Part shown: positions 1 through 45,831 of the stretch, in pieces
How the letters are laid out: each line of letters starts with the position of its first letter
Position numbering within the stretch: position 1 is the stretch's first letter
Notes under the pieces: model-generated
What the model saw: the letters and a program-made list of their open reading frames with translations, nothing else
Told to the model about the DNA's origin: nothing
Databases searched by the model: none
Program-made: the position numbers and the translations under genes
DNA from: Chlamydiota bacterium
GTDB taxonomy: Bacteria > Chlamydiota > Chlamydiia > Chlamydiales > SLFE01
Direction of reading: 5' to 3'
Length of the DNA: 45,831 nt
Assembly: GCA_011065065.1 (NCBI GenBank)
Contig: JAAKFL010000002.1
Location: 1-45,831, forward strand

Positions 1-150
1 CTTCTTCCCATTGCCATGGTGTGGATTGGGAGGTATCACATGAAGTTAGAAGGGCGGCACCTGCTGTTTGGTGGGCGTGGCTTACTTTCGTTTTTATTGA
101 TCTTCACGATCTTTATCATGGCGCTTGAGTGCTGGCATCTAATAAGTTAA
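1..150 (+). CDS. 3' end of an unidentified CDS entering from the left edge (hydrophobic C-terminal tail)
   Basis: Frame 1 is open from base 1 to TAA at 148-150 (...GLLSFLLIFTIFIMALECWHLIS*). There is no start in the window and no recognisable motif. Confidence 0.2.
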   Translation, partial: LLPIAMVWIGRYHMKLEGRHLLFGGRGLLSFLLIFTIFIMALECWHLIS

Positions 151-1025
151 GGTCCACCAAAGACGGCATCTCTCAGAAAAGGTTCATAAAACAGCATGGT
201 ATCATCGAGTACGTCGTTGTAAATATTCTGGTAGTACTCTTTTTCTTTCTCCGTCCATGGCCTTTTATAGAGACGCTGCTGTCTTTCATGCTTCACGCTC
301 ATCAGAAAATCAATATCTCTTGTCCAATAATGATTTAAGATAATCGGAGGATATTCCTCCAACCCTTCGTTGTAATACGCAGTTTTGTAACTTGGGATCA
401 ATTCACAAATATGAACATCTCCTTTCAAAACTGCCTTCGGCTTCACAATGCATTTGGATTTATTCACTTTACCAGGAACAAATTCTTCTCGGTACAGAAG
501 GGTCTCAATCAACAGTTTATCACTGGGAATTTTTTCTACATTTGACGTCCCATAATACCGCCACATCACCACAATTTGACCATATTCTTCATGGTCCTCC
601 AGAAAATCGATAAGAGAATAATGCTCAAGGGGAACAAAAAATTCATCAATGTCGATAATCGCAAGCCATCGTGTCTCCGTTTTGGCCTTTTCAAGGGCAT
701 TATCAACAGCCACATACTGAGCGCCCACCCAACTGGAACTACGTGAAGAAGGCCAATCGATAAGATCTACCTCCCCTGAGTCAACGTAAGGTTGAAGGAC
801 TTCTAAATAATGATCCTCACTGCTGTTATTATAGAGATAAAAATGCTCGACGCCAATGAGCTTATGATATTCAATCCACTCCTTTAAATATGGAGCCTCC
901 TGATTAAACATGGCGGTGACGGAAATAAAATACTTATATTTATTTTTTCGTGGCTTTTCAAGAAATTGGGAAAAGACTTGAGTTGGAATTAACAAACATA
1001 AAACAATCAGAATCCACTTTCTCAT
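147..1025 (-). CDS. glycosyltransferase family 92 (DUF23) protein with N-terminal signal peptide or anchor, paralog 1
   Basis: 292-aa ORF with a hydrophobic N-terminus (MRKWILIVLCLLIPTQVFS). It has the GT92-type core EWIEYHKLIGVEHFYLYNN ... WLAIIDIDEFFVP (DxD). Its ATG overlaps the stop of the upstream paralog (ATGA at 1022-1025). Confidence 0.7.
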   Translation of the reverse strand: MRKWILIVLCLLIPTQVFSQFLEKPRKNKYKYFISVTAMFNQEAPYLKEWIEYHKLIGVEHFYLYNNSSEDHYLEVLQPYVDSGEVDLIDWPSSRSSSWVGAQYVAVDNALEKAKTETRWLAIIDIDEFFVPLEHYSLIDFLEDHEEYGQIVVMWRYYGTSNVEKIPSDKLLIETLLYREEFVPGKVNKSKCIVKPKAVLKGDVHICELIPSYKTAYYNEGLEEYPPIILNHYWTRDIDFLMSVKHERQQRLYKRPWTEKEKEYYQNIYNDVLDDTMLFYEPFLRDAVFGGP

Positions 1026-1906
1026 AATGACTCCTTAAATATCGTTTCTCGAAGAGCCGGGACAAAACGCATCATCGTCAGATCTTCAACTTGGTTATAA
1101 GCATTGACTCTATGTTCAAGCTCCTCTTCAGTCCATGGCTTTTGATGGAGCCGTTCTTGCCGTTCACGCTTCACATCTTCTAGAAATTCGATGTCACGTG
1201 TCCAGTAATGATGAATCAACAAAGGAGGATACTCTTCCTGTGCTTTCGCCAAATTCAAACACATTCCCCCTTCTCTGATTCCACAATCATGAACGTTGGG
1301 ATAGAGAACAGTTTGAGGCTTCACAATCGCTTTATGAAGCCAAATTTCACCTGGAACAAAAGAGGTTCTTCGGATCAGGGTCTCGACCATCAACTTGTCT
1401 TCAGGAATTCTTTCCACCCATGAAGTCCCAAAAAATCGCCACATAACAAGAATTTGATTATACTGATTCTCATTCTCAGCCAGAAAGTCAATGAGAGTGT
1501 TTTGGCTATTAGGAACGATAAACTCATCAATATCAATAATGGCTAACCATCGGCTTGATAATTTTGCACGGTCCACAGCGTCTTTGATCGCTTTTATTTG
1601 ATAGTGAGTCCAATCCCTTTTAGGATCAGAAGGCCACCAAAAATACTCCACCTCCCCCGACTCAATATAAGGCGCTAACACAGTTAAAAAATCATCGGTG
1701 CTGTTATTGTTGTAGAGATAAAAGTGCTCGACCCCAACTAACTTGTGGTATTCAATCCATTCTTTTAAAAAACGAGCCTCCTGCTGAAACATGGCACAGG
1801 CCGACAAGTAATACTTCTGTTTACAATGCTCTGGCCCATTTAAAAATTGAGCAGTCAGCTGTACGGGAAAAAATAGAATGATTAACAACAACAAATTCCG
1901 TCGCAT
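1022..1906 (-). CDS. glycosyltransferase family 92 (DUF23) protein with N-terminal signal peptide or anchor, paralog 2
   Basis: 294-aa ORF, colinear with the neighbouring ORF over its full length; roughly half of positions look identical by eye. It carries the same EWIEYHKLVGVEHFYLYNN and WLAIIDIDEFIVP motifs and a hydrophobic N-terminus (MRRNLLLLIILFFPVQLTA). Confidence 0.7.
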   Translation of the reverse strand: MRRNLLLLIILFFPVQLTAQFLNGPEHCKQKYYLSACAMFQQEARFLKEWIEYHKLVGVEHFYLYNNNSTDDFLTVLAPYIESGEVEYFWWPSDPKRDWTHYQIKAIKDAVDRAKLSSRWLAIIDIDEFIVPNSQNTLIDFLAENENQYNQILVMWRFFGTSWVERIPEDKLMVETLIRRTSFVPGEIWLHKAIVKPQTVLYPNVHDCGIREGGMCLNLAKAQEEYPPLLIHHYWTRDIEFLEDVKRERQERLHQKPWTEEELEHRVNAYNQVEDLTMMRFVPALRETIFKESL

Positions 1907-2081
1907 AACTCTTTATCCTTTTAGCAAAGGATTTTATAACATAATCATTGTTAAAGGTCTAAATGATTTTTTTTCATAGCCCTTCCCGGATGAATAATAA
2001 CAAAATTCGATACCGTTCTTTTCAAATAAAGAACAAAAGCTTACACTATGTATTTAGTGAAATAAACCGGAGCTCTTATTC

Positions 2082-2891
2082 ATGCGTCTAGTAATAGCCT
2101 TACTATTAACTCTTTTTTTAACGGGATGTCGTTGGGAAAGTGACACTTACTGCGATCCTAGTTTGAAAAATCTCCCAGCTCGTCCGGATGATGAAACCAT
2201 GTATTATCAGCATGAACTGTGTAAAGTGATCAATGAGTATGCGACTGAATTAGAGTGGTATCATCAGGTTTGGTTAGAACATTCCTATGCGAAAAGAGAT
2301 GATGATGGGCAGTTTATTGTTTGGGTGGACTTTACCTCCCAAGCTAATGAGGACATTCCTAATGCACGGAGACTATCAGTCAGAGTGATTGATGGTTTGA
2401 TTGACAAGTTGAATGAAAGTGAGATCCTTAGGAATGCCCAACCAGGACCTTTTACTTTTGAGCATATTTATTTTAGCTTGGAGTACAAAAGTTTTTACGG
2501 GAAGTATAATGATTCCCTGCTTGTGGGGCGATCTGAGTTAAAGTATGGTTATCTCAATGTATTTTATGCGCACGATGCCTTCCAAGTCGAGCCAATCGTT
2601 TACCACAAACATACCGAACCTTATGAGATCTCTAGGTGCATTGTGGCAACTCAAGACGAAACTCATAAGAGGTTAAAGCCGACTGGAGAAAGCATTTTTG
2701 ATCGTATGGTGAGTCCAGAAGACTGGATGTCTGGGGATCCGGAATATGTCCGAAAACCCCCTGAAGAGTTTAAATCCTATGAGTATGATTATCGCAGTAC
2801 TCTGTCAAATTATCCCAAATATGCGGAGACATTGCCATCTGGTGAAATCAAAACATCTGATGAGAAGTCGACGAGCTCCAATCGGAGATAA
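2082..2891 (+). CDS. predicted lipoprotein, function unknown
   Basis: 269-aa ORF with a lipobox-type signal MRLVIALLLTLFLTG|C. No recognisable catalytic motif. Confidence 0.55.
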   Translation: MRLVIALLLTLFLTGCRWESDTYCDPSLKNLPARPDDETMYYQHELCKVINEYATELEWYHQVWLEHSYAKRDDDGQFIVWVDFTSQANEDIPNARRLSVRVIDGLIDKLNESEILRNAQPGPFTFEHIYFSLEYKSFYGKYNDSLLVGRSELKYGYLNVFYAHDAFQVEPIVYHKHTEPYEISRCIVATQDETHKRLKPTGESIFDRMVSPEDWMSGDPEYVRKPPEEFKSYEYDYRSTLSNYPKYAETLPSGEIKTSDEKSTSSNRR

Positions 2892-2944
2892 AGTAGCCGC
2901 AGATGAACGCTGATGGCCGCATCTTTTGCTTGACGATAAAAAAA

Positions 2945-3033
2945 CAGGATTAACAGGATCGTAAACGACAGGATTAACAGGATCCTTCTCCTATATCCTG
3001 TTTATCCTGTCGTTTACGATCCTGTTAATCCTG
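2945..3033. repeat. ATCCT-unit palindromic hairpin element, copy A1; probable bidirectional terminator
   Basis: The left arm 2945-2983 (caggattaacaggatcgtaaacgacaggattaacaggat) pairs with 2995-3033 over 39 bp with 1 mismatch; the loop is 11 nt. An A-run lies upstream and a T-run downstream. It sits between convergent genes. Confidence 0.8.
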
Positions 3034-3103
3034 ATATTTTTACCAAAACATTTGAAATTAATAGATTGTCAATTAAAGCCTTTCGCACTCCAAGAAATTT
3101 TTA

Positions 3104-4603
3104 TTAATCCATCATTTCCCAAAAGGCAGAGGGTAAGGCTTCGATGATATCCGAAGCGACCATCGAATAAGGGGTCTTCTCCGTGGCCGCTATTTCACCT
3201 GCTAAACCATGCGTGAAGACTCCATATATCGCTGCATGATAAGGTGTTAGCCCCTGACTGATCAACGAAGCTATCAGTCCTGTCAAGACATCACCACTTC
3301 CCGCTGTGGCCATGCCAGGGGTTCCCGTCGGGTTCACCCAAGTAGGCTCACCAGGATGAAAGATCCAACTTGGTCCCCCCTTCAATATCAGTGTCACCTG
3401 CTTTTTTTCACAATAGTCACGACAGGCATCAAGAAAATCCGCAGTGATACTTTTTGGTGAAGGAACTCTTAATAGCCGTGCCATTTCTCCGCTATGCGGA
3501 GTCAACACGGTCTGCTTCGGCAACGCAATTTCATGCTCAGATAAAATGGTCAAAGCATCGGCATCAATCACACAAGGCGTTTCGATCCGTGGCAACACGT
3601 TTTTACATAAATTTACTGTAGCTTCAGTACGGCCAATTCCCGGCCCGAAAAATACCGCTTTCCCGTGATTGAGATTTTCTACAATACCATCATAATCATT
3701 CGTTTGATAAGGTAGCTTGATCAATTCGTAAGGACTTGACGAAAGCTCCGCTTCCATTCCCACAGGATGCAGCAAACGCATCATCCCTGCTCCGCCTCTA
3801 AGTGCTGCAAAAGAAGCCAATAGAGCCGCTCCCGGCATACTCGGAGACCCCGCAAGACCGATTACCACCCCTGCTTGATATTTGTGGCGATTGCGTGTGA
3901 TCGGAGGTCGCAGCTCTTCGCACTGTTCCAGTGTGATCAAACGATAACTCGACTTCGCTTGATCGATATACTTTTGTTCTAAACCAAAATTAACATGAGT
4001 TAAGTTGCCCACATGATTCCAACCACCTTCCAAAAAGAATCCTTGCTTGGGCAAACCAAGATAAATGGTTTCGGTAGCGTGCAACCCTTCCCCTTCTCCG
4101 GTTTCTCCATTCAATCCCGAAGGGATATCAATGGCAATCGTCGGAAGCTCCGATTCGTTCACCATTTTCACAACCGATTGATAAGGTTCGCGCAACTCTC
4201 CGTGAAATCCTGTTCCAAACATCCCATCCACAATGACATCACATTGGTCAAAAAGAACATCGTAATTAGGATCTTTGTCGATGATCATTCCACCCGATGC
4301 CTCAAAACGTTTGTGATTCTTTTGACAGAGAGGAGAACACTCGCTGATCGGAGCCAATTGCAGAGCGGCAACGTGATATCCCCAAGACTTAAGACAGGTC
4401 CCGGCCACATAAGCATCGCCACTATTATTGCCTTTGGCACAAAGAAGAAGAATCCGTTTTCCTAAACGGAGATCCTGACAAAACTGTAAAACCGCTTCTG
4501 CCACTCCTTGCCCCGCAGCTTCCATAAAAAGCTCCTCGCTCGCCCCTTCGCTATAAGCGACCGACTCGATTCGGGCCATTTCCTTCGGAGTGACAATTTT
4601 CAT
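3104..4603 (-). CDS. nnr: bifunctional NAD(P)H-hydrate repair enzyme (YjeF_N epimerase + ADP-dependent dehydratase)
   Basis: 499 aa. The N-terminal YjeF_N-like part contains LLLCAKGNNSGDAYVAG. The C-terminal carbohydrate-kinase-like part contains FGPGIG and ATAGSGDVLTGLIASL. There is a 4-nt overlap with gpsA. Confidence 0.85.
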   Translation of the reverse strand: MKIVTPKEMARIESVAYSEGASEELFMEAAGQGVAEAVLQFCQDLRLGKRILLLCAKGNNSGDAYVAGTCLKSWGYHVAALQLAPISECSPLCQKNHKRFEASGGMIIDKDPNYDVLFDQCDVIVDGMFGTGFHGELREPYQSVVKMVNESELPTIAIDIPSGLNGETGEGEGLHATETIYLGLPKQGFFLEGGWNHVGNLTHVNFGLEQKYIDQAKSSYRLITLEQCEELRPPITRNRHKYQAGVVIGLAGSPSMPGAALLASFAALRGGAGMMRLLHPVGMEAELSSSPYELIKLPYQTNDYDGIVENLNHGKAVFFGPGIGRTEATVNLCKNVLPRIETPCVIDADALTILSEHEIALPKQTVLTPHSGEMARLLRVPSPKSITADFLDACRDYCEKKQVTLILKGGPSWIFHPGEPTWVNPTGTPGMATAGSGDVLTGLIASLISQGLTPYHAAIYGVFTHGLAGEIAATEKTPYSMVASDIIEALPSAFWEMMD

Positions 4604-5604
4604 AAGTGTTCCTCTTTCACATCCCGCTGCATCAAATAGGTAATCGCATCTTCAAGCTTGAGCTCATTGTGCAAAACCTTATGCAACCCTTCCGTAATCG
4701 GCATCTGAACTTCAGTCTCCTGGCTCAACTTAAGAGCCGCCTGGCATGAATAATACCCCTCGACAATCGTTCCAATTTCCTTTTGGGCCTGCTCGACCGA
4801 TCTACCCTGAGCAATCAATTGCCCAAACCGAAAATTCCGGCTTAAGGGAGAACTGCAGGTCATACTCAAATCACCCATTCCTGCAAGTCCACTAAAGGTC
4901 TCTGGACGACATCCTTTCGCCACAGCCAACTTCCGGATCTCGTGCAAACCCCGGGTCATCAGCGCCGCTTTTGCACTACTTCCCATATTTAACGCATCGG
5001 CCATTCCACAGCAAATCGCAATGATGTTTTTCAAGGCTCCCGCCAGGGCAATTCCCTCAATATCGGAATTCGGATAAACCCGAAGTGTCTCAGTGGTAAA
5101 GACTTCACAAATCTGATTCATGAGATCAAAGTCAAAACTCGTCCCGACTATCGAAGTGGGAAGTCCATGAATGATTTCTTGAGCAAAACTTGGTCCACTG
5201 ATCATCCCCACAAAACGCTTGTAATCAGAACCTAAGACATCCACTACCACATCGGGGAGAGTCAATCCCGAATCAATTTCAATCCCCTTTGAGGTCAAAA
5301 CCAAGGGACGACGATCGGTAAGGTATTTTTTTAATTCTGTGAGAACGGGCCTTAACCCACCAGTGGTCACAGATTCCACAATCATATCGGAGTCCTTTAA
5401 GGCCTCTTCAAGAGATGTGGTGAAAGTGATGGACTCTGGAGCGATAAAATCGGGATAGATGGGGTGAATTCTCGTTTGTTTCAGTTGGGCGCAAAGATCT
5501 GCGTCAATTGTCCACGCCACTACCTGGTGGCCCTTTTTGGCCAATAATGTCGCTAAACAAAAACCCCAACTTCCTGTACCTAAATAGCTTATTTTCATAT
5601 ACAT
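4600..5604 (-). CDS. gpsA: NAD(P)H-dependent glycerol-3-phosphate dehydrogenase
   Basis: 334 aa with an N-terminal Rossmann motif (YLGTGSWGFCLATLLAKKGH) and the GALKNIIAI motif typical of GpsA. Confidence 0.88.
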   Translation of the reverse strand: MYMKISYLGTGSWGFCLATLLAKKGHQVVAWTIDADLCAQLKQTRIHPIYPDFIAPESITFTTSLEEALKDSDMIVESVTTGGLRPVLTELKKYLTDRRPLVLTSKGIEIDSGLTLPDVVVDVLGSDYKRFVGMISGPSFAQEIIHGLPTSIVGTSFDFDLMNQICEVFTTETLRVYPNSDIEGIALAGALKNIIAICCGMADALNMGSSAKAALMTRGLHEIRKLAVAKGCRPETFSGLAGMGDLSMTCSSPLSRNFRFGQLIAQGRSVEQAQKEIGTIVEGYYSCQAALKLSQETEVQMPITEGLHKVLHNELKLEDAITYLMQRDVKEEHL

Positions 5605-5666
5605 CGATTGGTTAATTTTGTCCCATTATAACAATTAGGGGTCTTTTGGGAAACATCTAAACTTGA

Positions 5667-5702
5667 GTGACTATTCACAACATGTACGTGGTGAATAGTC
5701 AC
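5667..5702. promoter_or_regulatory. perfect 12-bp inverted repeat (GTGACTATTCAC-N12-GTGAATAGTCAC) upstream of gpsA; operator or hairpin candidate
   Basis: The arms 5667-5678 and 5691-5702 are exact reverse complements. The site lies 63-98 nt upstream of the gpsA start codon and is followed on the + strand by TTTGATTTTT. Confidence 0.3.
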
Positions 5703-5738
5703 TTTGATTTTTAAATTTCAAAGAAAAATTATAATTAC

Positions 5739-5823
5739 ATCCTGTCCATCCTAACAATCCTTTTTATCCTGTTACCCTGTGCTAAAAAAAACAGGATATA
5801 AGGATAGTCATGATTAACAGGAT
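5739..5823. repeat. ATCCT-unit palindromic hairpin element, copy A2 (degenerate, inverted orientation)
   Basis: The left arm is atcctgtccatcctaacaatcctttttatcctgt. The loop contains gtgctaaaaaaa, which is the reverse complement of the TTTTTTAGCAC loop of copies A4 and A5. The right arm, acaggatataaggatagtcatgattaacaggat, pairs only partly. The element ends 4 nt from the recD stop codon. Confidence 0.6.
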
Positions 5824-5827
5824 CAGA

Positions 5828-7480
5828 TTATTTCCCAACTCCAGAATAACGAACGCTCCTCTTCTCGATTGTCGCCCGCAATGTATCATCCGATCCCCAA
5901 ATGTCCACCTGCTTCCGAGCTCGTGTCACCCCAGTATAAAAGACTTCGCGACCAAAAATCTCGGCCCCCTGTGGCATCAGAAGCGCAACGTGATCAAACT
6001 CGCTCCCCTGACTTTTATGCACTGACATACAATAAGCATACTCAAAATTCGGTAACAGAATACTCGGAATCTTTTTCAACCCTTTCTCGACATCCAAAAA
6101 TATCGCAGTGTCTCCGTTCACCAAGACACCTGTATCCCCATTAAACAACCCAAAACGTGAATCGTTTTTCGTAATCATTATGGGCCGTGCAAAATCATTC
6201 TTCAGATTCTCAAAAATCTTTTGATTGAGACTGTCAACTCCGAATAACCCTCGCCGCAATGGGCTCAAAAGACAAAACGATTCCAAATAAGCTTTAATAG
6301 ACTCATAAGAAAGATCTTTCAGTTTTGGCTGAAGCTCTGATGCATACAGAACAATGTCTTGTAATAACTGGGAAATTCTTTCGGAATTAAAAGAGAGCTT
6401 TGTCACTCCCCGATCTTGTGAATTAAGAAGAAATAGCGATTTGTCCACATCCCCTTCATAAATCGCTTCCGACAAGTCACGAATTCCCTGCAGTTCGACT
6501 CGAATGCAATGTGTGAGTTCTCCCACCTCTTCTAACAGTCCGATCATATCAGTAAATAACGACCCCGCCTCAACCGGAGGCAATTGGTGAGAATCACCCA
6601 GTAACACCAAACGAGCTCCGTTCTTCACACACGACAACAACTGTGACATCATATGCACATCAATCATAGAACATTCGTCAACAATGATCACATCCTCCGA
6701 AAGAGGTCGCCCCTGACGAACTCCAGGCCGGATTCCCAGCAACGAATGAAGGGTCTGCGCTCGAAGCGTTTGAAATCCTTCCAAAGAATCACAAACTCGT
6801 TGAAAACTCTTCTGCAAGTTGATCGCGGCTTTTCCAGTTGGAGCAGTCAAAATGAATCTAGCTTTACTTTTTTGGTCAGGAGTAAATGCATCCCACAATA
6901 CTTGAATGAGAACTCCTGCTGCATGGGTTTTGCCGGTTCCAGGGCCTCCAGATATCACAGAAAGCGAATTCCAACAGGCAATTTGAATCGCTTTAGCTTG
7001 TTCAGGGAGAAGTTTCAAATTTGTAATATCAGGTTCTGGAATGGTTAATGAAGGTTGATGTTCGATTAATCTTTCAAAATGATGAATAAATAGCTTTTCA
7101 CATTGGTAATATTTTGGAAGATAGTAACGATGCGCTTCATGCTTTACAGGGATGTCGGGAAGGTTTTTTACGGCATTCAGTAAATGAGCTTCGACATCAT
7201 CCTTCAAGTTGTTCCACAAGGAACAAGGTTTAGGAATCACTTGATCTTCAATAGACACACATAAATTTCCTTGTCTTGTGGCTTGAGACAAGTAACAAAG
7301 AAACAGATAAACGTTTTCATGAGAATTTTTCGGAGCCGTTTTAAATGCAAGTTCCAAGTCAACAGAATCGATAAAACCTTGTTCAAATAGTGATTTCAGG
7401 AGGGAATATTGAGACAGTAAATCTGATTGATCCCTTCCTTCATATGTGGATAAAAGTTTTTGCGCTATTCCATACATCAT
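5828..7480 (-). CDS. recD: exodeoxyribonuclease V alpha subunit (SF1 helicase)
   Basis: Walker A GGPGTGKTH, motif II IIVDECSMID, and the C-terminal SVHKSQGSEF motif. I placed the start at the ATG at 7480, which overlaps the recB stop (TGATG); the ORF track extends to a TTG at 7498. Confidence 0.85.
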   Translation of the reverse strand: MMYGIAQKLLSTYEGRDQSDLLSQYSLLKSLFEQGFIDSVDLELAFKTAPKNSHENVYLFLCYLSQATRQGNLCVSIEDQVIPKPCSLWNNLKDDVEAHLLNAVKNLPDIPVKHEAHRYYLPKYYQCEKLFIHHFERLIEHQPSLTIPEPDITNLKLLPEQAKAIQIACWNSLSVISGGPGTGKTHAAGVLIQVLWDAFTPDQKSKARFILTAPTGKAAINLQKSFQRVCDSLEGFQTLRAQTLHSLLGIRPGVRQGRPLSEDVIIVDECSMIDVHMMSQLLSCVKNGARLVLLGDSHQLPPVEAGSLFTDMIGLLEEVGELTHCIRVELQGIRDLSEAIYEGDVDKSLFLLNSQDRGVTKLSFNSERISQLLQDIVLYASELQPKLKDLSYESIKAYLESFCLLSPLRRGLFGVDSLNQKIFENLKNDFARPIMITKNDSRFGLFNGDTGVLVNGDTAIFLDVEKGLKKIPSILLPNFEYAYCMSVHKSQGSEFDHVALLMPQGAEIFGREVFYTGVTRARKQVDIWGSDDTLRATIEKRSVRYSGVGK

Positions 7481-10400
7481 CAGCTCCCCGGATAACAAAG
7501 TTGTAATTGCGCTCGTTCACGATCGATAAAACAGACCCCAGAATCATTATGAAAATTCATTCCTCGCAAGAAAAGGTAATAGGTTCCCCCAAAACATTCT
7601 TCAAACGATCGCGTTTCAAAAGGCTTCAGATAACGTTCCAGAGCCTGTTGGTAAATAGCTGCTTGAAAATAATAATCATGCTCCTTCATGGCCTGTTCTA
7701 GATTATCTGCATGATAATCATCGCAAGAAGACCCTAACCAATTACTCTTCCAGTCAACAATGTAGTAAAGACCAGAACATTCAAATACAAAATCAATGAC
7801 CCCTTTTAGAAGGTTATCTGAGGGATTATTGGGATAAAGAAATTCGATTTCATGAAAACGAGATTCAGAAGGAATTTCGGATAAACTCACACCATTGACA
7901 AAAGGTTTCTTCAACGTATTAAATATGATCTCTCCAATGACATCACTCCATTCATGAAAGAGGGAATTCTTTGTAAAAGGCTCTATTAATGCTTTCAAAT
8001 CTTTTGAATTGAATGATTGTTCTACTTTTTCGTAAGAAATCGTTTCCAAAATTAAGTGAATAAGAAGACCAATATCTCTTCCAGAGGGTATTGTGTGAGG
8101 GCTTTTATCGGGATTGTTAAAGTCATGCGGAGGATTCAAAAGAGAAGTCGATGTGAGTGACTTTGTTAACGAGGAAAACGATTTAATCACTTGTTGTGTT
8201 CCTGGTATCGTCACTTTTTCTGGACACTTCAGATCAATTTCCTGTGCAACAAACTTGTAAGGTGCAGGGGAGATCGATGTTGCTAATGAATAAGAAATAT
8301 TATGTTGATGACCTTCGCGATCGATCCAATCAACAAAATTTTCCCCATGATTAAAGTGTGAAAGAAAAAGTTCGATAGGCGATGATTCTCCCTCCATAAT
8401 CTCTCCAGAACCATTTTCTTCTATCGCAATAGGGACATAAAGACGATGCTTAGCACGCGTTAATGCGACATAAAGTTGTCGCATTTTTTCTGAATCGATT
8501 TCTTTTTGAAAGTTGCGATACAGATCACTTTCTGGATCAGTTATAGCCACCAAATGACCTTCAGAGTCATTCTGAACAGGAATGAAGTTATCTTTCTTCG
8601 GAGTTCTATTCATCAGACCCAAGGGAACTACAATATCAAACTCTAATCCTTTACTCATATGAATTGTCAAGATTTCTGCAGTTTCAGCATCGCGATTTTG
8701 ATGACATTTCAATCCCTCATCATCGTTAAACTCCATTGTCTCAAAATCATTCAAATACTGTTGACAGCGTATTAAGGAGCCGTTTTGTTGATACTGAAAT
8801 TCACTGATTAAATCACAAATTTGAACAAATTCATGAAAAAATTCTTCTGAATACTGAATCATAGACTCATAAAGTGTTCCTGAATCCTTCCATGTTGTTC
8901 GCAGTAATTGATCAATAAATTCTGCGAATCCTTTTTTTAATGCTTTCTCGCGTAAATGGCTCCACTTCTCACACACTCCCAACAAAACATCTTCCTCATC
9001 AAGCTGCTTTAACTGATGATGAGTCCATCGAAGCAAACTGCCTCCAAACAGTATTTTGAGTGCACTAATGTCTTTTGGATGATTTAACGCCTCTAAAAGT
9101 TCTTTTGTAGATTGAAAAGCAGGAGATTTCAATAAAATCTTTTGTTTTTGTTTACGAGTTGGAACAGAAAACCGCTCACAATAACGTGAGAAGTCTTCCG
9201 CTTGATATCGATCTCTTACTAATATTGCCCATTGAGAAAATGAAATATTGCATTCGTTTTTCATTCGAATCATTTCATTGACAATTGTGGAATAGAATAA
9301 TTCCTCCTGCAACGGCTTCGGAGGCCATTTTGAGCCACTTTTCTTCCCTTCTCCAATAATAAAGTGTATGGATCCTTTGTCATCATGAAATTCAATTTGG
9401 TTTGATTGTTTCCCTGAAAATACTTGTTTGCACGAAATACTTTTCATTAATTTCGGTAAGTGAAAAAATTCAGGGATTCTCTCTTTTGCAAACAAAGCAT
9501 TCATTGCATCCACAAGACGTGGTTCTGAACGGTAATTTGTATCTAAAGAATATAAATGATCTTCTCCTAATGATTCAGCTGCTGACATATAAGTATAGAT
9601 GTCAGCCTGTCGAAACGCATATATGGACTGCTTGGGATCTCCCACAAGATAAAGGTGAGATCTTTTTTCTGGATCTTTTAAAAACAATTGCCTGAATATT
9701 CCCCATTGAATGGGATCCGTATCCTGAAATTCATCAATAATTACAGCATTATATTGACCACGTATACGATTTGCAAAATTGGCTCCACAGGACCTTCTCA
9801 GCATCTTTTTTAACAAATCATCATACTGATATTTCTCTTCATGACTTAAATAATTTTCTAAAAGTTTCTGACAATCATGTGCCATTCTACCTAATATTAC
9901 ATAAGGATCACACGCTTCATTGATAATTGGATGCAAATTTTCCTGAACAAAATTTACTAATTCAGGATAATGCAAATTTTCAGGTAAAGCTGCTTTACAT
10001 TTCATGTTGTCAGGATGAAGAACTTTTGCATAGGTTAACCCCTCTGAGACTAGCTTTTCGAAGGCATTTTTTGTGAATTCTTGATCAAATAAAGAAGAAA
10101 AATATTTAATGTTCTGTAAAATATCTGGATTAATTTCTTTTTGACGGTTAGTGATTTTTTTAAACGATGGAGCCAACTGATAAAAATCTTCGAGTATTTT
10201 TTCTGATTGATATTTGTTTTGGATCAGCACAAATCTCTCTGAAAAATTTTTAAAAAGGGCTTCAAAACACTCTGTGGAGACGATTTTGAGTCCTCTCGAT
10301 AGCAAATTTAAAAGTGCATTTTCAACTCTTCGAATATCATTTCCGTATTTAGATAAAACAAATTTCAGTTGCACAGTGCTGTATGAGCCTTGATTTAACC

Positions 10401-10890
10401 CTGTGATAAAGAAGTCGTGAATCACTTTTCGAATTTCATTAGATTGAACAAGGTCGTTCATGGCTTCGGTTTCTTCATCAAAAATGAATGAACATTCTTT
10501 CAATGTCCTTTCACAAAACGCATGAATGGTTGTGATAAAAGCTTCTTCAAAGTCGGCGAGAGCTTGTTCTAAGCGCCTTTTGACTTTTTTTGTTTGCGTT
10601 TTGCATTCAAGAATTTTTTTGACAAAGTCTGGGCTATTTTCAATATCACCACTAATGATAAAAGAAAGGCTACGTTCGATATTTTTATGAATGCGTTCTT
10701 TTAATTCGCTTGTAGCTGCGCGAGTAAATGTCACAACAAGAATTTGATCCACGTGACATATCGGATCTTCAATGAGTAGTCGTACATATAAATTTTCGAT
10801 GGAAAAAGTCTTCCCTGTTCCCGCTGATGCCTCCAGAAGGTAGTGTCGATGGATATTTAGGTCTCTGTTAAGAACTTCAAATCGTTTCAT
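7480..10890 (-). CDS. recB: exodeoxyribonuclease V beta subunit (UvrD-type helicase + PD-(D/E)XK nuclease)
   Basis: 1136 aa with Walker A EASAGTGKTFS, motif II VIIDEFQDTD, and a C-terminal nuclease motif GVIDFVFE...YYIVDWKSN. ATGA overlap with recC. Confidence 0.85.
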   Translation of the reverse strand: MKRFEVLNRDLNIHRHYLLEASAGTGKTFSIENLYVRLLIEDPICHVDQILVVTFTRAATSELKERIHKNIERSLSFIISGDIENSPDFVKKILECKTQTKKVKRRLEQALADFEEAFITTIHAFCERTLKECSFIFDEETEAMNDLVQSNEIRKVIHDFFITGLNQGSYSTVQLKFVLSKYGNDIRRVENALLNLLSRGLKIVSTECFEALFKNFSERFVLIQNKYQSEKILEDFYQLAPSFKKITNRQKEINPDILQNIKYFSSLFDQEFTKNAFEKLVSEGLTYAKVLHPDNMKCKAALPENLHYPELVNFVQENLHPIINEACDPYVILGRMAHDCQKLLENYLSHEEKYQYDDLLKKMLRRSCGANFANRIRGQYNAVIIDEFQDTDPIQWGIFRQLFLKDPEKRSHLYLVGDPKQSIYAFRQADIYTYMSAAESLGEDHLYSLDTNYRSEPRLVDAMNALFAKERIPEFFHLPKLMKSISCKQVFSGKQSNQIEFHDDKGSIHFIIGEGKKSGSKWPPKPLQEELFYSTIVNEMIRMKNECNISFSQWAILVRDRYQAEDFSRYCERFSVPTRKQKQKILLKSPAFQSTKELLEALNHPKDISALKILFGGSLLRWTHHQLKQLDEEDVLLGVCEKWSHLREKALKKGFAEFIDQLLRTTWKDSGTLYESMIQYSEEFFHEFVQICDLISEFQYQQNGSLIRCQQYLNDFETMEFNDDEGLKCHQNRDAETAEILTIHMSKGLEFDIVVPLGLMNRTPKKDNFIPVQNDSEGHLVAITDPESDLYRNFQKEIDSEKMRQLYVALTRAKHRLYVPIAIEENGSGEIMEGESSPIELFLSHFNHGENFVDWIDREGHQHNISYSLATSISPAPYKFVAQEIDLKCPEKVTIPGTQQVIKSFSSLTKSLTSTSLLNPPHDFNNPDKSPHTIPSGRDIGLLIHLILETISYEKVEQSFNSKDLKALIEPFTKNSLFHEWSDVIGEIIFNTLKKPFVNGVSLSEIPSESRFHEIEFLYPNNPSDNLLKGVIDFVFECSGLYYIVDWKSNWLGSSCDDYHADNLEQAMKEHDYYFQAAIYQQALERYLKPFETRSFEECFGGTYYLFLRGMNFHNDSGVCFIDRERAQLQLCYPGS

Positions 10891-13800
10891 TTTTTTATCT
10901 TCAGTTTTGAAAATAGTTCATGATCAAAATCAATGCATGAAAAAGCTTTCTCTTTCCACTTCTCAATGTAAGTGGTGTCTAATTCATCAATTTGTTTCTC
11001 TCGGAGACACCAGAGAAGGTATTTGTTATAGGATTGCTTGAACTGATTCTGCAAGGATTTATTGATCGTCTCTTCTAATTTTTCTCCTTTGAAAATGTCT
11101 TGAATCCATTCAGGAAGCAATGGTGATGCTTCATCGAGACAATGATGGTAGTAATCAATATATTTCTTCAACCATACAAATGGTTCAGCAACATCGCACG
11201 GTATTTTTGTTTTTGATTTTAAGAAAATTAACTGTTTTTTTATCGACAAGTGTTCCGGAAGTATTTCACTAATGCAATTGAGTATTAATATCTTAGGCCA
11301 GGCTGCAAAGAGCTCGGTTACAGATTCTTTATTGTATATACAAAGCCCTTCTTTTGTTAACGAATCCATCTTTCCAACGACAACATGGTTGTCAATTTTA
11401 ATGGCAGGAATTTGCCACTGCTGTGGTTGAATCATTTGTATTGTATCACTGTGTTCGTTTAATTCTACGCTCAAGAAATCTGATTCGGAGATGCCTTCAC
11501 TTTCTAAGAAATTTTTTAGTGCTTCACCTTCTCCTCGAAAATTCATGACTGAAAGATCCTTAAACAATCCTTGTGGAAGTCTCCCTTTTCCTTCCGCCCT
11601 TTTAATCACATCATCTAATGAGTTTTTTAGCGCTTCGGTTTTGAGCTGATATTCTTCTAGTGAATTCATCACAAAATGATCTTCTGCGGTTAATGATTCA
11701 TCATCTTTAATCATGATTCCGAGGGCTTGATTGAAGTAAGTTCTTAAGGGATTCTTGGCGCATTTAAACAACTGAGTGAGAGTCACTAAAGACTCTTCTT
11801 TTTTGGGTTTTGATTCAGAATCTTGAAAGAGTTCTGACATAAAATGCTTGGTTTTCTTTTCCGGTTGAAGAAGACTTTTTGATGCTGCGTAATCTTGAAA
11901 ACTGTAACTGAAAAAATTTTCATTTCTTTCAAAATATTTTTTATGAAAACTGCTAAATGGATGTTCTATCACGCAAATTTCTGATAAAGGTTTTTGTTTG
12001 TGAGTATATGAGTGATCGAGCGTGTTCAAAAGTTCTGTGATCAAAAGTGAAGGTTTTTTCTCTTGAGAATCTTTTGTGTAACTCATGATAAAATAGTCAC
12101 GCGCCGACAAGAGAGCTTCTAAAAACAGATAGCGATCAAAATCTCTTGAGCTGGGTACGTAGTCTGCAAGGGAATTATGAATCATTTTGTTTAGGGGGGA
12201 ACGCACTTCTTTCTTCGGGAAGACTCCCTCTTCCATCCCCATAAGTATCACAACCTTAGCGGGTATTGCCCTCATAGGAAGCATTGAACAAAATTTTACT
12301 GCCTGTACATGTGACTCTTTGAAATTCATCGACTGTTCTGAAAACGCTTGTTCTAAGTGTGCGTTTATGGTGTTCCAGGAAAATTCACAGGATTGATCGA
12401 ATTCTTTTGTGAGATGAAATCGTTCAAAAATACCAAGAAGTTGTTCTTCTTCACGTAAAGCTTCGTCATCTTTTTTATCTACGCGAAAATAGGCCTCATA
12501 CAGGCACCTCAAGTACAAGGTCCAATGGTGAAGATTGTGATGGTGGCATTCGGATAAAGGTTTTAGATCTTCTCGCAACGAACGGATCAAATGGATTAAC
12601 TTGCCTAATAAAGGCGCCTGAGACATCTCCACAGCCTCATAGGGGACCACATGAAGAGAATTTTCATCATCTGGGCTCATGCTGAGACCAAATAGTAAAC
12701 GCTCGATTCCATGTTCCCAAGTTCCCGTACGATTTTTATTTTCAATTGCAGAACTTTTCAACAATTCATTCCGATGATCCACATCACTTCCCCAGCGAAT
12801 GCGTGTCTCCATCACCCACTCGCGAAATTGTGCGACATCATTTTGTGATAAACCATGCTTTCGCATCACCTCTGGGATTTCAAGAAATTGCAACATTGAT
12901 ACGACATCCCATCGACTCTTTGACAACTGAATGAGCGACTGAAACCCTTGGACAACAGAGCTTTGAGAGGACATTTTAAGATCATAGATCTGAAAATCAA
13001 GGGGTTGTTCAGGATTATCAAACATTGCCTTGATGTAAGGAACGTAATCTGTGATATCCGGAGCCATCACAATCACATCGCTAGGTAAATATCCATGAAG
13101 GTGAATCAAATGCATGAGATTGTTGTAAAGAATTTGGATTTCTCTGCGTCTTGTTGGAGCTACATGAACTTGAATTGTAGAGATGTCATCGATCTCTTGT
13201 TTTTCAGTTGTTGGTCTGAGAACCAGCATATCGTTTTGCAATTGGGAGAGAAGTGTATCTTTTGGGGACTCGACATGTTCAAATACTCCATCATCGCAAT
13301 CATCTTCGATTTGAAACATCATTTTTCTCCCCAATCGTCCCAAATTGGCAAGAAGTACATTCCGATCCTGAAAATATTCTTCCATTTCTTGCTGTTTTTC
13401 TTCCTGGATTCCCTTTTTCCGCCATTGTCTTCGGATATGGCGAAGCTCGCTATCGGAAGTGACATCTCCCCAGTACTGTTCACAAGGAGAAAGCAGGTAA
13501 TAATGGACAGGAATTGTTTGTGAGACACATTTAAAAAATTGATGGTGAAGGGCTGACAAAAAATTCAATCCAAAGAGGTGGACCTGCATGTCTTTTGGTT
13601 CAGCTTGCTTATTAAAATAGGAGGAAAGTTCCTCGTGGGGAGTCGTCCATTTGGGGTGGTTTTTGTAAATTTGTAAAAATAAAGCCTCTTGCCAATCCTT
13701 CGGACCGGATTCGCTCCAGTTTTTGATCATGGGACCGGCATAAAGTCCATATTGCATAAACAAATTGGCCAACTCCGTCGCTAATTGAGTCAATCGCCGT

Positions 13801-14189
13801 GCGCTTTTGAATGGAGAAGACGTTTGCAAGAAGCGGCGTAGCGGTTGCCAATGATCATCACAGGAATCTTTTAAAATAATTTGTTTGATCTCATGTTCAA
13901 TAGCCAAAGCCATTTCAAATTGTGAGGCGAGGGTGCCCCGTTCAGTTTCGGGGAAGCCTTTCGCGAGTTGACCGATAACTTGGTTGATGTAGGTCATTTC
14001 GATCCCCATCGCCACTGACAGATCGGGATCTGTTGCCAATTTCCAGAGGATCCAAGATCTCATGATTGGGCTGGGAACTACCAGCAATCTCTGAGTGAAG
14101 GGGCGGGAATCTGAAAAAAGAGAATTTTTCAAGATGGTAAATAAAATTTCCATTTGGTTACTAGAATGTACACAAAAATTACCATTCAT
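10887..14189 (-). CDS. recC: exodeoxyribonuclease V gamma subunit
   Basis: 1100 aa, first gene of the coupled three-gene unit. It has a RecC-like N-terminus (VHSSNQMEILF) and the expected size and position. I recognised no independent catalytic motif. Confidence 0.75.
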   Translation of the reverse strand: MNGNFCVHSSNQMEILFTILKNSLFSDSRPFTQRLLVVPSPIMRSWILWKLATDPDLSVAMGIEMTYINQVIGQLAKGFPETERGTLASQFEMALAIEHEIKQIILKDSCDDHWQPLRRFLQTSSPFKSARRLTQLATELANLFMQYGLYAGPMIKNWSESGPKDWQEALFLQIYKNHPKWTTPHEELSSYFNKQAEPKDMQVHLFGLNFLSALHHQFFKCVSQTIPVHYYLLSPCEQYWGDVTSDSELRHIRRQWRKKGIQEEKQQEMEEYFQDRNVLLANLGRLGRKMMFQIEDDCDDGVFEHVESPKDTLLSQLQNDMLVLRPTTEKQEIDDISTIQVHVAPTRRREIQILYNNLMHLIHLHGYLPSDVIVMAPDITDYVPYIKAMFDNPEQPLDFQIYDLKMSSQSSVVQGFQSLIQLSKSRWDVVSMLQFLEIPEVMRKHGLSQNDVAQFREWVMETRIRWGSDVDHRNELLKSSAIENKNRTGTWEHGIERLLFGLSMSPDDENSLHVVPYEAVEMSQAPLLGKLIHLIRSLREDLKPLSECHHHNLHHWTLYLRCLYEAYFRVDKKDDEALREEEQLLGIFERFHLTKEFDQSCEFSWNTINAHLEQAFSEQSMNFKESHVQAVKFCSMLPMRAIPAKVVILMGMEEGVFPKKEVRSPLNKMIHNSLADYVPSSRDFDRYLFLEALLSARDYFIMSYTKDSQEKKPSLLITELLNTLDHSYTHKQKPLSEICVIEHPFSSFHKKYFERNENFFSYSFQDYAASKSLLQPEKKTKHFMSELFQDSESKPKKEESLVTLTQLFKCAKNPLRTYFNQALGIMIKDDESLTAEDHFVMNSLEEYQLKTEALKNSLDDVIKRAEGKGRLPQGLFKDLSVMNFRGEGEALKNFLESEGISESDFLSVELNEHSDTIQMIQPQQWQIPAIKIDNHVVVGKMDSLTKEGLCIYNKESVTELFAAWPKILILNCISEILPEHLSIKKQLIFLKSKTKIPCDVAEPFVWLKKYIDYYHHCLDEASPLLPEWIQDIFKGEKLEETINKSLQNQFKQSYNKYLLWCLREKQIDELDTTYIEKWKEKAFSCIDFDHELFSKLKIKK

Positions 14190-14371
14190 GTTATCATCTT
14201 CTTTTAAACTGAATCACTTAAAGGTTAACTCTCATTTTAGGTCGAATTTGAGTATAGATGAATTGGTTCTTAACGGACAACAATTCCGTTTTGATATATA
14301 TAACAGATTAAGTTCCAACACCTATTCTTATCCTATCACTCATATTCAACTTAAATATTTAAGGTTTTAAA

Positions 14372-16138
14372 ATGGTCGACACTCAAAAATTCATTCAATA
14401 TTTTAGAACGAAGAAAATTACTTCGTTCACCTATCTCAATATCACCCAGTTTCTTGGTGCCTTGAATGATAACATCTATAAACTTTTGATTGCTTTCTTT
14501 TTGATTCAGCAATTAGGTGCTGATAGAAGCTATCTCATTTTTTCTACAACCGGAGCCATCTTTGTCCTTCCGTTCCTGCTATTCTCTTCTAACTCAGGAA
14601 CCTTGGCAGATCGATTTAGCAAACGAAACATTATCGTTTTCACAAAAATCTTAGAGCTTTTAGTGATGTCGATGGGGTTGATGGCCTTCGCATTCGAAAG
14701 CGTCGCGTTTTCTTATGTCACTCTTTTTATGATGGCCACACAGAGTGCGATATTTGGTCCTTCTAAGTATGGCATCATGCCAGAAATTGTAGAGATCGAA
14801 AAGATTCCACGCGCCAACGGATTGCTGACCTCGTTCACGTTCCTTGCGATTATCATCGGTACATTTTTGGCGTCGTTCATTACCGATATCACAGACCGGA
14901 ACTTTATTCTCGCCGCCTTGTCTTGTACCCTGATCTCCTTGGCGGGAGTGATGATGAGCTTTGGGATTGAATATACGCCTCCTTCCGGCTCCATAAAACG
15001 ACTGGATGTGCGCTTTTTACGGGATATCTATAAGACGCTGAAAGTATCCTATCATGTTCCTTCACTTTTACCAGCAATACTGGGCTCTGCATTCTTTTTG
15101 TTTTTAGGAGCCTATGTCCAGCTAAACATCATCCCGTTTGCCATGGAAGCGTTGGGTCTGACGGATGTTCAAGGTGGATACCTGTTTCTGCTAACTGCCT
15201 TAGGAATTGGGACTGGAGCAGTATTAGCAGGAAGAATTTCGGGAAAAGTCGTAGAGTTGGGAATTGTCCCCACTGCTGCATGTGGGATTACCATCTGTCT
15301 GTTTTTAATCGATTACTACTCATCATCCCTCACTATCATCATTCCTCTGATTCTGATCACAGGGATTTTGGGGGGCATGTACCAAATCCCGTTGGATAGT
15401 TTTATCCAAATCGCCAGCCCCAATGAATCACGAGGCCAAGTCATTGCCGCCACAAACTTCTTAAGCTTTAGCGGCGTCTTGTTAGCATCTATGATGCTTT
15501 ATCTCCTATCCGGTGTCATAGGGTTACGCGCAGACCAAGGGTTTTCGGTTTTAGGAGTCTTTGCTGGATGTGTTACAATTTACTTTTCTTTCCAGTTTTA
15601 TGATTACGTATCCCGTTTTGTCGGTATGATCCTTTCAAAACTGCACTTTTCCACCACATATGAAGGATTAGACAATATCCCTTCGGAACCAGCACTTTAC
15701 GTCTGCCAGCATACTGCCTGGAACGATACCTTATTAATGTTAGGAGCCCAACGATTACGCATGAGGTTCTTTATTCAAAATGAACAAGAACACAAAGGCT
15801 GGATGAAACGATTGTACAAGTTCTTAAGAGTTGTCTTTATTCCCGAGGTAGAAACCTTGAGTGACAATTTAGAGTCTATCCATTCCATTGGAAAGACCTT
15901 GAGAAGAGGCATTTCCATCTGTATTTTTGTCGAAAATATGGCCATTGAAGATGAAATCAATATGATCCTCTCATCTACAGCCTTCTGTGACGTTCTTAAA
16001 GCCCATGAAACAAAAATCATTCCGGTGAAAATAGAAAAAGGGGCTAAAGAGAAAAGCCATAGATTTTTACCCATGTTGATGAATCGCATTCATATTCCGG
16101 CTTATTTGACATTTTACCAGCCCAAAGAAATTGCATGA
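14372..16138 (+). CDS. MFS (LplT-like lysophospholipid transporter) fused to a PlsC-type acyltransferase domain
   Basis: 588 aa. The first ~400 aa are a polytopic MFS-like domain. The C-terminal domain carries the HX4D acyltransferase motif (CQHTAWNDTLLML). Confidence 0.7.
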   Translation: MVDTQKFIQYFRTKKITSFTYLNITQFLGALNDNIYKLLIAFFLIQQLGADRSYLIFSTTGAIFVLPFLLFSSNSGTLADRFSKRNIIVFTKILELLVMSMGLMAFAFESVAFSYVTLFMMATQSAIFGPSKYGIMPEIVEIEKIPRANGLLTSFTFLAIIIGTFLASFITDITDRNFILAALSCTLISLAGVMMSFGIEYTPPSGSIKRLDVRFLRDIYKTLKVSYHVPSLLPAILGSAFFLFLGAYVQLNIIPFAMEALGLTDVQGGYLFLLTALGIGTGAVLAGRISGKVVELGIVPTAACGITICLFLIDYYSSSLTIIIPLILITGILGGMYQIPLDSFIQIASPNESRGQVIAATNFLSFSGVLLASMMLYLLSGVIGLRADQGFSVLGVFAGCVTIYFSFQFYDYVSRFVGMILSKLHFSTTYEGLDNIPSEPALYVCQHTAWNDTLLMLGAQRLRMRFFIQNEQEHKGWMKRLYKFLRVVFIPEVETLSDNLESIHSIGKTLRRGISICIFVENMAIEDEINMILSSTAFCDVLKAHETKIIPVKIEKGAKEKSHRFLPMLMNRIHIPAYLTFYQPKEIA

Positions 16139-16241
16139 ACTCACCAATTAATCCTTCAAAAAATAAAAAAAAGCCAAAAAACAACTGATTTTTCACTATA
16201 AAACAAGTTTTTGATATTTTTCTAACATTTTAAAATTATTA

Positions 16242-16270
16242 TTTACATTAATTTGAAAATAGGTTATAAT
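16242..16270 (+). promoter_or_regulatory. sigma70-like promoter candidate for the GNAT gene
   Basis: TTTACA (16242-16247), a 17-nt spacer, then TATAAT (16265-16270), 42 nt upstream of the ATG at 16312. Confidence 0.45.
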
Positions 16271-16311
16271 CCTTATAAATCAAACATAATAATTTAAAAA
16301 GGATATAATTA

Positions 16312-16809
16312 ATGATAACTACTACAACTGTTAATCCTACAATTGTTATAGAAAATCTAGCTCAAGAAAACGAGAGCTTTCATAACGATTTGAAGGAGAT
16401 TTTTGAGATAAACACCCAAGTGGGTTGGGGTAGATTTAATCGTGGGTCTATGACACGCCGAGCATACTCTGATCCATGTCCTTACCTTGTTGCGAAGGTT
16501 GGTGAAGCTGTCGCCGGGTATATTATTTCTGAAAAAAATTATGAGGGGCAGGCTTATATTCCTTTTATCGCCACAAACCCCGATTTCCAAGGTCAGGGAA
16601 TTGGAAAAAAACTAATGTTAGCTGCAATTGAGAATGCCAGAAAGGATGGGCGCACAGGTGTCGTATTTAAATACCGAGGAAACAAGGACCATCTGAAAAA
16701 GTTTTATACGGAGACTATTCCCACCCTAGCAAAATGTACTTTTACTACCGAGGACCATGGGAAATTTATGAATGGTGATCCGAAGGTTGGAGTCAACTAC
16801 GAAATCTAA
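16312..16809 (+). CDS. GNAT-family N-acetyltransferase
   Basis: 165 aa with the acetyl-CoA binding motif A (QGQGIGKKLMLAAIENA). Confidence 0.75.
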   Translation: MITTTTVNPTIVIENLAQENESFHNDLKEIFEINTQVGWGRFNRGSMTRRAYSDPCPYLVAKVGEAVAGYIISEKNYEGQAYIPFIATNPDFQGQGIGKKLMLAAIENARKDGRTGVVFKYRGNKDHLKKFYTETIPTLAKCTFTTEDHGKFMNGDPKVGVNYEI

Positions 16810-16847
16810 TCCGTATTTAGGATATTAGACGCAGATAGACACAGATG

Positions 16848-16880
16848 GCCGCAGATAGAATCTTAATCTGCGGCTTTTTT
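16848..16880 (+). terminator. Rho-independent terminator after the GNAT gene
   Basis: The stem gccgcagat (16848-16856) pairs with atctgcggc (16866-16874). The loop is 9 nt, followed by TTTTTT (16875-16880). Confidence 0.7.
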
Positions 16881-16973
16881 ACGTCACAAATTTGATATCT
16901 GATTTTTTATGATTCGTCTTCAAAAATCCTACCAAAATACCAGGAAAATTTCTTGATACAATTTCTGGACGTT

Positions 16974-16999
16974 TTATCCTGTTAATCCTTACTATCCTG
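16974..16999. repeat. solo half-arm of the ATCCT-unit element (no inverted partner)
   Basis: The sequence ttatcctgttaatccttactatcctg has three ATCCT units spaced 9 nt apart. No complementary arm lies nearby. Confidence 0.4.
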
Positions 17000-17042
17000 C
17001 GTGGAAAACTTCCCCTCTTGAAACCGAATAAAAAATAATAGC

Positions 17043-17123
17043 AACATCCTGTTCATCCTTAACATCCTATTATCCTGTATCAGAAAAACAGGATAATAGG
17101 ATGGCAAGGATGAACAGGATGTT
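17043..17123. repeat. ATCCT-unit palindromic hairpin element, copy A3; probable bidirectional terminator
   Basis: The 36-nt arms 17043-17078 and 17088-17123 pair with 2 adjacent mismatches; the loop is 9 nt. An A-rich run lies upstream and TTTTT downstream. It sits 13 nt from the stop of the outer-membrane protein gene. Confidence 0.8.
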
Positions 17124-17135
17124 TTTTAACTCACA

Positions 17136-18554
17136 TCAGAAAGCGTAGATCGCCTCGACTTCAAACTTTGAATAATTGATAGGTCCCGATGGCGTGTTCG
17201 TTAACAAAGATTGGAATCCAAAAATGTTAGCATAAATTTCTCTTGAATACTCAAAGCTTCCATCAAGTGAGAAATTATCTGTGATGGCATAGAGTAGCTC
17301 AAATCGCCATCCTGCATAATTTGTGAAACCACGACCATCAGCTGTCATGGTTTGCATCAGCAAGTTGCGCCCATTACGTCCAATTCCTGAAACATCTTGA
17401 TCCGGGACGGCATAAGGTTCAACATACTGGTAGCAAATATCAAACGCCCAATCACCTTCATGACAAACCTGCCCAAACAAAATACCAAAATAATAGGCCA
17501 GATTCAAATGTCTGTTGATACTGAGTTCGGTTAAATTTCGTGTGTCATGATTGTATATCAACGCTCCATATGCTTTTCCTGGGATACACATACTAGGAAT
17601 GCAGAAGTTATAAGCTAAGGTCCATTGTGAAACCCTGAACGAAGCTCCGACAGGCCAGGCTGTGTCACAGCGGTTCGTGTCATGGCTCATGATTGTTTGC
17701 CAGTCTATGTACGAATAGCGTAAATCAATTCCCTTGTCGCAAGGCGCTAAAAGACCGACTTCAACAATCCAAGCTCCGTGGTTCGAACGCTCATCAACTA
17801 GGAAAACTCCGCCATATCCATAGAAGTCTCCGTATTTCCCCGCATTACGTGCGTATTTTAGGAGAAGCCCATCAAAATTACTTTGAAACTGTACTCGGGA
17901 ATCAAAAACTGTATAAAGAGGACGTCGACCAAGCTCCACATCAAATCGTGAACAACCATCGACAAACAAGTTATATCCCATATAGGCTTTTCTTAAACAA
18001 AGCCCTTCACAACATCCACTTCCAAATAAACCTTGAGGATCTTCCTGACAGGTTTTATTCGACTGCCAGATACCTGCATCATTATCAAACTGAATCCAAG
18101 CCACTCCCCATGAACGGTCGCACACATAATCCAAGTAAAGATTGAGCTCAACTTCAAAAGTACTGGTACTGAAGGGGATTCCTTGACCCGAAAGACCTCC
18201 ACCCTGATCAGGCCCTGGTGGCCCTCCAATGGGAGGAACAATCGTGATATTTCCATTAGACTGGTCTTGACGAGCAATTCCATGATGACCACGAAACTTC
18301 TCGCAGTTAATCTTCTCAAGTATCGAAGCCCAATCAAAGCGGATGTCACCACTGATCGAAAGATTGCAATCTTTCTCTTCCAATGGAATGGTTCGTTTGG
18401 AGTTCACGTACTCTTGAACCGCCTCAAAATCCCTTTGGTCACATGCATTGTGAAAACTATCCCTTGAACACCCTAACGGTTTCGAATAAGAAGGTGTGAT
18501 TGTCAATAACACTGCACTCAAAGTAAATAAGGTCAAGTACTTAAGAAGTCTCAT
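17136..18554 (-). CDS. cysteine-rich outer-membrane beta-barrel protein (porin-like)
   Basis: 472 aa with a Sec signal (MRLLKYLTLFTLSAVLLTITPSYS) and about 17 Cys, including GSGCCEGLC. It has alternating beta-strand-like segments and a C-terminal aromatic signature (EVEAIYAF). Confidence 0.55.
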   Translation of the reverse strand: MRLLKYLTLFTLSAVLLTITPSYSKPLGCSRDSFHNACDQRDFEAVQEYVNSKRTIPLEEKDCNLSISGDIRFDWASILEKINCEKFRGHHGIARQDQSNGNITIVPPIGGPPGPDQGGGLSGQGIPFSTSTFEVELNLYLDYVCDRSWGVAWIQFDNDAGIWQSNKTCQEDPQGLFGSGCCEGLCLRKAYMGYNLFVDGCSRFDVELGRRPLYTVFDSRVQFQSNFDGLLLKYARNAGKYGDFYGYGGVFLVDERSNHGAWIVEVGLLAPCDKGIDLRYSYIDWQTIMSHDTNRCDTAWPVGASFRVSQWTLAYNFCIPSMCIPGKAYGALIYNHDTRNLTELSINRHLNLAYYFGILFGQVCHEGDWAFDICYQYVEPYAVPDQDVSGIGRNGRNLLMQTMTADGRGFTNYAGWRFELLYAITDNFSLDGSFEYSREIYANIFGFQSLLTNTPSGPINYSKFEVEAIYAF

Positions 18555-18727
18555 GTTGTTTCTCCATTATGATTCAAGCCACGTCTCGTGTAAATAAGCT
18601 AAATGTCTACTGGTCAAATGAATTATATAAGTGATTAAATATTTTTTTGTAAATAGATGAATATAAGAAAAATATTGAGTCCTGAACTGACCGTGTATTT
18701 TTTTACGCTCCTATCAGGAAATAACCA

Positions 18728-18803
18728 CATCCTTACTATCCTTTTATCCTGTTTTTTTTAGCACTTGGGAACAGGATAAAAGGATAGTAAGGATGGACAG
18801 GAT
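18728..18803. repeat. ATCCT-unit palindromic hairpin element, copy A4
   Basis: The perfect 25-bp arms are 18728-18752 and 18771-18795. The 18-nt loop begins TTTTTTTAGCAC. One extra unpaired unit (gacaggat) extends to 18803. The element lies 65 nt downstream of the stop of the 986-aa gene. Confidence 0.8.
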
Positions 18804-18867
18804 ATCTATTTAAATGATTGATAATGAGTAATTTTGATATTTAAGAGATCGCGAAACTTCGCGCAAA

Positions 18868-21828
18868 CTACAACTTATACTCGTGAGGCTGAGGATAAAT
18901 GCCCCACTTAGGATCGCGACGTGACCCATCCAACCAATGCCGCCATATAGACATCGGAGCTCCCACCGTCCCAGTATCATCTAGACGCCACATTTCAAAT
19001 TCTCCACTCCCAGGGTTCACCACAAACCCAAACATTTCTGTGACCCAGTTTGTATCAGCAAAAATAACCGGCTCTGGCATGGAATACCCAAGTTTTTGCA
19101 TGGTCGTGTGAATGATTTTGGTCCAATCATGAGTATTCGAGGTTTTCTCGATCGTCATTGTTATCAATGATTTACATAAACCTCTTAGGGCTTTTGCTGA
19201 AACCACATCTTGATAATGAACGTGATCATTCACCTGTTCAAAACATTCCATAATGGTTTGGTGCATCTGATCGTCGACTTCGGGGATGGCTTTAAAAATT
19301 TCGGTGACTCGATCTTTCAGTTGATAGGATTGAAATAGAGGAAGAAGCTCGTAAAGCATCGAGTCCACAATGTCTGGTGACAGGTAATACTTTTCCACCG
19401 GAGTCAGATTATTATCATAGGCAATGGTTTTGATCACATATTCTCGAAAGTCAACTGAACTCATTCTTTTGGGAGGATATGTAAAAGCTTTTCGAAAGAA
19501 ATGGTGAAATGATTTTGGGATTTTCTCCATAAGTCGTTCTAAAAGAAAGTCGACCATGCTCCCGTCGATCGATATTCGATCGATAAATGTCTTCATGGGG
19601 GCGATCAATTGATCCCGACACCAGATATAAGTGTAATCTTTGTTCTGCCAACCTTCCTTAAAACGAGTGAACCCGGGTTTTAAGTTAAAGGCATGAGTCG
19701 GGGACACCATCAACATATTACGTTTTGGATTTACCACGTATTTTTCAGAGATTTTAGGGGAAATTTCCTTCATCACATCAATGGCAAAAACGAGCAATTC
19801 TGTCTGATTTTCCATCCAACGATCTTGGTGAGTCGGTCTCTCTTCTCGTTTAAAATAACAGGACAACAAAGTGTCCAAACTTCCTCCAGAAGTATATGCC
19901 CACGGCTTTTTTTCCACTTTGTCAAGATGTTCCAGCGGCTTTTTGGGAACCGGCGCATTTTTAGCGGCCGCCATGCGGTAAATGGCTTTTTCCAAAAATT
20001 CTTCCGTTTTCACCATTCCAACGATGGAGGTAATAATCTGCATGATATCATTTTCAAAGCCTTGAAAAGTGGGATCTGTCACAAATTCGTGCTCAGTGGA
20101 ATTAAAAAACGAAGTCAAAACTTCTACAAAGTCATGCAAGTTTTTGACCGGAGTCCACGCACTCGTTATGGCTCTTCCATATTTGTAAATGAGCTGAAAT
20201 CCCGCCGGGCTGTCGTCGTAAGGCCCTGTGGTAATGTGGTGCATGTCGGCGTCATACACCTCCTGAAAGTATTGTGGAAAAAGTTTCAGATATTTGTCGA
20301 TCATCACGTCATACAAGTTGGCAAATGATTGGGCGCGATAACTGGCTTTTCCTCGAATTTCTTCAATGGTATGAAATTCATTCACCCGACTTTGGTACTC
20401 TGACTTCAACCACCGCGCCTCGTCTTCTGAAGCTCTTCTTAATCTCCCCTCAAGATATTTGACTTGAGCATAGACCTGTTCATATTGAACTTGGAACTCT
20501 TCAACTTTGCGATTTTCATTTTCCAATTTTTGCTTAATCGTGTTCAGAATGCATTCTCCGATGCCCCCCTTATCATCAGGGCGAAGTCCCAAGCTGGTAT
20601 AAAGGTTCCATGTCGAAAAGTTCGCTTTAGTTTCAGTAAAGGTGGCTAAAGTAAATTCCCAAGACTTTAGGAGGGCATTATCCGCTAAAGCCTTGAAAGC
20701 GTTTCCAGCAATTTTGATATCTTGGAGAAATTGTGCGCATCGTTGACCTATTCCACCTTTCCCAAGACCTGTCTTGACGACATGAACCATTAAACCCCCA
20801 TGGATCATCTCGTGAGGGCGATTGAGGTATTCATTGATGTCATCAGTAGTCAATTCATGATGTTGCATAAGGATCAACTCAATGAGCTCCTCAACGGAAA
20901 TGTGAAAACGATCCCCAACATACTCTCCAAACTCAACTGCTTTGAAAATTAAGTCTTTTAACTGCTCTCTTCTCTGGGGAAGCGGAATCTCTTTGGAAAG
21001 AATTTCAACTGCTAAAAGAGCATTGATCAAACCGGGTGAATGCCAGATAGGAGTCGCTTCTTCCACATCCTTCGAAAAAGGGATCTGACGACGCAAGTCT
21101 CCCGCACCCCAACTAAAACTCAAGGGAGCTGCAAACTCTTCTCCCCCAAACGTTCTCTTAAGCCGACCCGTACTCAAAAGCTCCGACACATCATTCACAA
21201 ACTGCTCAGGCTGTTCATCATGGATAATGACTGCCGGTGCCGTAGCAAAACAAGATCCCACGCTCTGCCTCAAATAACAAAGCAATGAAGAAAGAACAGC
21301 TCTCTTCGTATGAGCTTCCGTGATCACAGTTTTGGGACTCAGTTGCAGAGTATCCCGAATGATTTGATCCGCAAATTTATTCGAATAAGGCTTATCTAAA
21401 TTTTTAATTTTGCGGCGTAAGTCCTTGTTGTTTAGGATCCGTTCCAATATGGTCAATACATGCTCATGCCGTTTAGAATCGTATTGCCGATCGTTTCCTA
21501 AGGAATAAAAATTTTCTTGAATATGACGAATTGACTCCTTCAAAGCCTCCATATCCAATTTACCTTCATCATCCACCAAGACATTAGCTAAACGTCTTGT
21601 AAAGAGAACGTTACGAACACTGCATCCAGCTTGAACGGTGGAAAGATCCAGTTGTTTTGAAAGTTCGTCGTATTCCTCAGTACAAATCTTTTCAGGAAGA
21701 GTTCCTTTTTTCGCTAATTCAGCTTTCCCGTTGCGAACGTACTGTGAAAAGACATCTGAGTTCAGCTCGTCACTTTCCAAATGAAATTTTGTCGGTAATA
21801 AATCTTGAAATTTTATCTTTCGTGCCAT
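18868..21828 (-). CDS. large conserved-looking hypothetical protein (~986 aa) with papain-like motif order
   Basis: Long uninterrupted ORF. I placed the start at the ATG at 21828, which is preceded by AGGAG; the track starts 4 codons earlier at 21840. It contains RQSVGSCFATAP, SPTHAFN and FADTNW, plus a central coiled-coil-like segment. Confidence 0.6.
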   Translation of the reverse strand: MARKIKFQDLLPTKFHLESDELNSDVFSQYVRNGKAELAKKGTLPEKICTEEYDELSKQLDLSTVQAGCSVRNVLFTRRLANVLVDDEGKLDMEALKESIRHIQENFYSLGNDRQYDSKRHEHVLTILERILNNKDLRRKIKNLDKPYSNKFADQIIRDTLQLSPKTVITEAHTKRAVLSSLLCYLRQSVGSCFATAPAVIIHDEQPEQFVNDVSELLSTGRLKRTFGGEEFAAPLSFSWGAGDLRRQIPFSKDVEEATPIWHSPGLINALLAVEILSKEIPLPQRREQLKDLIFKAVEFGEYVGDRFHISVEELIELILMQHHELTTDDINEYLNRPHEMIHGGLMVHVVKTGLGKGGIGQRCAQFLQDIKIAGNAFKALADNALLKSWEFTLATFTETKANFSTWNLYTSLGLRPDDKGGIGECILNTIKQKLENENRKVEEFQVQYEQVYAQVKYLEGRLRRASEDEARWLKSEYQSRVNEFHTIEEIRGKASYRAQSFANLYDVMIDKYLKLFPQYFQEVYDADMHHITTGPYDDSPAGFQLIYKYGRAITSAWTPVKNLHDFVEVLTSFFNSTEHEFVTDPTFQGFENDIMQIITSIVGMVKTEEFLEKAIYRMAAAKNAPVPKKPLEHLDKVEKKPWAYTSGGSLDTLLSCYFKREERPTHQDRWMENQTELLVFAIDVMKEISPKISEKYVVNPKRNMLMVSPTHAFNLKPGFTRFKEGWQNKDYTYIWCRDQLIAPMKTFIDRISIDGSMVDFLLERLMEKIPKSFHHFFRKAFTYPPKRMSSVDFREYVIKTIAYDNNLTPVEKYYLSPDIVDSMLYELLPLFQSYQLKDRVTEIFKAIPEVDDQMHQTIMECFEQVNDHVHYQDVVSAKALRGLCKSLITMTIEKTSNTHDWTKIIHTTMQKLGYSMPEPVIFADTNWVTEMFGFVVNPGSGEFEMWRLDDTGTVGAPMSIWRHWLDGSRRDPKWGIYPQPHEYKL

Positions 21829-21901
21829 TTTTCTCCTCATTCAACTCTTAATGTACCTATTTTCACCATTCATTTTCCATAAAAAATTGAGCTCGTTCCC
21901 A

Positions 21902-21990
21902 GGCTCGACTTTAGGTTTTTTTTGGTTTTAATTTCACTAATCTATTGCCCTTCAGTGACTTAAAATCAAAAAAAATCCGCAAGTCGAGCC
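21902..21990. repeat. imperfect ~29-nt inverted repeat in the divergent intergenic region
   Basis: The sequence ggctcgactttaggttttttttggtttta pairs with taaaatcaaaaaaaatccgcaagtcgagcc. The outer 10 bp are perfect (21902-21911 and 21981-21990). Confidence 0.4.
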
Positions 21991-22076
21991 AAGGCCCACA
22001 CGGCATTTAAATCGAGTAGAGCGTTTGGCATGGGATTTGCATGATCAATATCAGATTTGTAACGTAGGAGAGACCT

Positions 22077-22727
22077 ATGGAAAACAAAAAGACATATTCA
22101 CCTTATGAAAGAAATAATCATCAAAAAAACAGTGAATCTTTAGATAAAAAAGATAATTTACACAAAGTAAATTTACAATCAGTCATTAATGGAATGAAGC
22201 CAGGTGATTGGAAAGATGAAAATTTTCTTAAAAGCCACGAGCAGCTGTTAAATCACGTAAAAAAACTCGATTTAACACATATTGAAATTTCAGCAGATTT
22301 TCTTACATTATTGGGTGAAAACTGCCCAGAACTCAAATATTTAAAACTTCCCCCCAAATACACTGATGATGAGTTACTCAAACACCTTCCCAAAGGATTA
22401 ACCGAACTGAATTTGCATAGCTGCAAAAATATCACTGACATAGGGCTTGCGTACATAAGAGATCTAAAAGATCTGACTTCCCTTGATTTGCTGTGCTGCT
22501 TTAAAATCACAGATGCTGGGCTTGCCAACCTTGAAAATTTAACTGGATTAACCTCGCTTGATTTGTCTGGCTGCAACGGAATCTCAGATTTAGGTCTTGT
22601 GCACCTACAAGAACTAACTGAATTGACAGAACTGAATTTGTTTGGCTGTAAAAGAATCACCCGAAGAGGGCTTATTTACCTGGAAAAATTGGAAAGATTA
22701 ACCTCTCTTAACTTGTTTCGTTGCTAA
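22077..22727 (+). CDS. leucine-rich repeat protein, cysteine-containing (FBXL/AMN1-type) LRRs; eukaryote-like
   Basis: 216 aa with at least five ~25-aa repeats of the form LTxLxLxxCxxITDxGLxxLxxL (for example LTSLDLSGCNGISDLGLVHLQELTE). A good SD (AGGAG) precedes the ATG. Confidence 0.75.
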   Translation: MENKKTYSPYERNNHQKNSESLDKKDNLHKVNLQSVINGMKPGDWKDENFLKSHEQLLNHVKKLDLTHIEISADFLTLLGENCPELKYLKLPPKYTDDELLKHLPKGLTELNLHSCKNITDIGLAYIRDLKDLTSLDLLCCFKITDAGLANLENLTGLTSLDLSGCNGISDLGLVHLQELTELTELNLFGCKRITRRGLIYLEKLERLTSLNLFRC

Positions 22728-22870
22728 GAGGGTGTCTCAATAGATGCTTAGTTTATAACTAAGCCCCGCCTTAATTTTTCATGGATATTTGAATGAAAAT
22801 CAGTTAAAATCACTTTATGATTCATTTTTTTAAAAATTGTATTTAACTCAAATTTTTGGATAAACCACCT

Positions 22871-24793
22871 ATGCACATTAAGTTAAAAGATGGTTCTACA
22901 CTCGAAATGCCCAAAGGCAGCAGTGCTAAGGACCTTGCCGAAAAACTGAATTTAAAACAACCTCATCAAGCCCTAGCAGCGAATATCAACGGAAAAGATG
23001 TCGATTTGTCTTCTCCCTTAAAAGACGGTGATCAAGTGATTCTTTGGGAATTTAACGATCCTGAGGGTAAAGAAATTTTTTGGCACACTTCTGCGCACGT
23101 ACTAGCACAAGCTGTGTTGCGACTCTATCCCAACGCAAAACCGACAATTGGGCCTCCAATTGACGGAGGATTCTACTATGATTTTGCCAATCTCCATGTC
23201 ACTGACGAAGATCTTGATGCGATTGAAAAAGAAATGAAAAAAGTTGTCTCCGAAAACCACCAGTCAATTCGAGAAGATTTTTCATCAAAAGAACAAGCAC
23301 TCCAAAGTTTTCAAGATAATCCCTATAAAGTTGAGCTCATTGAAAGTTTCGAGCCCGATGAACCATTATCCGGATACCGACAAGGCGAATTCTTTGACCT
23401 TTGCCGTGGACCACACCTTCACAACCTAGGAAAAATTAAAGCGCTTAAAATCATGAAAACCTCCGGAGCCTATTGGAGAGGAGATTCGAAAAATGAAATG
23501 CTGACACGGATCTATGCCGTCACATTTCCCGATAGAAAACAACTGAAAGAGCACCTGCACCTTCTTGAAGAAGCGAAAAAACGAGATCACAAAATCCTGG
23601 GCCCCAAATTGGGACTTTTTTCGCTCAGAGAAGAAGCGCCCGGCATGCCTTTTATCCATCCCCATGGGATGATCATTTGGAATCAATTGCTAGATTTTCT
23701 TCGAGAAAGGTTGCAACTCGATGATTATCAAGAGATTAAAACACCGATTCTGCTAGCACAAGAGTTATGGGAAAGATCGGGCCACTGGGACTACTACCGT
23801 GAGCACATGTTCACCACAGAAACTGAAGAACGCCACTATGTGATCAAGCCCATGAATTGCCCAGGTTGTATGCTCTATTACAAAATGCACGTTCACAGTT
23901 ATCGTGAACTTCCACTTCGCATCGGCGAAATAGGAAATGTTCATCGATTCGAACCTTCAGGAGCTATCTCAGGGCTATTTCGATGCCGCAGCTTCCATCA
24001 GGATGATGCCCATGTATTCATGAAACCCGATGATATCAAACAAGAAATCATCAATATTTTAGAATTTGCCGATCACCTTTACAAAACATTTGATCTTCAA
24101 TACCATATGGAACTTTCAACACGACCGGAAAAAAACACCATTGGAAGTGATGATGAATGGGAACTCGCCACAAATGGTCTGAAAGATGCGCTCGACGCTT
24201 GGGGTCACGAATACCGAATTAACGAGGGAGATGGGGCATTTTACGGTCCCAAAATTGACTTTCATATCCGCGACGCTCTGAACAGAACCTGGCAGTGCGG
24301 AACTGTGCAATTGGATATGGCCCTTCCACGTCGATTCGATCTCGAATACACAGCGGATGACGGCTCTCGACAACGCCCTATCATGCTCCACAGAGCCATC
24401 TTCGGATCCATCGAACGATTCTTTGGTATCCTCATTGAACACTTCGGGGGACGATTCCCGCTTTGGATGAGCCCACGTCAAGTCAGACTCATCTGCGTAG
24501 CAGATCGTCATGCAGATTATGCGAACCAATTGTGCCAAGACATCACAAAAGCCGGATTTAATTGCGATGTGGATCATACTCATGAATCCGTCAGTAAAAA
24601 AGTTCGCAACGCACAAATCGAGCAGGTCAACTACATTTTAACCATTGGGGATAAAGAGGTTGAGAATCAAACACTTAACCTCAGAACACGCAATAATGTG
24701 GTTCATGGTGAGGTCAAACTGAAACCTTTTCTTGAAAAAATCACCAAAGAAAGCGAGAATCGAGCTCTTGAGTCACCATATGCTGAACAATAA
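22871..24793 (+). CDS. thrS: threonine--tRNA ligase
   Basis: N-terminal TGS domain (MHIKLKDGSTLEMPKGSSAKDLAEKL), WHTSAHVLAQAV, the class II core with QCGTVQLDM and LHRAIFGSIERF, and a C-terminal anticodon-binding domain. The ATG at 22871 is preferred over the TTG at 22856. Confidence 0.9.
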   Translation: MHIKLKDGSTLEMPKGSSAKDLAEKLNLKQPHQALAANINGKDVDLSSPLKDGDQVILWEFNDPEGKEIFWHTSAHVLAQAVLRLYPNAKPTIGPPIDGGFYYDFANLHVTDEDLDAIEKEMKKVVSENHQSIREDFSSKEQALQSFQDNPYKVELIESFEPDEPLSGYRQGEFFDLCRGPHLHNLGKIKALKIMKTSGAYWRGDSKNEMLTRIYAVTFPDRKQLKEHLHLLEEAKKRDHKILGPKLGLFSLREEAPGMPFIHPHGMIIWNQLLDFLRERLQLDDYQEIKTPILLAQELWERSGHWDYYREHMFTTETEERHYVIKPMNCPGCMLYYKMHVHSYRELPLRIGEIGNVHRFEPSGAISGLFRCRSFHQDDAHVFMKPDDIKQEIINILEFADHLYKTFDLQYHMELSTRPEKNTIGSDDEWELATNGLKDALDAWGHEYRINEGDGAFYGPKIDFHIRDALNRTWQCGTVQLDMALPRRFDLEYTADDGSRQRPIMLHRAIFGSIERFFGILIEHFGGRFPLWMSPRQVRLICVADRHADYANQLCQDITKAGFNCDVDHTHESVSKKVRNAQIEQVNYILTIGDKEVENQTLNLRTRNNVVHGEVKLKPFLEKITKESENRALESPYAEQ

Positions 24794-24807
24794 GAAATGG
24801 AGTATGC

Positions 24808-25563
24808 ATGTCAAAAATCATTGCGATCAGCAGCTTTAAAGGAGGCACCGCCAAAACCTCAACAGCACTACACGTCGCCAGCGCCCTGACCCTTTTTCAT
24901 AAGAAAAAGGTTCTCCTTGTCGACTTCGATTCCCAAGCTAACCTCACCACAGGACTTGGTTTCGACCCCGATGAACAAGAAAGCGCCGCACCTGTTTTAC
25001 AGGGAAACGTACCTGTCGAAGACGTCATTAAAAAAACCGGAGTCGAGCAGCTCGATTTAATCCCAGGCGATACATGGTTAGAACGGGTAGAAGTCACCGG
25101 AAACCTCGCAGCTGATCGTTATTCACACGAACGTCTGCACGATGTCATTTCTCAGCTAGATTATGACATCATCATAATCGATACACCACCCTCACTCTGC
25201 TGGCTCACCGAATCCGCACTCATCGCCGCTGACCAAACCCTTGTGTGTGCTACCCCAGAATTCTATAGCATTAAAGGACTTGAAAGACTCGGTCAATTCA
25301 TTGAACAAATTGGACAACGACACCCCCTTGGGACGCTCGGAGTCGTCATGTCTTTCTGGAATGCACGAGGAAAAAGCAACGAAACCTTCTTAGACGTCAT
25401 TGATGATACCTTTCCGGACAAAGCTTTTGATGCAAAAATCCGACGAGACATCTGCGTCTCTGAAGCTGCCGTTTACGGACAACCCGTCTTCAACGCTCAT
25501 CCAAAATCCCGTGCAGCCGAAGACTACAAAGCCTTAACGAAAGAAATATTAAAAAAATTGTAA
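24808..25563 (+). CDS. ParA/Soj/MinD-family partition ATPase (pGP5-D-like)
   Basis: 251 aa with the deviant Walker A SSFKGGTAKTST and Walker B IIIIDTPP. Confidence 0.85.
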   Translation: MSKIIAISSFKGGTAKTSTALHVASALTLFHKKKVLLVDFDSQANLTTGLGFDPDEQESAAPVLQGNVPVEDVIKKTGVEQLDLIPGDTWLERVEVTGNLAADRYSHERLHDVISQLDYDIIIIDTPPSLCWLTESALIAADQTLVCATPEFYSIKGLERLGQFIEQIGQRHPLGTLGVVMSFWNARGKSNETFLDVIDDTFPDKAFDAKIRRDICVSEAAVYGQPVFNAHPKSRAAEDYKALTKEILKKL

Positions 25564-25589
25564 AGCCGTTTTACATTGGAGTCAAAAAC

Positions 25590-26330
25590 ATGAGTCAAGT
25601 GAATGCATTACTTTCAGAACGATTAAACAAAAATAAAAAACAAAAATCATCAAAAACTGCGGCTTTAGCCAAGCGTTCAGCGAGTGGAAATCTTTCGGGA
25701 TTTGCGGGTGTTTTCAGTATGAGCGAGTTAAGTCCTCATGAAAAGGAGCTTTTGGAGAATATTCTGCATGAGTATGCCTATGAAAATGAGGATGTGACGG
25801 AAGATCTTTCTACGTTGATTTCAATCACATCGGAAGTGAAGGCAATTAACAATCAGGCGGCTTTATTGCATGGAGAAAGAATTAAGCGGGCTCAAAAAAT
25901 TCTGAAAGAGTACCGTGATGGTGCGTTTACTACTTGGTTGATTGCCACGTATGGGAATCGTCAGACTCCGTATAACTTTCTTCAGTATTATGAATTTTAT
26001 GAGTCCTTATCGACTCCGTTGAAGCAGCAAATTGAATCAATGCCACGACAGGCAATCTATACGTTAGCGAGTCGAGAAGGAGATCTTAATGCCAAGCATG
26101 AGATTGTGCAGCAGTATCAAGGGGAATCTAAGAATGAGCTCCTTAAGATTATTCGCGATACATTTCCTCTTTCTGATCAAGACCAACGTCGTCGGAAGCA
26201 AGGTGAGGTAGCCATTCAGCTTTTAAAGCGGGTGCTCTCGCTGTTATCGGAGAAAAAAGCGCGTATGACTAAAAGGCAAAGAGAAACGATTCAAGATTAC
26301 TTAGAAACTATAGACGAGTTAGTGGAATGA
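25590..26330 (+). CDS. virulence-plasmid protein pGP6-D-related protein (chromosomal paralog)
   Basis: 246 aa. The segments EVKAINNQAALLHGERIKRAQKIL and TTWLIATYGNRQTPYNFLQYYEFYESL...MPRQAIYTLASREGDLNAK match my recollection of chlamydial pGP6-D (...YNALAYYELF...IPYKSAYILAARKGDLKTK). It lies directly after the ParA-like gene. Confidence 0.7.
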   Translation: MSQVNALLSERLNKNKKQKSSKTAALAKRSASGNLSGFAGVFSMSELSPHEKELLENILHEYAYENEDVTEDLSTLISITSEVKAINNQAALLHGERIKRAQKILKEYRDGAFTTWLIATYGNRQTPYNFLQYYEFYESLSTPLKQQIESMPRQAIYTLASREGDLNAKHEIVQQYQGESKNELLKIIRDTFPLSDQDQRRRKQGEVAIQLLKRVLSLLSEKKARMTKRQRETIQDYLETIDELVE

Positions 26331-27712
26331 ATTCATATGTGAGCCCTCTTTCAGACCGATATGCTAGTGTTGAAATGAGAAAGATATTTTCTCCGCACTT
26401 CAAATATTCGACATGGCGAAAGCTTTGGGTAGCTTTAGCGGAGGCGGAGCAAGAACTTGGTCTACCCATAACAGATGAACAAATCCAGCAGCTGTGCGAA
26501 CAGGTTGATAACATTGATTTTGAAGCTGTTGAGAAGTACGAGTCTGAACTTCATCACGACGTGATGGCGCACATCAAAGCTTATGGGGATCTTTGCCCTC
26601 TCGCCGCACCCATCATTCATTTAGGATCGACTTCCTGTTATGTCACAGACAACACGGACTTAATTCAGATTCGTGAAGCGTACCGTCTGATTTTCCCGAA
26701 ACTTTTGAATATTATAGATCAACTAGCACAATTTGCCGATCGTTTTGCAGAGCTTCCCTGTCTTGGCTTTACCCATTTTCAACCAGCTCAACTCACGACA
26801 GTCGGAAAACGAGCTTGTATGTGGTTACAAGACCTTGTTGTCGACTTTCACGAAATGACTCACGCGGCATCACAATTAAAATTTTTGGGAGCCAAAGGGG
26901 CAACAGGAACCCAAGCTTCTTTTTACGCTTTATTTGATAATGATGTGGAAAAATTGGACCAACTTGATCATTTAATTGCCAAAAAAATGGAATTTGAAAA
27001 CCTACTCACAATAGCGGGACAGACCTATTCACGAAAGCAGGATATTCTGGCTCTATCACCATTAAGCAGTTTTGCATCCAGCGTCCACAAGTTTGCAACC
27101 GATATACGCCTCTTATCGCATTTAAAAGAGATTCAGGAGGGTTTTGGAGCGAAACAGGTTGGTTCTTCCGCGATGCCTTATAAACGCAATCCAATGCTTT
27201 CTGAAAGGCTTTGTGCGCTCTCTCGCTTTATTATTGCATCCGCAGAAAACACATACTACACATGCGCGACACAATGGTTAGAAAGAACTTTAGATGATTC
27301 AGCCAATCGTCGCCTTGTCATTCCTGAAATCTTTTTGACCACTGATGCGCTGCTGAATATTCTGCAGAAAGTGATTAGTTCCCTGACTGTAAATCCAGAG
27401 ATTATTGCCCGTCGAGTCAAAGATGAGCTGCCATTCATTGCGACGGAAAATATCATGATGGAGGCGGTCAAGAATGGGGGTAACCGGCAGAAAATGCACG
27501 AGCGGCTTCGTCAACATAGTATAGCGGTTACGAATGAAGGAAAACAGGATGAATTGCTACAAAGGTTAAGTGAAGATCCTGAATTTAATCTTCAGGATCC
27601 TGAAGCTTATACTGATCCCAGTCATTATATCGGAGCTTCATCTTATCAGGTGAAACGATTTCTTAAGGAAGAAGTGGATCCAATTCTTAAAACCCAATCC
27701 CTTACAATTTAA
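26327..27712 (+). CDS. purB: adenylosuccinate lyase
   Basis: 461 aa with the fumarate-lyase signature GSSAMPYKRNP and an N-terminus (SPLSDRYAS.EM..IFS) typical of PurB. ATGA overlap with the upstream gene. Confidence 0.88.
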   Translation: MNSYVSPLSDRYASVEMRKIFSPHFKYSTWRKLWVALAEAEQELGLPITDEQIQQLCEQVDNIDFEAVEKYESELHHDVMAHIKAYGDLCPLAAPIIHLGSTSCYVTDNTDLIQIREAYRLIFPKLLNIIDQLAQFADRFAELPCLGFTHFQPAQLTTVGKRACMWLQDLVVDFHEMTHAASQLKFLGAKGATGTQASFYALFDNDVEKLDQLDHLIAKKMEFENLLTIAGQTYSRKQDILALSPLSSFASSVHKFATDIRLLSHLKEIQEGFGAKQVGSSAMPYKRNPMLSERLCALSRFIIASAENTYYTCATQWLERTLDDSANRRLVIPEIFLTTDALLNILQKVISSLTVNPEIIARRVKDELPFIATENIMMEAVKNGGNRQKMHERLRQHSIAVTNEGKQDELLQRLSEDPEFNLQDPEAYTDPSHYIGASSYQVKRFLKEEVDPILKTQSLTI

Positions 27713-27729
27713 CACATCTTTTTTACAAG

Positions 27730-27905
27730 TCGGATATAAAAAATCACCACAGAGATCACAGAGCACACAGAGTTAAGAAATTTAATAAGAAGAATTTTAC
27801 ACCATAATTTTTTCGTGAATTTTCCATGATAAATGTAAATACTTGACAAACTAAATTACTAACTCTGTGTGCTCTGTGATCTCTGTGGTGATTTTTTATA
27901 TCCGA
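27730..27905. mobile_element. MITE-like element or long palindrome B: perfect 46-bp inverted arms around an 84-nt spacer
   Basis: The arm 27730-27775 (tcggatataaaaaatcaccacagagatcacagagcacacagagtta) is the exact reverse complement of 27860-27905. The arms contain three tandem 9-mers ending in CACAGAG. No coding capacity. Confidence 0.7.
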
Positions 27906-27962
27906 TTTGGAAAAAGATGCGTAGAAACGTAAGGGCTTGCCTTTGCACTCCAAAAAGTTTAT

Positions 27963-29495
27963 TTAGTAAGGCAGTAGAATCCCAAAGACATAAAAGACCC
28001 CGCCAACAATAATCGTAGGTGTGATGGCAGCTAGGAGCAAATAGAGAGGCGCTATACCATCTGGAAAATACTTTCCAAGGATAGCTTGACCCGCCGGGTT
28101 GGGAGCATTCGCAATGACCGTTAATCCACCTCCCGTCACAGCCCCTGCTACTACGGCATACTTCATCGCATCGGTAAAGCCAGGCACAAGCGTTGCCAAA
28201 TAGGTAATTTCAGCATTGTCATTAAACGCCGTAAGAATCGTCGAAATAACCATTATCATTGAACTTGATGCATCGCTTAAGATAGGACCAATCCACCAAG
28301 CTTGCAGCCCCCCATGTACAATCAGCCCCGCTAAGAAAAATCCAACGAGTATAGGTGTTTTTAAATTCAAATGAGTTTGATAAGGAAGAGTAGCCCTGTA
28401 AAAACCTAAGAAGATCAGGAACGTTCCAATGAAGATGACAGGGTAGTGAGAATGAACCACGGTCCAAGCCAAAATCACTAAATGGAATAAGCTTATCCAA
28501 AATGGAATAACATCTTCTTTTTCAGATTCTTCTGCGCTAAACGTACTCTCGGCAAATTTCTTTTTCTTTTCAAGAGCATCAAATTCTGATCGAAAGAAAG
28601 TAAAATAAACAATGTTGGAAATCAAAATTCCAATGACCGCTTTCCAGCCAAAATGTGACGCCATAAAAGCTGTATCCCAATGCCACGCCTTACTCACCAT
28701 AAGAACAGCCGGTGCTGCAAAATTCGTAAACACTCCACCAATTGAAATGTTGACAAACAGTAAACCCAATGTCGCGTAAGCCATTTTAAGACTAGGCTTT
28801 AGACGAAAAAATTGTTTTCCTAACAACATGGCGGAAATGGTCATGGCTCCTGGTTCTGTAATGAACGAACCCAAAAGTGGTCCCACAGTCAAAATAGTTA
28901 ACCACCATGCTTTAACGGACCCTCCACCAAGCCTTGAAATCGCCTTAACGCTATCCTCAGCCACTTTGAATATGGGTTTTGTCTGCGCTAATGCCATAAT
29001 CACCACGACAAATATAGGCTCGGTGTACGAACGATTATTGAGGTAATGCAAAGCGGTGCTCCAATCATAAACAAAAGACATTATGACCATCAAAGGAATC
29101 ACCCAAATTCCAAAAACCACCTCTACTTCGCTCATAAAATGGAGAATTTCCGATCCAAAAGTTTCGCGCCGGACTCCGGTTTTTCTTGCATTTAGTTCTA
29201 TCAGCCAATGAGATAACACAGCAAGTTTATGGGAAAAGAAAGTATGCGTGACAGCCATTAAAAAAAGCCCGAGGGCAAGGATATTAAATGGCTGAACCTT
29301 AACACGATAAACAAGTTTATTCCAAACTCCTTCAATTTGCTGATCGTCATACCCATCCGCAGTTAAAATCAACTCATACCTTGGCTTTTCCAGTCCTGTG
29401 TCTCTCGCTACAAAATAGAGCATTTCTGTGATTGCCAGAACAAAAACGATGTACATGAGAAGTAGATAGATGGGAGTTTTTTTAACGTTTTGCAT
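27963..29495 (-). CDS. polytopic inner-membrane transporter (possibly DUF1504 / putative Na+/H+ antiporter-like)
   Basis: 510 aa with at least 10 hydrophobic segments. The C-terminal GGGLTVIANAPNPAG motif recalls the putative Na+/H+ antiporter family. The family assignment is from memory only. Confidence 0.45.
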   Translation of the reverse strand: MQNVKKTPIYLLLMYIVFVLAITEMLYFVARDTGLEKPRYELILTADGYDDQQIEGVWNKLVYRVKVQPFNILALGLFLMAVTHTFFSHKLAVLSHWLIELNARKTGVRRETFGSEILHFMSEVEVVFGIWVIPLMVIMSFVYDWSTALHYLNNRSYTEPIFVVVIMALAQTKPIFKVAEDSVKAISRLGGGSVKAWWLTILTVGPLLGSFITEPGAMTISAMLLGKQFFRLKPSLKMAYATLGLLFVNISIGGVFTNFAAPAVLMVSKAWHWDTAFMASHFGWKAVIGILISNIVYFTFFRSEFDALEKKKKFAESTFSAEESEKEDVIPFWISLFHLVILAWTVVHSHYPVIFIGTFLIFLGFYRATLPYQTHLNLKTPILVGFFLAGLIVHGGLQAWWIGPILSDASSSMIMVISTILTAFNDNAEITYLATLVPGFTDAMKYAVVAGAVTGGGLTVIANAPNPAGQAILGKYFPDGIAPLYLLLAAITPTIIVGGVFYVFGILLPY

Positions 29496-29514
29496 TCATG
29501 ACCCCAAGCATTTA

Positions 29515-29543
29515 TTGAGCTTAATTCCTAAAGACACTATTTT
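29515..29543 (+). promoter_or_regulatory. sigma70-like promoter candidate for tatA-tatC
   Basis: TTGAGC (29515-29520), a 17-nt spacer, then TATTTT (29538-29543), about 50 nt upstream of tatA. Confidence 0.25.
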
Positions 29544-29592
29544 ATAACTTGTATGTTAAATAAACACCACTAATTTGACTAAAGGATTTATT

Positions 29593-29754
29593 ATGATTGG
29601 TACCGGTGAAATTATTGTGATTCTTTGTGTTGTATTACTTTTGTTTGGCGGCAAAAAACTTCCTGAGTTTGCCAAAAGCCTAGGAAAAGGAATCCGTGAA
29701 TTTAAAAAAGCTTGTCAAGGTACAGACGAAGACCCTAAAGACTCATCAGAATGA
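29593..29754 (+). CDS. tatA: twin-arginine translocase subunit TatA/E (53 aa; absent from the ORF track because of its length)
   Basis: Hand translation gives [53 protein letters not shown]. This is the classic TatA TM helix, FGxxKLP hinge and amphipathic helix. An SD-like aaagga lies upstream. The stop overlaps the tatC ATG (ATGA). Confidence 0.8.
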
Positions 29755-30677
29755 ACACACACAACTTGTCTCCCGAATTCTGGGACCATGTTGAAGAACT
29801 GCGAAAAACGATCATCCGTTGCTTCATTACCATTGCGTTAGCAACAGCTCTCTGTTTCAGCTGTTTTTCCTGGCTTTACCCAGTGATCACGCACCCTCTC
29901 AACACAAAAAAGCAAGTCCAGAAAACTGTCATTTCAACCGAAAGACACTCAAACCCCAACCCCTATTCGATCACGATCCCTGCGCCTCCTCATTCCATCA
30001 CTTTTTTTTCTGATTCAGCTTACATGACGAAAGACAATCGGATTTCATTGCCTCCCAATGGATATATTGACATAGAAATGATAAATAACCCTCACTCCCT
30101 TGTGATTTTGGGTCCGTTAGAAGGAATCACGACCTCGTTAAAAATTAGCCTTTGGTTGGGACTTGTTATTTCTTTTCCGTTTTGGGGATTTTTCATGATG
30201 CAGTTCCTCCTCCCGGCCCTGAAAAACCACGAGAAAAATTTTATTTGTCCTTTTGCTTTCTGTTCGCTTTTATTCGTTTTTTTAGGAGGATTTATTGCCT
30301 TCACCTTTTTCATCCCGTTTACCAATGAAATTTTGCAGAATTTTAATCAAAAACTGGGAATTAACTTGTGGTCGATTTCCCATTATCTCAATTACACATT
30401 GATCATGTCGCTCTCCACAATTATTGCTTCAGAACTAGTTCTCGTGCTGTTTTTCTTAGTACATTACGGAAAAATTAATGATAAAAAAATGAGAAAATGG
30501 CGCCCAGGAGTTCTTCTGGGGATCTTTGTACTCAGCGCCATCCTGACTCCGCCAGATATATTGACACAGATTATCCTAGCACTCCCCATGGCTGGAATCT
30601 ATGAATTAGCAATTCTTTATGCCAAAATCAAAAGAAGTCAAAACCGTTTAAACCAGTATCTCATCGAGAATTTTTGA
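29751..30677 (+). CDS. tatC: twin-arginine translocase subunit TatC (with an enlarged first periplasmic loop)
   Basis: 308 aa with the N-terminal [15 protein letters not shown] motif and six hydrophobic segments. About 60 extra residues lie between TM1 and TM2 compared with typical ~250-aa TatC proteins. Confidence 0.8.
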
Positions 30678-32060
30678 CCTTCTTTCATGCCAGTCGGATA
30701 CTTTTATCCGCTTCAATTTAAAGCCCAACTTCTTGGCAATAAGGTTTTTGATCAAAGAGCTTCCCAAATAATGACCACTGCTGGAAAAGTGTGAGGGGCC
30801 ATCAACTTCGATTAATAGATTGTAATCTTTTAAATAAATATCGAAAAACAACCCTTCAACAAAATACTCATTATCTACACAGAATCCATTTGATTTAAGA
30901 CACTTCGAAATTTTTTGGTGTGTTCTACTTGATTCTGGAGATTCGCTTGTAGCTAATTTTTTTAAGATTTTAGTCTTATTCGGATAGTCATCTGAACCTC
31001 TTAGAACAAGCATTACCTGATGATATTGTTGTACATATTCAATCTTATCTAAAGATTCTGAACCTGCAATCATCTTATCAAATAAAGTTTTAGGTAAATT
31101 TAATCCAAAAACCGCAAAAGCCCAAGCTATATTCGCAATATCTTGGCTGTTGAAACCCCTGACCTTATCGCGCCCTTCGCAACTAAGAGCTGTCATAAGC
31201 CTTTCGTCATGAATCCCAAGGGTCGCAAAAGCCAAAGCTGTAATCGCAATCCCTTGGCTGTTGAAACCCCTGACCTTATGGCGCGCTTCGCAACTAAGAG
31301 CTGTCATAAGCTCTTCGTCATGAATCCCAAGTGTCGCAAAAGCCCAAGCTGTATTTGCAATATTTTGACTGTTGAAACCCCTGACCTTATGGTGCGCTTC
31401 ACCGCTAAGAGCTGTCATAAGCCTTTCGTCATGAATCCCAAGTGTCGCAAAAGCCAAAGCTGTACTCGCAATCCCTTGGCTGTTGAAACCCCTGATCTTA
31501 CGGCGCGCTTCACTGCTAAGAGCTGTCATAAGTTCTTTGTCATGAATCCCAAGTCTCGCAAAAGCCAAAGCTGTACTTGCTATGTTTCGACTTTCAAAGT
31601 CATTAATTTTTTCAATAGTTAAATCTCGAACAAATTGAAAAACTTTATGACTTTGAAGGTTTCGAAAATCTCCTCTTTGTTTGGCTAATTTGTGAAAAAA
31701 AGTCGAACAATTAATAAAATCAAAATTTTTGTGATGGTTACTGGCAACATTCAAAATTTCATTTACTGAATTGGCTTTTGTTATTTTTGAATTGATTTGC
31801 CTTGGATTTAATCGGTATTCTGTTTTTCTTTTATTTTTAGTTCTATCGATATTATGACATCTTGTTTGAATCGAAGAATCCTTACGATGAAATTCTTCCA
31901 CTTTCGATCTTGATCTTTGCCAAGGTTCTCTTCCTGATGATTCTTTCTTTTTGGCAGTATAATTTCTTCCTTGAAAGTCACGCCCCTGATATGAACGATC
32001 TCTGAATCTCTCTTCTCTTGAAAAACCTTTTATATTTGAATTAAAATAATATGGTTCCAT
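30648..32060 (-). CDS. RAP-domain protein with FASTK/heptatricopeptide-like 37-aa repeats; eukaryote-like candidate effector
   Basis: 470 aa with a basic R/K/G-rich N-terminus. There are four tandem 37-aa repeats (FNSQGIASTALAFATLGIHDERLMTALSGEAHHKVRG) plus degenerate flanking units. The C-terminal RAP-like motif is NLLIEVDGPSHF...LKRIKVSDW. Confidence 0.75.
   Translation of the reverse strand: MEPYYFNSNIKGFSREERFRDRSYQGRDFQGRNYTAKKKESSGREPWQRSRSKVEEFHRKDSSIQTRCHNIDRTKNKRKTEYRLNPRQINSKITKANSVNEILNVASNHHKNFDFINCSTFFHKLAKQRGDFRNLQSHKVFQFVRDLTIEKINDFESRNIASTALAFARLGIHDKELMTALSSEARRKIRGFNSQGIASTALAFATLGIHDERLMTALSGEAHHKVRGFNSQNIANTAWAFATLGIHDEELMTALSCEARHKVRGFNSQGIAITALAFATLGIHDERLMTALSCEGRDKVRGFNSQDIANIAWAFAVFGLNLPKTLFDKMIAGSESLDKIEYVQQYHQVMLVLRGSDDYPNKTKILKKLATSESPESSRTHQKISKCLKSNGFCVDNEYFVEGLFFDIYLKDYNLLIEVDGPSHFSSSGHYLGSSLIKNLIAKKLGFKLKRIKVSDWHERRSKILDEILV
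31155..31598 (-). repeat. 4 x 111-bp in-frame tandem coding repeats inside the RAP-protein gene
   Basis: Successive 111-bp units are very similar at the DNA level, for example the recurring ttgaaacccctgaccttatggcgcgcttc...gctaagagctgtcataagc...tcgtcatgaatcccaagtgtcgcaaaagcc. They create a spurious + strand ORF at 31143-31622. Confidence 0.85.
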
Positions 32061-32213
32061 AAAACATCCTCAATAACTTTAATTATGAATTAACAAAAAC
32101 AAATAATATCATAAAAAAAATGAAACAACAATAAAAATATTTTTTTATTATTCTAAAAGAAAAGTTAAATACGAGGTGGTTGGCGTTTAAACAGTGGCCT
32201 CGGGAAAAAACCA

Positions 32214-32290
32214 CATCTTGTCCATCCTTACAATCCTTTTATCCTGTTTTTTTAGCACAGGATAAAAGGATTGTAAGGATGGACAGGATG
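32214..32290. repeat. ATCCT-unit palindromic hairpin element, copy A5; probable bidirectional terminator
   Basis: The 34-nt arms 32214-32247 and 32257-32290 pair with 1 mismatch. The 9-nt loop is TTTTTTAGC. AAAAAA lies upstream and TTTTTTT downstream. The arm sequence is nearly identical to copy A4. Confidence 0.8.
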
Positions 32291-32356
32291 TTTTTTTAAA
32301 TAGTTTATAATAAATGACTTATAATTTTGTTATTTAGGAGATAGACACTTTGGTTT

Positions 32357-32758
32357 TTAATTTCTCCTCACATGAATGAGTTCCCTCTTATCAAAGTCAT
32401 CCAAATAGTAGCGCCACTCTTCAGCATCCCAGCTAAATTGTTCTACAAGATCCTTAAACCTTTGATAATCAATATCATGCATAATTCCGACGTAATTCAA
32501 AACCAACTGGAATTTCTTTTCGTCAACGCTCACAAATGTGGCAATTTTTGAATGAGGTACAGGAGAAGGTGCTTTCAAACACTCTCGAATACTGTCTGGA
32601 ATATAGTTATTTCCTTCATAAATCGCTGTCGTTAACCACAGTTTAGAGCTATCTAAACATGCTTTAGCAGTAATTAAAGAACCCAGAACACGCACATGCG
32701 CAACCCCATGCTCTTTTAATTCGTCTAAAACTGTCTTTATTTTGTTTTCAGCAACCAT
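32357..32758 (-). CDS. small hypothetical protein (133 aa); possibly class I type III secretion chaperone-like
   Basis: The size, an apparently acidic composition and a C-terminal pattern (FQLVLNYVGIMHDIDYQRFKDLVEQFSWDAEEWRYYL) are reminiscent of CesT/SycE-type chaperones. No firm motif. Confidence 0.3.
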   Translation of the reverse strand: MVAENKIKTVLDELKEHGVAHVRVLGSLITAKACLDSSKLWLTTAIYEGNNYIPDSIRECLKAPSPVPHSKIATFVSVDEKKFQLVLNYVGIMHDIDYQRFKDLVEQFSWDAEEWRYYLDDFDKRELIHVRRN

Positions 32759-32852
32759 GATTAAACTCCATTAGCACCTTAACTTTATTATAATATAAAA
32801 TCATAAATAAAACAATTACAATGACTTAAGCTATAGCTTGTAAACTACAGAA

Positions 32853-33539
32853 TTAAAAGCTAATTGTGTGCCAATTAATCGGAGTTCTCTCATATTTTTC
32901 GAGAAATTGATTGGCTTTTGAAAAGTGTTTGCATCCAAAAAAACCATTATAAGCAGAAAAGGGTGAGGGGTGAGCGGCTTTGAGTATCAGATGCTTTTGT
33001 TGATTAAGATGTCGTCCTTTTTCTTGGGCATACTTGCCCCAAAGAAGAAAAACACAGGGTTTTTCATTCTCATTTATTTTCATCAAAACAGCATCTGTAA
33101 ATTGTTCCCATCCTTTCTTTTGGTGAGATGCTGGTTGTCCTTTGCGGACAGTGAGAATGGAATTTAATAAGAGGACGCCTTGATCGGCCCATGAGATTAA
33201 GTCCCCATGTTTGGCGTTAAAACCGCCTATATCGGCCTCTATTTCCTTAAAAATGTTTTTTAAGGACGGAGGTAAGGGGACACCTTTTGGGACGCTAAAA
33301 CTCAATCCATGCGCTTGTCCAATTCCATGATACGGATCTTGTCCCACGATGACGACTTTCACTTTATTAAAAGGAGTATGTTGAAAAGCGTTAAAAATGA
33401 GTTCTTTAGGAGGATAGAATTCGAACCCGTTAACCTCTTCGGATTCAAGGGATTTTTTTAGGTTGGAAATATAAGATTTACAAAGCTCGTCTTTAAGTGC
33501 CAGTTGCCAGGAAGATTCCAGTTTAATAGTAATGGGCAT
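32853..33539 (-). CDS. ung: uracil-DNA glycosylase (family 1)
   Basis: Motifs VVIVGQDPYHG and AAHPSPFSA. I placed the start at the ATG at 33539, preceded by AAGGAG; the track extends to a GTG at 33566. Confidence 0.88.
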   Translation of the reverse strand: MPITIKLESSWQLALKDELCKSYISNLKKSLESEEVNGFEFYPPKELIFNAFQHTPFNKVKVVIVGQDPYHGIGQAHGLSFSVPKGVPLPPSLKNIFKEIEADIGGFNAKHGDLISWADQGVLLLNSILTVRKGQPASHQKKGWEQFTDAVLMKINENEKPCVFLLWGKYAQEKGRHLNQQKHLILKAAHPSPFSAYNGFFGCKHFSKANQFLEKYERTPINWHTISF

Positions 33540-33560
33540 TTTTACTCCTTTATTAGACTT

Positions 33561-33627
33561 TTCCACACAGGTTGAAGAAGAGAAAAGAATATATATCTTT
33601 CTTCTTCTTCTTCAGGTGCTGTGGGAA
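33561..33627. repeat. GAA/TTC-rich palindromic element E1 with an (AT)n core, upstream of ung
   Basis: The sequence is ttccacacaggttgaagaagagaaaagaatatatatctttcttcttcttcttcaggtgctgtgggaa. It is self-complementary around the atatatat core and resembles E2 at 34362-34427. Confidence 0.5.
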
Positions 33628-33775
33628 TGTTTACAATTCTATCGATTTCTCTATATAAAAACCTAGAAATTTCAATGTTCACAACTTTGTTTATAAATGG
33701 TGGTTCATAAACAGAGTATGGAATTCATCATCAGTCATGGACAATTTATCGACATGATTTAACAGGTTTTCAACA

Positions 33776-33803
33776 TTGACACAAAGAACCCATACCATAT
33801 ATG
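33776..33803 (+). promoter_or_regulatory. sigma70-like promoter candidate for the small ORF / tRNA-Pro unit
   Basis: TTGACA (33776-33781), a 16-nt spacer, then TATATG (33798-33803). Confidence 0.25.
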
Positions 33804-33844
33804 ATCAACACATCCAAATGAATCTACAGACGTGGGGGTGAAAT

Positions 33845-34099
33845 ATGAACAACTTAGCAGAAAACAATCTCGTTCGATTTATCAATATATCAAAGAAAAA
33901 AGACGGAATCTTTGCGAACTATAGGGTCACCGGAATCAATAGCGGTGTCATTTTCAAATCAACAATATCAGTTGATTTGGATGCTGCGGATGTTGATTTG
34001 TCAGATCCGGTTGAAGTTATTATTGAAAAATGTGCAGAAATGGCTGTTGAAAAGGTTAAAAAATCAGAAATCAAGTTTGAAGGGCTTGCAGCAGTTTAA
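33845..34099 (+). CDS. small hypothetical protein (84 aa)
   Basis: The ORF is preceded by a GGGGGTG SD-like sequence. No recognisable motif. It lies immediately upstream of tRNA-Pro. Confidence 0.4.
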   Translation: MNNLAENNLVRFINISKKKDGIFANYRVTGINSGVIFKSTISVDLDAADVDLSDPVEVIIEKCAEMAVEKVKKSEIKFEGLAAV

Positions 34100-34153
34100 A
34101 CCCAAGTATCCACCTAATGATTCATTCATAGGCAGATATTTGGGTTTTCATCT

Positions 34154-34228
34154 CTGGGTGTAGCGCAGCTTGGCCAGCGCACTTGCATGGGGTGCAAGGG
34201 GTCGGAGGTTCGAATCCTCTCACCCAGA
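34154..34228 (+). tRNA. tRNA-Pro (anticodon GGG)
   Basis: Hand-folded cloverleaf. The acceptor stem is CTGGGTG/CACCCAG with the C1-G72 pair typical of bacterial tRNA-Pro. The D arm is GCGC-AGCTTGGCCA-GCGC. The anticodon arm is CTTGC-ATGGGGT-GCAAG. The T arm is GGAGG-TTCGAAT-CCTCT. The discriminator is A, and CCA is not encoded. Confidence 0.85.
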
Positions 34229-34361
34229 TTCTTTTTGTTGATAACTTTAAGTCATAATGTTGATAACTATGCACTTGTTCATAAAGTGCACTTTATGGAC
34301 AAATCATTAACGGCTCTATAAACACTAGTTTTCATAGAGGAAATATCCCCTTTATCAACAT

Positions 34362-34427
34362 TTCCACACCACCTGAAGAAGAAGAAATAATATATATATA
34401 AAGATATTCTTCTCTGTAACTTGTGTA
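34362..34427. repeat. GAA/TTC-rich palindromic element E2 with an (AT)n core, upstream of the LbH transferase gene
   Basis: The sequence ttccacaccacctgaagaagaagaaataatatatatataaagatattcttctctgtaacttgtgt matches the reverse complement of E1 (cacctgaagaagaagaa...atatatat). Confidence 0.5.
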
Positions 34428-34475
34428 AATTGTGTATATTAGATATTTTAACTCTTTACTAAGGAGAATGATGTT

Positions 34476-35174
34476 ATGGATTCGTTGCGAATAGAATTTT
34501 TTTTTGATTTGTCGGAAATCGAACACCAAGCTCTTTTTAAAGCTTTTCAATATCCTTGGGAGGTTTTAGCTGCCATAGGAGACTATCTCAACAATCAAAC
34601 TTTAGGTAAAATTGATGTTGACATTCCAGAAGGAGCGTTTCTTGATAATCCCGAATTGATTTCAATTGGCGAAGGAACTGTAGTAGAACCCGGCGCTTAC
34701 ATCAAAGGACCTTGTATCATTGGGAAAAATAACTCGATTCGTCATGGAGCTTATATTCGTGGGAATGTTCTTGTTGGGGATAACTGTATTGTGGGGCACA
34801 CCACAGAAGCTAAGAACACAATATTTTTGAATGGGGCTCAAGCTGGACATTTTGCATATCTTGGAGATTCGATACTTGGAGTTAAAAGCAATGTTGGTGC
34901 CGGAACAAAATTCGCAAATCTCAAACTTGATTGCAAAGAGGTCGTTATACATGCAAATGGAGAAACCATTAACACCCAGCTTCGAAAATTTGGTGCCATT
35001 TTGGGTGACTATGTCCAAATTGGGTGTAACGCAGTGACAAACCCGGGGACGATCATCGGCCCTCACTCAAGATGTTACCCTTGCTTGAACTTTGGAGGCG
35101 TGATTCCTCCCAAATCCATCGTTAAACCCGAACAAAAATACAAAGTGATGGCCCTTGATGAAGCTCATACATGA
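34476..35174 (+). CDS. left-handed beta-helix (hexapeptide-repeat) acyl/acetyltransferase, GlmU C-terminal-domain-like
   Basis: 232 aa with repeated [LIV]G-x4 hexapeptides. HFAYLGDSILGVKSNVGAGTKFANLK resembles the GlmU acetyltransferase domain. AAGGAG lies 9 nt upstream of the ATG. Confidence 0.65.
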   Translation: MDSLRIEFFFDLSEIEHQALFKAFQYPWEVLAAIGDYLNNQTLGKIDVDIPEGAFLDNPELISIGEGTVVEPGAYIKGPCIIGKNNSIRHGAYIRGNVLVGDNCIVGHTTEAKNTIFLNGAQAGHFAYLGDSILGVKSNVGAGTKFANLKLDCKEVVIHANGETINTQLRKFGAILGDYVQIGCNAVTNPGTIIGPHSRCYPCLNFGGVIPPKSIVKPEQKYKVMALDEAHT

Positions 35175-35997
35175 TCTCAATTGTTACCAAGATAGAATTG
35201 AACAACAGATCCAAACGATAACCACTCAGCTAGGACCCGCTTCACCTCTGCGTGATGCTTGTGAGTATGCCCTTTTATCCGGAGGAAAAAGATTTCGCCC
35301 CGCCCTTGTCCTCATGATTGCTGAAACTCTAGAAAACCACGTCGACGCTTCCTATGCCGCTCTTGCTATTGAAGCCTTTCATACAGCCTCCTTGATAGCC
35401 GACGACCTCCCTTGCATGGACAATGATGACGAACGGCGAAACCAACCCTCTCTTCACAAAAAATATGACGAAACTACCGCTCTCCTTGCAAGCTATGCCA
35501 TGATTGCAGCAGGATACGAACTCGTTTCACAAAACTCACTCCAACTCAATGATCCAGAAAGAGGGCTTATCGCTATCCAAATCACTTCCAAAAACACAGG
35601 TCTACATGGGGCCACCGGAGGACAGTACCTCGACATCAATCCTCCACACCTCACCAAAGAAGTGATCCTTGACGTCATTCAAAAGAAAACCGTTTCACTT
35701 TTTGAAATAGCATTTTCTTATGGATGGATTTTTGGCGGAGGAGATCTCAAATCATTACCCTTAGTTAAAAAAGCCTCCGAACACTTTGGAATGGCTTTTC
35801 AAATTACAGATGATATTGGCGACACGGAACAAGATATCGTCAACGGACGTCAAATTAACCTTGCTAACTTTTTGGGACATGAAGAAGCCACAAAAATGTT
35901 CCACGTGGAACTTAAAAAGTTTGAAGAGTGTGTGGGTGAGTTGGGGTTGGGGGGTTCTGGTGTTGCGTTTCTTGAAGAGTTGTTAAGCCACAGATGA
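35158..35997 (+). CDS. ispA: (E)-polyprenyl (farnesyl/geranylgeranyl) diphosphate synthase
   Basis: First Asp-rich motif LIADDLPCMDNDDERR and second Asp-rich motif FQITDDIGD. The ATG at 35158 overlaps the upstream gene by 17 nt; the track begins at a TTG at 35155. Confidence 0.85.
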   Translation: MKLIHDLNCYQDRIEQQIQTITTQLGPASPLRDACEYALLSGGKRFRPALVLMIAETLENHVDASYAALAIEAFHTASLIADDLPCMDNDDERRNQPSLHKKYDETTALLASYAMIAAGYELVSQNSLQLNDPERGLIAIQITSKNTGLHGATGGQYLDINPPHLTKEVILDVIQKKTVSLFEIAFSYGWIFGGGDLKSLPLVKKASEHFGMAFQITDDIGDTEQDIVNGRQINLANFLGHEEATKMFHVELKKFEECVGELGLGGSGVAFLEELLSHR

Positions 35998-36060
35998 ACG
36001 CTGAGATTCTTTGCGTCTTTTGCATCTTTGCGTTAAAATTTACAAAGCATTTTAGTATCT

Positions 36061-37347
<1,287 letters not shown>

Positions 37348-37423
37348 TTAATTGGATGATATATTGTTTCAAAATTAATGAAAAATAGAGTATTCTGAAT
37401 CTCTTAACTAAAAGGAGATTTTT

Positions 37424-38488
37424 ATGTCCCAACAGACAGATGAAAGAAAAAAAGCGTTAGATAACGCTGTGAGCTACATTAAGAAGCAGTTTGGTGATGG
37501 AGCGATTATGTCGCTGGGTCAAGCTGCGAGTCGCGGAGTGAGTGTGATCTCTACGGGTGCGTTGACATTAGATACTGCATTAGGGATAGGTGGTGTTCCA
37601 CGAGGACGTATCGTGGAAATTTATGGTCCGGAAGCTTCCGGGAAGTCTACTTTGGCATTGCATATTGTTGCAAATGCTCAAAAGTCTGGAGGCTTAGCGG
37701 CTTATGTCGATGCTGAGCATGCGGTGGATCCTGGTTATGCGGCGAAGATAGGGGTGAATATAGATGAATTATTAATTTGCCAGCCGGATAGCGGTGAAGA
37801 GGCTTTGAACATTGTGGAAGCCCTCACTCGTTCGAATGCAGTGGATGTGATAGTAATCGATTCTGTAGCGGCTTTGGTTCCCAAGTCTGAGCTTGAAGGA
37901 GAAATTGGTGACTCGTTTATGGGGTTGCATGCGCGAATGATGTCTCAAGCGATGCGAAAGTTGACAGCAGCGCTAGCAAAAAGCAACACATGTGCGGTTT
38001 TCATTAACCAAGTGCGTGAAAAGATCGGAATTGTTTACGGAAATCCTGAAACAACAACAGGTGGAAGGGCTCTTAAGTTTTATGCTTCTGTTCGTCTTGA
38101 GATTCGTCGTACAGGTGCAGTGAAAGGAAGCGACAACATTGATACGGGGAACAGAGTTAAGGTAAAGGTGGTTAAGAACAAAATGGCGCCTCCATTCCGC
38201 ATTGCTGAATTTGATATCATGTTTGATGAAGGGATTTCTCGAACGGGTTCAGCAATTGATCTCGGAGTGCTATATGAGATTATCGATAAGAAAGGGGCTT
38301 GGTTTAGCTACAATAGTGAGCGGCTAGGACAAGGACGTGAAGCTGTTCGTGAATTGTTGAAGAAGAATGCCGAACTTCTCGAAGAAATCGAAAATAAAAT
38401 TATGATAAAGCATCGTGAAGCGTGCGGATTGGCTCCTTTGGATGCTGAACAAGATTCAAAAATAGAAGAAGCGATTGAGTCAAACTAA
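37424..38488 (+). CDS. recA: recombinase A
   Basis: 354 aa with [13 protein letters not shown], Walker [23 protein letters not shown] and [10 protein letters not shown]. An AAGGAG SD is present. Confidence 0.95.
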
Positions 38489-38502
38489 GATTAAAAATCT
38501 CA

Positions 38503-38527
38503 GGATGCAGATATTCTCTCTGCATCC
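38503..38527 (+). terminator. stem-loop after recA (weak terminator or attenuator candidate)
   Basis: ggatgcaga (38503-38511) pairs with tctgcatcc (38519-38527) around a 7-nt loop. No clear U-tract. It lies 20 nt before the next start codon. Confidence 0.35.
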
Positions 38528-38547
38528 GAATATCCCTTTGTAAAGTG

Positions 38548-40317
38548 ATGGAAGTTCGTTCTAATTTTCAAGATTTTTCATCAAAAATCCATGGCAATTT
38601 TGTCACAAAGACTCTCGGTAAAGCCGAAGATTACGGATTGATGATTACGGATTTAGTGGGAGAGTTTGTATTTGATCAATATGCCTCTATGAAACATGGT
38701 GAGAGGGCTTATTCTCGCAAGTTTTGCAATGAATTAAGAATGTATCCAGAAGACAAGGTTTTGGATTCTGAGGATGCGTTTCGTATTTCAAGAAGATATG
38801 AACGTGAAGCGATAAAATATTTGTTTAAAAGAAAGGTTTTGAAGCGTGGAAGAAAAGAAACCGATCTTGTTGAATTCTTAGATTATGTTCGCCCAATGGC
38901 AAAGTTTGTCGGCGCGAGTGGATTGACTGCTTTATCAGTCCCTTTAACATTTCCTGTTGCGATAAATTCTTTGGGATTAAGGCTGGCTTTACGGAGAGAC
39001 CGTAATCCGGTTATTTGCATTGGGAAGACACGGTCTGTAAACTTACCTAAAGGTAAAAAGTTTTCGATCATGACGTATAATACTCGTTTGTTTGAAAGCA
39101 ATATTTTGAATCGTATGTATGGCTTTAGAGACTCAAACATACGTGGTAAAGGAATTGCACGTCAAATTAGGCGGTGTAGATCTTCAGTGGTTTGTTTGCA
39201 GGGAACTTATGACACCAAAACTGTGAGGCATCAAATTGTACCTCAATTAGCTCGCGGTGGTTACAACATTTCTATGACCGTAAAGCCAGAAAAAACTGTG
39301 GGGATGTCACCGGGGTTGTTCACGGCTAGTTATTATCCGATTAAGGACGTTGCGTTTTATAAGTTTTCTCATAAAGAGTGTGAACCGCGGGTATCAAAAG
39401 GAGTTCTGATAGTCACGATCGAGATAAAAAAAGGGAAATACATTGCAGTTGCCAATACGCGGTTAGAAGGTCCTTATGATGAAGTTCCGAAGGAATTTGT
39501 GCGAAAGGGGTATAAGGAGGAATTACGGGAATGGCAACTTAAACAGATTAAAAAAATTATCTCAAATTATTGTCTCCACTCTCCCTATGAAATATCTGAT
39601 ATTATTTTAGCAGGTGATTTTCATATAGGACGTTATACAACTCCCATTTGTAAAAGTCCCTACAAGGCTGTTGAAAATCCAGAATACGAAGTTTTTAGGA
39701 GAGTTATACTAAAAAAAGGTAAAAAGACAGGCCTCAAATTTAAGGATTTAAACTTTCCTGATAGTGATCTTTCATTTAAAAAAGCTTGGCAACCTAGGTA
39801 TCCGAGTCATGAAGAAGATCACATTTATCATAATGAAACCGGATCCGTGTCGGGTACTCTCTTGGATACGAGAGCCTTTACTTATCAGTATTTTATCGAT
39901 CTTGTGGCTTGGAAAACATTTGATTATCTTGTTGCCCACCCACTGGTTTACTACAAGAAAGATATATTTGGAAAAAGTAAAAAAATGATTAAAGCTCCTC
40001 TTTTTGAACATGTTTTGGAATTTATACAATCCTCCCTAAAGGGGCTGAAACATAAAAAAGAGTTCTATTTGACCATAGGTTGGAGGAAAATTCAAAGATT
40101 ATGGGTTGAAAAAGCTTACAAAAAGGTTTTTTCGGACGTTGAATTGAATCTTTACACGAGACCTGACTGCGTAGACCATATTTGTTTAGCAAAACGTTCA
40201 AAAAACATATTTTCCAAAAAAGGGCATACAAATCGAGTGATTCTTCCTTGCTCGGAAATAGGGCTTCTATCTGATAAGCTCATCACGAGAGTATCTCTAG
40301 TGCTCTGTCACCACTAA
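38548..40317 (+). CDS. EEP-fold (sphingomyelinase C-like endonuclease/exonuclease/phosphatase) domain protein, apparently with substituted catalytic residues
   Basis: ~589 aa. The block order matches bacterial SMase and EEP proteins: FSIMTYNTRLF, SSVVCLQGTYD, KGVLIVTIEIKKGKYIAVANTRLEG, DIILAGDFHIG, VDHICLA and LLSDKLIT. The N-terminal ~170 aa contain a hydrophobic stretch (FVGASGLTALSVPLTFPVAINSLGLRLAL). Confidence 0.5.
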   Translation: MEVRSNFQDFSSKIHGNFVTKTLGKAEDYGLMITDLVGEFVFDQYASMKHGERAYSRKFCNELRMYPEDKVLDSEDAFRISRRYEREAIKYLFKRKVLKRGRKETDLVEFLDYVRPMAKFVGASGLTALSVPLTFPVAINSLGLRLALRRDRNPVICIGKTRSVNLPKGKKFSIMTYNTRLFESNILNRMYGFRDSNIRGKGIARQIRRCRSSVVCLQGTYDTKTVRHQIVPQLARGGYNISMTVKPEKTVGMSPGLFTASYYPIKDVAFYKFSHKECEPRVSKGVLIVTIEIKKGKYIAVANTRLEGPYDEVPKEFVRKGYKEELREWQLKQIKKIISNYCLHSPYEISDIILAGDFHIGRYTTPICKSPYKAVENPEYEVFRRVILKKGKKTGLKFKDLNFPDSDLSFKKAWQPRYPSHEEDHIYHNETGSVSGTLLDTRAFTYQYFIDLVAWKTFDYLVAHPLVYYKKDIFGKSKKMIKAPLFEHVLEFIQSSLKGLKHKKEFYLTIGWRKIQRLWVEKAYKKVFSDVELNLYTRPDCVDHICLAKRSKNIFSKKGHTNRVILPCSEIGLLSDKLITRVSLVLCHH

Positions 40318-40460
40318 ATTGATGGCATCTTCATCAATCTTTTTTTCCAGGGCTTCTTGCTCGATCTAGCAAACTTTACTAAGTTTGCGTCGATCTCCGC
40401 ACTTCGCCCGGAAAAAAAAGCTTGATGAAGATGCCATCAATTTAGTGGTGACAGAGCACT
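40299..40460. mobile_element. MITE-like element or long palindrome C: perfect 39-bp inverted arms around an 84-nt partly palindromic spacer
   Basis: The arm 40299-40337 (agtgctctgtcaccactaaattgatggcatcttcatcaa) is the exact reverse complement of 40422-40460. The spacer contains the nested hairpin gcaaactt/aagtttgc and tttttttcc.gggc / gcccggaaaaaaaa. The left arm encodes the last codons and stop of the upstream CDS. Confidence 0.75.
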
Positions 40461-40470
40461 GAAGAAAAAA

Positions 40471-41019
40471 TCAAAATAACTCAAGAATTTTTAAAGGGAT
40501 ATCTTTTGAGTGAATGGGCAGAGTGTGTTCGAAGAACTGTTCTTGATACCCTACACCGACAGTGATTACACTGGGTTTACAGAGTGGTAGCAGGCGATCA
40601 TAGTATCCTTTTCCATACCCAATGCGATTGTGATGTTTATCAAATGCGATGCCCGGAATGAATGCGATATCAACATCCCAAGGATTAATTTCCTCACATT
40701 TTTCAGGAATTGGTTCTGATATTCCCCATGATGAAAGACGCAGATCTGCAAGGTTTTTGATGTGAAATAACCTCAGTTGATCCCTTTCAACAAGAGGTAA
40801 AACTAGCCTTTCTTTTTCACACAACCATGTATTGAATTCCCAAAGACAGAGTTCTGACTGAAAACTGGCGTAAGAAAGAACCATTTTACCATTGGATACA
40901 TGGGACTTGAGAGATTGAGTGGCGTTTTGACTCGCCAAACCTCGTCTTTCCTCGGAAAGGCTGTCCCGAAGCTGATGCATTGAATCACGAATGTCATGTT
41001 TACAGTACAGGTTTACCAT
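40471..41019 (-). CDS. 5-formyltetrahydrofolate cyclo-ligase
   Basis: 182 aa with an MTHFS-like layout (LR..L....R near the N-terminus; IAFIPGIAFDKHHNRIGYGKGYYDR near the C-terminus). An alternative start is the ATG at 40980. Confidence 0.75.
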   Translation of the reverse strand: MVNLYCKHDIRDSMHQLRDSLSEERRGLASQNATQSLKSHVSNGKMVLSYASFQSELCLWEFNTWLCEKERLVLPLVERDQLRLFHIKNLADLRLSSWGISEPIPEKCEEINPWDVDIAFIPGIAFDKHHNRIGYGKGYYDRLLPLCKPSVITVGVGYQEQFFEHTLPIHSKDIPLKILELF

Positions 41020-42265
41020 TTTTCACTTTGACCTTTGCTGTGAGATTCCCATTAGCGTCGAATAGAGTGGCGATTCCATTTCCATTCGCAATGCGTGAAA
41101 CTGGGTTTGTATCATCTTTGCGATAATATTCCCCTTTCACAAGAGAATCTTTTTCGTATTCTTCAATCATCATCAGAGCTCCATCCCGATACCAAGTCAT
41201 GAGAACCCCATCTTTCTGGACGTTATTCATCTCTCTTTGACTTTCTTGAGTCCCATCCCGATACCAGGTTTTCACGGTTCCTTGAAGTTGCCCTGCAATC
41301 CAGTAAGTGGAAATTTTGGGGATAGTCCCTTTACTTTCCGGATAATACTCAATATCTTCTCCGTTTTTTAACCCATTTTTCACTTGATAAATCTGCAGAA
41401 TAAATCCTTCAGGACTAAAGACTTTAATCTCGCCTTCGGGCTCCCCGCGAATGTATTGTTGTTGTTCAACGAAGTAATCTTTGGCAAAAATGGCCTTATA
41501 TCCTTCTCCATAGCGGATAGAGCAAACTTCATTGCCTTTATTGTCATAGTAGAATCCAAATTGCAATAAACCATCATCATAAGTCTCTTCATAAGCGAGT
41601 TGATTGGGGTCCCAATACCGGTATGATTTTCCGTGGGGAAGTCCGTTTCGATATTCGATCGAGGAAAGAAGCTCGCCATTATCGAGATAAATCATTCGAG
41701 TTCCGTTCTCGAGATTTTTGTGAAAGTTCACAGTTTTCCAAACGTTACCCGAAGAGTGATAGTAGATGGATTTCCCTTGTAGCATCCCTTTTAAGTAAGG
41801 AATCTCAGCAATCAAGCACCCGTCATCATTCCAAATATTGGCAGTACAACCAAAGATCCAGGTTTGTTGTGCCGCATCAGATAAATCGGGCTCTCCTTCC
41901 AGCACAATAGCTTCAACATTCTTTATTCCATTGCTGTGCCAGGAGTAATAATTTCCAGAAGCACGCCCATTGATGATTTCCACATATTGAAACGGTTGCC
42001 CGTTTGGATGATAGGTAATTAATTCTCCGCGGACATTTCCTTGACCATCGCGATAGAAGACACGGAGAACCTTTTCATAAGGCTGTGAAGTCAAAAAATT
42101 CACCGCCTCATATTGCTCTAGACGATCACAATTGCTAATGGTTTCGGAAAACCCATTGCGGTCGGTAATACTTATGCTCGATAATCGCTCCTCTATTGGA
42201 ACAGAAGGAGCGCACCCAGAGAAACATAAACATAGGGCGCAAATCAAAAATACAGCATATTTCAT
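41000..42265 (-). CDS. MORN-variant / YwqK-type repeat lipoprotein
   Basis: Lipobox signal MKYAVFLICALCLCFSG|C. There are many ~23-aa repeats of the G.....Y..NG-type (for example GKSIYYHSSGNVWKTVNFHKNLENGTRMIYLDNGEL). The ATG at 42265 is preferred over the GTG at 42292. Confidence 0.65.
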   Translation of the reverse strand: MKYAVFLICALCLCFSGCAPSVPIEERLSSISITDRNGFSETISNCDRLEQYEAVNFLTSQPYEKVLRVFYRDGQGNVRGELITYHPNGQPFQYVEIINGRASGNYYSWHSNGIKNVEAIVLEGEPDLSDAAQQTWIFGCTANIWNDDGCLIAEIPYLKGMLQGKSIYYHSSGNVWKTVNFHKNLENGTRMIYLDNGELLSSIEYRNGLPHGKSYRYWDPNQLAYEETYDDGLLQFGFYYDNKGNEVCSIRYGEGYKAIFAKDYFVEQQQYIRGEPEGEIKVFSPEGFILQIYQVKNGLKNGEDIEYYPESKGTIPKISTYWIAGQLQGTVKTWYRDGTQESQREMNNVQKDGVLMTWYRDGALMMIEEYEKDSLVKGEYYRKDDTNPVSRIANGNGIATLFDANGNLTAKVKVKNGKPVL

Positions 42266-42269
42266 GGCG

Positions 42270-42908
42270 TTATGGCTCCGTTGAATATTCACGTTTTAAC
42301 AATTTTAAGTTTAAGTTGAAAATCTCGTTATCCTTACCCGCATATTTCTTTTCCAGCTTAAAGTCTGTGATGAGAAGTTGCAATGGATTGGGACCCGGCT
42401 GATAGGGACCGATGTCAATGCCTTCAATTTTGGCAAGGATGTTTTGCAAATCATTTAAGTCGGTTTCAACCGGATGAACTAGCGTTTCAAGGGTTTCTGT
42501 GAAGTAAGGATAAGATTGGACGACTCCTTCGGCAAATACAATCGAGTTCTTTTCTTTTAAGAAGTTGAGACGGTTCGTGACAGCCTCGTTCTCAATAAAG
42601 TTATTCTGACGTGCAATCTTTTCCAAACTCTCAGTTTCTGGCTTTAGAAGAGTGATGGATTCGATATTTTTATCTATGTAAAACCGGTCAGCATTTTGGT
42701 AATGGTTCATGACGGCTTTATTGGTCGCTTGCTTCTTTTCTTTGATCAATGCGGATTCATAAGTATAGGAAATATTTTCTCCAATCGACGAGACCTCGGA
42801 TGAATAAGAATAGAGTTGATAGAGCATAAATAGGATGGGTAGGCTTCCTGCTATGAGAGCGTAAACAATAAGACGGGATTGTGAAATTGATCTTAAGAAT
42901 TTGTTCAT
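42270..42908 (-). CDS. single-pass membrane protein, GspM/PilO-like by position and topology
   Basis: 212 aa with an N-terminal TM segment (LIVYALIAGSLPILFMLYQLY). It is translationally coupled (ATGA) to the upstream GspL/PilM-like gene. No sequence motif recognised. Confidence 0.35.
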   Translation of the reverse strand: MNKFLRSISQSRLIVYALIAGSLPILFMLYQLYSYSSEVSSIGENISYTYESALIKEKKQATNKAVMNHYQNADRFYIDKNIESITLLKPETESLEKIARQNNFIENEAVTNRLNFLKEKNSIVFAEGVVQSYPYFTETLETLVHPVETDLNDLQNILAKIEGIDIGPYQPGPNPLQLLITDFKLEKKYAGKDNEIFNLNLKLLKREYSTEP

Positions 42909-44524
42909 AGGCTTTTTCTCCGTTTAGGTGTTCGATTACGCAGATAAAACGAAGTCCGATAAATATCCCCGCTTGAAGTCCATTTAACCTCTCCTTTTGG
43001 ATCGACAATGTCATTCGGAGCGATCAAGGCATCATGAAATTCACGTGCCAACTTGGGTATGTCGGAACTAAACTCAATTTCCACCTTTACACGATACTTC
43101 TCATTCTTTTTTTTCGCATCGGGCCTTTTCACCATCACATACTGAAAATTTTTGATATTCAATAGAGGTTTCCCTGTCGACTCATCAGCAACCAAAGGAT
43201 GCTTGGCCAGCCATGCCAGGACATCACTCACTCTTGGTGTATCAGGCAAAAGCTGGAAAGTATTGGGAGATTTTAAAATCATGTTTTGCAAGAGATCAAG
43301 CCGGCCCATCAGCTGCCCTGTAGTCATATCTCTGAGAGGTGGTGATGTTTCGTAAGGATTTTTTTCTAAAAAGTCGTTTTCAAAGGAGGAATAGGGCTTT
43401 TCAATTGCTTTAAGGAGGCGTGAGTAGTTTTCCTTGACATGATCGAATCGAGACTCAATCCAAGCGTTCCCCATAAAATATAAGACGAAGGCGATGACTA
43501 TCGAAGCCCCAAAGTAGCAAAGAAGAGGAAACTTTATCCGTTTCCATGGATCCCCGTATGCTAATTCGGCCTTCCTAAAATTGATCGCCGGGTCTTCTCC
43601 GGCCATCGAATCAAGAGCCAAACCAATCGGGATGGCATATTCTTGTAAGATTTCGCTTGTCTGCCCAAACTGGGGCTCCGGACGGGAAATTTCCACATGC
43701 AAACCATCGGAAAAAATTGTTTCAATCCCATTGAGGGAGGCACCGTGACCCGTCAATAATACCTTCGCGATGTTTTCTCCTTTATGCTGCTTAACAAGAG
43801 CGAAAATCGCACGACTCACCTCTTGTTTTAAACGAATAACGAATTGGTGGAGAGTCGGCATTTTTTCAAGATTTCCAGAAGAAAAATCAACATCTGATAT
43901 ACTTTTATCAGATCCCAAAGCTTCCACCGCCACAGATAATCCTAATGGAATCGCATGTTCTGCTAAAAGCTTTCCCTTCTCAGCCAAAATACATAGAGTC
44001 TCATCCATGCCGAAATGGAGAATGAGCGTCGGTAAGCCTGAAGACGGCGAGCTCAATGCATTGGCAAATGTCGCAAGAGCAACTGGTGAGGTCGACACAA
44101 CTTCTGGGTCGATGTCCAATTTTTGTAACGCTTCGATATGAGATTGAATCAACTCTTTTTTCACAGCCAAAATCGTCAAATTAGTACTCGATTTCGTTTG
44201 AGAAATCTCAATACTCTCCAAAATTGACTCTTCTATTGGAAATGGAACAAGGGGTTCAGCCTGAAAAGTCAAAACAGCATCCACGTCCTTTTTCTTGGTT
44301 AACTTGATCTGAAGAGATCTCACTAAAACATCACGAGCCGAAAGACTTGAAACCAAAATAGCCTGGTCATTTGGAATGTCAAGCCGCTTTACATTGGCTA
44401 AATCCAATGTCTTCACTTCAGTGATTTTTGGGATTCCTTTATCGGAAGAAATATTTGCAATTTTGAGGTTATTTCCCGAGAAGAAGAGTCCGACTGCGGA
44501 AGTAGATGTTAAGATTTCGAGCAT
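42905..44524 (-). CDS. GspL/PilM-like secretion or pilus assembly protein (actin-like ATPase-fold domain + TM + periplasmic domain)
   Basis: ~539 aa. The N-terminus is PilM-like (AVGLFFSGNNLKIANIS ...VLLTGHGASLNGIETIFSDGL), followed by one TM segment (FPLLCYFGASIVIAFVLYFMG) and a C-terminal domain. The ATG at 44524 is preferred over the TTG at 44530. Confidence 0.5.
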   Translation of the reverse strand: MLEILTSTSAVGLFFSGNNLKIANISSDKGIPKITEVKTLDLANVKRLDIPNDQAILVSSLSARDVLVRSLQIKLTKKKDVDAVLTFQAEPLVPFPIEESILESIEISQTKSSTNLTILAVKKELIQSHIEALQKLDIDPEVVSTSPVALATFANALSSPSSGLPTLILHFGMDETLCILAEKGKLLAEHAIPLGLSVAVEALGSDKSISDVDFSSGNLEKMPTLHQFVIRLKQEVSRAIFALVKQHKGENIAKVLLTGHGASLNGIETIFSDGLHVEISRPEPQFGQTSEILQEYAIPIGLALDSMAGEDPAINFRKAELAYGDPWKRIKFPLLCYFGASIVIAFVLYFMGNAWIESRFDHVKENYSRLLKAIEKPYSSFENDFLEKNPYETSPPLRDMTTGQLMGRLDLLQNMILKSPNTFQLLPDTPRVSDVLAWLAKHPLVADESTGKPLLNIKNFQYVMVKRPDAKKKNEKYRVKVEIEFSSDIPKLAREFHDALIAPNDIVDPKGEVKWTSSGDIYRTSFYLRNRTPKRRKSL

Positions 44525-44606
44525 AGACAAGGCCTTTACATATTAATCGTAAGAGTTTAATATACAGTATAATTTTACTTTTTATCAAGTAAGAGGGTCT
44601 TTTTTT

Positions 44607-44873
44607 ATGATTTTACTTATAGAAGCTATCGATAAATTATTTTTAATTTATATGATAATGATATTTGTTCGTATTTTGGGTTCTTGGTTCCCTGAGTTTC
44701 AAGGTCATACGGTGATGCGATTCATTTCTCATTACACCGACCCCTATTTAAATATTTTTAAAAGAATTATTCCTCCGTTGGGTATGTTTGATCTGAGTCC
44801 CATCGTAGCGATATTTGCCCTTCAGATCATAGAGTCAGTAATAAAATCTTTATTAATAAGAATCATATTGTGA
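44607..44873 (+). CDS. yggT: YggT-family membrane protein
   Basis: 88 aa with two TM segments and the YggT-like motif FVRILGSWFP. Confidence 0.7.
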   Translation: MILLIEAIDKLFLIYMIMIFVRILGSWFPEFQGHTVMRFISHYTDPYLNIFKRIIPPLGMFDLSPIVAIFALQIIESVIKSLLIRIIL

Positions 44874-45831
44874 ATTTTTTAAAAAAACCATTTTTTCTTG
44901 GTAAAGCCAAGTTACCCAATAATATTTTTTATTCGCCTTTAGCGGGTTGTTCAGACTTTCCGTTTCGTCAGATGACGTCTCGATATCAGCCGGGAATCAT
45001 CTATTGCGAGATGGTGAAGATGGAGGCTTTAATCCGGAATGATCCGAACACGTTTCGTCTTCTTGATTACGACAAGTCCATGCATCCTATTGGTGGGCAG
45101 CTTGTTGGGAGTAATCCCAAAATTGCGGGACAAGCAGCGAAGATGATTGAAGAGTTGGGATTTGACTCGGTGGATCTCAATTGTGGGTGTCCTGTGGATA
45201 AGGTGACGAAGGATGGAAGTGGTTCAGGTTTGTTAAGGACACCAGAGTTGATTGGTGAGATTCTTATGGAGATGGTGGCAGCAGTGGAAATTCCGGTTAC
45301 GGTGAAGATCCGCGCGGGATGGGATGAGTCATCGATTAATGCTCCATTGGTGACACAAATTGCGGAACAGGCTGGAGCTAAAGCGATTACAATACATGGA
45401 CGGACACGAAAGCAGGGGTATAGTGGCCCTGCGAATTGGGATTGGATACGGGAATGTGTCGAAGTGGCTGATAAAATTAAGGTTGTGGGGAATGGCGATG
45501 TCACTTCTGGCGAAGCTGCATTGAAGATGTTTGAAACCACGGGATGTGACGCGGTGTTGGTTTCACGTGGGACCATGGGGCAACCGTGGATTGTTCAAGA
45601 TATTATTGACTTTTTGTCTGGAAAAGAAGTAAAGGAACGGACCTTAGAAGAGGCTCGAGAGGCACTTCTCGACCACTATCGACTTGTTTTGGATTACCAG
45701 AGATTGCGAAAAGCGACTGTGGATGCTCGCAGAATAGGCTGTTGGTATTTAAAAAAGGCTCCTGGCACAAAAAGTTTTCGTCAACAAATTAGTTGTGTAG
45801 AGTCTCCAGAACAGGCTCTCGATTTGATTCG
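44870..45831 (+). CDS. dusB: tRNA-dihydrouridine synthase (DusB-like), 3'-truncated by the window edge
   Basis: Hand translation from the GTG at 44870 (overlapping the yggT stop, GTGA) gives ...YSPLAGCSDFPFRQM...GGQLVGSNP...VDLNCGCPVDKV...ITIHGRTRKQGYSGPANW...NGDV.... It is open to the end of the window. It is not in the ORF track; the - strand ORF 45067-45576 is its shadow. Confidence 0.85.
   Translation, partial: MNFLKKPFFLGKAKLPNNIFYSPLAGCSDFPFRQMTSRYQPGIIYCEMVKMEALIRNDPNTFRLLDYDKSMHPIGGQLVGSNPKIAGQAAKMIEELGFDSVDLNCGCPVDKVTKDGSGSGLLRTPELIGEILMEMVAAVEIPVTVKIRAGWDESSINAPLVTQIAEQAGAKAITIHGRTRKQGYSGPANWDWIRECVEVADKIKVVGNGDVTSGEAALKMFETTGCDAVLVSRGTMGQPWIVQDIIDFLSGKEVKERTLEEAREALLDHYRLVLDYQRLRKATVDARRIGCWYLKKAPGTKSFRQQISCVESPEQALDLI

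Follow-up and report, generated by a model that had tools for sequence, protein, structure and literature searches.

Intergenic tandem-unit palindromes in a chlamydia-related genome resemble repeats that flank putative GxxExxY nuclease genes in other phyla

The stretch of chlamydia-related DNA analysed here (the window, 45,831 nucleotides) carries chromosomal core genes, among them a recD-like gene, gpsA, purB and genes for a GNAT protein and an Na/H antiporter, and between these lie palindromes whose arms are arrays of short tandem units (Table 1). The preliminary description had listed five hairpins and one solo arm with recurring ATCCT, and all six were recovered where it had placed them. 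ATCCT-N4-ATCCT is found 19 times in the window against 0.14 expected, and ATCCT-N3-ATCCT seven times against 0.16; the ATCCT hairpins are real and far beyond chance.

Table 1. Coordinates of the tandem-unit palindromes and of the solo arm in the window.
Feature	Position	Arms	Strand	Arm length and complementarity
Copy 1, palindrome		2938-2983 / 2995-3040	.	46 nt, 93%
Copy 2, degenerate hairpin, ATCCT arrays first	5739-5823		.	
Copy 3, ATCCT-first hairpin		17043-17078 / 17088-17123	.	36 nt, 94%
Copy 4, hairpin	18728-18803	18728-18753 / 18770-18795	.	26 nt, 100%
Copy 4 including shared tail	18728-18849		.	
Copy 5, hairpin	32207-32297	32207-32247 / 32257-32297	.	41 nt including A/T tracts, 93%
Copy 5 including shared tail	32207-32342		.	
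Solo arm, three ATCCT units, no partner arm	16974-16999		+	
ATCTGCG-class palindrome (CGCAGAT/ATCTGCG)	16826-16880		+	
CTCTGTG-class palindrome (CACAGAG/CTCTGTG)	27720-27915		.	

In these hairpins ATCCT recurs every 8-9 nt along AT-rich, periodic stems of 25-40 bp, closed by loops of 9-16 nt. The arms start with ACATCCTG or (A)ACAGGAT and finish with CAGGATGT or ATCCTG, and copy 4 has one extra unit beyond its arms, reaching to 18803. Copy 1 has the arrangement that we call canonical, (ACAGGATnn)x4, an 11-nt loop and (ATCCTGTnn)x4. It had been described as more divergent than the others, but is better seen as built the other way round, its AGGAT arrays preceding its ATCCT arrays; copies 2-5 are of reverse polarity, ATCCT-first. 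The loop TTTTTTAGCAC occurs in three copies in all (at 32207, 18728 and 5739), rather than in three copies besides the one at 5739, and copy 2 does carry it reversed relative to copies 4 and 5, as GTGCTAAAAAAAA. Copies 4 and 5 also share sequence beyond the hairpin, namely an AT-rich tail of about 45 nt (18804-18849 and 32298-32342, respectively) and, in the alignment, about 10 nt of left flank. Predicted RNA folds of the five hairpins range from -37 to -70 kcal/mol, with z-scores of -5.4 to -15.5 (copy 1, -65 and -70 kcal/mol on the two strands; copy 2, -36.9 kcal/mol, z -5.4; copy 3, -56.5 and -57.3 kcal/mol; copy 5, -60.9 kcal/mol, z -14.8), and RNA folding of the solo arm gave no structure.

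All five copies lie 4-64 nt after a stop codon, in agreement with the preliminary description. Copy 1, flanked by A7 and T5, is placed between two genes whose stop codons converge (2891 and 3104); copy 2, upstream of gpsA, has its end 4 nt beyond the recD-like gene's stop codon; 12 nt separate the end of copy 3, which has T6 on the 3' side, from the stop codon of a 472-aa gene (17136); and copies 4 and 5 follow the stop codons of a 990-aa gene (18868) and a 133-aa ORF (32357). The placement at gene 3' ends that had been proposed as a rule therefore holds for five of five copies, but it is statistically uninformative because there are so few intergenic regions. Clear A- and T-tracts accompany only three of the five.

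Two sister elements of other unit classes were missed in the first reading. The ATCTGCG-class palindrome begins 17 nt past the stop codon of the GNAT gene (16809) and reads TTAGA(CGCAGAT)AGA(CACAGAT)GGC(CGCAGAT), the loop AGAATCTTA and (ATCTGCG)GC, followed by T6; it looks like the terminator of that gene. The CTCTGTG-class palindrome, AAAAAATCAC(CACAGAGnn)x3, roughly 90 nt of spacer and (nnCTCTGTG)x3GTGATTTTTT, lies where purB and the Na/H antiporter gene converge, between their stop codons at 27712 and 27963, respectively. Both share with copy 1 the canonical polarity, in which AGGAT-type units precede the spacer or gene and ATCCT-type units follow it. The window thus holds three unit classes, ATCCT (five copies), CTCTGTG and ATCTGCG, each with arms of at least three tandem 8-10-nt units, a conserved core and an inverted array partner.

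The motif is found far outside the window as well. The exact four-unit ATCCT pattern, with a chance expectation of about 0.1, occurs at more than 117 genome loci in about 15 phyla, where the ATCCTGT arrays mostly form intergenic palindromes and reach up to 13 units. At the unit positions that the search pattern leaves free, the consensus is ATCCTGTnA and a period of 9 nt dominates; units in the window are more degenerate, and only 40% of them have G after ATCCT. An inverted partner is present within 150 nt for 103 of 180 arrays in genome loci as against 6 of 233 in viral contigs, in which the four-unit pattern is almost always coding. Elsewhere 70 palindromes are AGGAT-first and 18 ATCCT-first, no gene-containing ATCCT-first palindrome was seen in loci of other genomes, and palindromes in other phyla showed no preference for gene orientation, as judged from crude ORF calls. 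Gene-less palindromes of the other unit classes occur too, ATCTGCG at locus L046 and CTCTGTG at locus L089 being examples.

Relatives at 72-83% protein identity carry no arrays of these classes in about 74 kb, and none at three orthologous sites, against the possibility that the same sequence is ancestral at each site. Copy 1 is absent from the orthologous region between yjeF and a hypothetical gene in three relatives, in which the two genes overlap or are separated by 1 nt or 23 nt. At the position of copy 3, two relatives (L261 and L262) have a short canonical terminator, AGAGAGTGG-loop-CCACTCTCT, and the site of copy 4 corresponds to an orthologous intergenic region of 131-281 nt that contains no hairpin. 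These comparisons, together with the flank and tail common to copies 4 and 5, indicate that the hairpins were recently inserted, or have recently spread, in this chlamydia-like genome.

In other genomes, two inverted arrays often bracket a gene of about 125 aa that encodes a GxxExxY protein (TIGR04256/PF13366). Among nine GxxExxY ORFs, all drawn from loci that had been selected for arrays, seven directly adjoin ATCCT/AGGAT arrays (TIGR04256, E 7e-41). Three further GxxExxY proteins, picked by sequence alone yet top matches to a profile built from the array-linked genes, agree: the genes of all three are preceded by AGGAT arrays and followed by ATCCT arrays. Short repeats adjoin eight of eight plasmid-borne GxxExxY genes, with clean inverted flanks in three (L258, L259 and L225, the last with a single unit). 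The median score for flanking inverted repeats is 16.5 for GxxExxY genes and 7.5 for control ORFs (n = 798; p = 1.5e-6), and for 11 independently ascertained GxxExxY genes the same test gives p = 0.008. Genuine RAYTs, flanked by REPs of their own, make up the outliers among the controls, and their recovery validates the test.

Different 8-10-nt units stand beside the other GxxExxY clades (CTCTGTG, CTTCGTG, ATCTGCG and ATCCGCG), and unit class covaries with GxxExxY protein cluster, although co-inheritance of the cassette without protein-DNA recognition could account for this. All three classes of the window bracket a GxxExxY gene in other genomes: ATCTGCG at locus L015, for instance, and CTCTGTG, together with the CACCAC/GTGGTG termini that the window element also has, in Bacteroides finegoldii (L259) and Bernardetia (L258). 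Within the 45.8-kb window no GxxExxY gene or remnant was found; a remnant of a GxxExxY N-terminus persists in one 248-nt spacer elsewhere.

Grouped at 50% identity, the GxxExxY family forms no fewer than 35,000 clusters, its genes are multi-copy, and PF13366/TIGR04256 is listed as 'function unknown' (PMC3424549). Its proteins conserve the motifs D...ExK and QxxxY. The best matches to an AlphaFold2 model (pLDDT 89) are Cas4, lambda exonuclease and the AddAB nuclease domain, and the protein is accordingly predicted to have a RecB/Cas4-like PD-(D/E)XK nuclease core.

The explanation that we favour, and regard as somewhat probable, is that the hairpins of the window are members, lacking the gene, of a GxxExxY-associated class of repeats; they would have spread recently, by way of the nuclease, and now probably serve as bidirectional terminators. 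The full element, as seen in other phyla, is a cassette of about 0.5 kb in which (ACAGGAT)n and (ATCCTGT)n surround the GxxExxY gene. We infer that the arrays are the DNA recognised by the nuclease, because each GxxExxY clade has its own unit sequence. Acting in trans, the nuclease would allow both the cassette and its gene-less derivatives to spread, through homing-like repair or transposition. Three unit classes would recently have colonised intergenic regions of this chlamydia-related lineage, and in the copies that survive, just after stop codons, the 25-40-bp stem with its A/T-tract flanks probably acts as a strong, often bidirectional intrinsic terminator or as a protector of the 3' end. 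Several observations weigh against this explanation: no GxxExxY gene or remnant was found in the window, four of the five copies have the polarity that is in the minority elsewhere, the window units are more degenerate, no target-site duplication was seen, and palindromes in other phyla are indifferent to gene orientation and seldom have T-tracts.

An alternative, to which we give a small probability, is that the arrays are bound by, or form a structural motif for, some conserved factor of the host (a nucleoid protein, an enzyme that processes DNA ends or cruciforms, or an RNA-binding protein, for example), and that the GxxExxY genes are passengers with a preference for such palindromes. It would suit the invariance of the ATCCT core beside variable inter-core positions, the retention of the motif across about 15 phyla, the majority of copies that lack a gene, and the GxxExxY genes that sit between complete palindromes as well as inside them (L062 and L260). 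However, there are several unrelated unit sequences, each tracking a GxxExxY clade, and a single host factor therefore provides no explanation; nor would an essential host site be expected to be wholly missing in close relatives, as the arrays are. Repeated AGGAU resembles the binding site of CsrA, but the arrays occur in Chlamydiota and Bacteroidota, from which CsrA is, to our knowledge, absent.

The arrays might instead act at the RNA level, pairing in the transcript around the ORF for processing or stabilisation of the RNase III type, with the gene-less hairpins selected as 3' terminators or stabilisers and their spread independent of the nuclease; a precedent for a processed duplex around an ORF is offered by those intervening sequences of 23S rRNA that carry one. 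The extreme stability of the predicted stems fits this idea, as do four inter-core pairs that have changed on both sides with pairing kept, cassettes embedded in operons at only 2-48 nt from the adjoining genes (L233, among ABC transporter genes, and L227, between fabD and fabG), and window copies with U-tracts, one of which takes the place of a canonical terminator. Yet if structure alone mattered, a stem would require no periodic unit and no core shared between phyla; at L077 the arms that flank the gene agree at their cores but at only 6 of 12 inter-core positions, and dispersal to new sites is left unexplained. We consider this account, too, unlikely.

T-tracts bear on the same question. 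Read directly from the sequence, at least five T in the next 8-12 nt follow 6 of 10 hairpin sides in the window, while AGGAT-first palindromes in other phyla have a T-tract downstream in only 3 of 60 cases and, as the counterpart on the opposite strand, an upstream A-tract in 11 of 60. The window hairpins probably act as bidirectional terminators, judging from these tracts and from stem-loops placed directly after stop codons with A- and T-tracts at their sides, as in intrinsic (Rho-independent) terminators. They differ from such terminators in their long, periodic, AT-rich stems, the size of their loops and their repetition between loci. A simple terminator scan of the window did not call them, because their stems and loops exceed the canonical size.

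It is also conceivable, but quite improbable and disfavoured, that the hairpins are ordinary, immobile terminators that arose in place by duplication of local units, their likeness to arrays of other phyla being convergent. Short units can expand by slippage, with arrays reaching 13 units, and all five copies follow stop codons, several with A/T tracts. Against this stand the flank and tail that copies 4 and 5 have in common beyond the hairpin, the presence together in one window of three unit classes that are gene-linked elsewhere, and the excess of the four-unit pattern over chance. That the hairpins are REPs or REPINs moved by a RAYT (a Y1 HUH transposase), or Correia-like MITEs moved by a DDE transposase, is very improbable: they are abundant intergenic palindromes and RAYT genes are present in some array-bearing genomes (L022 and L043), but those RAYTs are flanked by other repeats and not by ATCCT arrays, the arms lack the GTAG or CGTC tetranucleotide found at one end of the 20-40-bp imperfect palindrome of a REP (PMC3733652), the window encodes no RAYT or other Y1_Tnp protein and no transposase, and the alignment of copies 4 and 5 revealed no boundary direct repeat or target-site duplication.

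The interpretation offered in the preliminary description is partly supported. The hairpins do form a dispersed repeat family with polarity and not a set of generic stems, and its comparison with REP/BIME elements stands in that there is a candidate cognate protein, but membership of the REP/RAYT or Correia families is not supported. Nor is its suggestion of iterons supported in the plasmid sense of 17-22-bp direct repeats by a replication initiator or origin; the 8-9-nt units stand in inverted arrays among chromosomal core genes, with no rep gene. As it had supposed, no described family matches: an Rfam scan of the window, judged by each family's gathering score, found only a tRNA, a permissive Rfam scan of six foreign elements gave only sub-threshold look-alikes of miRNA hairpins, and no description of the palindromes, or of their association with GxxExxY genes, was found in the literature. 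We propose that they be treated as a class of GxxExxY-associated tandem-unit palindromes.

Several known systems offer partial likenesses. Small selfish-looking ORFs lie centrally in palindromic or structured sites in the case of homing endonuclease genes and the intervening sequences of 23S rRNA, and gene-free versions of the site exist elsewhere, as here; in our case, however, the site is a high-copy dispersed repeat and not a unique conserved gene, and the protein family is another. Correia/NEMIS elements and MITEs are likewise small, non-coding and intergenic, with inverted ends and the ability to affect transcript 3' ends, but the present arms are unit arrays, with no terminal inverted repeat of a known IS and no TA or other target duplication seen. 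The STRR arrays of heterocystous cyanobacteria resemble ours as intergenic tandem arrays of a very short unit that serve, or could serve, as genome-wide repeats; the STRR units, at 7 nt, have other sequences and are confined to cyanobacteria, and we know of no cognate gene described for them. These heptamer arrays are mentioned in PMC4748335 and PMC2670836. The REP/REPIN-RAYT system (PMC3116915, PMC8266576 and PMC3733652) comes close in its many-copy short intergenic palindromes, its small nuclease-type gene itself flanked by inverted repeats, its gene-less copies far from the gene and its lineage-specific expansions. It differs in that the partner protein here would be a PD-(D/E)XK (RecB/Cas4-like) GxxExxY protein rather than a Y1 HUH enzyme, that the arms are tandem arrays of 8-9-nt units rather than a single 20-40-bp palindrome with a tag, and that one unit is conserved across about 15 phyla, with multi-copy GxxExxY genes.

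A wider reading, which we advance tentatively, is that GxxExxY proteins are the nucleases of unrecognised cross-phylum selfish cassettes. Each clade would recognise its own 8-10-nt unit, set in inverted tandem arrays on either side of its gene, and by homing or transposition would spread the cassette together with thousands of gene-less derivatives; the proteins would form a PD-(D/E)XK counterpart of REPIN-RAYT that invades even obligate intracellular chlamydiae, where derivatives have been co-opted as terminators. If true, this would offer a first clue to what the very numerous small nucleases of PF13366/TIGR04256 do, establish a second, mechanistically distinct repeat-nuclease partnership beside REP-RAYT, and explain a class of palindromes conspicuous in Planctomycetota, Verrucomicrobiota, Acidobacteriota, Bacteroidota, Desulfobacterota, Chlamydiota and others. 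The pairing of unit and clade is testable in vitro and might offer short programmable recognition sequences. Chlamydia-like organisms are generally repeat-poor, and the window would then record a recent invasion of their intergenic regions, possibly with replacement of canonical terminators. Separately, one foreign element (L107) is flanked by a 16-nt direct repeat.

All five ATCCT hairpins and the solo arm were confirmed on the sequence at the positions given in the preliminary description. The window holds 19 instances of ATCCT-N4-ATCCT, against 0.14 expected, and 7 of ATCCT-N3-ATCCT (0.16 expected). As RNA the ATCCT elements fold with energies of -37 to -70 kcal/mol and z-scores of -5.4 to -15.5; folding of the solo arm gave no structure. 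The order in copies 2 to 5 is ATCCT arrays and then AGGAT arrays, with copy 1 reversed relative to these four. Copies 4 and 5 have the loop TTTTTTAGCAC in common, which copy 2 carries in reverse. Copies 4 and 5 also match over a left flank of about 10 nt (GGAAAnAACCAC) and, for about 45 nt, in their AT-rich tail. The unit copied is thus a segment of about 130-150 nt, more than a stem. No target-site duplication was seen at the window copies. In the four copies that can be aligned the ATCCT cores are invariant, and four inter-core pairs are altered on both arms with pairing retained.

Coordinates of repeat elements and associated features in the window and at loci from other genomes and viral contigs
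Feature	Location	Coordinates	Description
Copy 1	window	from 2938	ATCCT hairpin
Copy 2	window	from 5739	ATCCT hairpin
Copy 3	window	from 17043	ATCCT hairpin
Copy 4	window	from 18728	ATCCT hairpin
Copy 5	window	from 32207	ATCCT hairpin
Solo arm	window	16974-16999	ATCCT
Stacked region	window	16810-17135	intergenic, three elements
ATCTGCG-class palindrome	window	16826-16880	[CGCAGAT]x3, 9-nt loop, ATCTGCG, T6
CTCTGTG-class palindrome	window	27720-27915	[CACAGAGnn]x3, ~90-nt spacer, [nnCTCTGTG]x3; A6/T6 flanks
Inverted repeat	window	21902-21990	37-nt arms, 78% complementary, T8/A8 tracts
Inverted repeat	window	40294-40465	60-nt arms, 92% complementary, 52-nt spacer
DUF1601/RAP protein gene	window	30648-32060 (-)	
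136-aa ORF	L089	2440-2950	between CACAGAG and CTCTGTG arrays
Direct repeat	L107	6313-6560	16 nt, around one AGGAT...ATCCT element
Viral palindrome	L162	2073-2226	nested, non-coding, ACAGGAT/ATCCTGT units
RAYT	L022	1574-2209	with its own REPs
RAYT	L043	286-1341	with its own REPs

The window is core chromosomal DNA from a bacterium related to Chlamydia, with gpsA, yjeF, recBCD, thrS, purB, tatC, ung, eno, recA and a DUF1601/RAP protein gene, and the closest named homologues of its proteins are from Chlamydiia and Parachlamydiaceae. The DUF1601/RAP protein also has FAST-kinase-like domains and an MTES_1575-type endonuclease-like C-terminus, an architecture that resembles those of eukaryotes and is typical of chlamydiae associated with amoebae, and relatives have F-box/LRR proteins nearby. 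No transposase, REP-associated tyrosine transposase (RAYT) or protein of the GxxExxY family is encoded in the 45.8 kb.

Element density in the window is about one per 6-9 kb, and no ATCCT or CTCTGTG array was found in about 74 kb of non-redundant sequence from relatives with 72-83% protein identity (contigs L228-L232 and L261-L263). In relatives yjeF and a convergent hypothetical gene overlap or are 1 nt or 23 nt apart; in the window 212 nt, holding copy 1, separate them. Upstream of a 472-aa gene, relatives have 131-281 nt without a hairpin, compared with 313 nt, including copy 4, in the window. In relatives L261 and L262 a short canonical terminator (AGAGAGTGG-loop-CCACTCTCT) directly follows the 472-aa gene; in the window, copy 3 is equally far from the stop codon. 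Since the relatives are without arrays, including at three orthologous sites, the window elements are lineage-specific insertions, and the suggestion that they are dispersed rather than ancestral is borne out.

Nor is the motif confined to the window. Scanning one genome per species with the pattern ATCCT-N4-ATCCT-N4-ATCCT-N3/4-ATCCTGT (chance expectation about 0.1) gave at least 117 loci across many phyla. Represented among the matches listed are Planctomycetota, Verrucomicrobiota, Kiritimatiellota, Lentisphaerota, Chlamydiota (two Parachlamydiales MAGs), Acidobacteriota, Gemmatimonadota, Chloroflexota, Desulfobacterota, Bacteroidota, Chlorobiota, Armatimonadota, Leptospirales and some Proteobacteria. 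Among these listed matches, positions free of the search pattern define the unit as ATCCTGTnA (G 83%, T 62%), the period is 9 nt in 471/567 intervals, 103 of the 180 arrays are paired with an inverted one no more than 150 nt away, and AGGAT arrays, spacer, ATCCT arrays is the dominant order (70 pairs versus 18 reversed), with spacers of 3-123 nt and a distinct cluster at 340-423 nt. A 9-9-8 spacing signature was discarded, as it is biased by the search pattern itself. The ATCCT-first polarity of four window copies is a minority arrangement in other genomes. On one strand the loop of this form reads GCTAAAAAAA, similar to the sequence that usually borders the arrays on the outside (ATCCTGTCTAAAAA). 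The similarity hints, speculatively, at an origin from a junction of two ends or by circular permutation.

When the same pattern was applied to viral contigs as a control, 221 of 233 arrays lay inside long ORFs as coding tandem repeats; only one viral locus (L162) has a hairpin, and no GxxExxY relatives were found in these contigs. A search of plasmids with copy 5 gave no match. At locus L107 the direct repeat (ATTGAAACCAGGAAAA) may reflect either duplication of a target site or tandem repetition of some larger unit; nothing like it was seen at the window copies.

The 340-423-nt spacers hold an ORF of about 125 aa belonging to the GxxExxY family (TIGR04256, E 7e-41; PF13366). Nine such ORFs occur among the matches listed from the pattern search, seven of them directly adjoining ATCCT/AGGAT arrays and two associated with inverted arrays of a different 9-nt unit (CGCAGATT/AATCTGCG at locus L015, CACGAAGG/CCTTCGTG at locus L095). 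These early examples came from loci selected for the arrays. Three GxxExxY genes picked by protein similarity alone (P0135, P0142 and P0232) are each preceded by AGGAT arrays and followed by ATCCT arrays, and all eight plasmid-borne genes have adjacent short repeats. Those of Bacteroides finegoldii and Bernardetia lie between clean inverted CACAGAG/CTCTGTG arrays, that of Gemmatirosa has a CGCGGAT/ATCCGCG hairpin downstream, that of Treponema a 10-bp inverted repeat (CACGGATTCG), that of Prevotella palindromes on both sides and that of Sphingomonas a CGCGAAGG array on one side; the repeats are direct, not inverted, in Persicobacter (AATCC arrays) and beside a Fusobacteria plasmid gene (about 50 nt, containing AATCCGTG).

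Inverted repeats between the two flanks of a gene were scored for 20 GxxExxY genes and 798 control ORFs from the same loci, giving medians of 16.5 and 7.5, respectively (p = 1.5e-6). For the 11 independently ascertained GxxExxY genes the difference was retained (p = 0.008), with 6/11 above the control 95th percentile. The control outliers include two genuine RAYTs with their own, different REPs, a result that validates the test and shows the ATCCT arrays to be distinct from RAYT REPs.

Cassettes, in which arrays bracket the gene, occupy tight gaps even within operons, 2-48 nt from their neighbours: between fabD and fabG in Sphingomonas (L227), and between an ABC ATPase gene and its binding-protein gene at loci L233 and L096. 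Other unit classes are also found as gene-less palindromes, and a vestige of the N-terminus of a GxxExxY gene persists in one 248-nt spacer. Arm complementarity at inter-core positions did not discriminate gene-containing from gene-less elements. The ORF at locus L089 carries a PD-(D/E)XK-like VDVIAYD...IQVK motif and has no Pfam or NCBIfam match; small genes besides GxxExxY may use identical cassette boundaries. Strains L243/L244 and L246 encode an identical GxxExxY protein and differ downstream, with two full palindromes in L243/L244 and, in L246, divergence immediately after an AGGAT array followed by a different gene; arrays may be break points for recombination or rearrangement.

The conserved motifs of GxxExxY proteins are D...ExK and QxxxY. 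A PDB sequence search found no relative. The AlphaFold2 model is confident (pLDDT 89), and its best structural matches (TM ~0.5) are Cas4 SSO0001, lambda exonuclease, the AddAB/AdnAB nuclease domains and MGME1, so that the protein is predicted to be a minimal RecB/Cas4-type nuclease core. The family comprises 35,400 clusters at 50% identity (E <= 1e-3), and the two matched stretches in many representatives of 250-290 aa suggest that these are tandem fusions of two such putative cores. The only literature found lists the function of GxxExxY as unknown.

Palindromes of two further unit classes lie in the window. The CTCTGTG-class palindrome, located where the 3' ends of purB and a Na/H antiporter gene converge, has CACCAC/GTGGTG termini identical to those of the arrays around the B. 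finegoldii GxxExxY gene, and its unit and termini also flank the gene in Bernardetia. The ATCTGCG-class palindrome directly follows the stop codon of a GNAT gene and looks like that gene's terminator. The ATCCT, CTCTGTG and ATCTGCG classes, each of which brackets GxxExxY genes elsewhere, are thus all present in the window, and this co-occurrence is the strongest tie between its hairpins and the cross-phylum class. We conclude that the window hairpins belong, as copies lacking the gene, to a class of tandem-unit palindromes associated with GxxExxY, and represent a recent invasion of the lineage.

Proteins with ATCCTGT arrays form one cluster, mostly of 55-71% identity despite their origin in different phyla, and those with CTCTGTG or CTTCGTG units form a separate cluster. 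From such clade-specific units we infer that the arrays would be what the GxxExxY nuclease recognises, and that their spread would depend on it. The gene might home into unoccupied palindromes, using the arrays as homology arms, or whole cassettes might move. The alternative to recognition and nuclease-dependent spread is that gene and arrays are simply co-inherited. A CsrA sponge, suggested by repeated AGGAU, leaves several unit classes unexplained and survives only as part of a rival.

Among known systems the closest analogue of this gene-palindrome association is the REPIN-RAYT partnership, of which every testable defining feature is absent here. Membership of REP/RAYT or Correia and, in its plasmid sense, the iteron reading of the preliminary description are not supported; Correia-type MITEs and iterons are excluded. 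RAYTs with their own REPs occur at loci L022 and L043, in genomes that also carry ATCCT arrays; the L043 protein has an additional Fic-like C-terminal domain. Cyanobacterial STRR arrays have only short tandem units in common with the ATCCT-type arrays, a sigma-70 -35 element (TTGACA) within TTGACAGGA units was rejected because the G position is variable, integron attC was excluded because the core sites do not fit, and CRISPR was likewise excluded. A resemblance to the DnaA box TTATCCACA, and another to ACAGGAUUA of 16S rRNA, we take to be coincidental. At gathering thresholds Rfam matched only a tRNA in the window, and a permissive scan of the foreign elements gave only sub-threshold miRNA-like hairpins. 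Literature searches returned no description of these arrays or of their association with GxxExxY, in agreement with the initial failure to recognise a described family. We class the elements as palindromic repeats with a cognate, putative nuclease gene, and there is a substantial chance that they are a mechanistically new class.

A simple terminator scan, which is blind to the window's long-loop hairpins, gave no enrichment over shuffles. The rule that the hairpins lie always at gene 3' ends does not hold generally: crude ORF calls in other phyla gave roughly equal flanking orientations among the matches listed (++ 28, +- 25, -- 24, -+ 21). Of 60 palindromes in other phyla, three have a downstream T-tract and 11 its other-strand equivalent upstream. 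Because orientations are roughly even and downstream T-tracts so few, the family overall is not a terminator family. The present-day effect of the window copies is nevertheless likely to be termination or 3'-end protection, judging from their position 4-64 nt downstream of stop codons, from T-tracts read on 6/10 hairpin sides, compared with 3/60 (and 11/60) elsewhere, and from copy 3, which takes the place of a canonical terminator.

Two other inverted repeats were noted in the window. That at 40294-40465 is non-periodic and unrelated to the ATCCT family; it takes in the final codons of ORF 38545-40317, and 6 nt separate its end from the stop codon of the 5-FTHF cyclo-ligase gene, which is convergent. 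The other, at 21902-21990, lies between a divergent 990-aa gene and an LRR protein gene.

What the first reader, a model, noticed from the sequence alone, without database searches (positions are those of the whole stretch)
30648..32060. Eukaryote-type RAP-domain protein with FASTK/heptatricopeptide-like repeats in a bacterial chromosome
The 470-aa ORF combines three parts. First, a basic, R/K/G-rich and probably disordered N-terminus. Second, tandem 37-aa helical repeats of the form F-N-S-Q-x-I-A-N/S-T-A-W/L-A-F-A-T-L-G-(x)-D-x-x-L-M-x-A-L. This is the repeat signature I associate with FASTK-family and apicomplexan/algal RAP proteins (heptatricopeptide or octotricopeptide type RNA-binding repeats). 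Third, a C-terminal LIEVDGPSHF...K.LG....RI...W block typical of the RAP domain, a PD-(D/E)XK-like fold. RAP proteins are overwhelmingly eukaryotic organellar RNA-metabolism factors. In an obligate intracellular bacterium, this protein is therefore a strong candidate for a horizontally acquired, secreted effector that acts on host (possibly mitochondrial) RNA. The gene has a very AT-rich private upstream region. Its 3' end overlaps the 3' end of the convergent tatC gene by 30 nt (30648-30677) with no terminator in between, which is consistent with a secondary insertion.
Basis: partly seen in the sequence, partly recalled or inferred. Interest (0 to 1): 0.78.

Follow-up and report, generated by a model that had tools for sequence, protein, structure and literature searches.

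The report
Organelle-type RNA-repeat nuclease in a chlamydia
An environmental chlamydia carries a lineage-specific inserted gene for a protein built like the helical-repeat plus RAP-nuclease factors that process RNA in eukaryotic mitochondria and plastids, so it is a credible but untested candidate for a secreted protein that acts on host RNA.

Summary
[quoted passage not shown] Pfam DUF1601 and RAP both pass their cut-offs; FAST_1 does not. A confident AlphaFold model matches Toxoplasma mitoribosomal RAP/HPR proteins, trypanosome RESC6 and human FASTKD4. The isolated C-terminal domain matches RAP domains first, then Vsr-like PD-(D/E)XK nucleases. The host is a Chlamydiales chromosome. Its two closest relatives have the same gene order (tatA-tatC-small ORF-UDG...enolase-recA) but lack this gene, so about 1.7 kb was inserted at the tatC 3' end, which explains the 30-nt overlap. 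No protein in 1.84 billion representatives exceeds 37% identity in the non-repeat part. The nearest relatives are mostly copies on bacterial contigs, mainly Chlamydiae MAGs and often in tandem arrays, so the donor is unresolved. Within proteins, repeat position 5 is hypervariable, which hints at a recognition code. Secretion, host targeting and mitochondrial action are untested, and the N-terminus is not a canonical presequence. Verdict: a divergent bacterial member of a known, mainly eukaryotic family, with an interesting but unproven effector hypothesis.

The parts
30648..32060 (-). CDS of the 470-aa HPR-repeat/RAP protein (stop codon 30648-30650)
   Evidence: ORF list. Pfam DUF1601 52.6 bits (cut-off 25) and RAP 29.9 bits (cut-off 24.2). 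AlphaFold mean pLDDT 83.3, pTM 0.79.
31827..32060 (-). N-terminal disordered, basic region (aa 1-78), with K/R clusters KKK (aa 37-39) and KNKRK (aa 75-79); no hydrophobic signal peptide
   Evidence: pLDDT below 50 for residues 1-53 and 57-78. Net charge +11 over aa 1-85. The maximum 19-aa hydropathy in the whole protein is 1.24 and the first 30 aa average -1.63.
31599..31805 (-). Degenerate N-terminal helical hairpins that cap the solenoid (aa 86-154); they begin with the NPRQIN motif shared with homologues
   Evidence: Helices H86-95 through H138-150. The PRQIN block is shared with P0005 and P0007 and aligns with P0011 (PRALT).
31155..31598 (-). Four near-identical 37-aa HPR-type repeats (aa 155-302), each with two helices
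   Evidence: Repeat layout and pairwise identities. Helix pairs H157-170/H175-187 through H268-280/H286-298. DUF1601 matches in 4 stretches. RESC6 alignment E=3.9e-23.
31113..31575 (.). Tandem DNA repeat underlying the protein repeats: 111 bp x 4.2 copies, 89% matches
   Evidence: Tandem Repeats Finder score 714.
30927..31154 (-). Degenerate fifth repeat plus linker helices (aa 303-378)
   Evidence: Repeat 5 is 24-35% identical to repeats 1-4. Helices H305-317, H324-336, H340-354 and H362-370.
30651..30926 (-). RAP domain (aa 379-470), an alpha/beta Vsr-like PD-(D/E)XK fold; candidate active-site residues E398, D407, E418, D420 and H424 lie in and around the FFDIYL...LIEVDGPSHF block
   Evidence: Pfam RAP. 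These residues are at least 90% conserved across 60 homologues, and most of them remain so in the 18-sequence C-terminal alignment. Domain model pLDDT 89.5. Foldseek matches T. gondii RAP domains, then I-Bth0305I (3r3p, TMt 0.75), 3hrl and Vsr 1vsr. The family profile hits T. gondii RAP at 3.5e-14, FASTKD4 at 0.0047 and 3r3p at 0.0074.
30648..30677 (.). 30-nt convergent overlap between the 3' end of the RAP gene and the 3' end of tatC (29751-30677, +)
   Evidence: The tatC C-terminal tails are not conserved among the window, L014 and L015.
30629..32369 (.). Lineage-specific segment of about 1.7 kb, absent from the syntenic region of the closest relatives (RAP gene plus its upstream spacer)
   Evidence: Homology to L014/L015 stops at about 30628 and resumes at about 32370. 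Relatives have tatC directly followed by the small convergent ORF and UDG. No RAP homologue is present in L014-L016. No target-site duplication was found.
32067..32071 (-). Ribosome-binding site GAGGA, 6 nt before the ATG
   Evidence: Sequence read directly.
32207..32297 (-). Palindromic intrinsic-terminator-like element (41-nt arms, 9-nt loop, followed by a U-run on the minus strand) between the upstream 133-aa gene and the RAP gene; a second copy lies at about 18735-18805
   Evidence: Inverted repeat I1. RNA fold -62.3 kcal/mol, z = -13. Second copy.
32357..32758 (-). Conserved 133-aa hypothetical gene; in relatives it sits directly against the tatC 3' end (flank of the insertion, not part of the RAP gene)
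   Evidence: Orthologues in L014 (140 aa) and L015 (132 aa) overlap tatC by 24 and 21 nt.

Best explanation
The gene is real, intact and lineage-specific. It encodes a modular nucleic-acid-binding nuclease of the eukaryotic organellar HPR/RAP type. The parts are a disordered basic N-terminus, a 37-aa helical-repeat solenoid that most likely reads RNA sequence, and a C-terminal RAP (Vsr-like PD-(D/E)XK) domain that keeps the family's conserved acidic and histidine residues, so it could cleave or clamp RNA. Shown here: the architecture, the fold, family membership, the chlamydial host, and insertion relative to the nearest relatives. Inferred: the protein has no Sec or Tat signal, and chlamydiae deliver cytosolic effectors through their type III system. 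I therefore think it is most likely exported into the eukaryotic host cell, where it binds or cuts particular host RNAs. These may be organellar, by analogy with every characterised relative, but cytosolic or nuclear RNAs are equally possible given the NLS-like basic clusters. Specificity would be set by the few positions that differ between otherwise near-identical repeats, chiefly repeat position 5, then 2 and 29.
For: Architecture and family: Pfam DUF1601 and RAP both pass their cut-offs. PDB sequence matches are RESC6 at 3.9e-23 and T. gondii RAP proteins. The full model has pLDDT 83, and its top 40 Foldseek hits are all eukaryotic mitochondrial HPR/OPR/RAP proteins, including FASTKD4. The isolated domain matches RAP domains first, then Vsr-like nucleases. 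Candidate active-site residues E398, D407, E418, D420 and H424 are at least 90% conserved in 60 homologues. Host and insertion: the chromosome is chlamydial, and the gene is absent at the syntenic site in the two closest relatives. It has its own RBS, an upstream terminator and an AT-rich spacer. No signal peptide or transmembrane segment was seen. Most differences between repeats are non-synonymous. Position 5 is the most variable position within proteins, across 18 family members. Distribution: the bacterial copies found in one genome per GTDB species are few and mostly in Chlamydiae MAGs, often as tandem paralogue arrays. Such arrays are typical of diversifying effector families. Literature: characterised RAP/HPR/FASTK proteins bind organellar RNA, and FASTKD4 function needs a RAP aspartate (PMC5449608, PMC6212722, PMC8190603).
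Against: Nothing here shows secretion, host localisation or RNA binding. The N-terminus contains many acidic residues and does not look like a mitochondrial presequence. Family members also occur in MAGs labelled Bdellovibrionales and Chlorobiaceae, next to ordinary bacterial genes, so a function inside bacteria is possible. The nuclease core (IEVDGPSHF) is shared with phage homing-endonuclease-like proteins, so a DNA target is not excluded. The gene is missing from the closest relatives, so it is dispensable. Codon usage and GC (36.7% against 40.4%; GC3 29.5%) are only mildly atypical, so they say little about donor or age.
Confidence: 0.5

Rival explanations
1. The protein stays inside the bacterium and acts on the chlamydia's own RNA, for example in processing or decay of particular transcripts. 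On this view it is a bacterial counterpart of organellar RNA-maturation factors rather than an effector.
For: Homologues sit among ordinary bacterial genes in L005 (glycosyltransferases, QueC, radical-SAM) and L008. There is no recognisable export signal. Organellar RAP/HPR proteins act on bacterial-type transcripts (PMC6212722).
Against: The gene is absent from the closest relatives, so it has no core housekeeping role. No orthologue above 37% identity exists anywhere. Tandem diversifying arrays in other bacterial contigs fit host-interaction families better than housekeeping RNA enzymes. The long disordered N-terminus is typical of secreted chlamydial proteins (background knowledge).
Confidence: 0.2
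2. It is a selfish or conflict-type DNA nuclease, either a free-standing homing-endonuclease-like gene or a defence or toxin nuclease. The repeat array recognises DNA, and the gene's presence between tatC and its neighbour reflects its own mobility.
For: The isolated domain resembles the I-Bth0305I homing-endonuclease catalytic domain (TMt 0.75), Vsr and AbaSI/PvuRts1I. Residues 340-470 hit phrog_559 at 8.5e-15 and the 'homing endonuclease' PHROGs 9084 and 3339. Sixty-one phage contigs encode nucleases related to this core, and the three whose ORFs I read (L020, L035, L080) carry the same IEVDGPSHF motif. The gene is a solitary insertion with its own regulatory DNA. There are weak NCBIfam hits to the C-termini of the anti-phage proteins Hhe and ProA.
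Against: The phage proteins share only the nuclease core and none has the repeats. The nearest relatives of the non-repeat module that I inspected in the exhaustive search also carry helical repeats (P0221, P0222, P0227, P0232, P0037), apart from the best hit P0220 (173 aa), which does not. The family profile prefers T. gondii RAP (3.5e-14) over 3r3p (0.0074). PADLOC gives no hit. No target-site duplication, integrase or intron context was found. There is no partner immunity or methylase gene.
Confidence: 0.12
3. The gene is a non-functional passenger, either a recently acquired gene on its way to decay or an assembly artefact that joins host (eukaryotic) DNA to the bacterial contig.
For: No orthologue exists in relatives. 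The protein is very divergent. GC is slightly low.
Against: The ORF is uninterrupted over 470 codons, with in-frame repeats, a proper RBS and conserved catalytic-type residues. It overlaps tatC physically and is flanked on both sides by syntenic chlamydial genes. The upstream palindromic element is repeated elsewhere in the same chromosome window, which ties the segment to this genome. The structure prediction is confident.
Confidence: 0.05

Closest known systems
Apicomplexan / alveolate HPR-RAP proteins (e.g. Toxoplasma gondii mitoribosomal RAP-domain proteins, PDB 9i05_Xi and 9g6k_LJ; Plasmodium HPR/RAP proteins)
   Same: The architecture is the same: an alpha-solenoid of roughly 37-aa two-helix repeats followed by a C-terminal RAP domain. 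These are the best whole-protein structural matches (E=9.5e-11) and the best RAP-domain sequence and profile matches. The repeats are 37 aa and lack the OPR PPPEW motif, as in the HPR definition (PMC6212722).
   Different: Sequence identity is only about 19-25%. The known proteins are nucleus-encoded eukaryotic proteins imported into mitochondria or the apicoplast, and many are structural parts of mitoribosomes. This one is encoded on a bacterial chromosome, has nearly identical rather than degenerate repeats, and lacks an organellar presequence.
Trypanosoma brucei RESC6 (RNA-editing substrate-binding complex, PDB 8fn4_6); Pfam RESC6 PF26188
   Same: It is the best sequence match among solved structures (E=3.9e-23 over the repeat region). 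The precomputed Pfam RESC6 family is listed for the window protein and most homologues. It is also a helical-repeat RNA-binding scaffold.
   Different: The similarity lies in the repeats only. RESC6 works inside a multi-protein mitochondrial editing complex that does not exist in bacteria.
Human FASTK family (FASTKD4 FAST1-FAST2-RAP module, PDB 9gek)
   Same: Helical region plus RAP domain. The structural match is E=4e-5 and the profile match to the RAP part is 0.0047. FASTKD4 function depends on a conserved RAP aspartate (PMC5449608), and the window protein keeps the family's conserved acidic residues.
   Different: FAST_1 is below the Pfam cut-off and FAST_2 is not detected. The FASTK helical region is not made of near-identical 37-aa repeats.
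Pfam DUF1601 (PF07671), a 37-residue repeat family of unknown function
   Same: The window repeats match it above its cut-off (52.6 bits against 25, 4 stretches), and so do several bacterial-context homologues. From memory, not checked here, the family was seeded from Protochlamydia amoebophila proteins.
   Different: DUF1601 has no assigned function, and I found no paper that mentions it. This report links it to the HPR/RESC6/RAP superfamily and to a defined insertion event.
Vsr-like PD-(D/E)XK nucleases: I-Bth0305I homing endonuclease (3r3p), NGO0050 (3hrl), E. coli Vsr (1vsr), DUF559 / MTES_1575, and phage homing-endonuclease PHROGs 559 and 9084
   Same: The nuclease fold and the core ExDGxxH motif are the same. 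MTES_1575 scores 25.7 bits, below its 38.2 cut-off.
   Different: Those are DNA enzymes with other or no targeting domains. None carries the helical repeat array.
TAL effectors and PPR proteins (functional analogy only)
   Same: These are tandem helical repeats in which a few hypervariable residues per repeat specify one nucleotide each. Here position 5 is the most variable position within proteins. TAL effectors are also type III-secreted bacterial proteins that act on host nucleic acid (background knowledge).
   Different: There is no sequence or fold homology to TALEs. The repeat length (37 aa) and the code, if any, are unknown, and no target is known.

Membership tests
RAP domain (Pfam PF08373) | Match to the RAP profile at or above the curated gathering score | tested here: met
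   29.9 bits against a cut-off of 24.2, aa 417-459. A profile of the C-terminal module hits T. gondii RAP-domain proteins at E=3.5e-14.
RAP domain (Pfam PF08373) | Alpha/beta Vsr-like PD-(D/E)XK nuclease fold | tested here: met
   Domain model pLDDT 89.5 with a helix followed by three strands, a helix and a fourth strand. Foldseek matches RAP domains, then 3r3p (TMt 0.75), 3hrl and 1vsr.
RAP domain (Pfam PF08373) | Conserved acidic and histidine residues of the putative active site | tested here: met
   E398, D407, E418, D420, G421, P422 and H424 are at least 90% conserved in 60 homologues and are all present in the window protein. Their equivalence to FASTKD4 D531 (PMC5449608) was not mapped residue by residue.
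RAP domain (Pfam PF08373) | RNA binding or cleavage, and organellar site of action | not testable with these tools
   This needs biochemistry, CLIP and localisation experiments.
Heptatricopeptide repeat (HPR) proteins (Hillebrand et al. 2018, PMC6212722) | Tandem 37-aa motif | tested here: met
   111-bp DNA period; 37-aa register.
Heptatricopeptide repeat (HPR) proteins (Hillebrand et al. 2018, PMC6212722) | Each motif forms two alpha-helices that stack into a solenoid | tested here: met
   DSSP shows helix pairs in every repeat, with pLDDT of 94-98 over the four near-identical repeats. The best structural matches are HPR/RAP mitoribosomal proteins.
Heptatricopeptide repeat (HPR) proteins (Hillebrand et al. 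2018, PMC6212722) | Match to the published HPR MEME motif | not tested
Only the length, helix pattern and absence of PPPEW were compared.
Octotricopeptide repeat (OPR) proteins | 38-40-aa repeats with the conserved PPPEW motif | tested here: not met
   The repeats are 37 aa and contain no PPPEW (definition from PMC6212722 and PMC8635915).
FASTK family (FAST_1 + FAST_2 + RAP) | FAST_1 (PF06743) at or above its gathering score | tested here: not met
   20.2 bits against a cut-off of 27.4. Some homologues do pass, e.g. L005 at 142 bits and L001 at 61 bits.
FASTK family (FAST_1 + FAST_2 + RAP) | FAST_2 domain present | tested here: not met
   No FAST_2 hit at E up to 10.
Pfam DUF1601 (PF07671) | Match at or above the gathering score | tested here: met
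   52.6 bits against 25, E=3.9e-14, 4 stretches.
Chlamydial type III secreted effector | N-terminal secretion signal that drives T3SS-dependent translocation | not testable with these tools
   Only permissive features were seen: a disordered polar N-terminus and no Sec or Tat signal. No predictor or assay was available.
Horizontally acquired gene | Absent from the syntenic locus of the closest relatives | tested here: met
   L014 (RecA 86% identical) and L015 (82%) have tatA-tatC-small ORF-UDG with no RAP gene.
Horizontally acquired gene | Identifiable donor lineage (eukaryote or bacterium) | tested here: inconclusive
   A neighbour-joining tree of the C-terminal module groups the window protein with bacterial-context copies, but the branches are long and the best sister group has only 29% bootstrap support. 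The best non-self hit is 37% identical.

The most novel reading that the evidence does not exclude
Environmental chlamydiae, and a few other bacteria that live in or on other cells, may deploy a family of secreted, programmable RNA-targeting nucleases. These would be built from near-identical 37-aa HPR repeats whose hypervariable residues (position 5, then 2 and 29) spell out an RNA target, fused to a RAP nuclease. They would be an RNA-directed counterpart of TAL effectors, used to cut or sequester host organellar or cytosolic transcripts. Because the repeats are so uniform, they could also give the first tractable route to the still unknown HPR/FASTK RNA-recognition code.
Probability: 0.25. 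Interest if true: 0.85.

Novelty: new member of a known kind. Interest (0 to 1): 0.58.

Why it matters
RAP, HPR and FASTK proteins are regarded as hallmark eukaryotic organellar RNA factors. The HPR paper found none in the three eubacterial genomes it sampled (PMC6212722), and the RAP survey found only isolated bacterial candidates (PMC8190603). A well-defined chlamydial copy, mapped as an insertion, shows that this module circulates among intracellular bacteria. It gives a concrete candidate for a bacterial protein that manipulates host RNA. I found no open-access paper linking the RAP domain, DUF1601 or FASTK to chlamydiae. The nearly identical repeats with a few hypervariable positions also offer a simpler system than the degenerate eukaryotic proteins for working out how HPR repeats read RNA.

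Tried and rejected
1. Exact-sequence contig look-up of the protein returned nothing on record.
I repeated it with the 8-sequence alignment A2. That scan used only one repeat pattern, so bacterial members with other repeat consensus sequences were missed.
3. The third word-indexed homology search, with the non-repeat C-terminal 168 aa, gave no hit because too few 5-mers were shared. It was replaced by the exhaustive HMMER search.
4. The 90% cluster look-up of ten window proteins found no named close relative, so the genus is still unknown.
5. I searched for target-site duplications or mobility genes at the insertion boundaries and found none.
6. I tested codon usage and GC as an HGT signal. The gene has the second-lowest GC3 in the window, but it is not a clear outlier.
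7. PADLOC gave no defence-system match. The NCBIfam hits to Hhe and ProA are far below their cut-offs.
8. The neighbour-joining phylogeny was too weakly supported to name a donor.
10. Literature: no paper mentions DUF1601, and none combines RAP domain with chlamydia, RAP domain with eukaryotic-like effectors, or FASTK with Chlamydiae in a relevant way. The FEMS review on eukaryotic-like domains (fuac012) is not held.
11. The antisense ORF 31143-31622 (+, 159 aa) is a by-product of the repeat array. It is itself repetitive and I did not pursue it.
Full report

Yes. The minus-strand ORF 30648-32060 starts with ATG and encodes 470 aa. A GAGGA ribosome-binding site lies 6 nt upstream.

The first 85 residues have net charge +11 (14 R, 9 K). 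AlphaFold predicts disorder there, with pLDDT below 50 for residues 1-53 and 57-78.

Tandem Repeats Finder reports a 111-bp unit in 4.2 copies with 89% matches at 31113-31575. In protein terms this gives four near-identical 37-aa units (aa 155-302; 70-86% aa and 78-93% DNA identity) and a degenerate fifth unit (aa 303-339).

The C-terminal LIEVDGPSHF block lies in a Pfam RAP match of 29.9 bits, above the 24.2 cut-off. The stop codon lies 30 nt inside the 3' end of the convergent tatC gene (29751-30677; TatC E=2.9e-51).

**2. What is the protein?**

- **Sequence profiles.** Pfam gives DUF1601 (52.6 bits against 25, four stretches) and RAP above their cut-offs. MTES_1575 (25.7 against 38.2) and FAST_1 (20.2 against 27.4) fall below theirs, and there is no FAST_2 hit.
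- **Solved structures by sequence.** The best match is trypanosome RESC6 (E=3.9e-23, over the repeats). Next come the Chlamydomonas mitoribosomal protein mL115 and Toxoplasma RAP-domain proteins.
- **Structure prediction.** An AlphaFold model built on 60 homologues is confident (pLDDT 83.3, pTM 0.79). It shows a disordered N-terminus, an alpha-solenoid over residues 86-370 with one helix pair per repeat, and an alpha/beta domain over residues 379-469.
- **Fold search, whole protein.** Foldseek against the PDB returns only eukaryotic mitochondrial helical-repeat proteins at the top. These are Toxoplasma mitoribosomal RAP/HPR proteins (E=9.5e-11), RESC6, Polytomella ASA2 (TM 0.63), Chlamydomonas and Polytomella mitoribosomal OPR-type proteins, and the human FASTKD4 FAST1-FAST2-RAP module (E=4e-5).
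- **Fold search, C-terminal domain alone.** Modelled separately (pLDDT 89.5), the C-terminal module matches Toxoplasma RAP domains first. It then matches Vsr-like PD-(D/E)XK nucleases: the I-Bth0305I catalytic domain 3r3p (TMt 0.75), NGO0050 (3hrl), Vsr (1vsr), and AbaSI/PvuRts1I.
- **Family profile.** A profile of the module hits Toxoplasma RAP proteins at 3.5e-14, FASTKD4 at 0.0047 and 3r3p at 0.0074.
- **Conserved residues.** E398, D407, E418, D420, G421, P422 and H424 are at least 90% conserved among 60 homologues, and all are present here (most also).

The published HPR criteria are 37 aa, two helices and no PPPEW motif (PMC6212722). By these the repeats are HPR-type. They are not OPR-type, and the protein is not a FASTK member in the strict Pfam sense.

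**3. Whose genome is this?**

The neighbours include thrS, parA, a pGP6-D-like UPF0137 gene, adenylosuccinate lyase, a Na+/H+ antiporter, tatA/tatC, UDG, tRNA-Pro, enolase, recA and recBCD-type genes. From background knowledge, UPF0137 is a family of the chlamydial virulence plasmid.

RecA is 75-79% identical to named Chlamydiales, Parachlamydia and Waddliaceae sequences, and up to 87% identical to unnamed metagenomic ones. The window is therefore from an 'environmental' member of the Chlamydiales. I could not determine the genus, because no relative at 90% identity or above carries a name.

**4. Is it an insertion?**

Yes. Contigs carrying the two closest RecA relatives with long context are L014 (86% RecA identity) and L015 (82%). 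Both keep the order antiporter, tatA, tatC, a small convergent ORF of 132-140 aa, UDG, and on to the hexapeptide transferase, polyprenyl synthase, enolase and recA. Neither has a RAP gene, and tblastn finds no homologue in those loci.

DNA similarity to the window stops at about 30628, inside the tatC tail, and resumes at about 32370, at the 3' end of the small ORF. About 1.7 kb is therefore lineage-specific: the RAP gene plus its 296-bp upstream spacer.

In the relatives it is the small ORF that overlaps the tatC 3' end, by 21-24 nt. The three tatC tails are unrelated in sequence. The simplest reading is that the insertion replaced the tatC tail, and tatC now runs into the inserted DNA until it meets a stop codon. 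That produces the 30-nt overlap.

I found no target-site duplication or mobility gene. Base composition is only mildly deviant (GC 36.7% and GC3 29.5% against 40.4% for the window).

The spacer contains a 41-nt-arm palindrome followed by a U-run (-62 kcal/mol, z = -13). This is a plausible terminator for the upstream gene. A second copy lies just downstream of another minus-strand gene at about 18735-18805. That ties the inserted segment to this genome's own repeat repertoire.

**5. Where does the family occur, and where did this copy come from?**

- **First homology search.** It found 92 relatives, none more than 38% identical. Named ones are eukaryotic (Pavlovales, Skeletonema, Eutreptiella, and MMETSP/EukProt transcripts). 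Contigs L018 and L019 also look eukaryotic, with sparse and fragmented gene calls and an eIF2B-epsilon W2 domain.
- **Tandem arrays on bacterial-looking contigs.** Several of the best hits lie on compact, prokaryote-style contigs that carry tandem arrays of paralogues. L001 has three. L002 has four, next to a transposase and a HicA-domain protein. L017 has at least three.
- **Genome scan.** A pattern scan of one genome per GTDB species found ten loci. Four are Chlamydiae or Parachlamydiaceae MAGs, two are Bdellovibrionales MAGs, and one is a 'Chlorobiaceae' MAG where the gene sits among glycosyltransferase and queuosine genes. Three more are weak, short matches.
- **Exhaustive search.** A HMMER search of residues 340-470 against 1.84 billion representatives gave 188 hits at E up to 1e-3 and only three at E up to 1e-10. 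The best non-self hit is 37% identical. The top hits I inspected, apart from the best one (P0220, a 173-aa protein without repeats), are K/N-rich proteins with helical repeats before the RAP domain. One of them, P0221, matches the ORF in the Parachlamydiaceae MAG locus L004.
- **Phylogeny.** A neighbour-joining tree of the C-terminal module places the window protein with the bacterial-context copies. Branches are long and the best sister group has only 29% bootstrap support.

My conclusions are these:

- The family is predominantly eukaryotic and rare in bacteria.
- Within bacteria it is concentrated in Chlamydiae.
- This copy has no orthologue in public data.
- Its proximate donor is unresolved. 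It may be another bacterium or a eukaryote.

The few copies outside Chlamydiae are still a caveat.

**6. The nuclease core is also a phage nuclease core.**

A scan of IMG/VR found 61 phage contigs that encode relatives of residues ~330-470 only. The three examples I inspected are 255-268-aa proteins with an N-terminal region that looks DNA-binding and the same IEVDGPSHF motif. Two of them give weak DUF559 hits (only L020's passes the cut-off), and both that I scanned against PHROGs match 'homing endonuclease' families.

The window's own C-terminal module hits phrog_559 at 8.5e-15. None of the phage proteins has the repeats. The solenoid-RAP fusion, not the nuclease alone, is what links the window protein to the organellar family. 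The result still keeps a DNA-targeting rival alive.

**7. A hint about mechanism.**

Most differences among the four near-identical repeats are non-synonymous: 5-11 non-synonymous against 2-5 synonymous codon differences per pair.

I examined 18 family members whose repeats are homogeneous, both bacterial and eukaryotic. The most variable position within a protein is repeat position 5, with mean entropy 1.60 bits and residues E/D/G/N/A/Q/S. It directly follows a near-invariant Gln and is the third residue of helix A. Positions 2 (1.37 bits) and 29 (1.23 bits) come next.

A few variable residues in an otherwise fixed scaffold is the logic of PPR and TALE recognition codes (background knowledge). 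It fits one-repeat-one-nucleotide reading. This is an inference from small samples, not a demonstration.

**8. Most likely function and rivals.**

What is shown: an intact, lineage-specifically inserted gene for an HPR-solenoid/RAP protein with conserved nuclease-type residues, in a chlamydia.

What is inferred: the protein has no Sec or Tat signal and no transmembrane segment, and it has a long disordered N-terminus. Chlamydiae export cytosolic effectors by type III secretion (background knowledge). Every characterised relative handles RNA (PMC5449608, PMC6212722, PMC8190603). I therefore favour a secreted effector that binds or cuts host RNA (confidence about 0.5).

The N-terminus has six acidic residues in its first 40 aa (my count from the sequence) and KKK and KNKRK clusters. 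It does not look like a presequence and could equally be an NLS or an RG-type RNA-binding tail.

The rivals are:
- action on the bacterium's own RNA (0.2);
- a selfish or conflict-type DNA nuclease (0.12);
- a decaying passenger or assembly artefact (0.05).

**9. Novelty and score.**

The kind is known: RAP/HPR family, with the repeats already captured as Pfam DUF1601. Bacterial RAP candidates have been mentioned in passing (PMC8190603), and OPR proteins have been reported in Coxiella burnetii (Rahire et al. 2012, as cited in PMC8635915). I found no paper that links the RAP domain, DUF1601 or FASTK to Chlamydiae. The HPR paper found no HPR proteins in the three eubacterial genomes it sampled (PMC6212722).

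I classify the finding as a new, highly divergent member of a known kind in an unusual host, with a well-documented insertion and a testable effector and recognition-code hypothesis. Interest: 0.58.

Noticed in passing
window 32207-32297 and about 18735-18805 (both minus strand): A repeated palindromic element that looks like a terminator. It has 41-nt arms, a U-run after the stem, and similar flanks over about 130 nt (78% identity). Each copy lies directly downstream of a minus-strand gene. It is absent from all 16 loci fetched up to that point. It may be a REP- or MITE-like element specific to this genome.
   Followed up: partly
window 29593-29754 (+) and 29751-30677 (+): A tatA-tatC pair with a 4-nt overlap, conserved in relatives L014 and L015, so this chlamydia has a Tat export system. 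The last ~15 tatC codons are unrelated in sequence among the three genomes. In every case they are overlapped by a convergent gene.
   Followed up: partly
window 147-1025 (-) and 1022-1906 (-): Two tandem paralogous genes for glycosyltransferase family 92 (Pfam Glyco_transf_92, E about 1e-29 to 1e-31). From memory this family is mostly eukaryotic, so this may be another eukaryote-like acquisition.
   Followed up: no
window 22077-22727 (+); L014 833-2323; L015 1-615: A small leucine-rich-repeat protein lies upstream of thrS in the window. In the relatives, LRR and F-box-LRR proteins sit next to the Na+/H+ antiporter. These are typical eukaryote-like repeat proteins of environmental chlamydiae.
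   Followed up: no
window 18868-21840 (-), 17136-18554 (-), 38545-40317 (+): Three large ORFs (990, 472 and 590 aa) have no Pfam or PADLOC match. The ORF at the position after recA is replaced in L015 by a 568-aa Exo_endo_phos protein and in L014 by a 538-aa protein with no domain hit, so this slot is variable among relatives.
   Followed up: no
window 31143-31622 (+): A 159-aa antisense ORF lies inside the repeat array. Its translation is itself repetitive, and it is most likely a by-product of the 111-bp repeats rather than a gene.
   Followed up: no
L001 (4.7 kb), L002/L003 (18.6 kb contig), L017 (4.9 kb): Metagenomic contigs carry three to four tandem RAP/RESC6-repeat paralogues in tight, prokaryote-style spacing. 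On L002 they sit beside a DDE transposase fragment and an 811-aa protein with a C-terminal HicA-toxin domain. This suggests locally expanding gene families in some, probably intracellular, bacteria.
   Followed up: partly
IMG/VR loci L020, L035, L080 (ORFs at about 4600-5440): Phage proteins of 255-268 aa combine an N-terminal region that looks like a helix-turn-helix with a nuclease core carrying the same IEVDGPSHF motif as RAP domains. L020 and L035, the two scanned against PHROGs, match homing-endonuclease families. This may bear on the evolutionary origin of the RAP domain.
   Followed up: partly
window 41000-42292 (-) and 42905-44530 (-): A MORN-repeat protein and a PilM_2/GspL-like protein lie in a block (5-FTHF cyclo-ligase, MORN protein, a 212-aa ORF, PilM-like protein) that is conserved in L014 and L015.
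   Followed up: no
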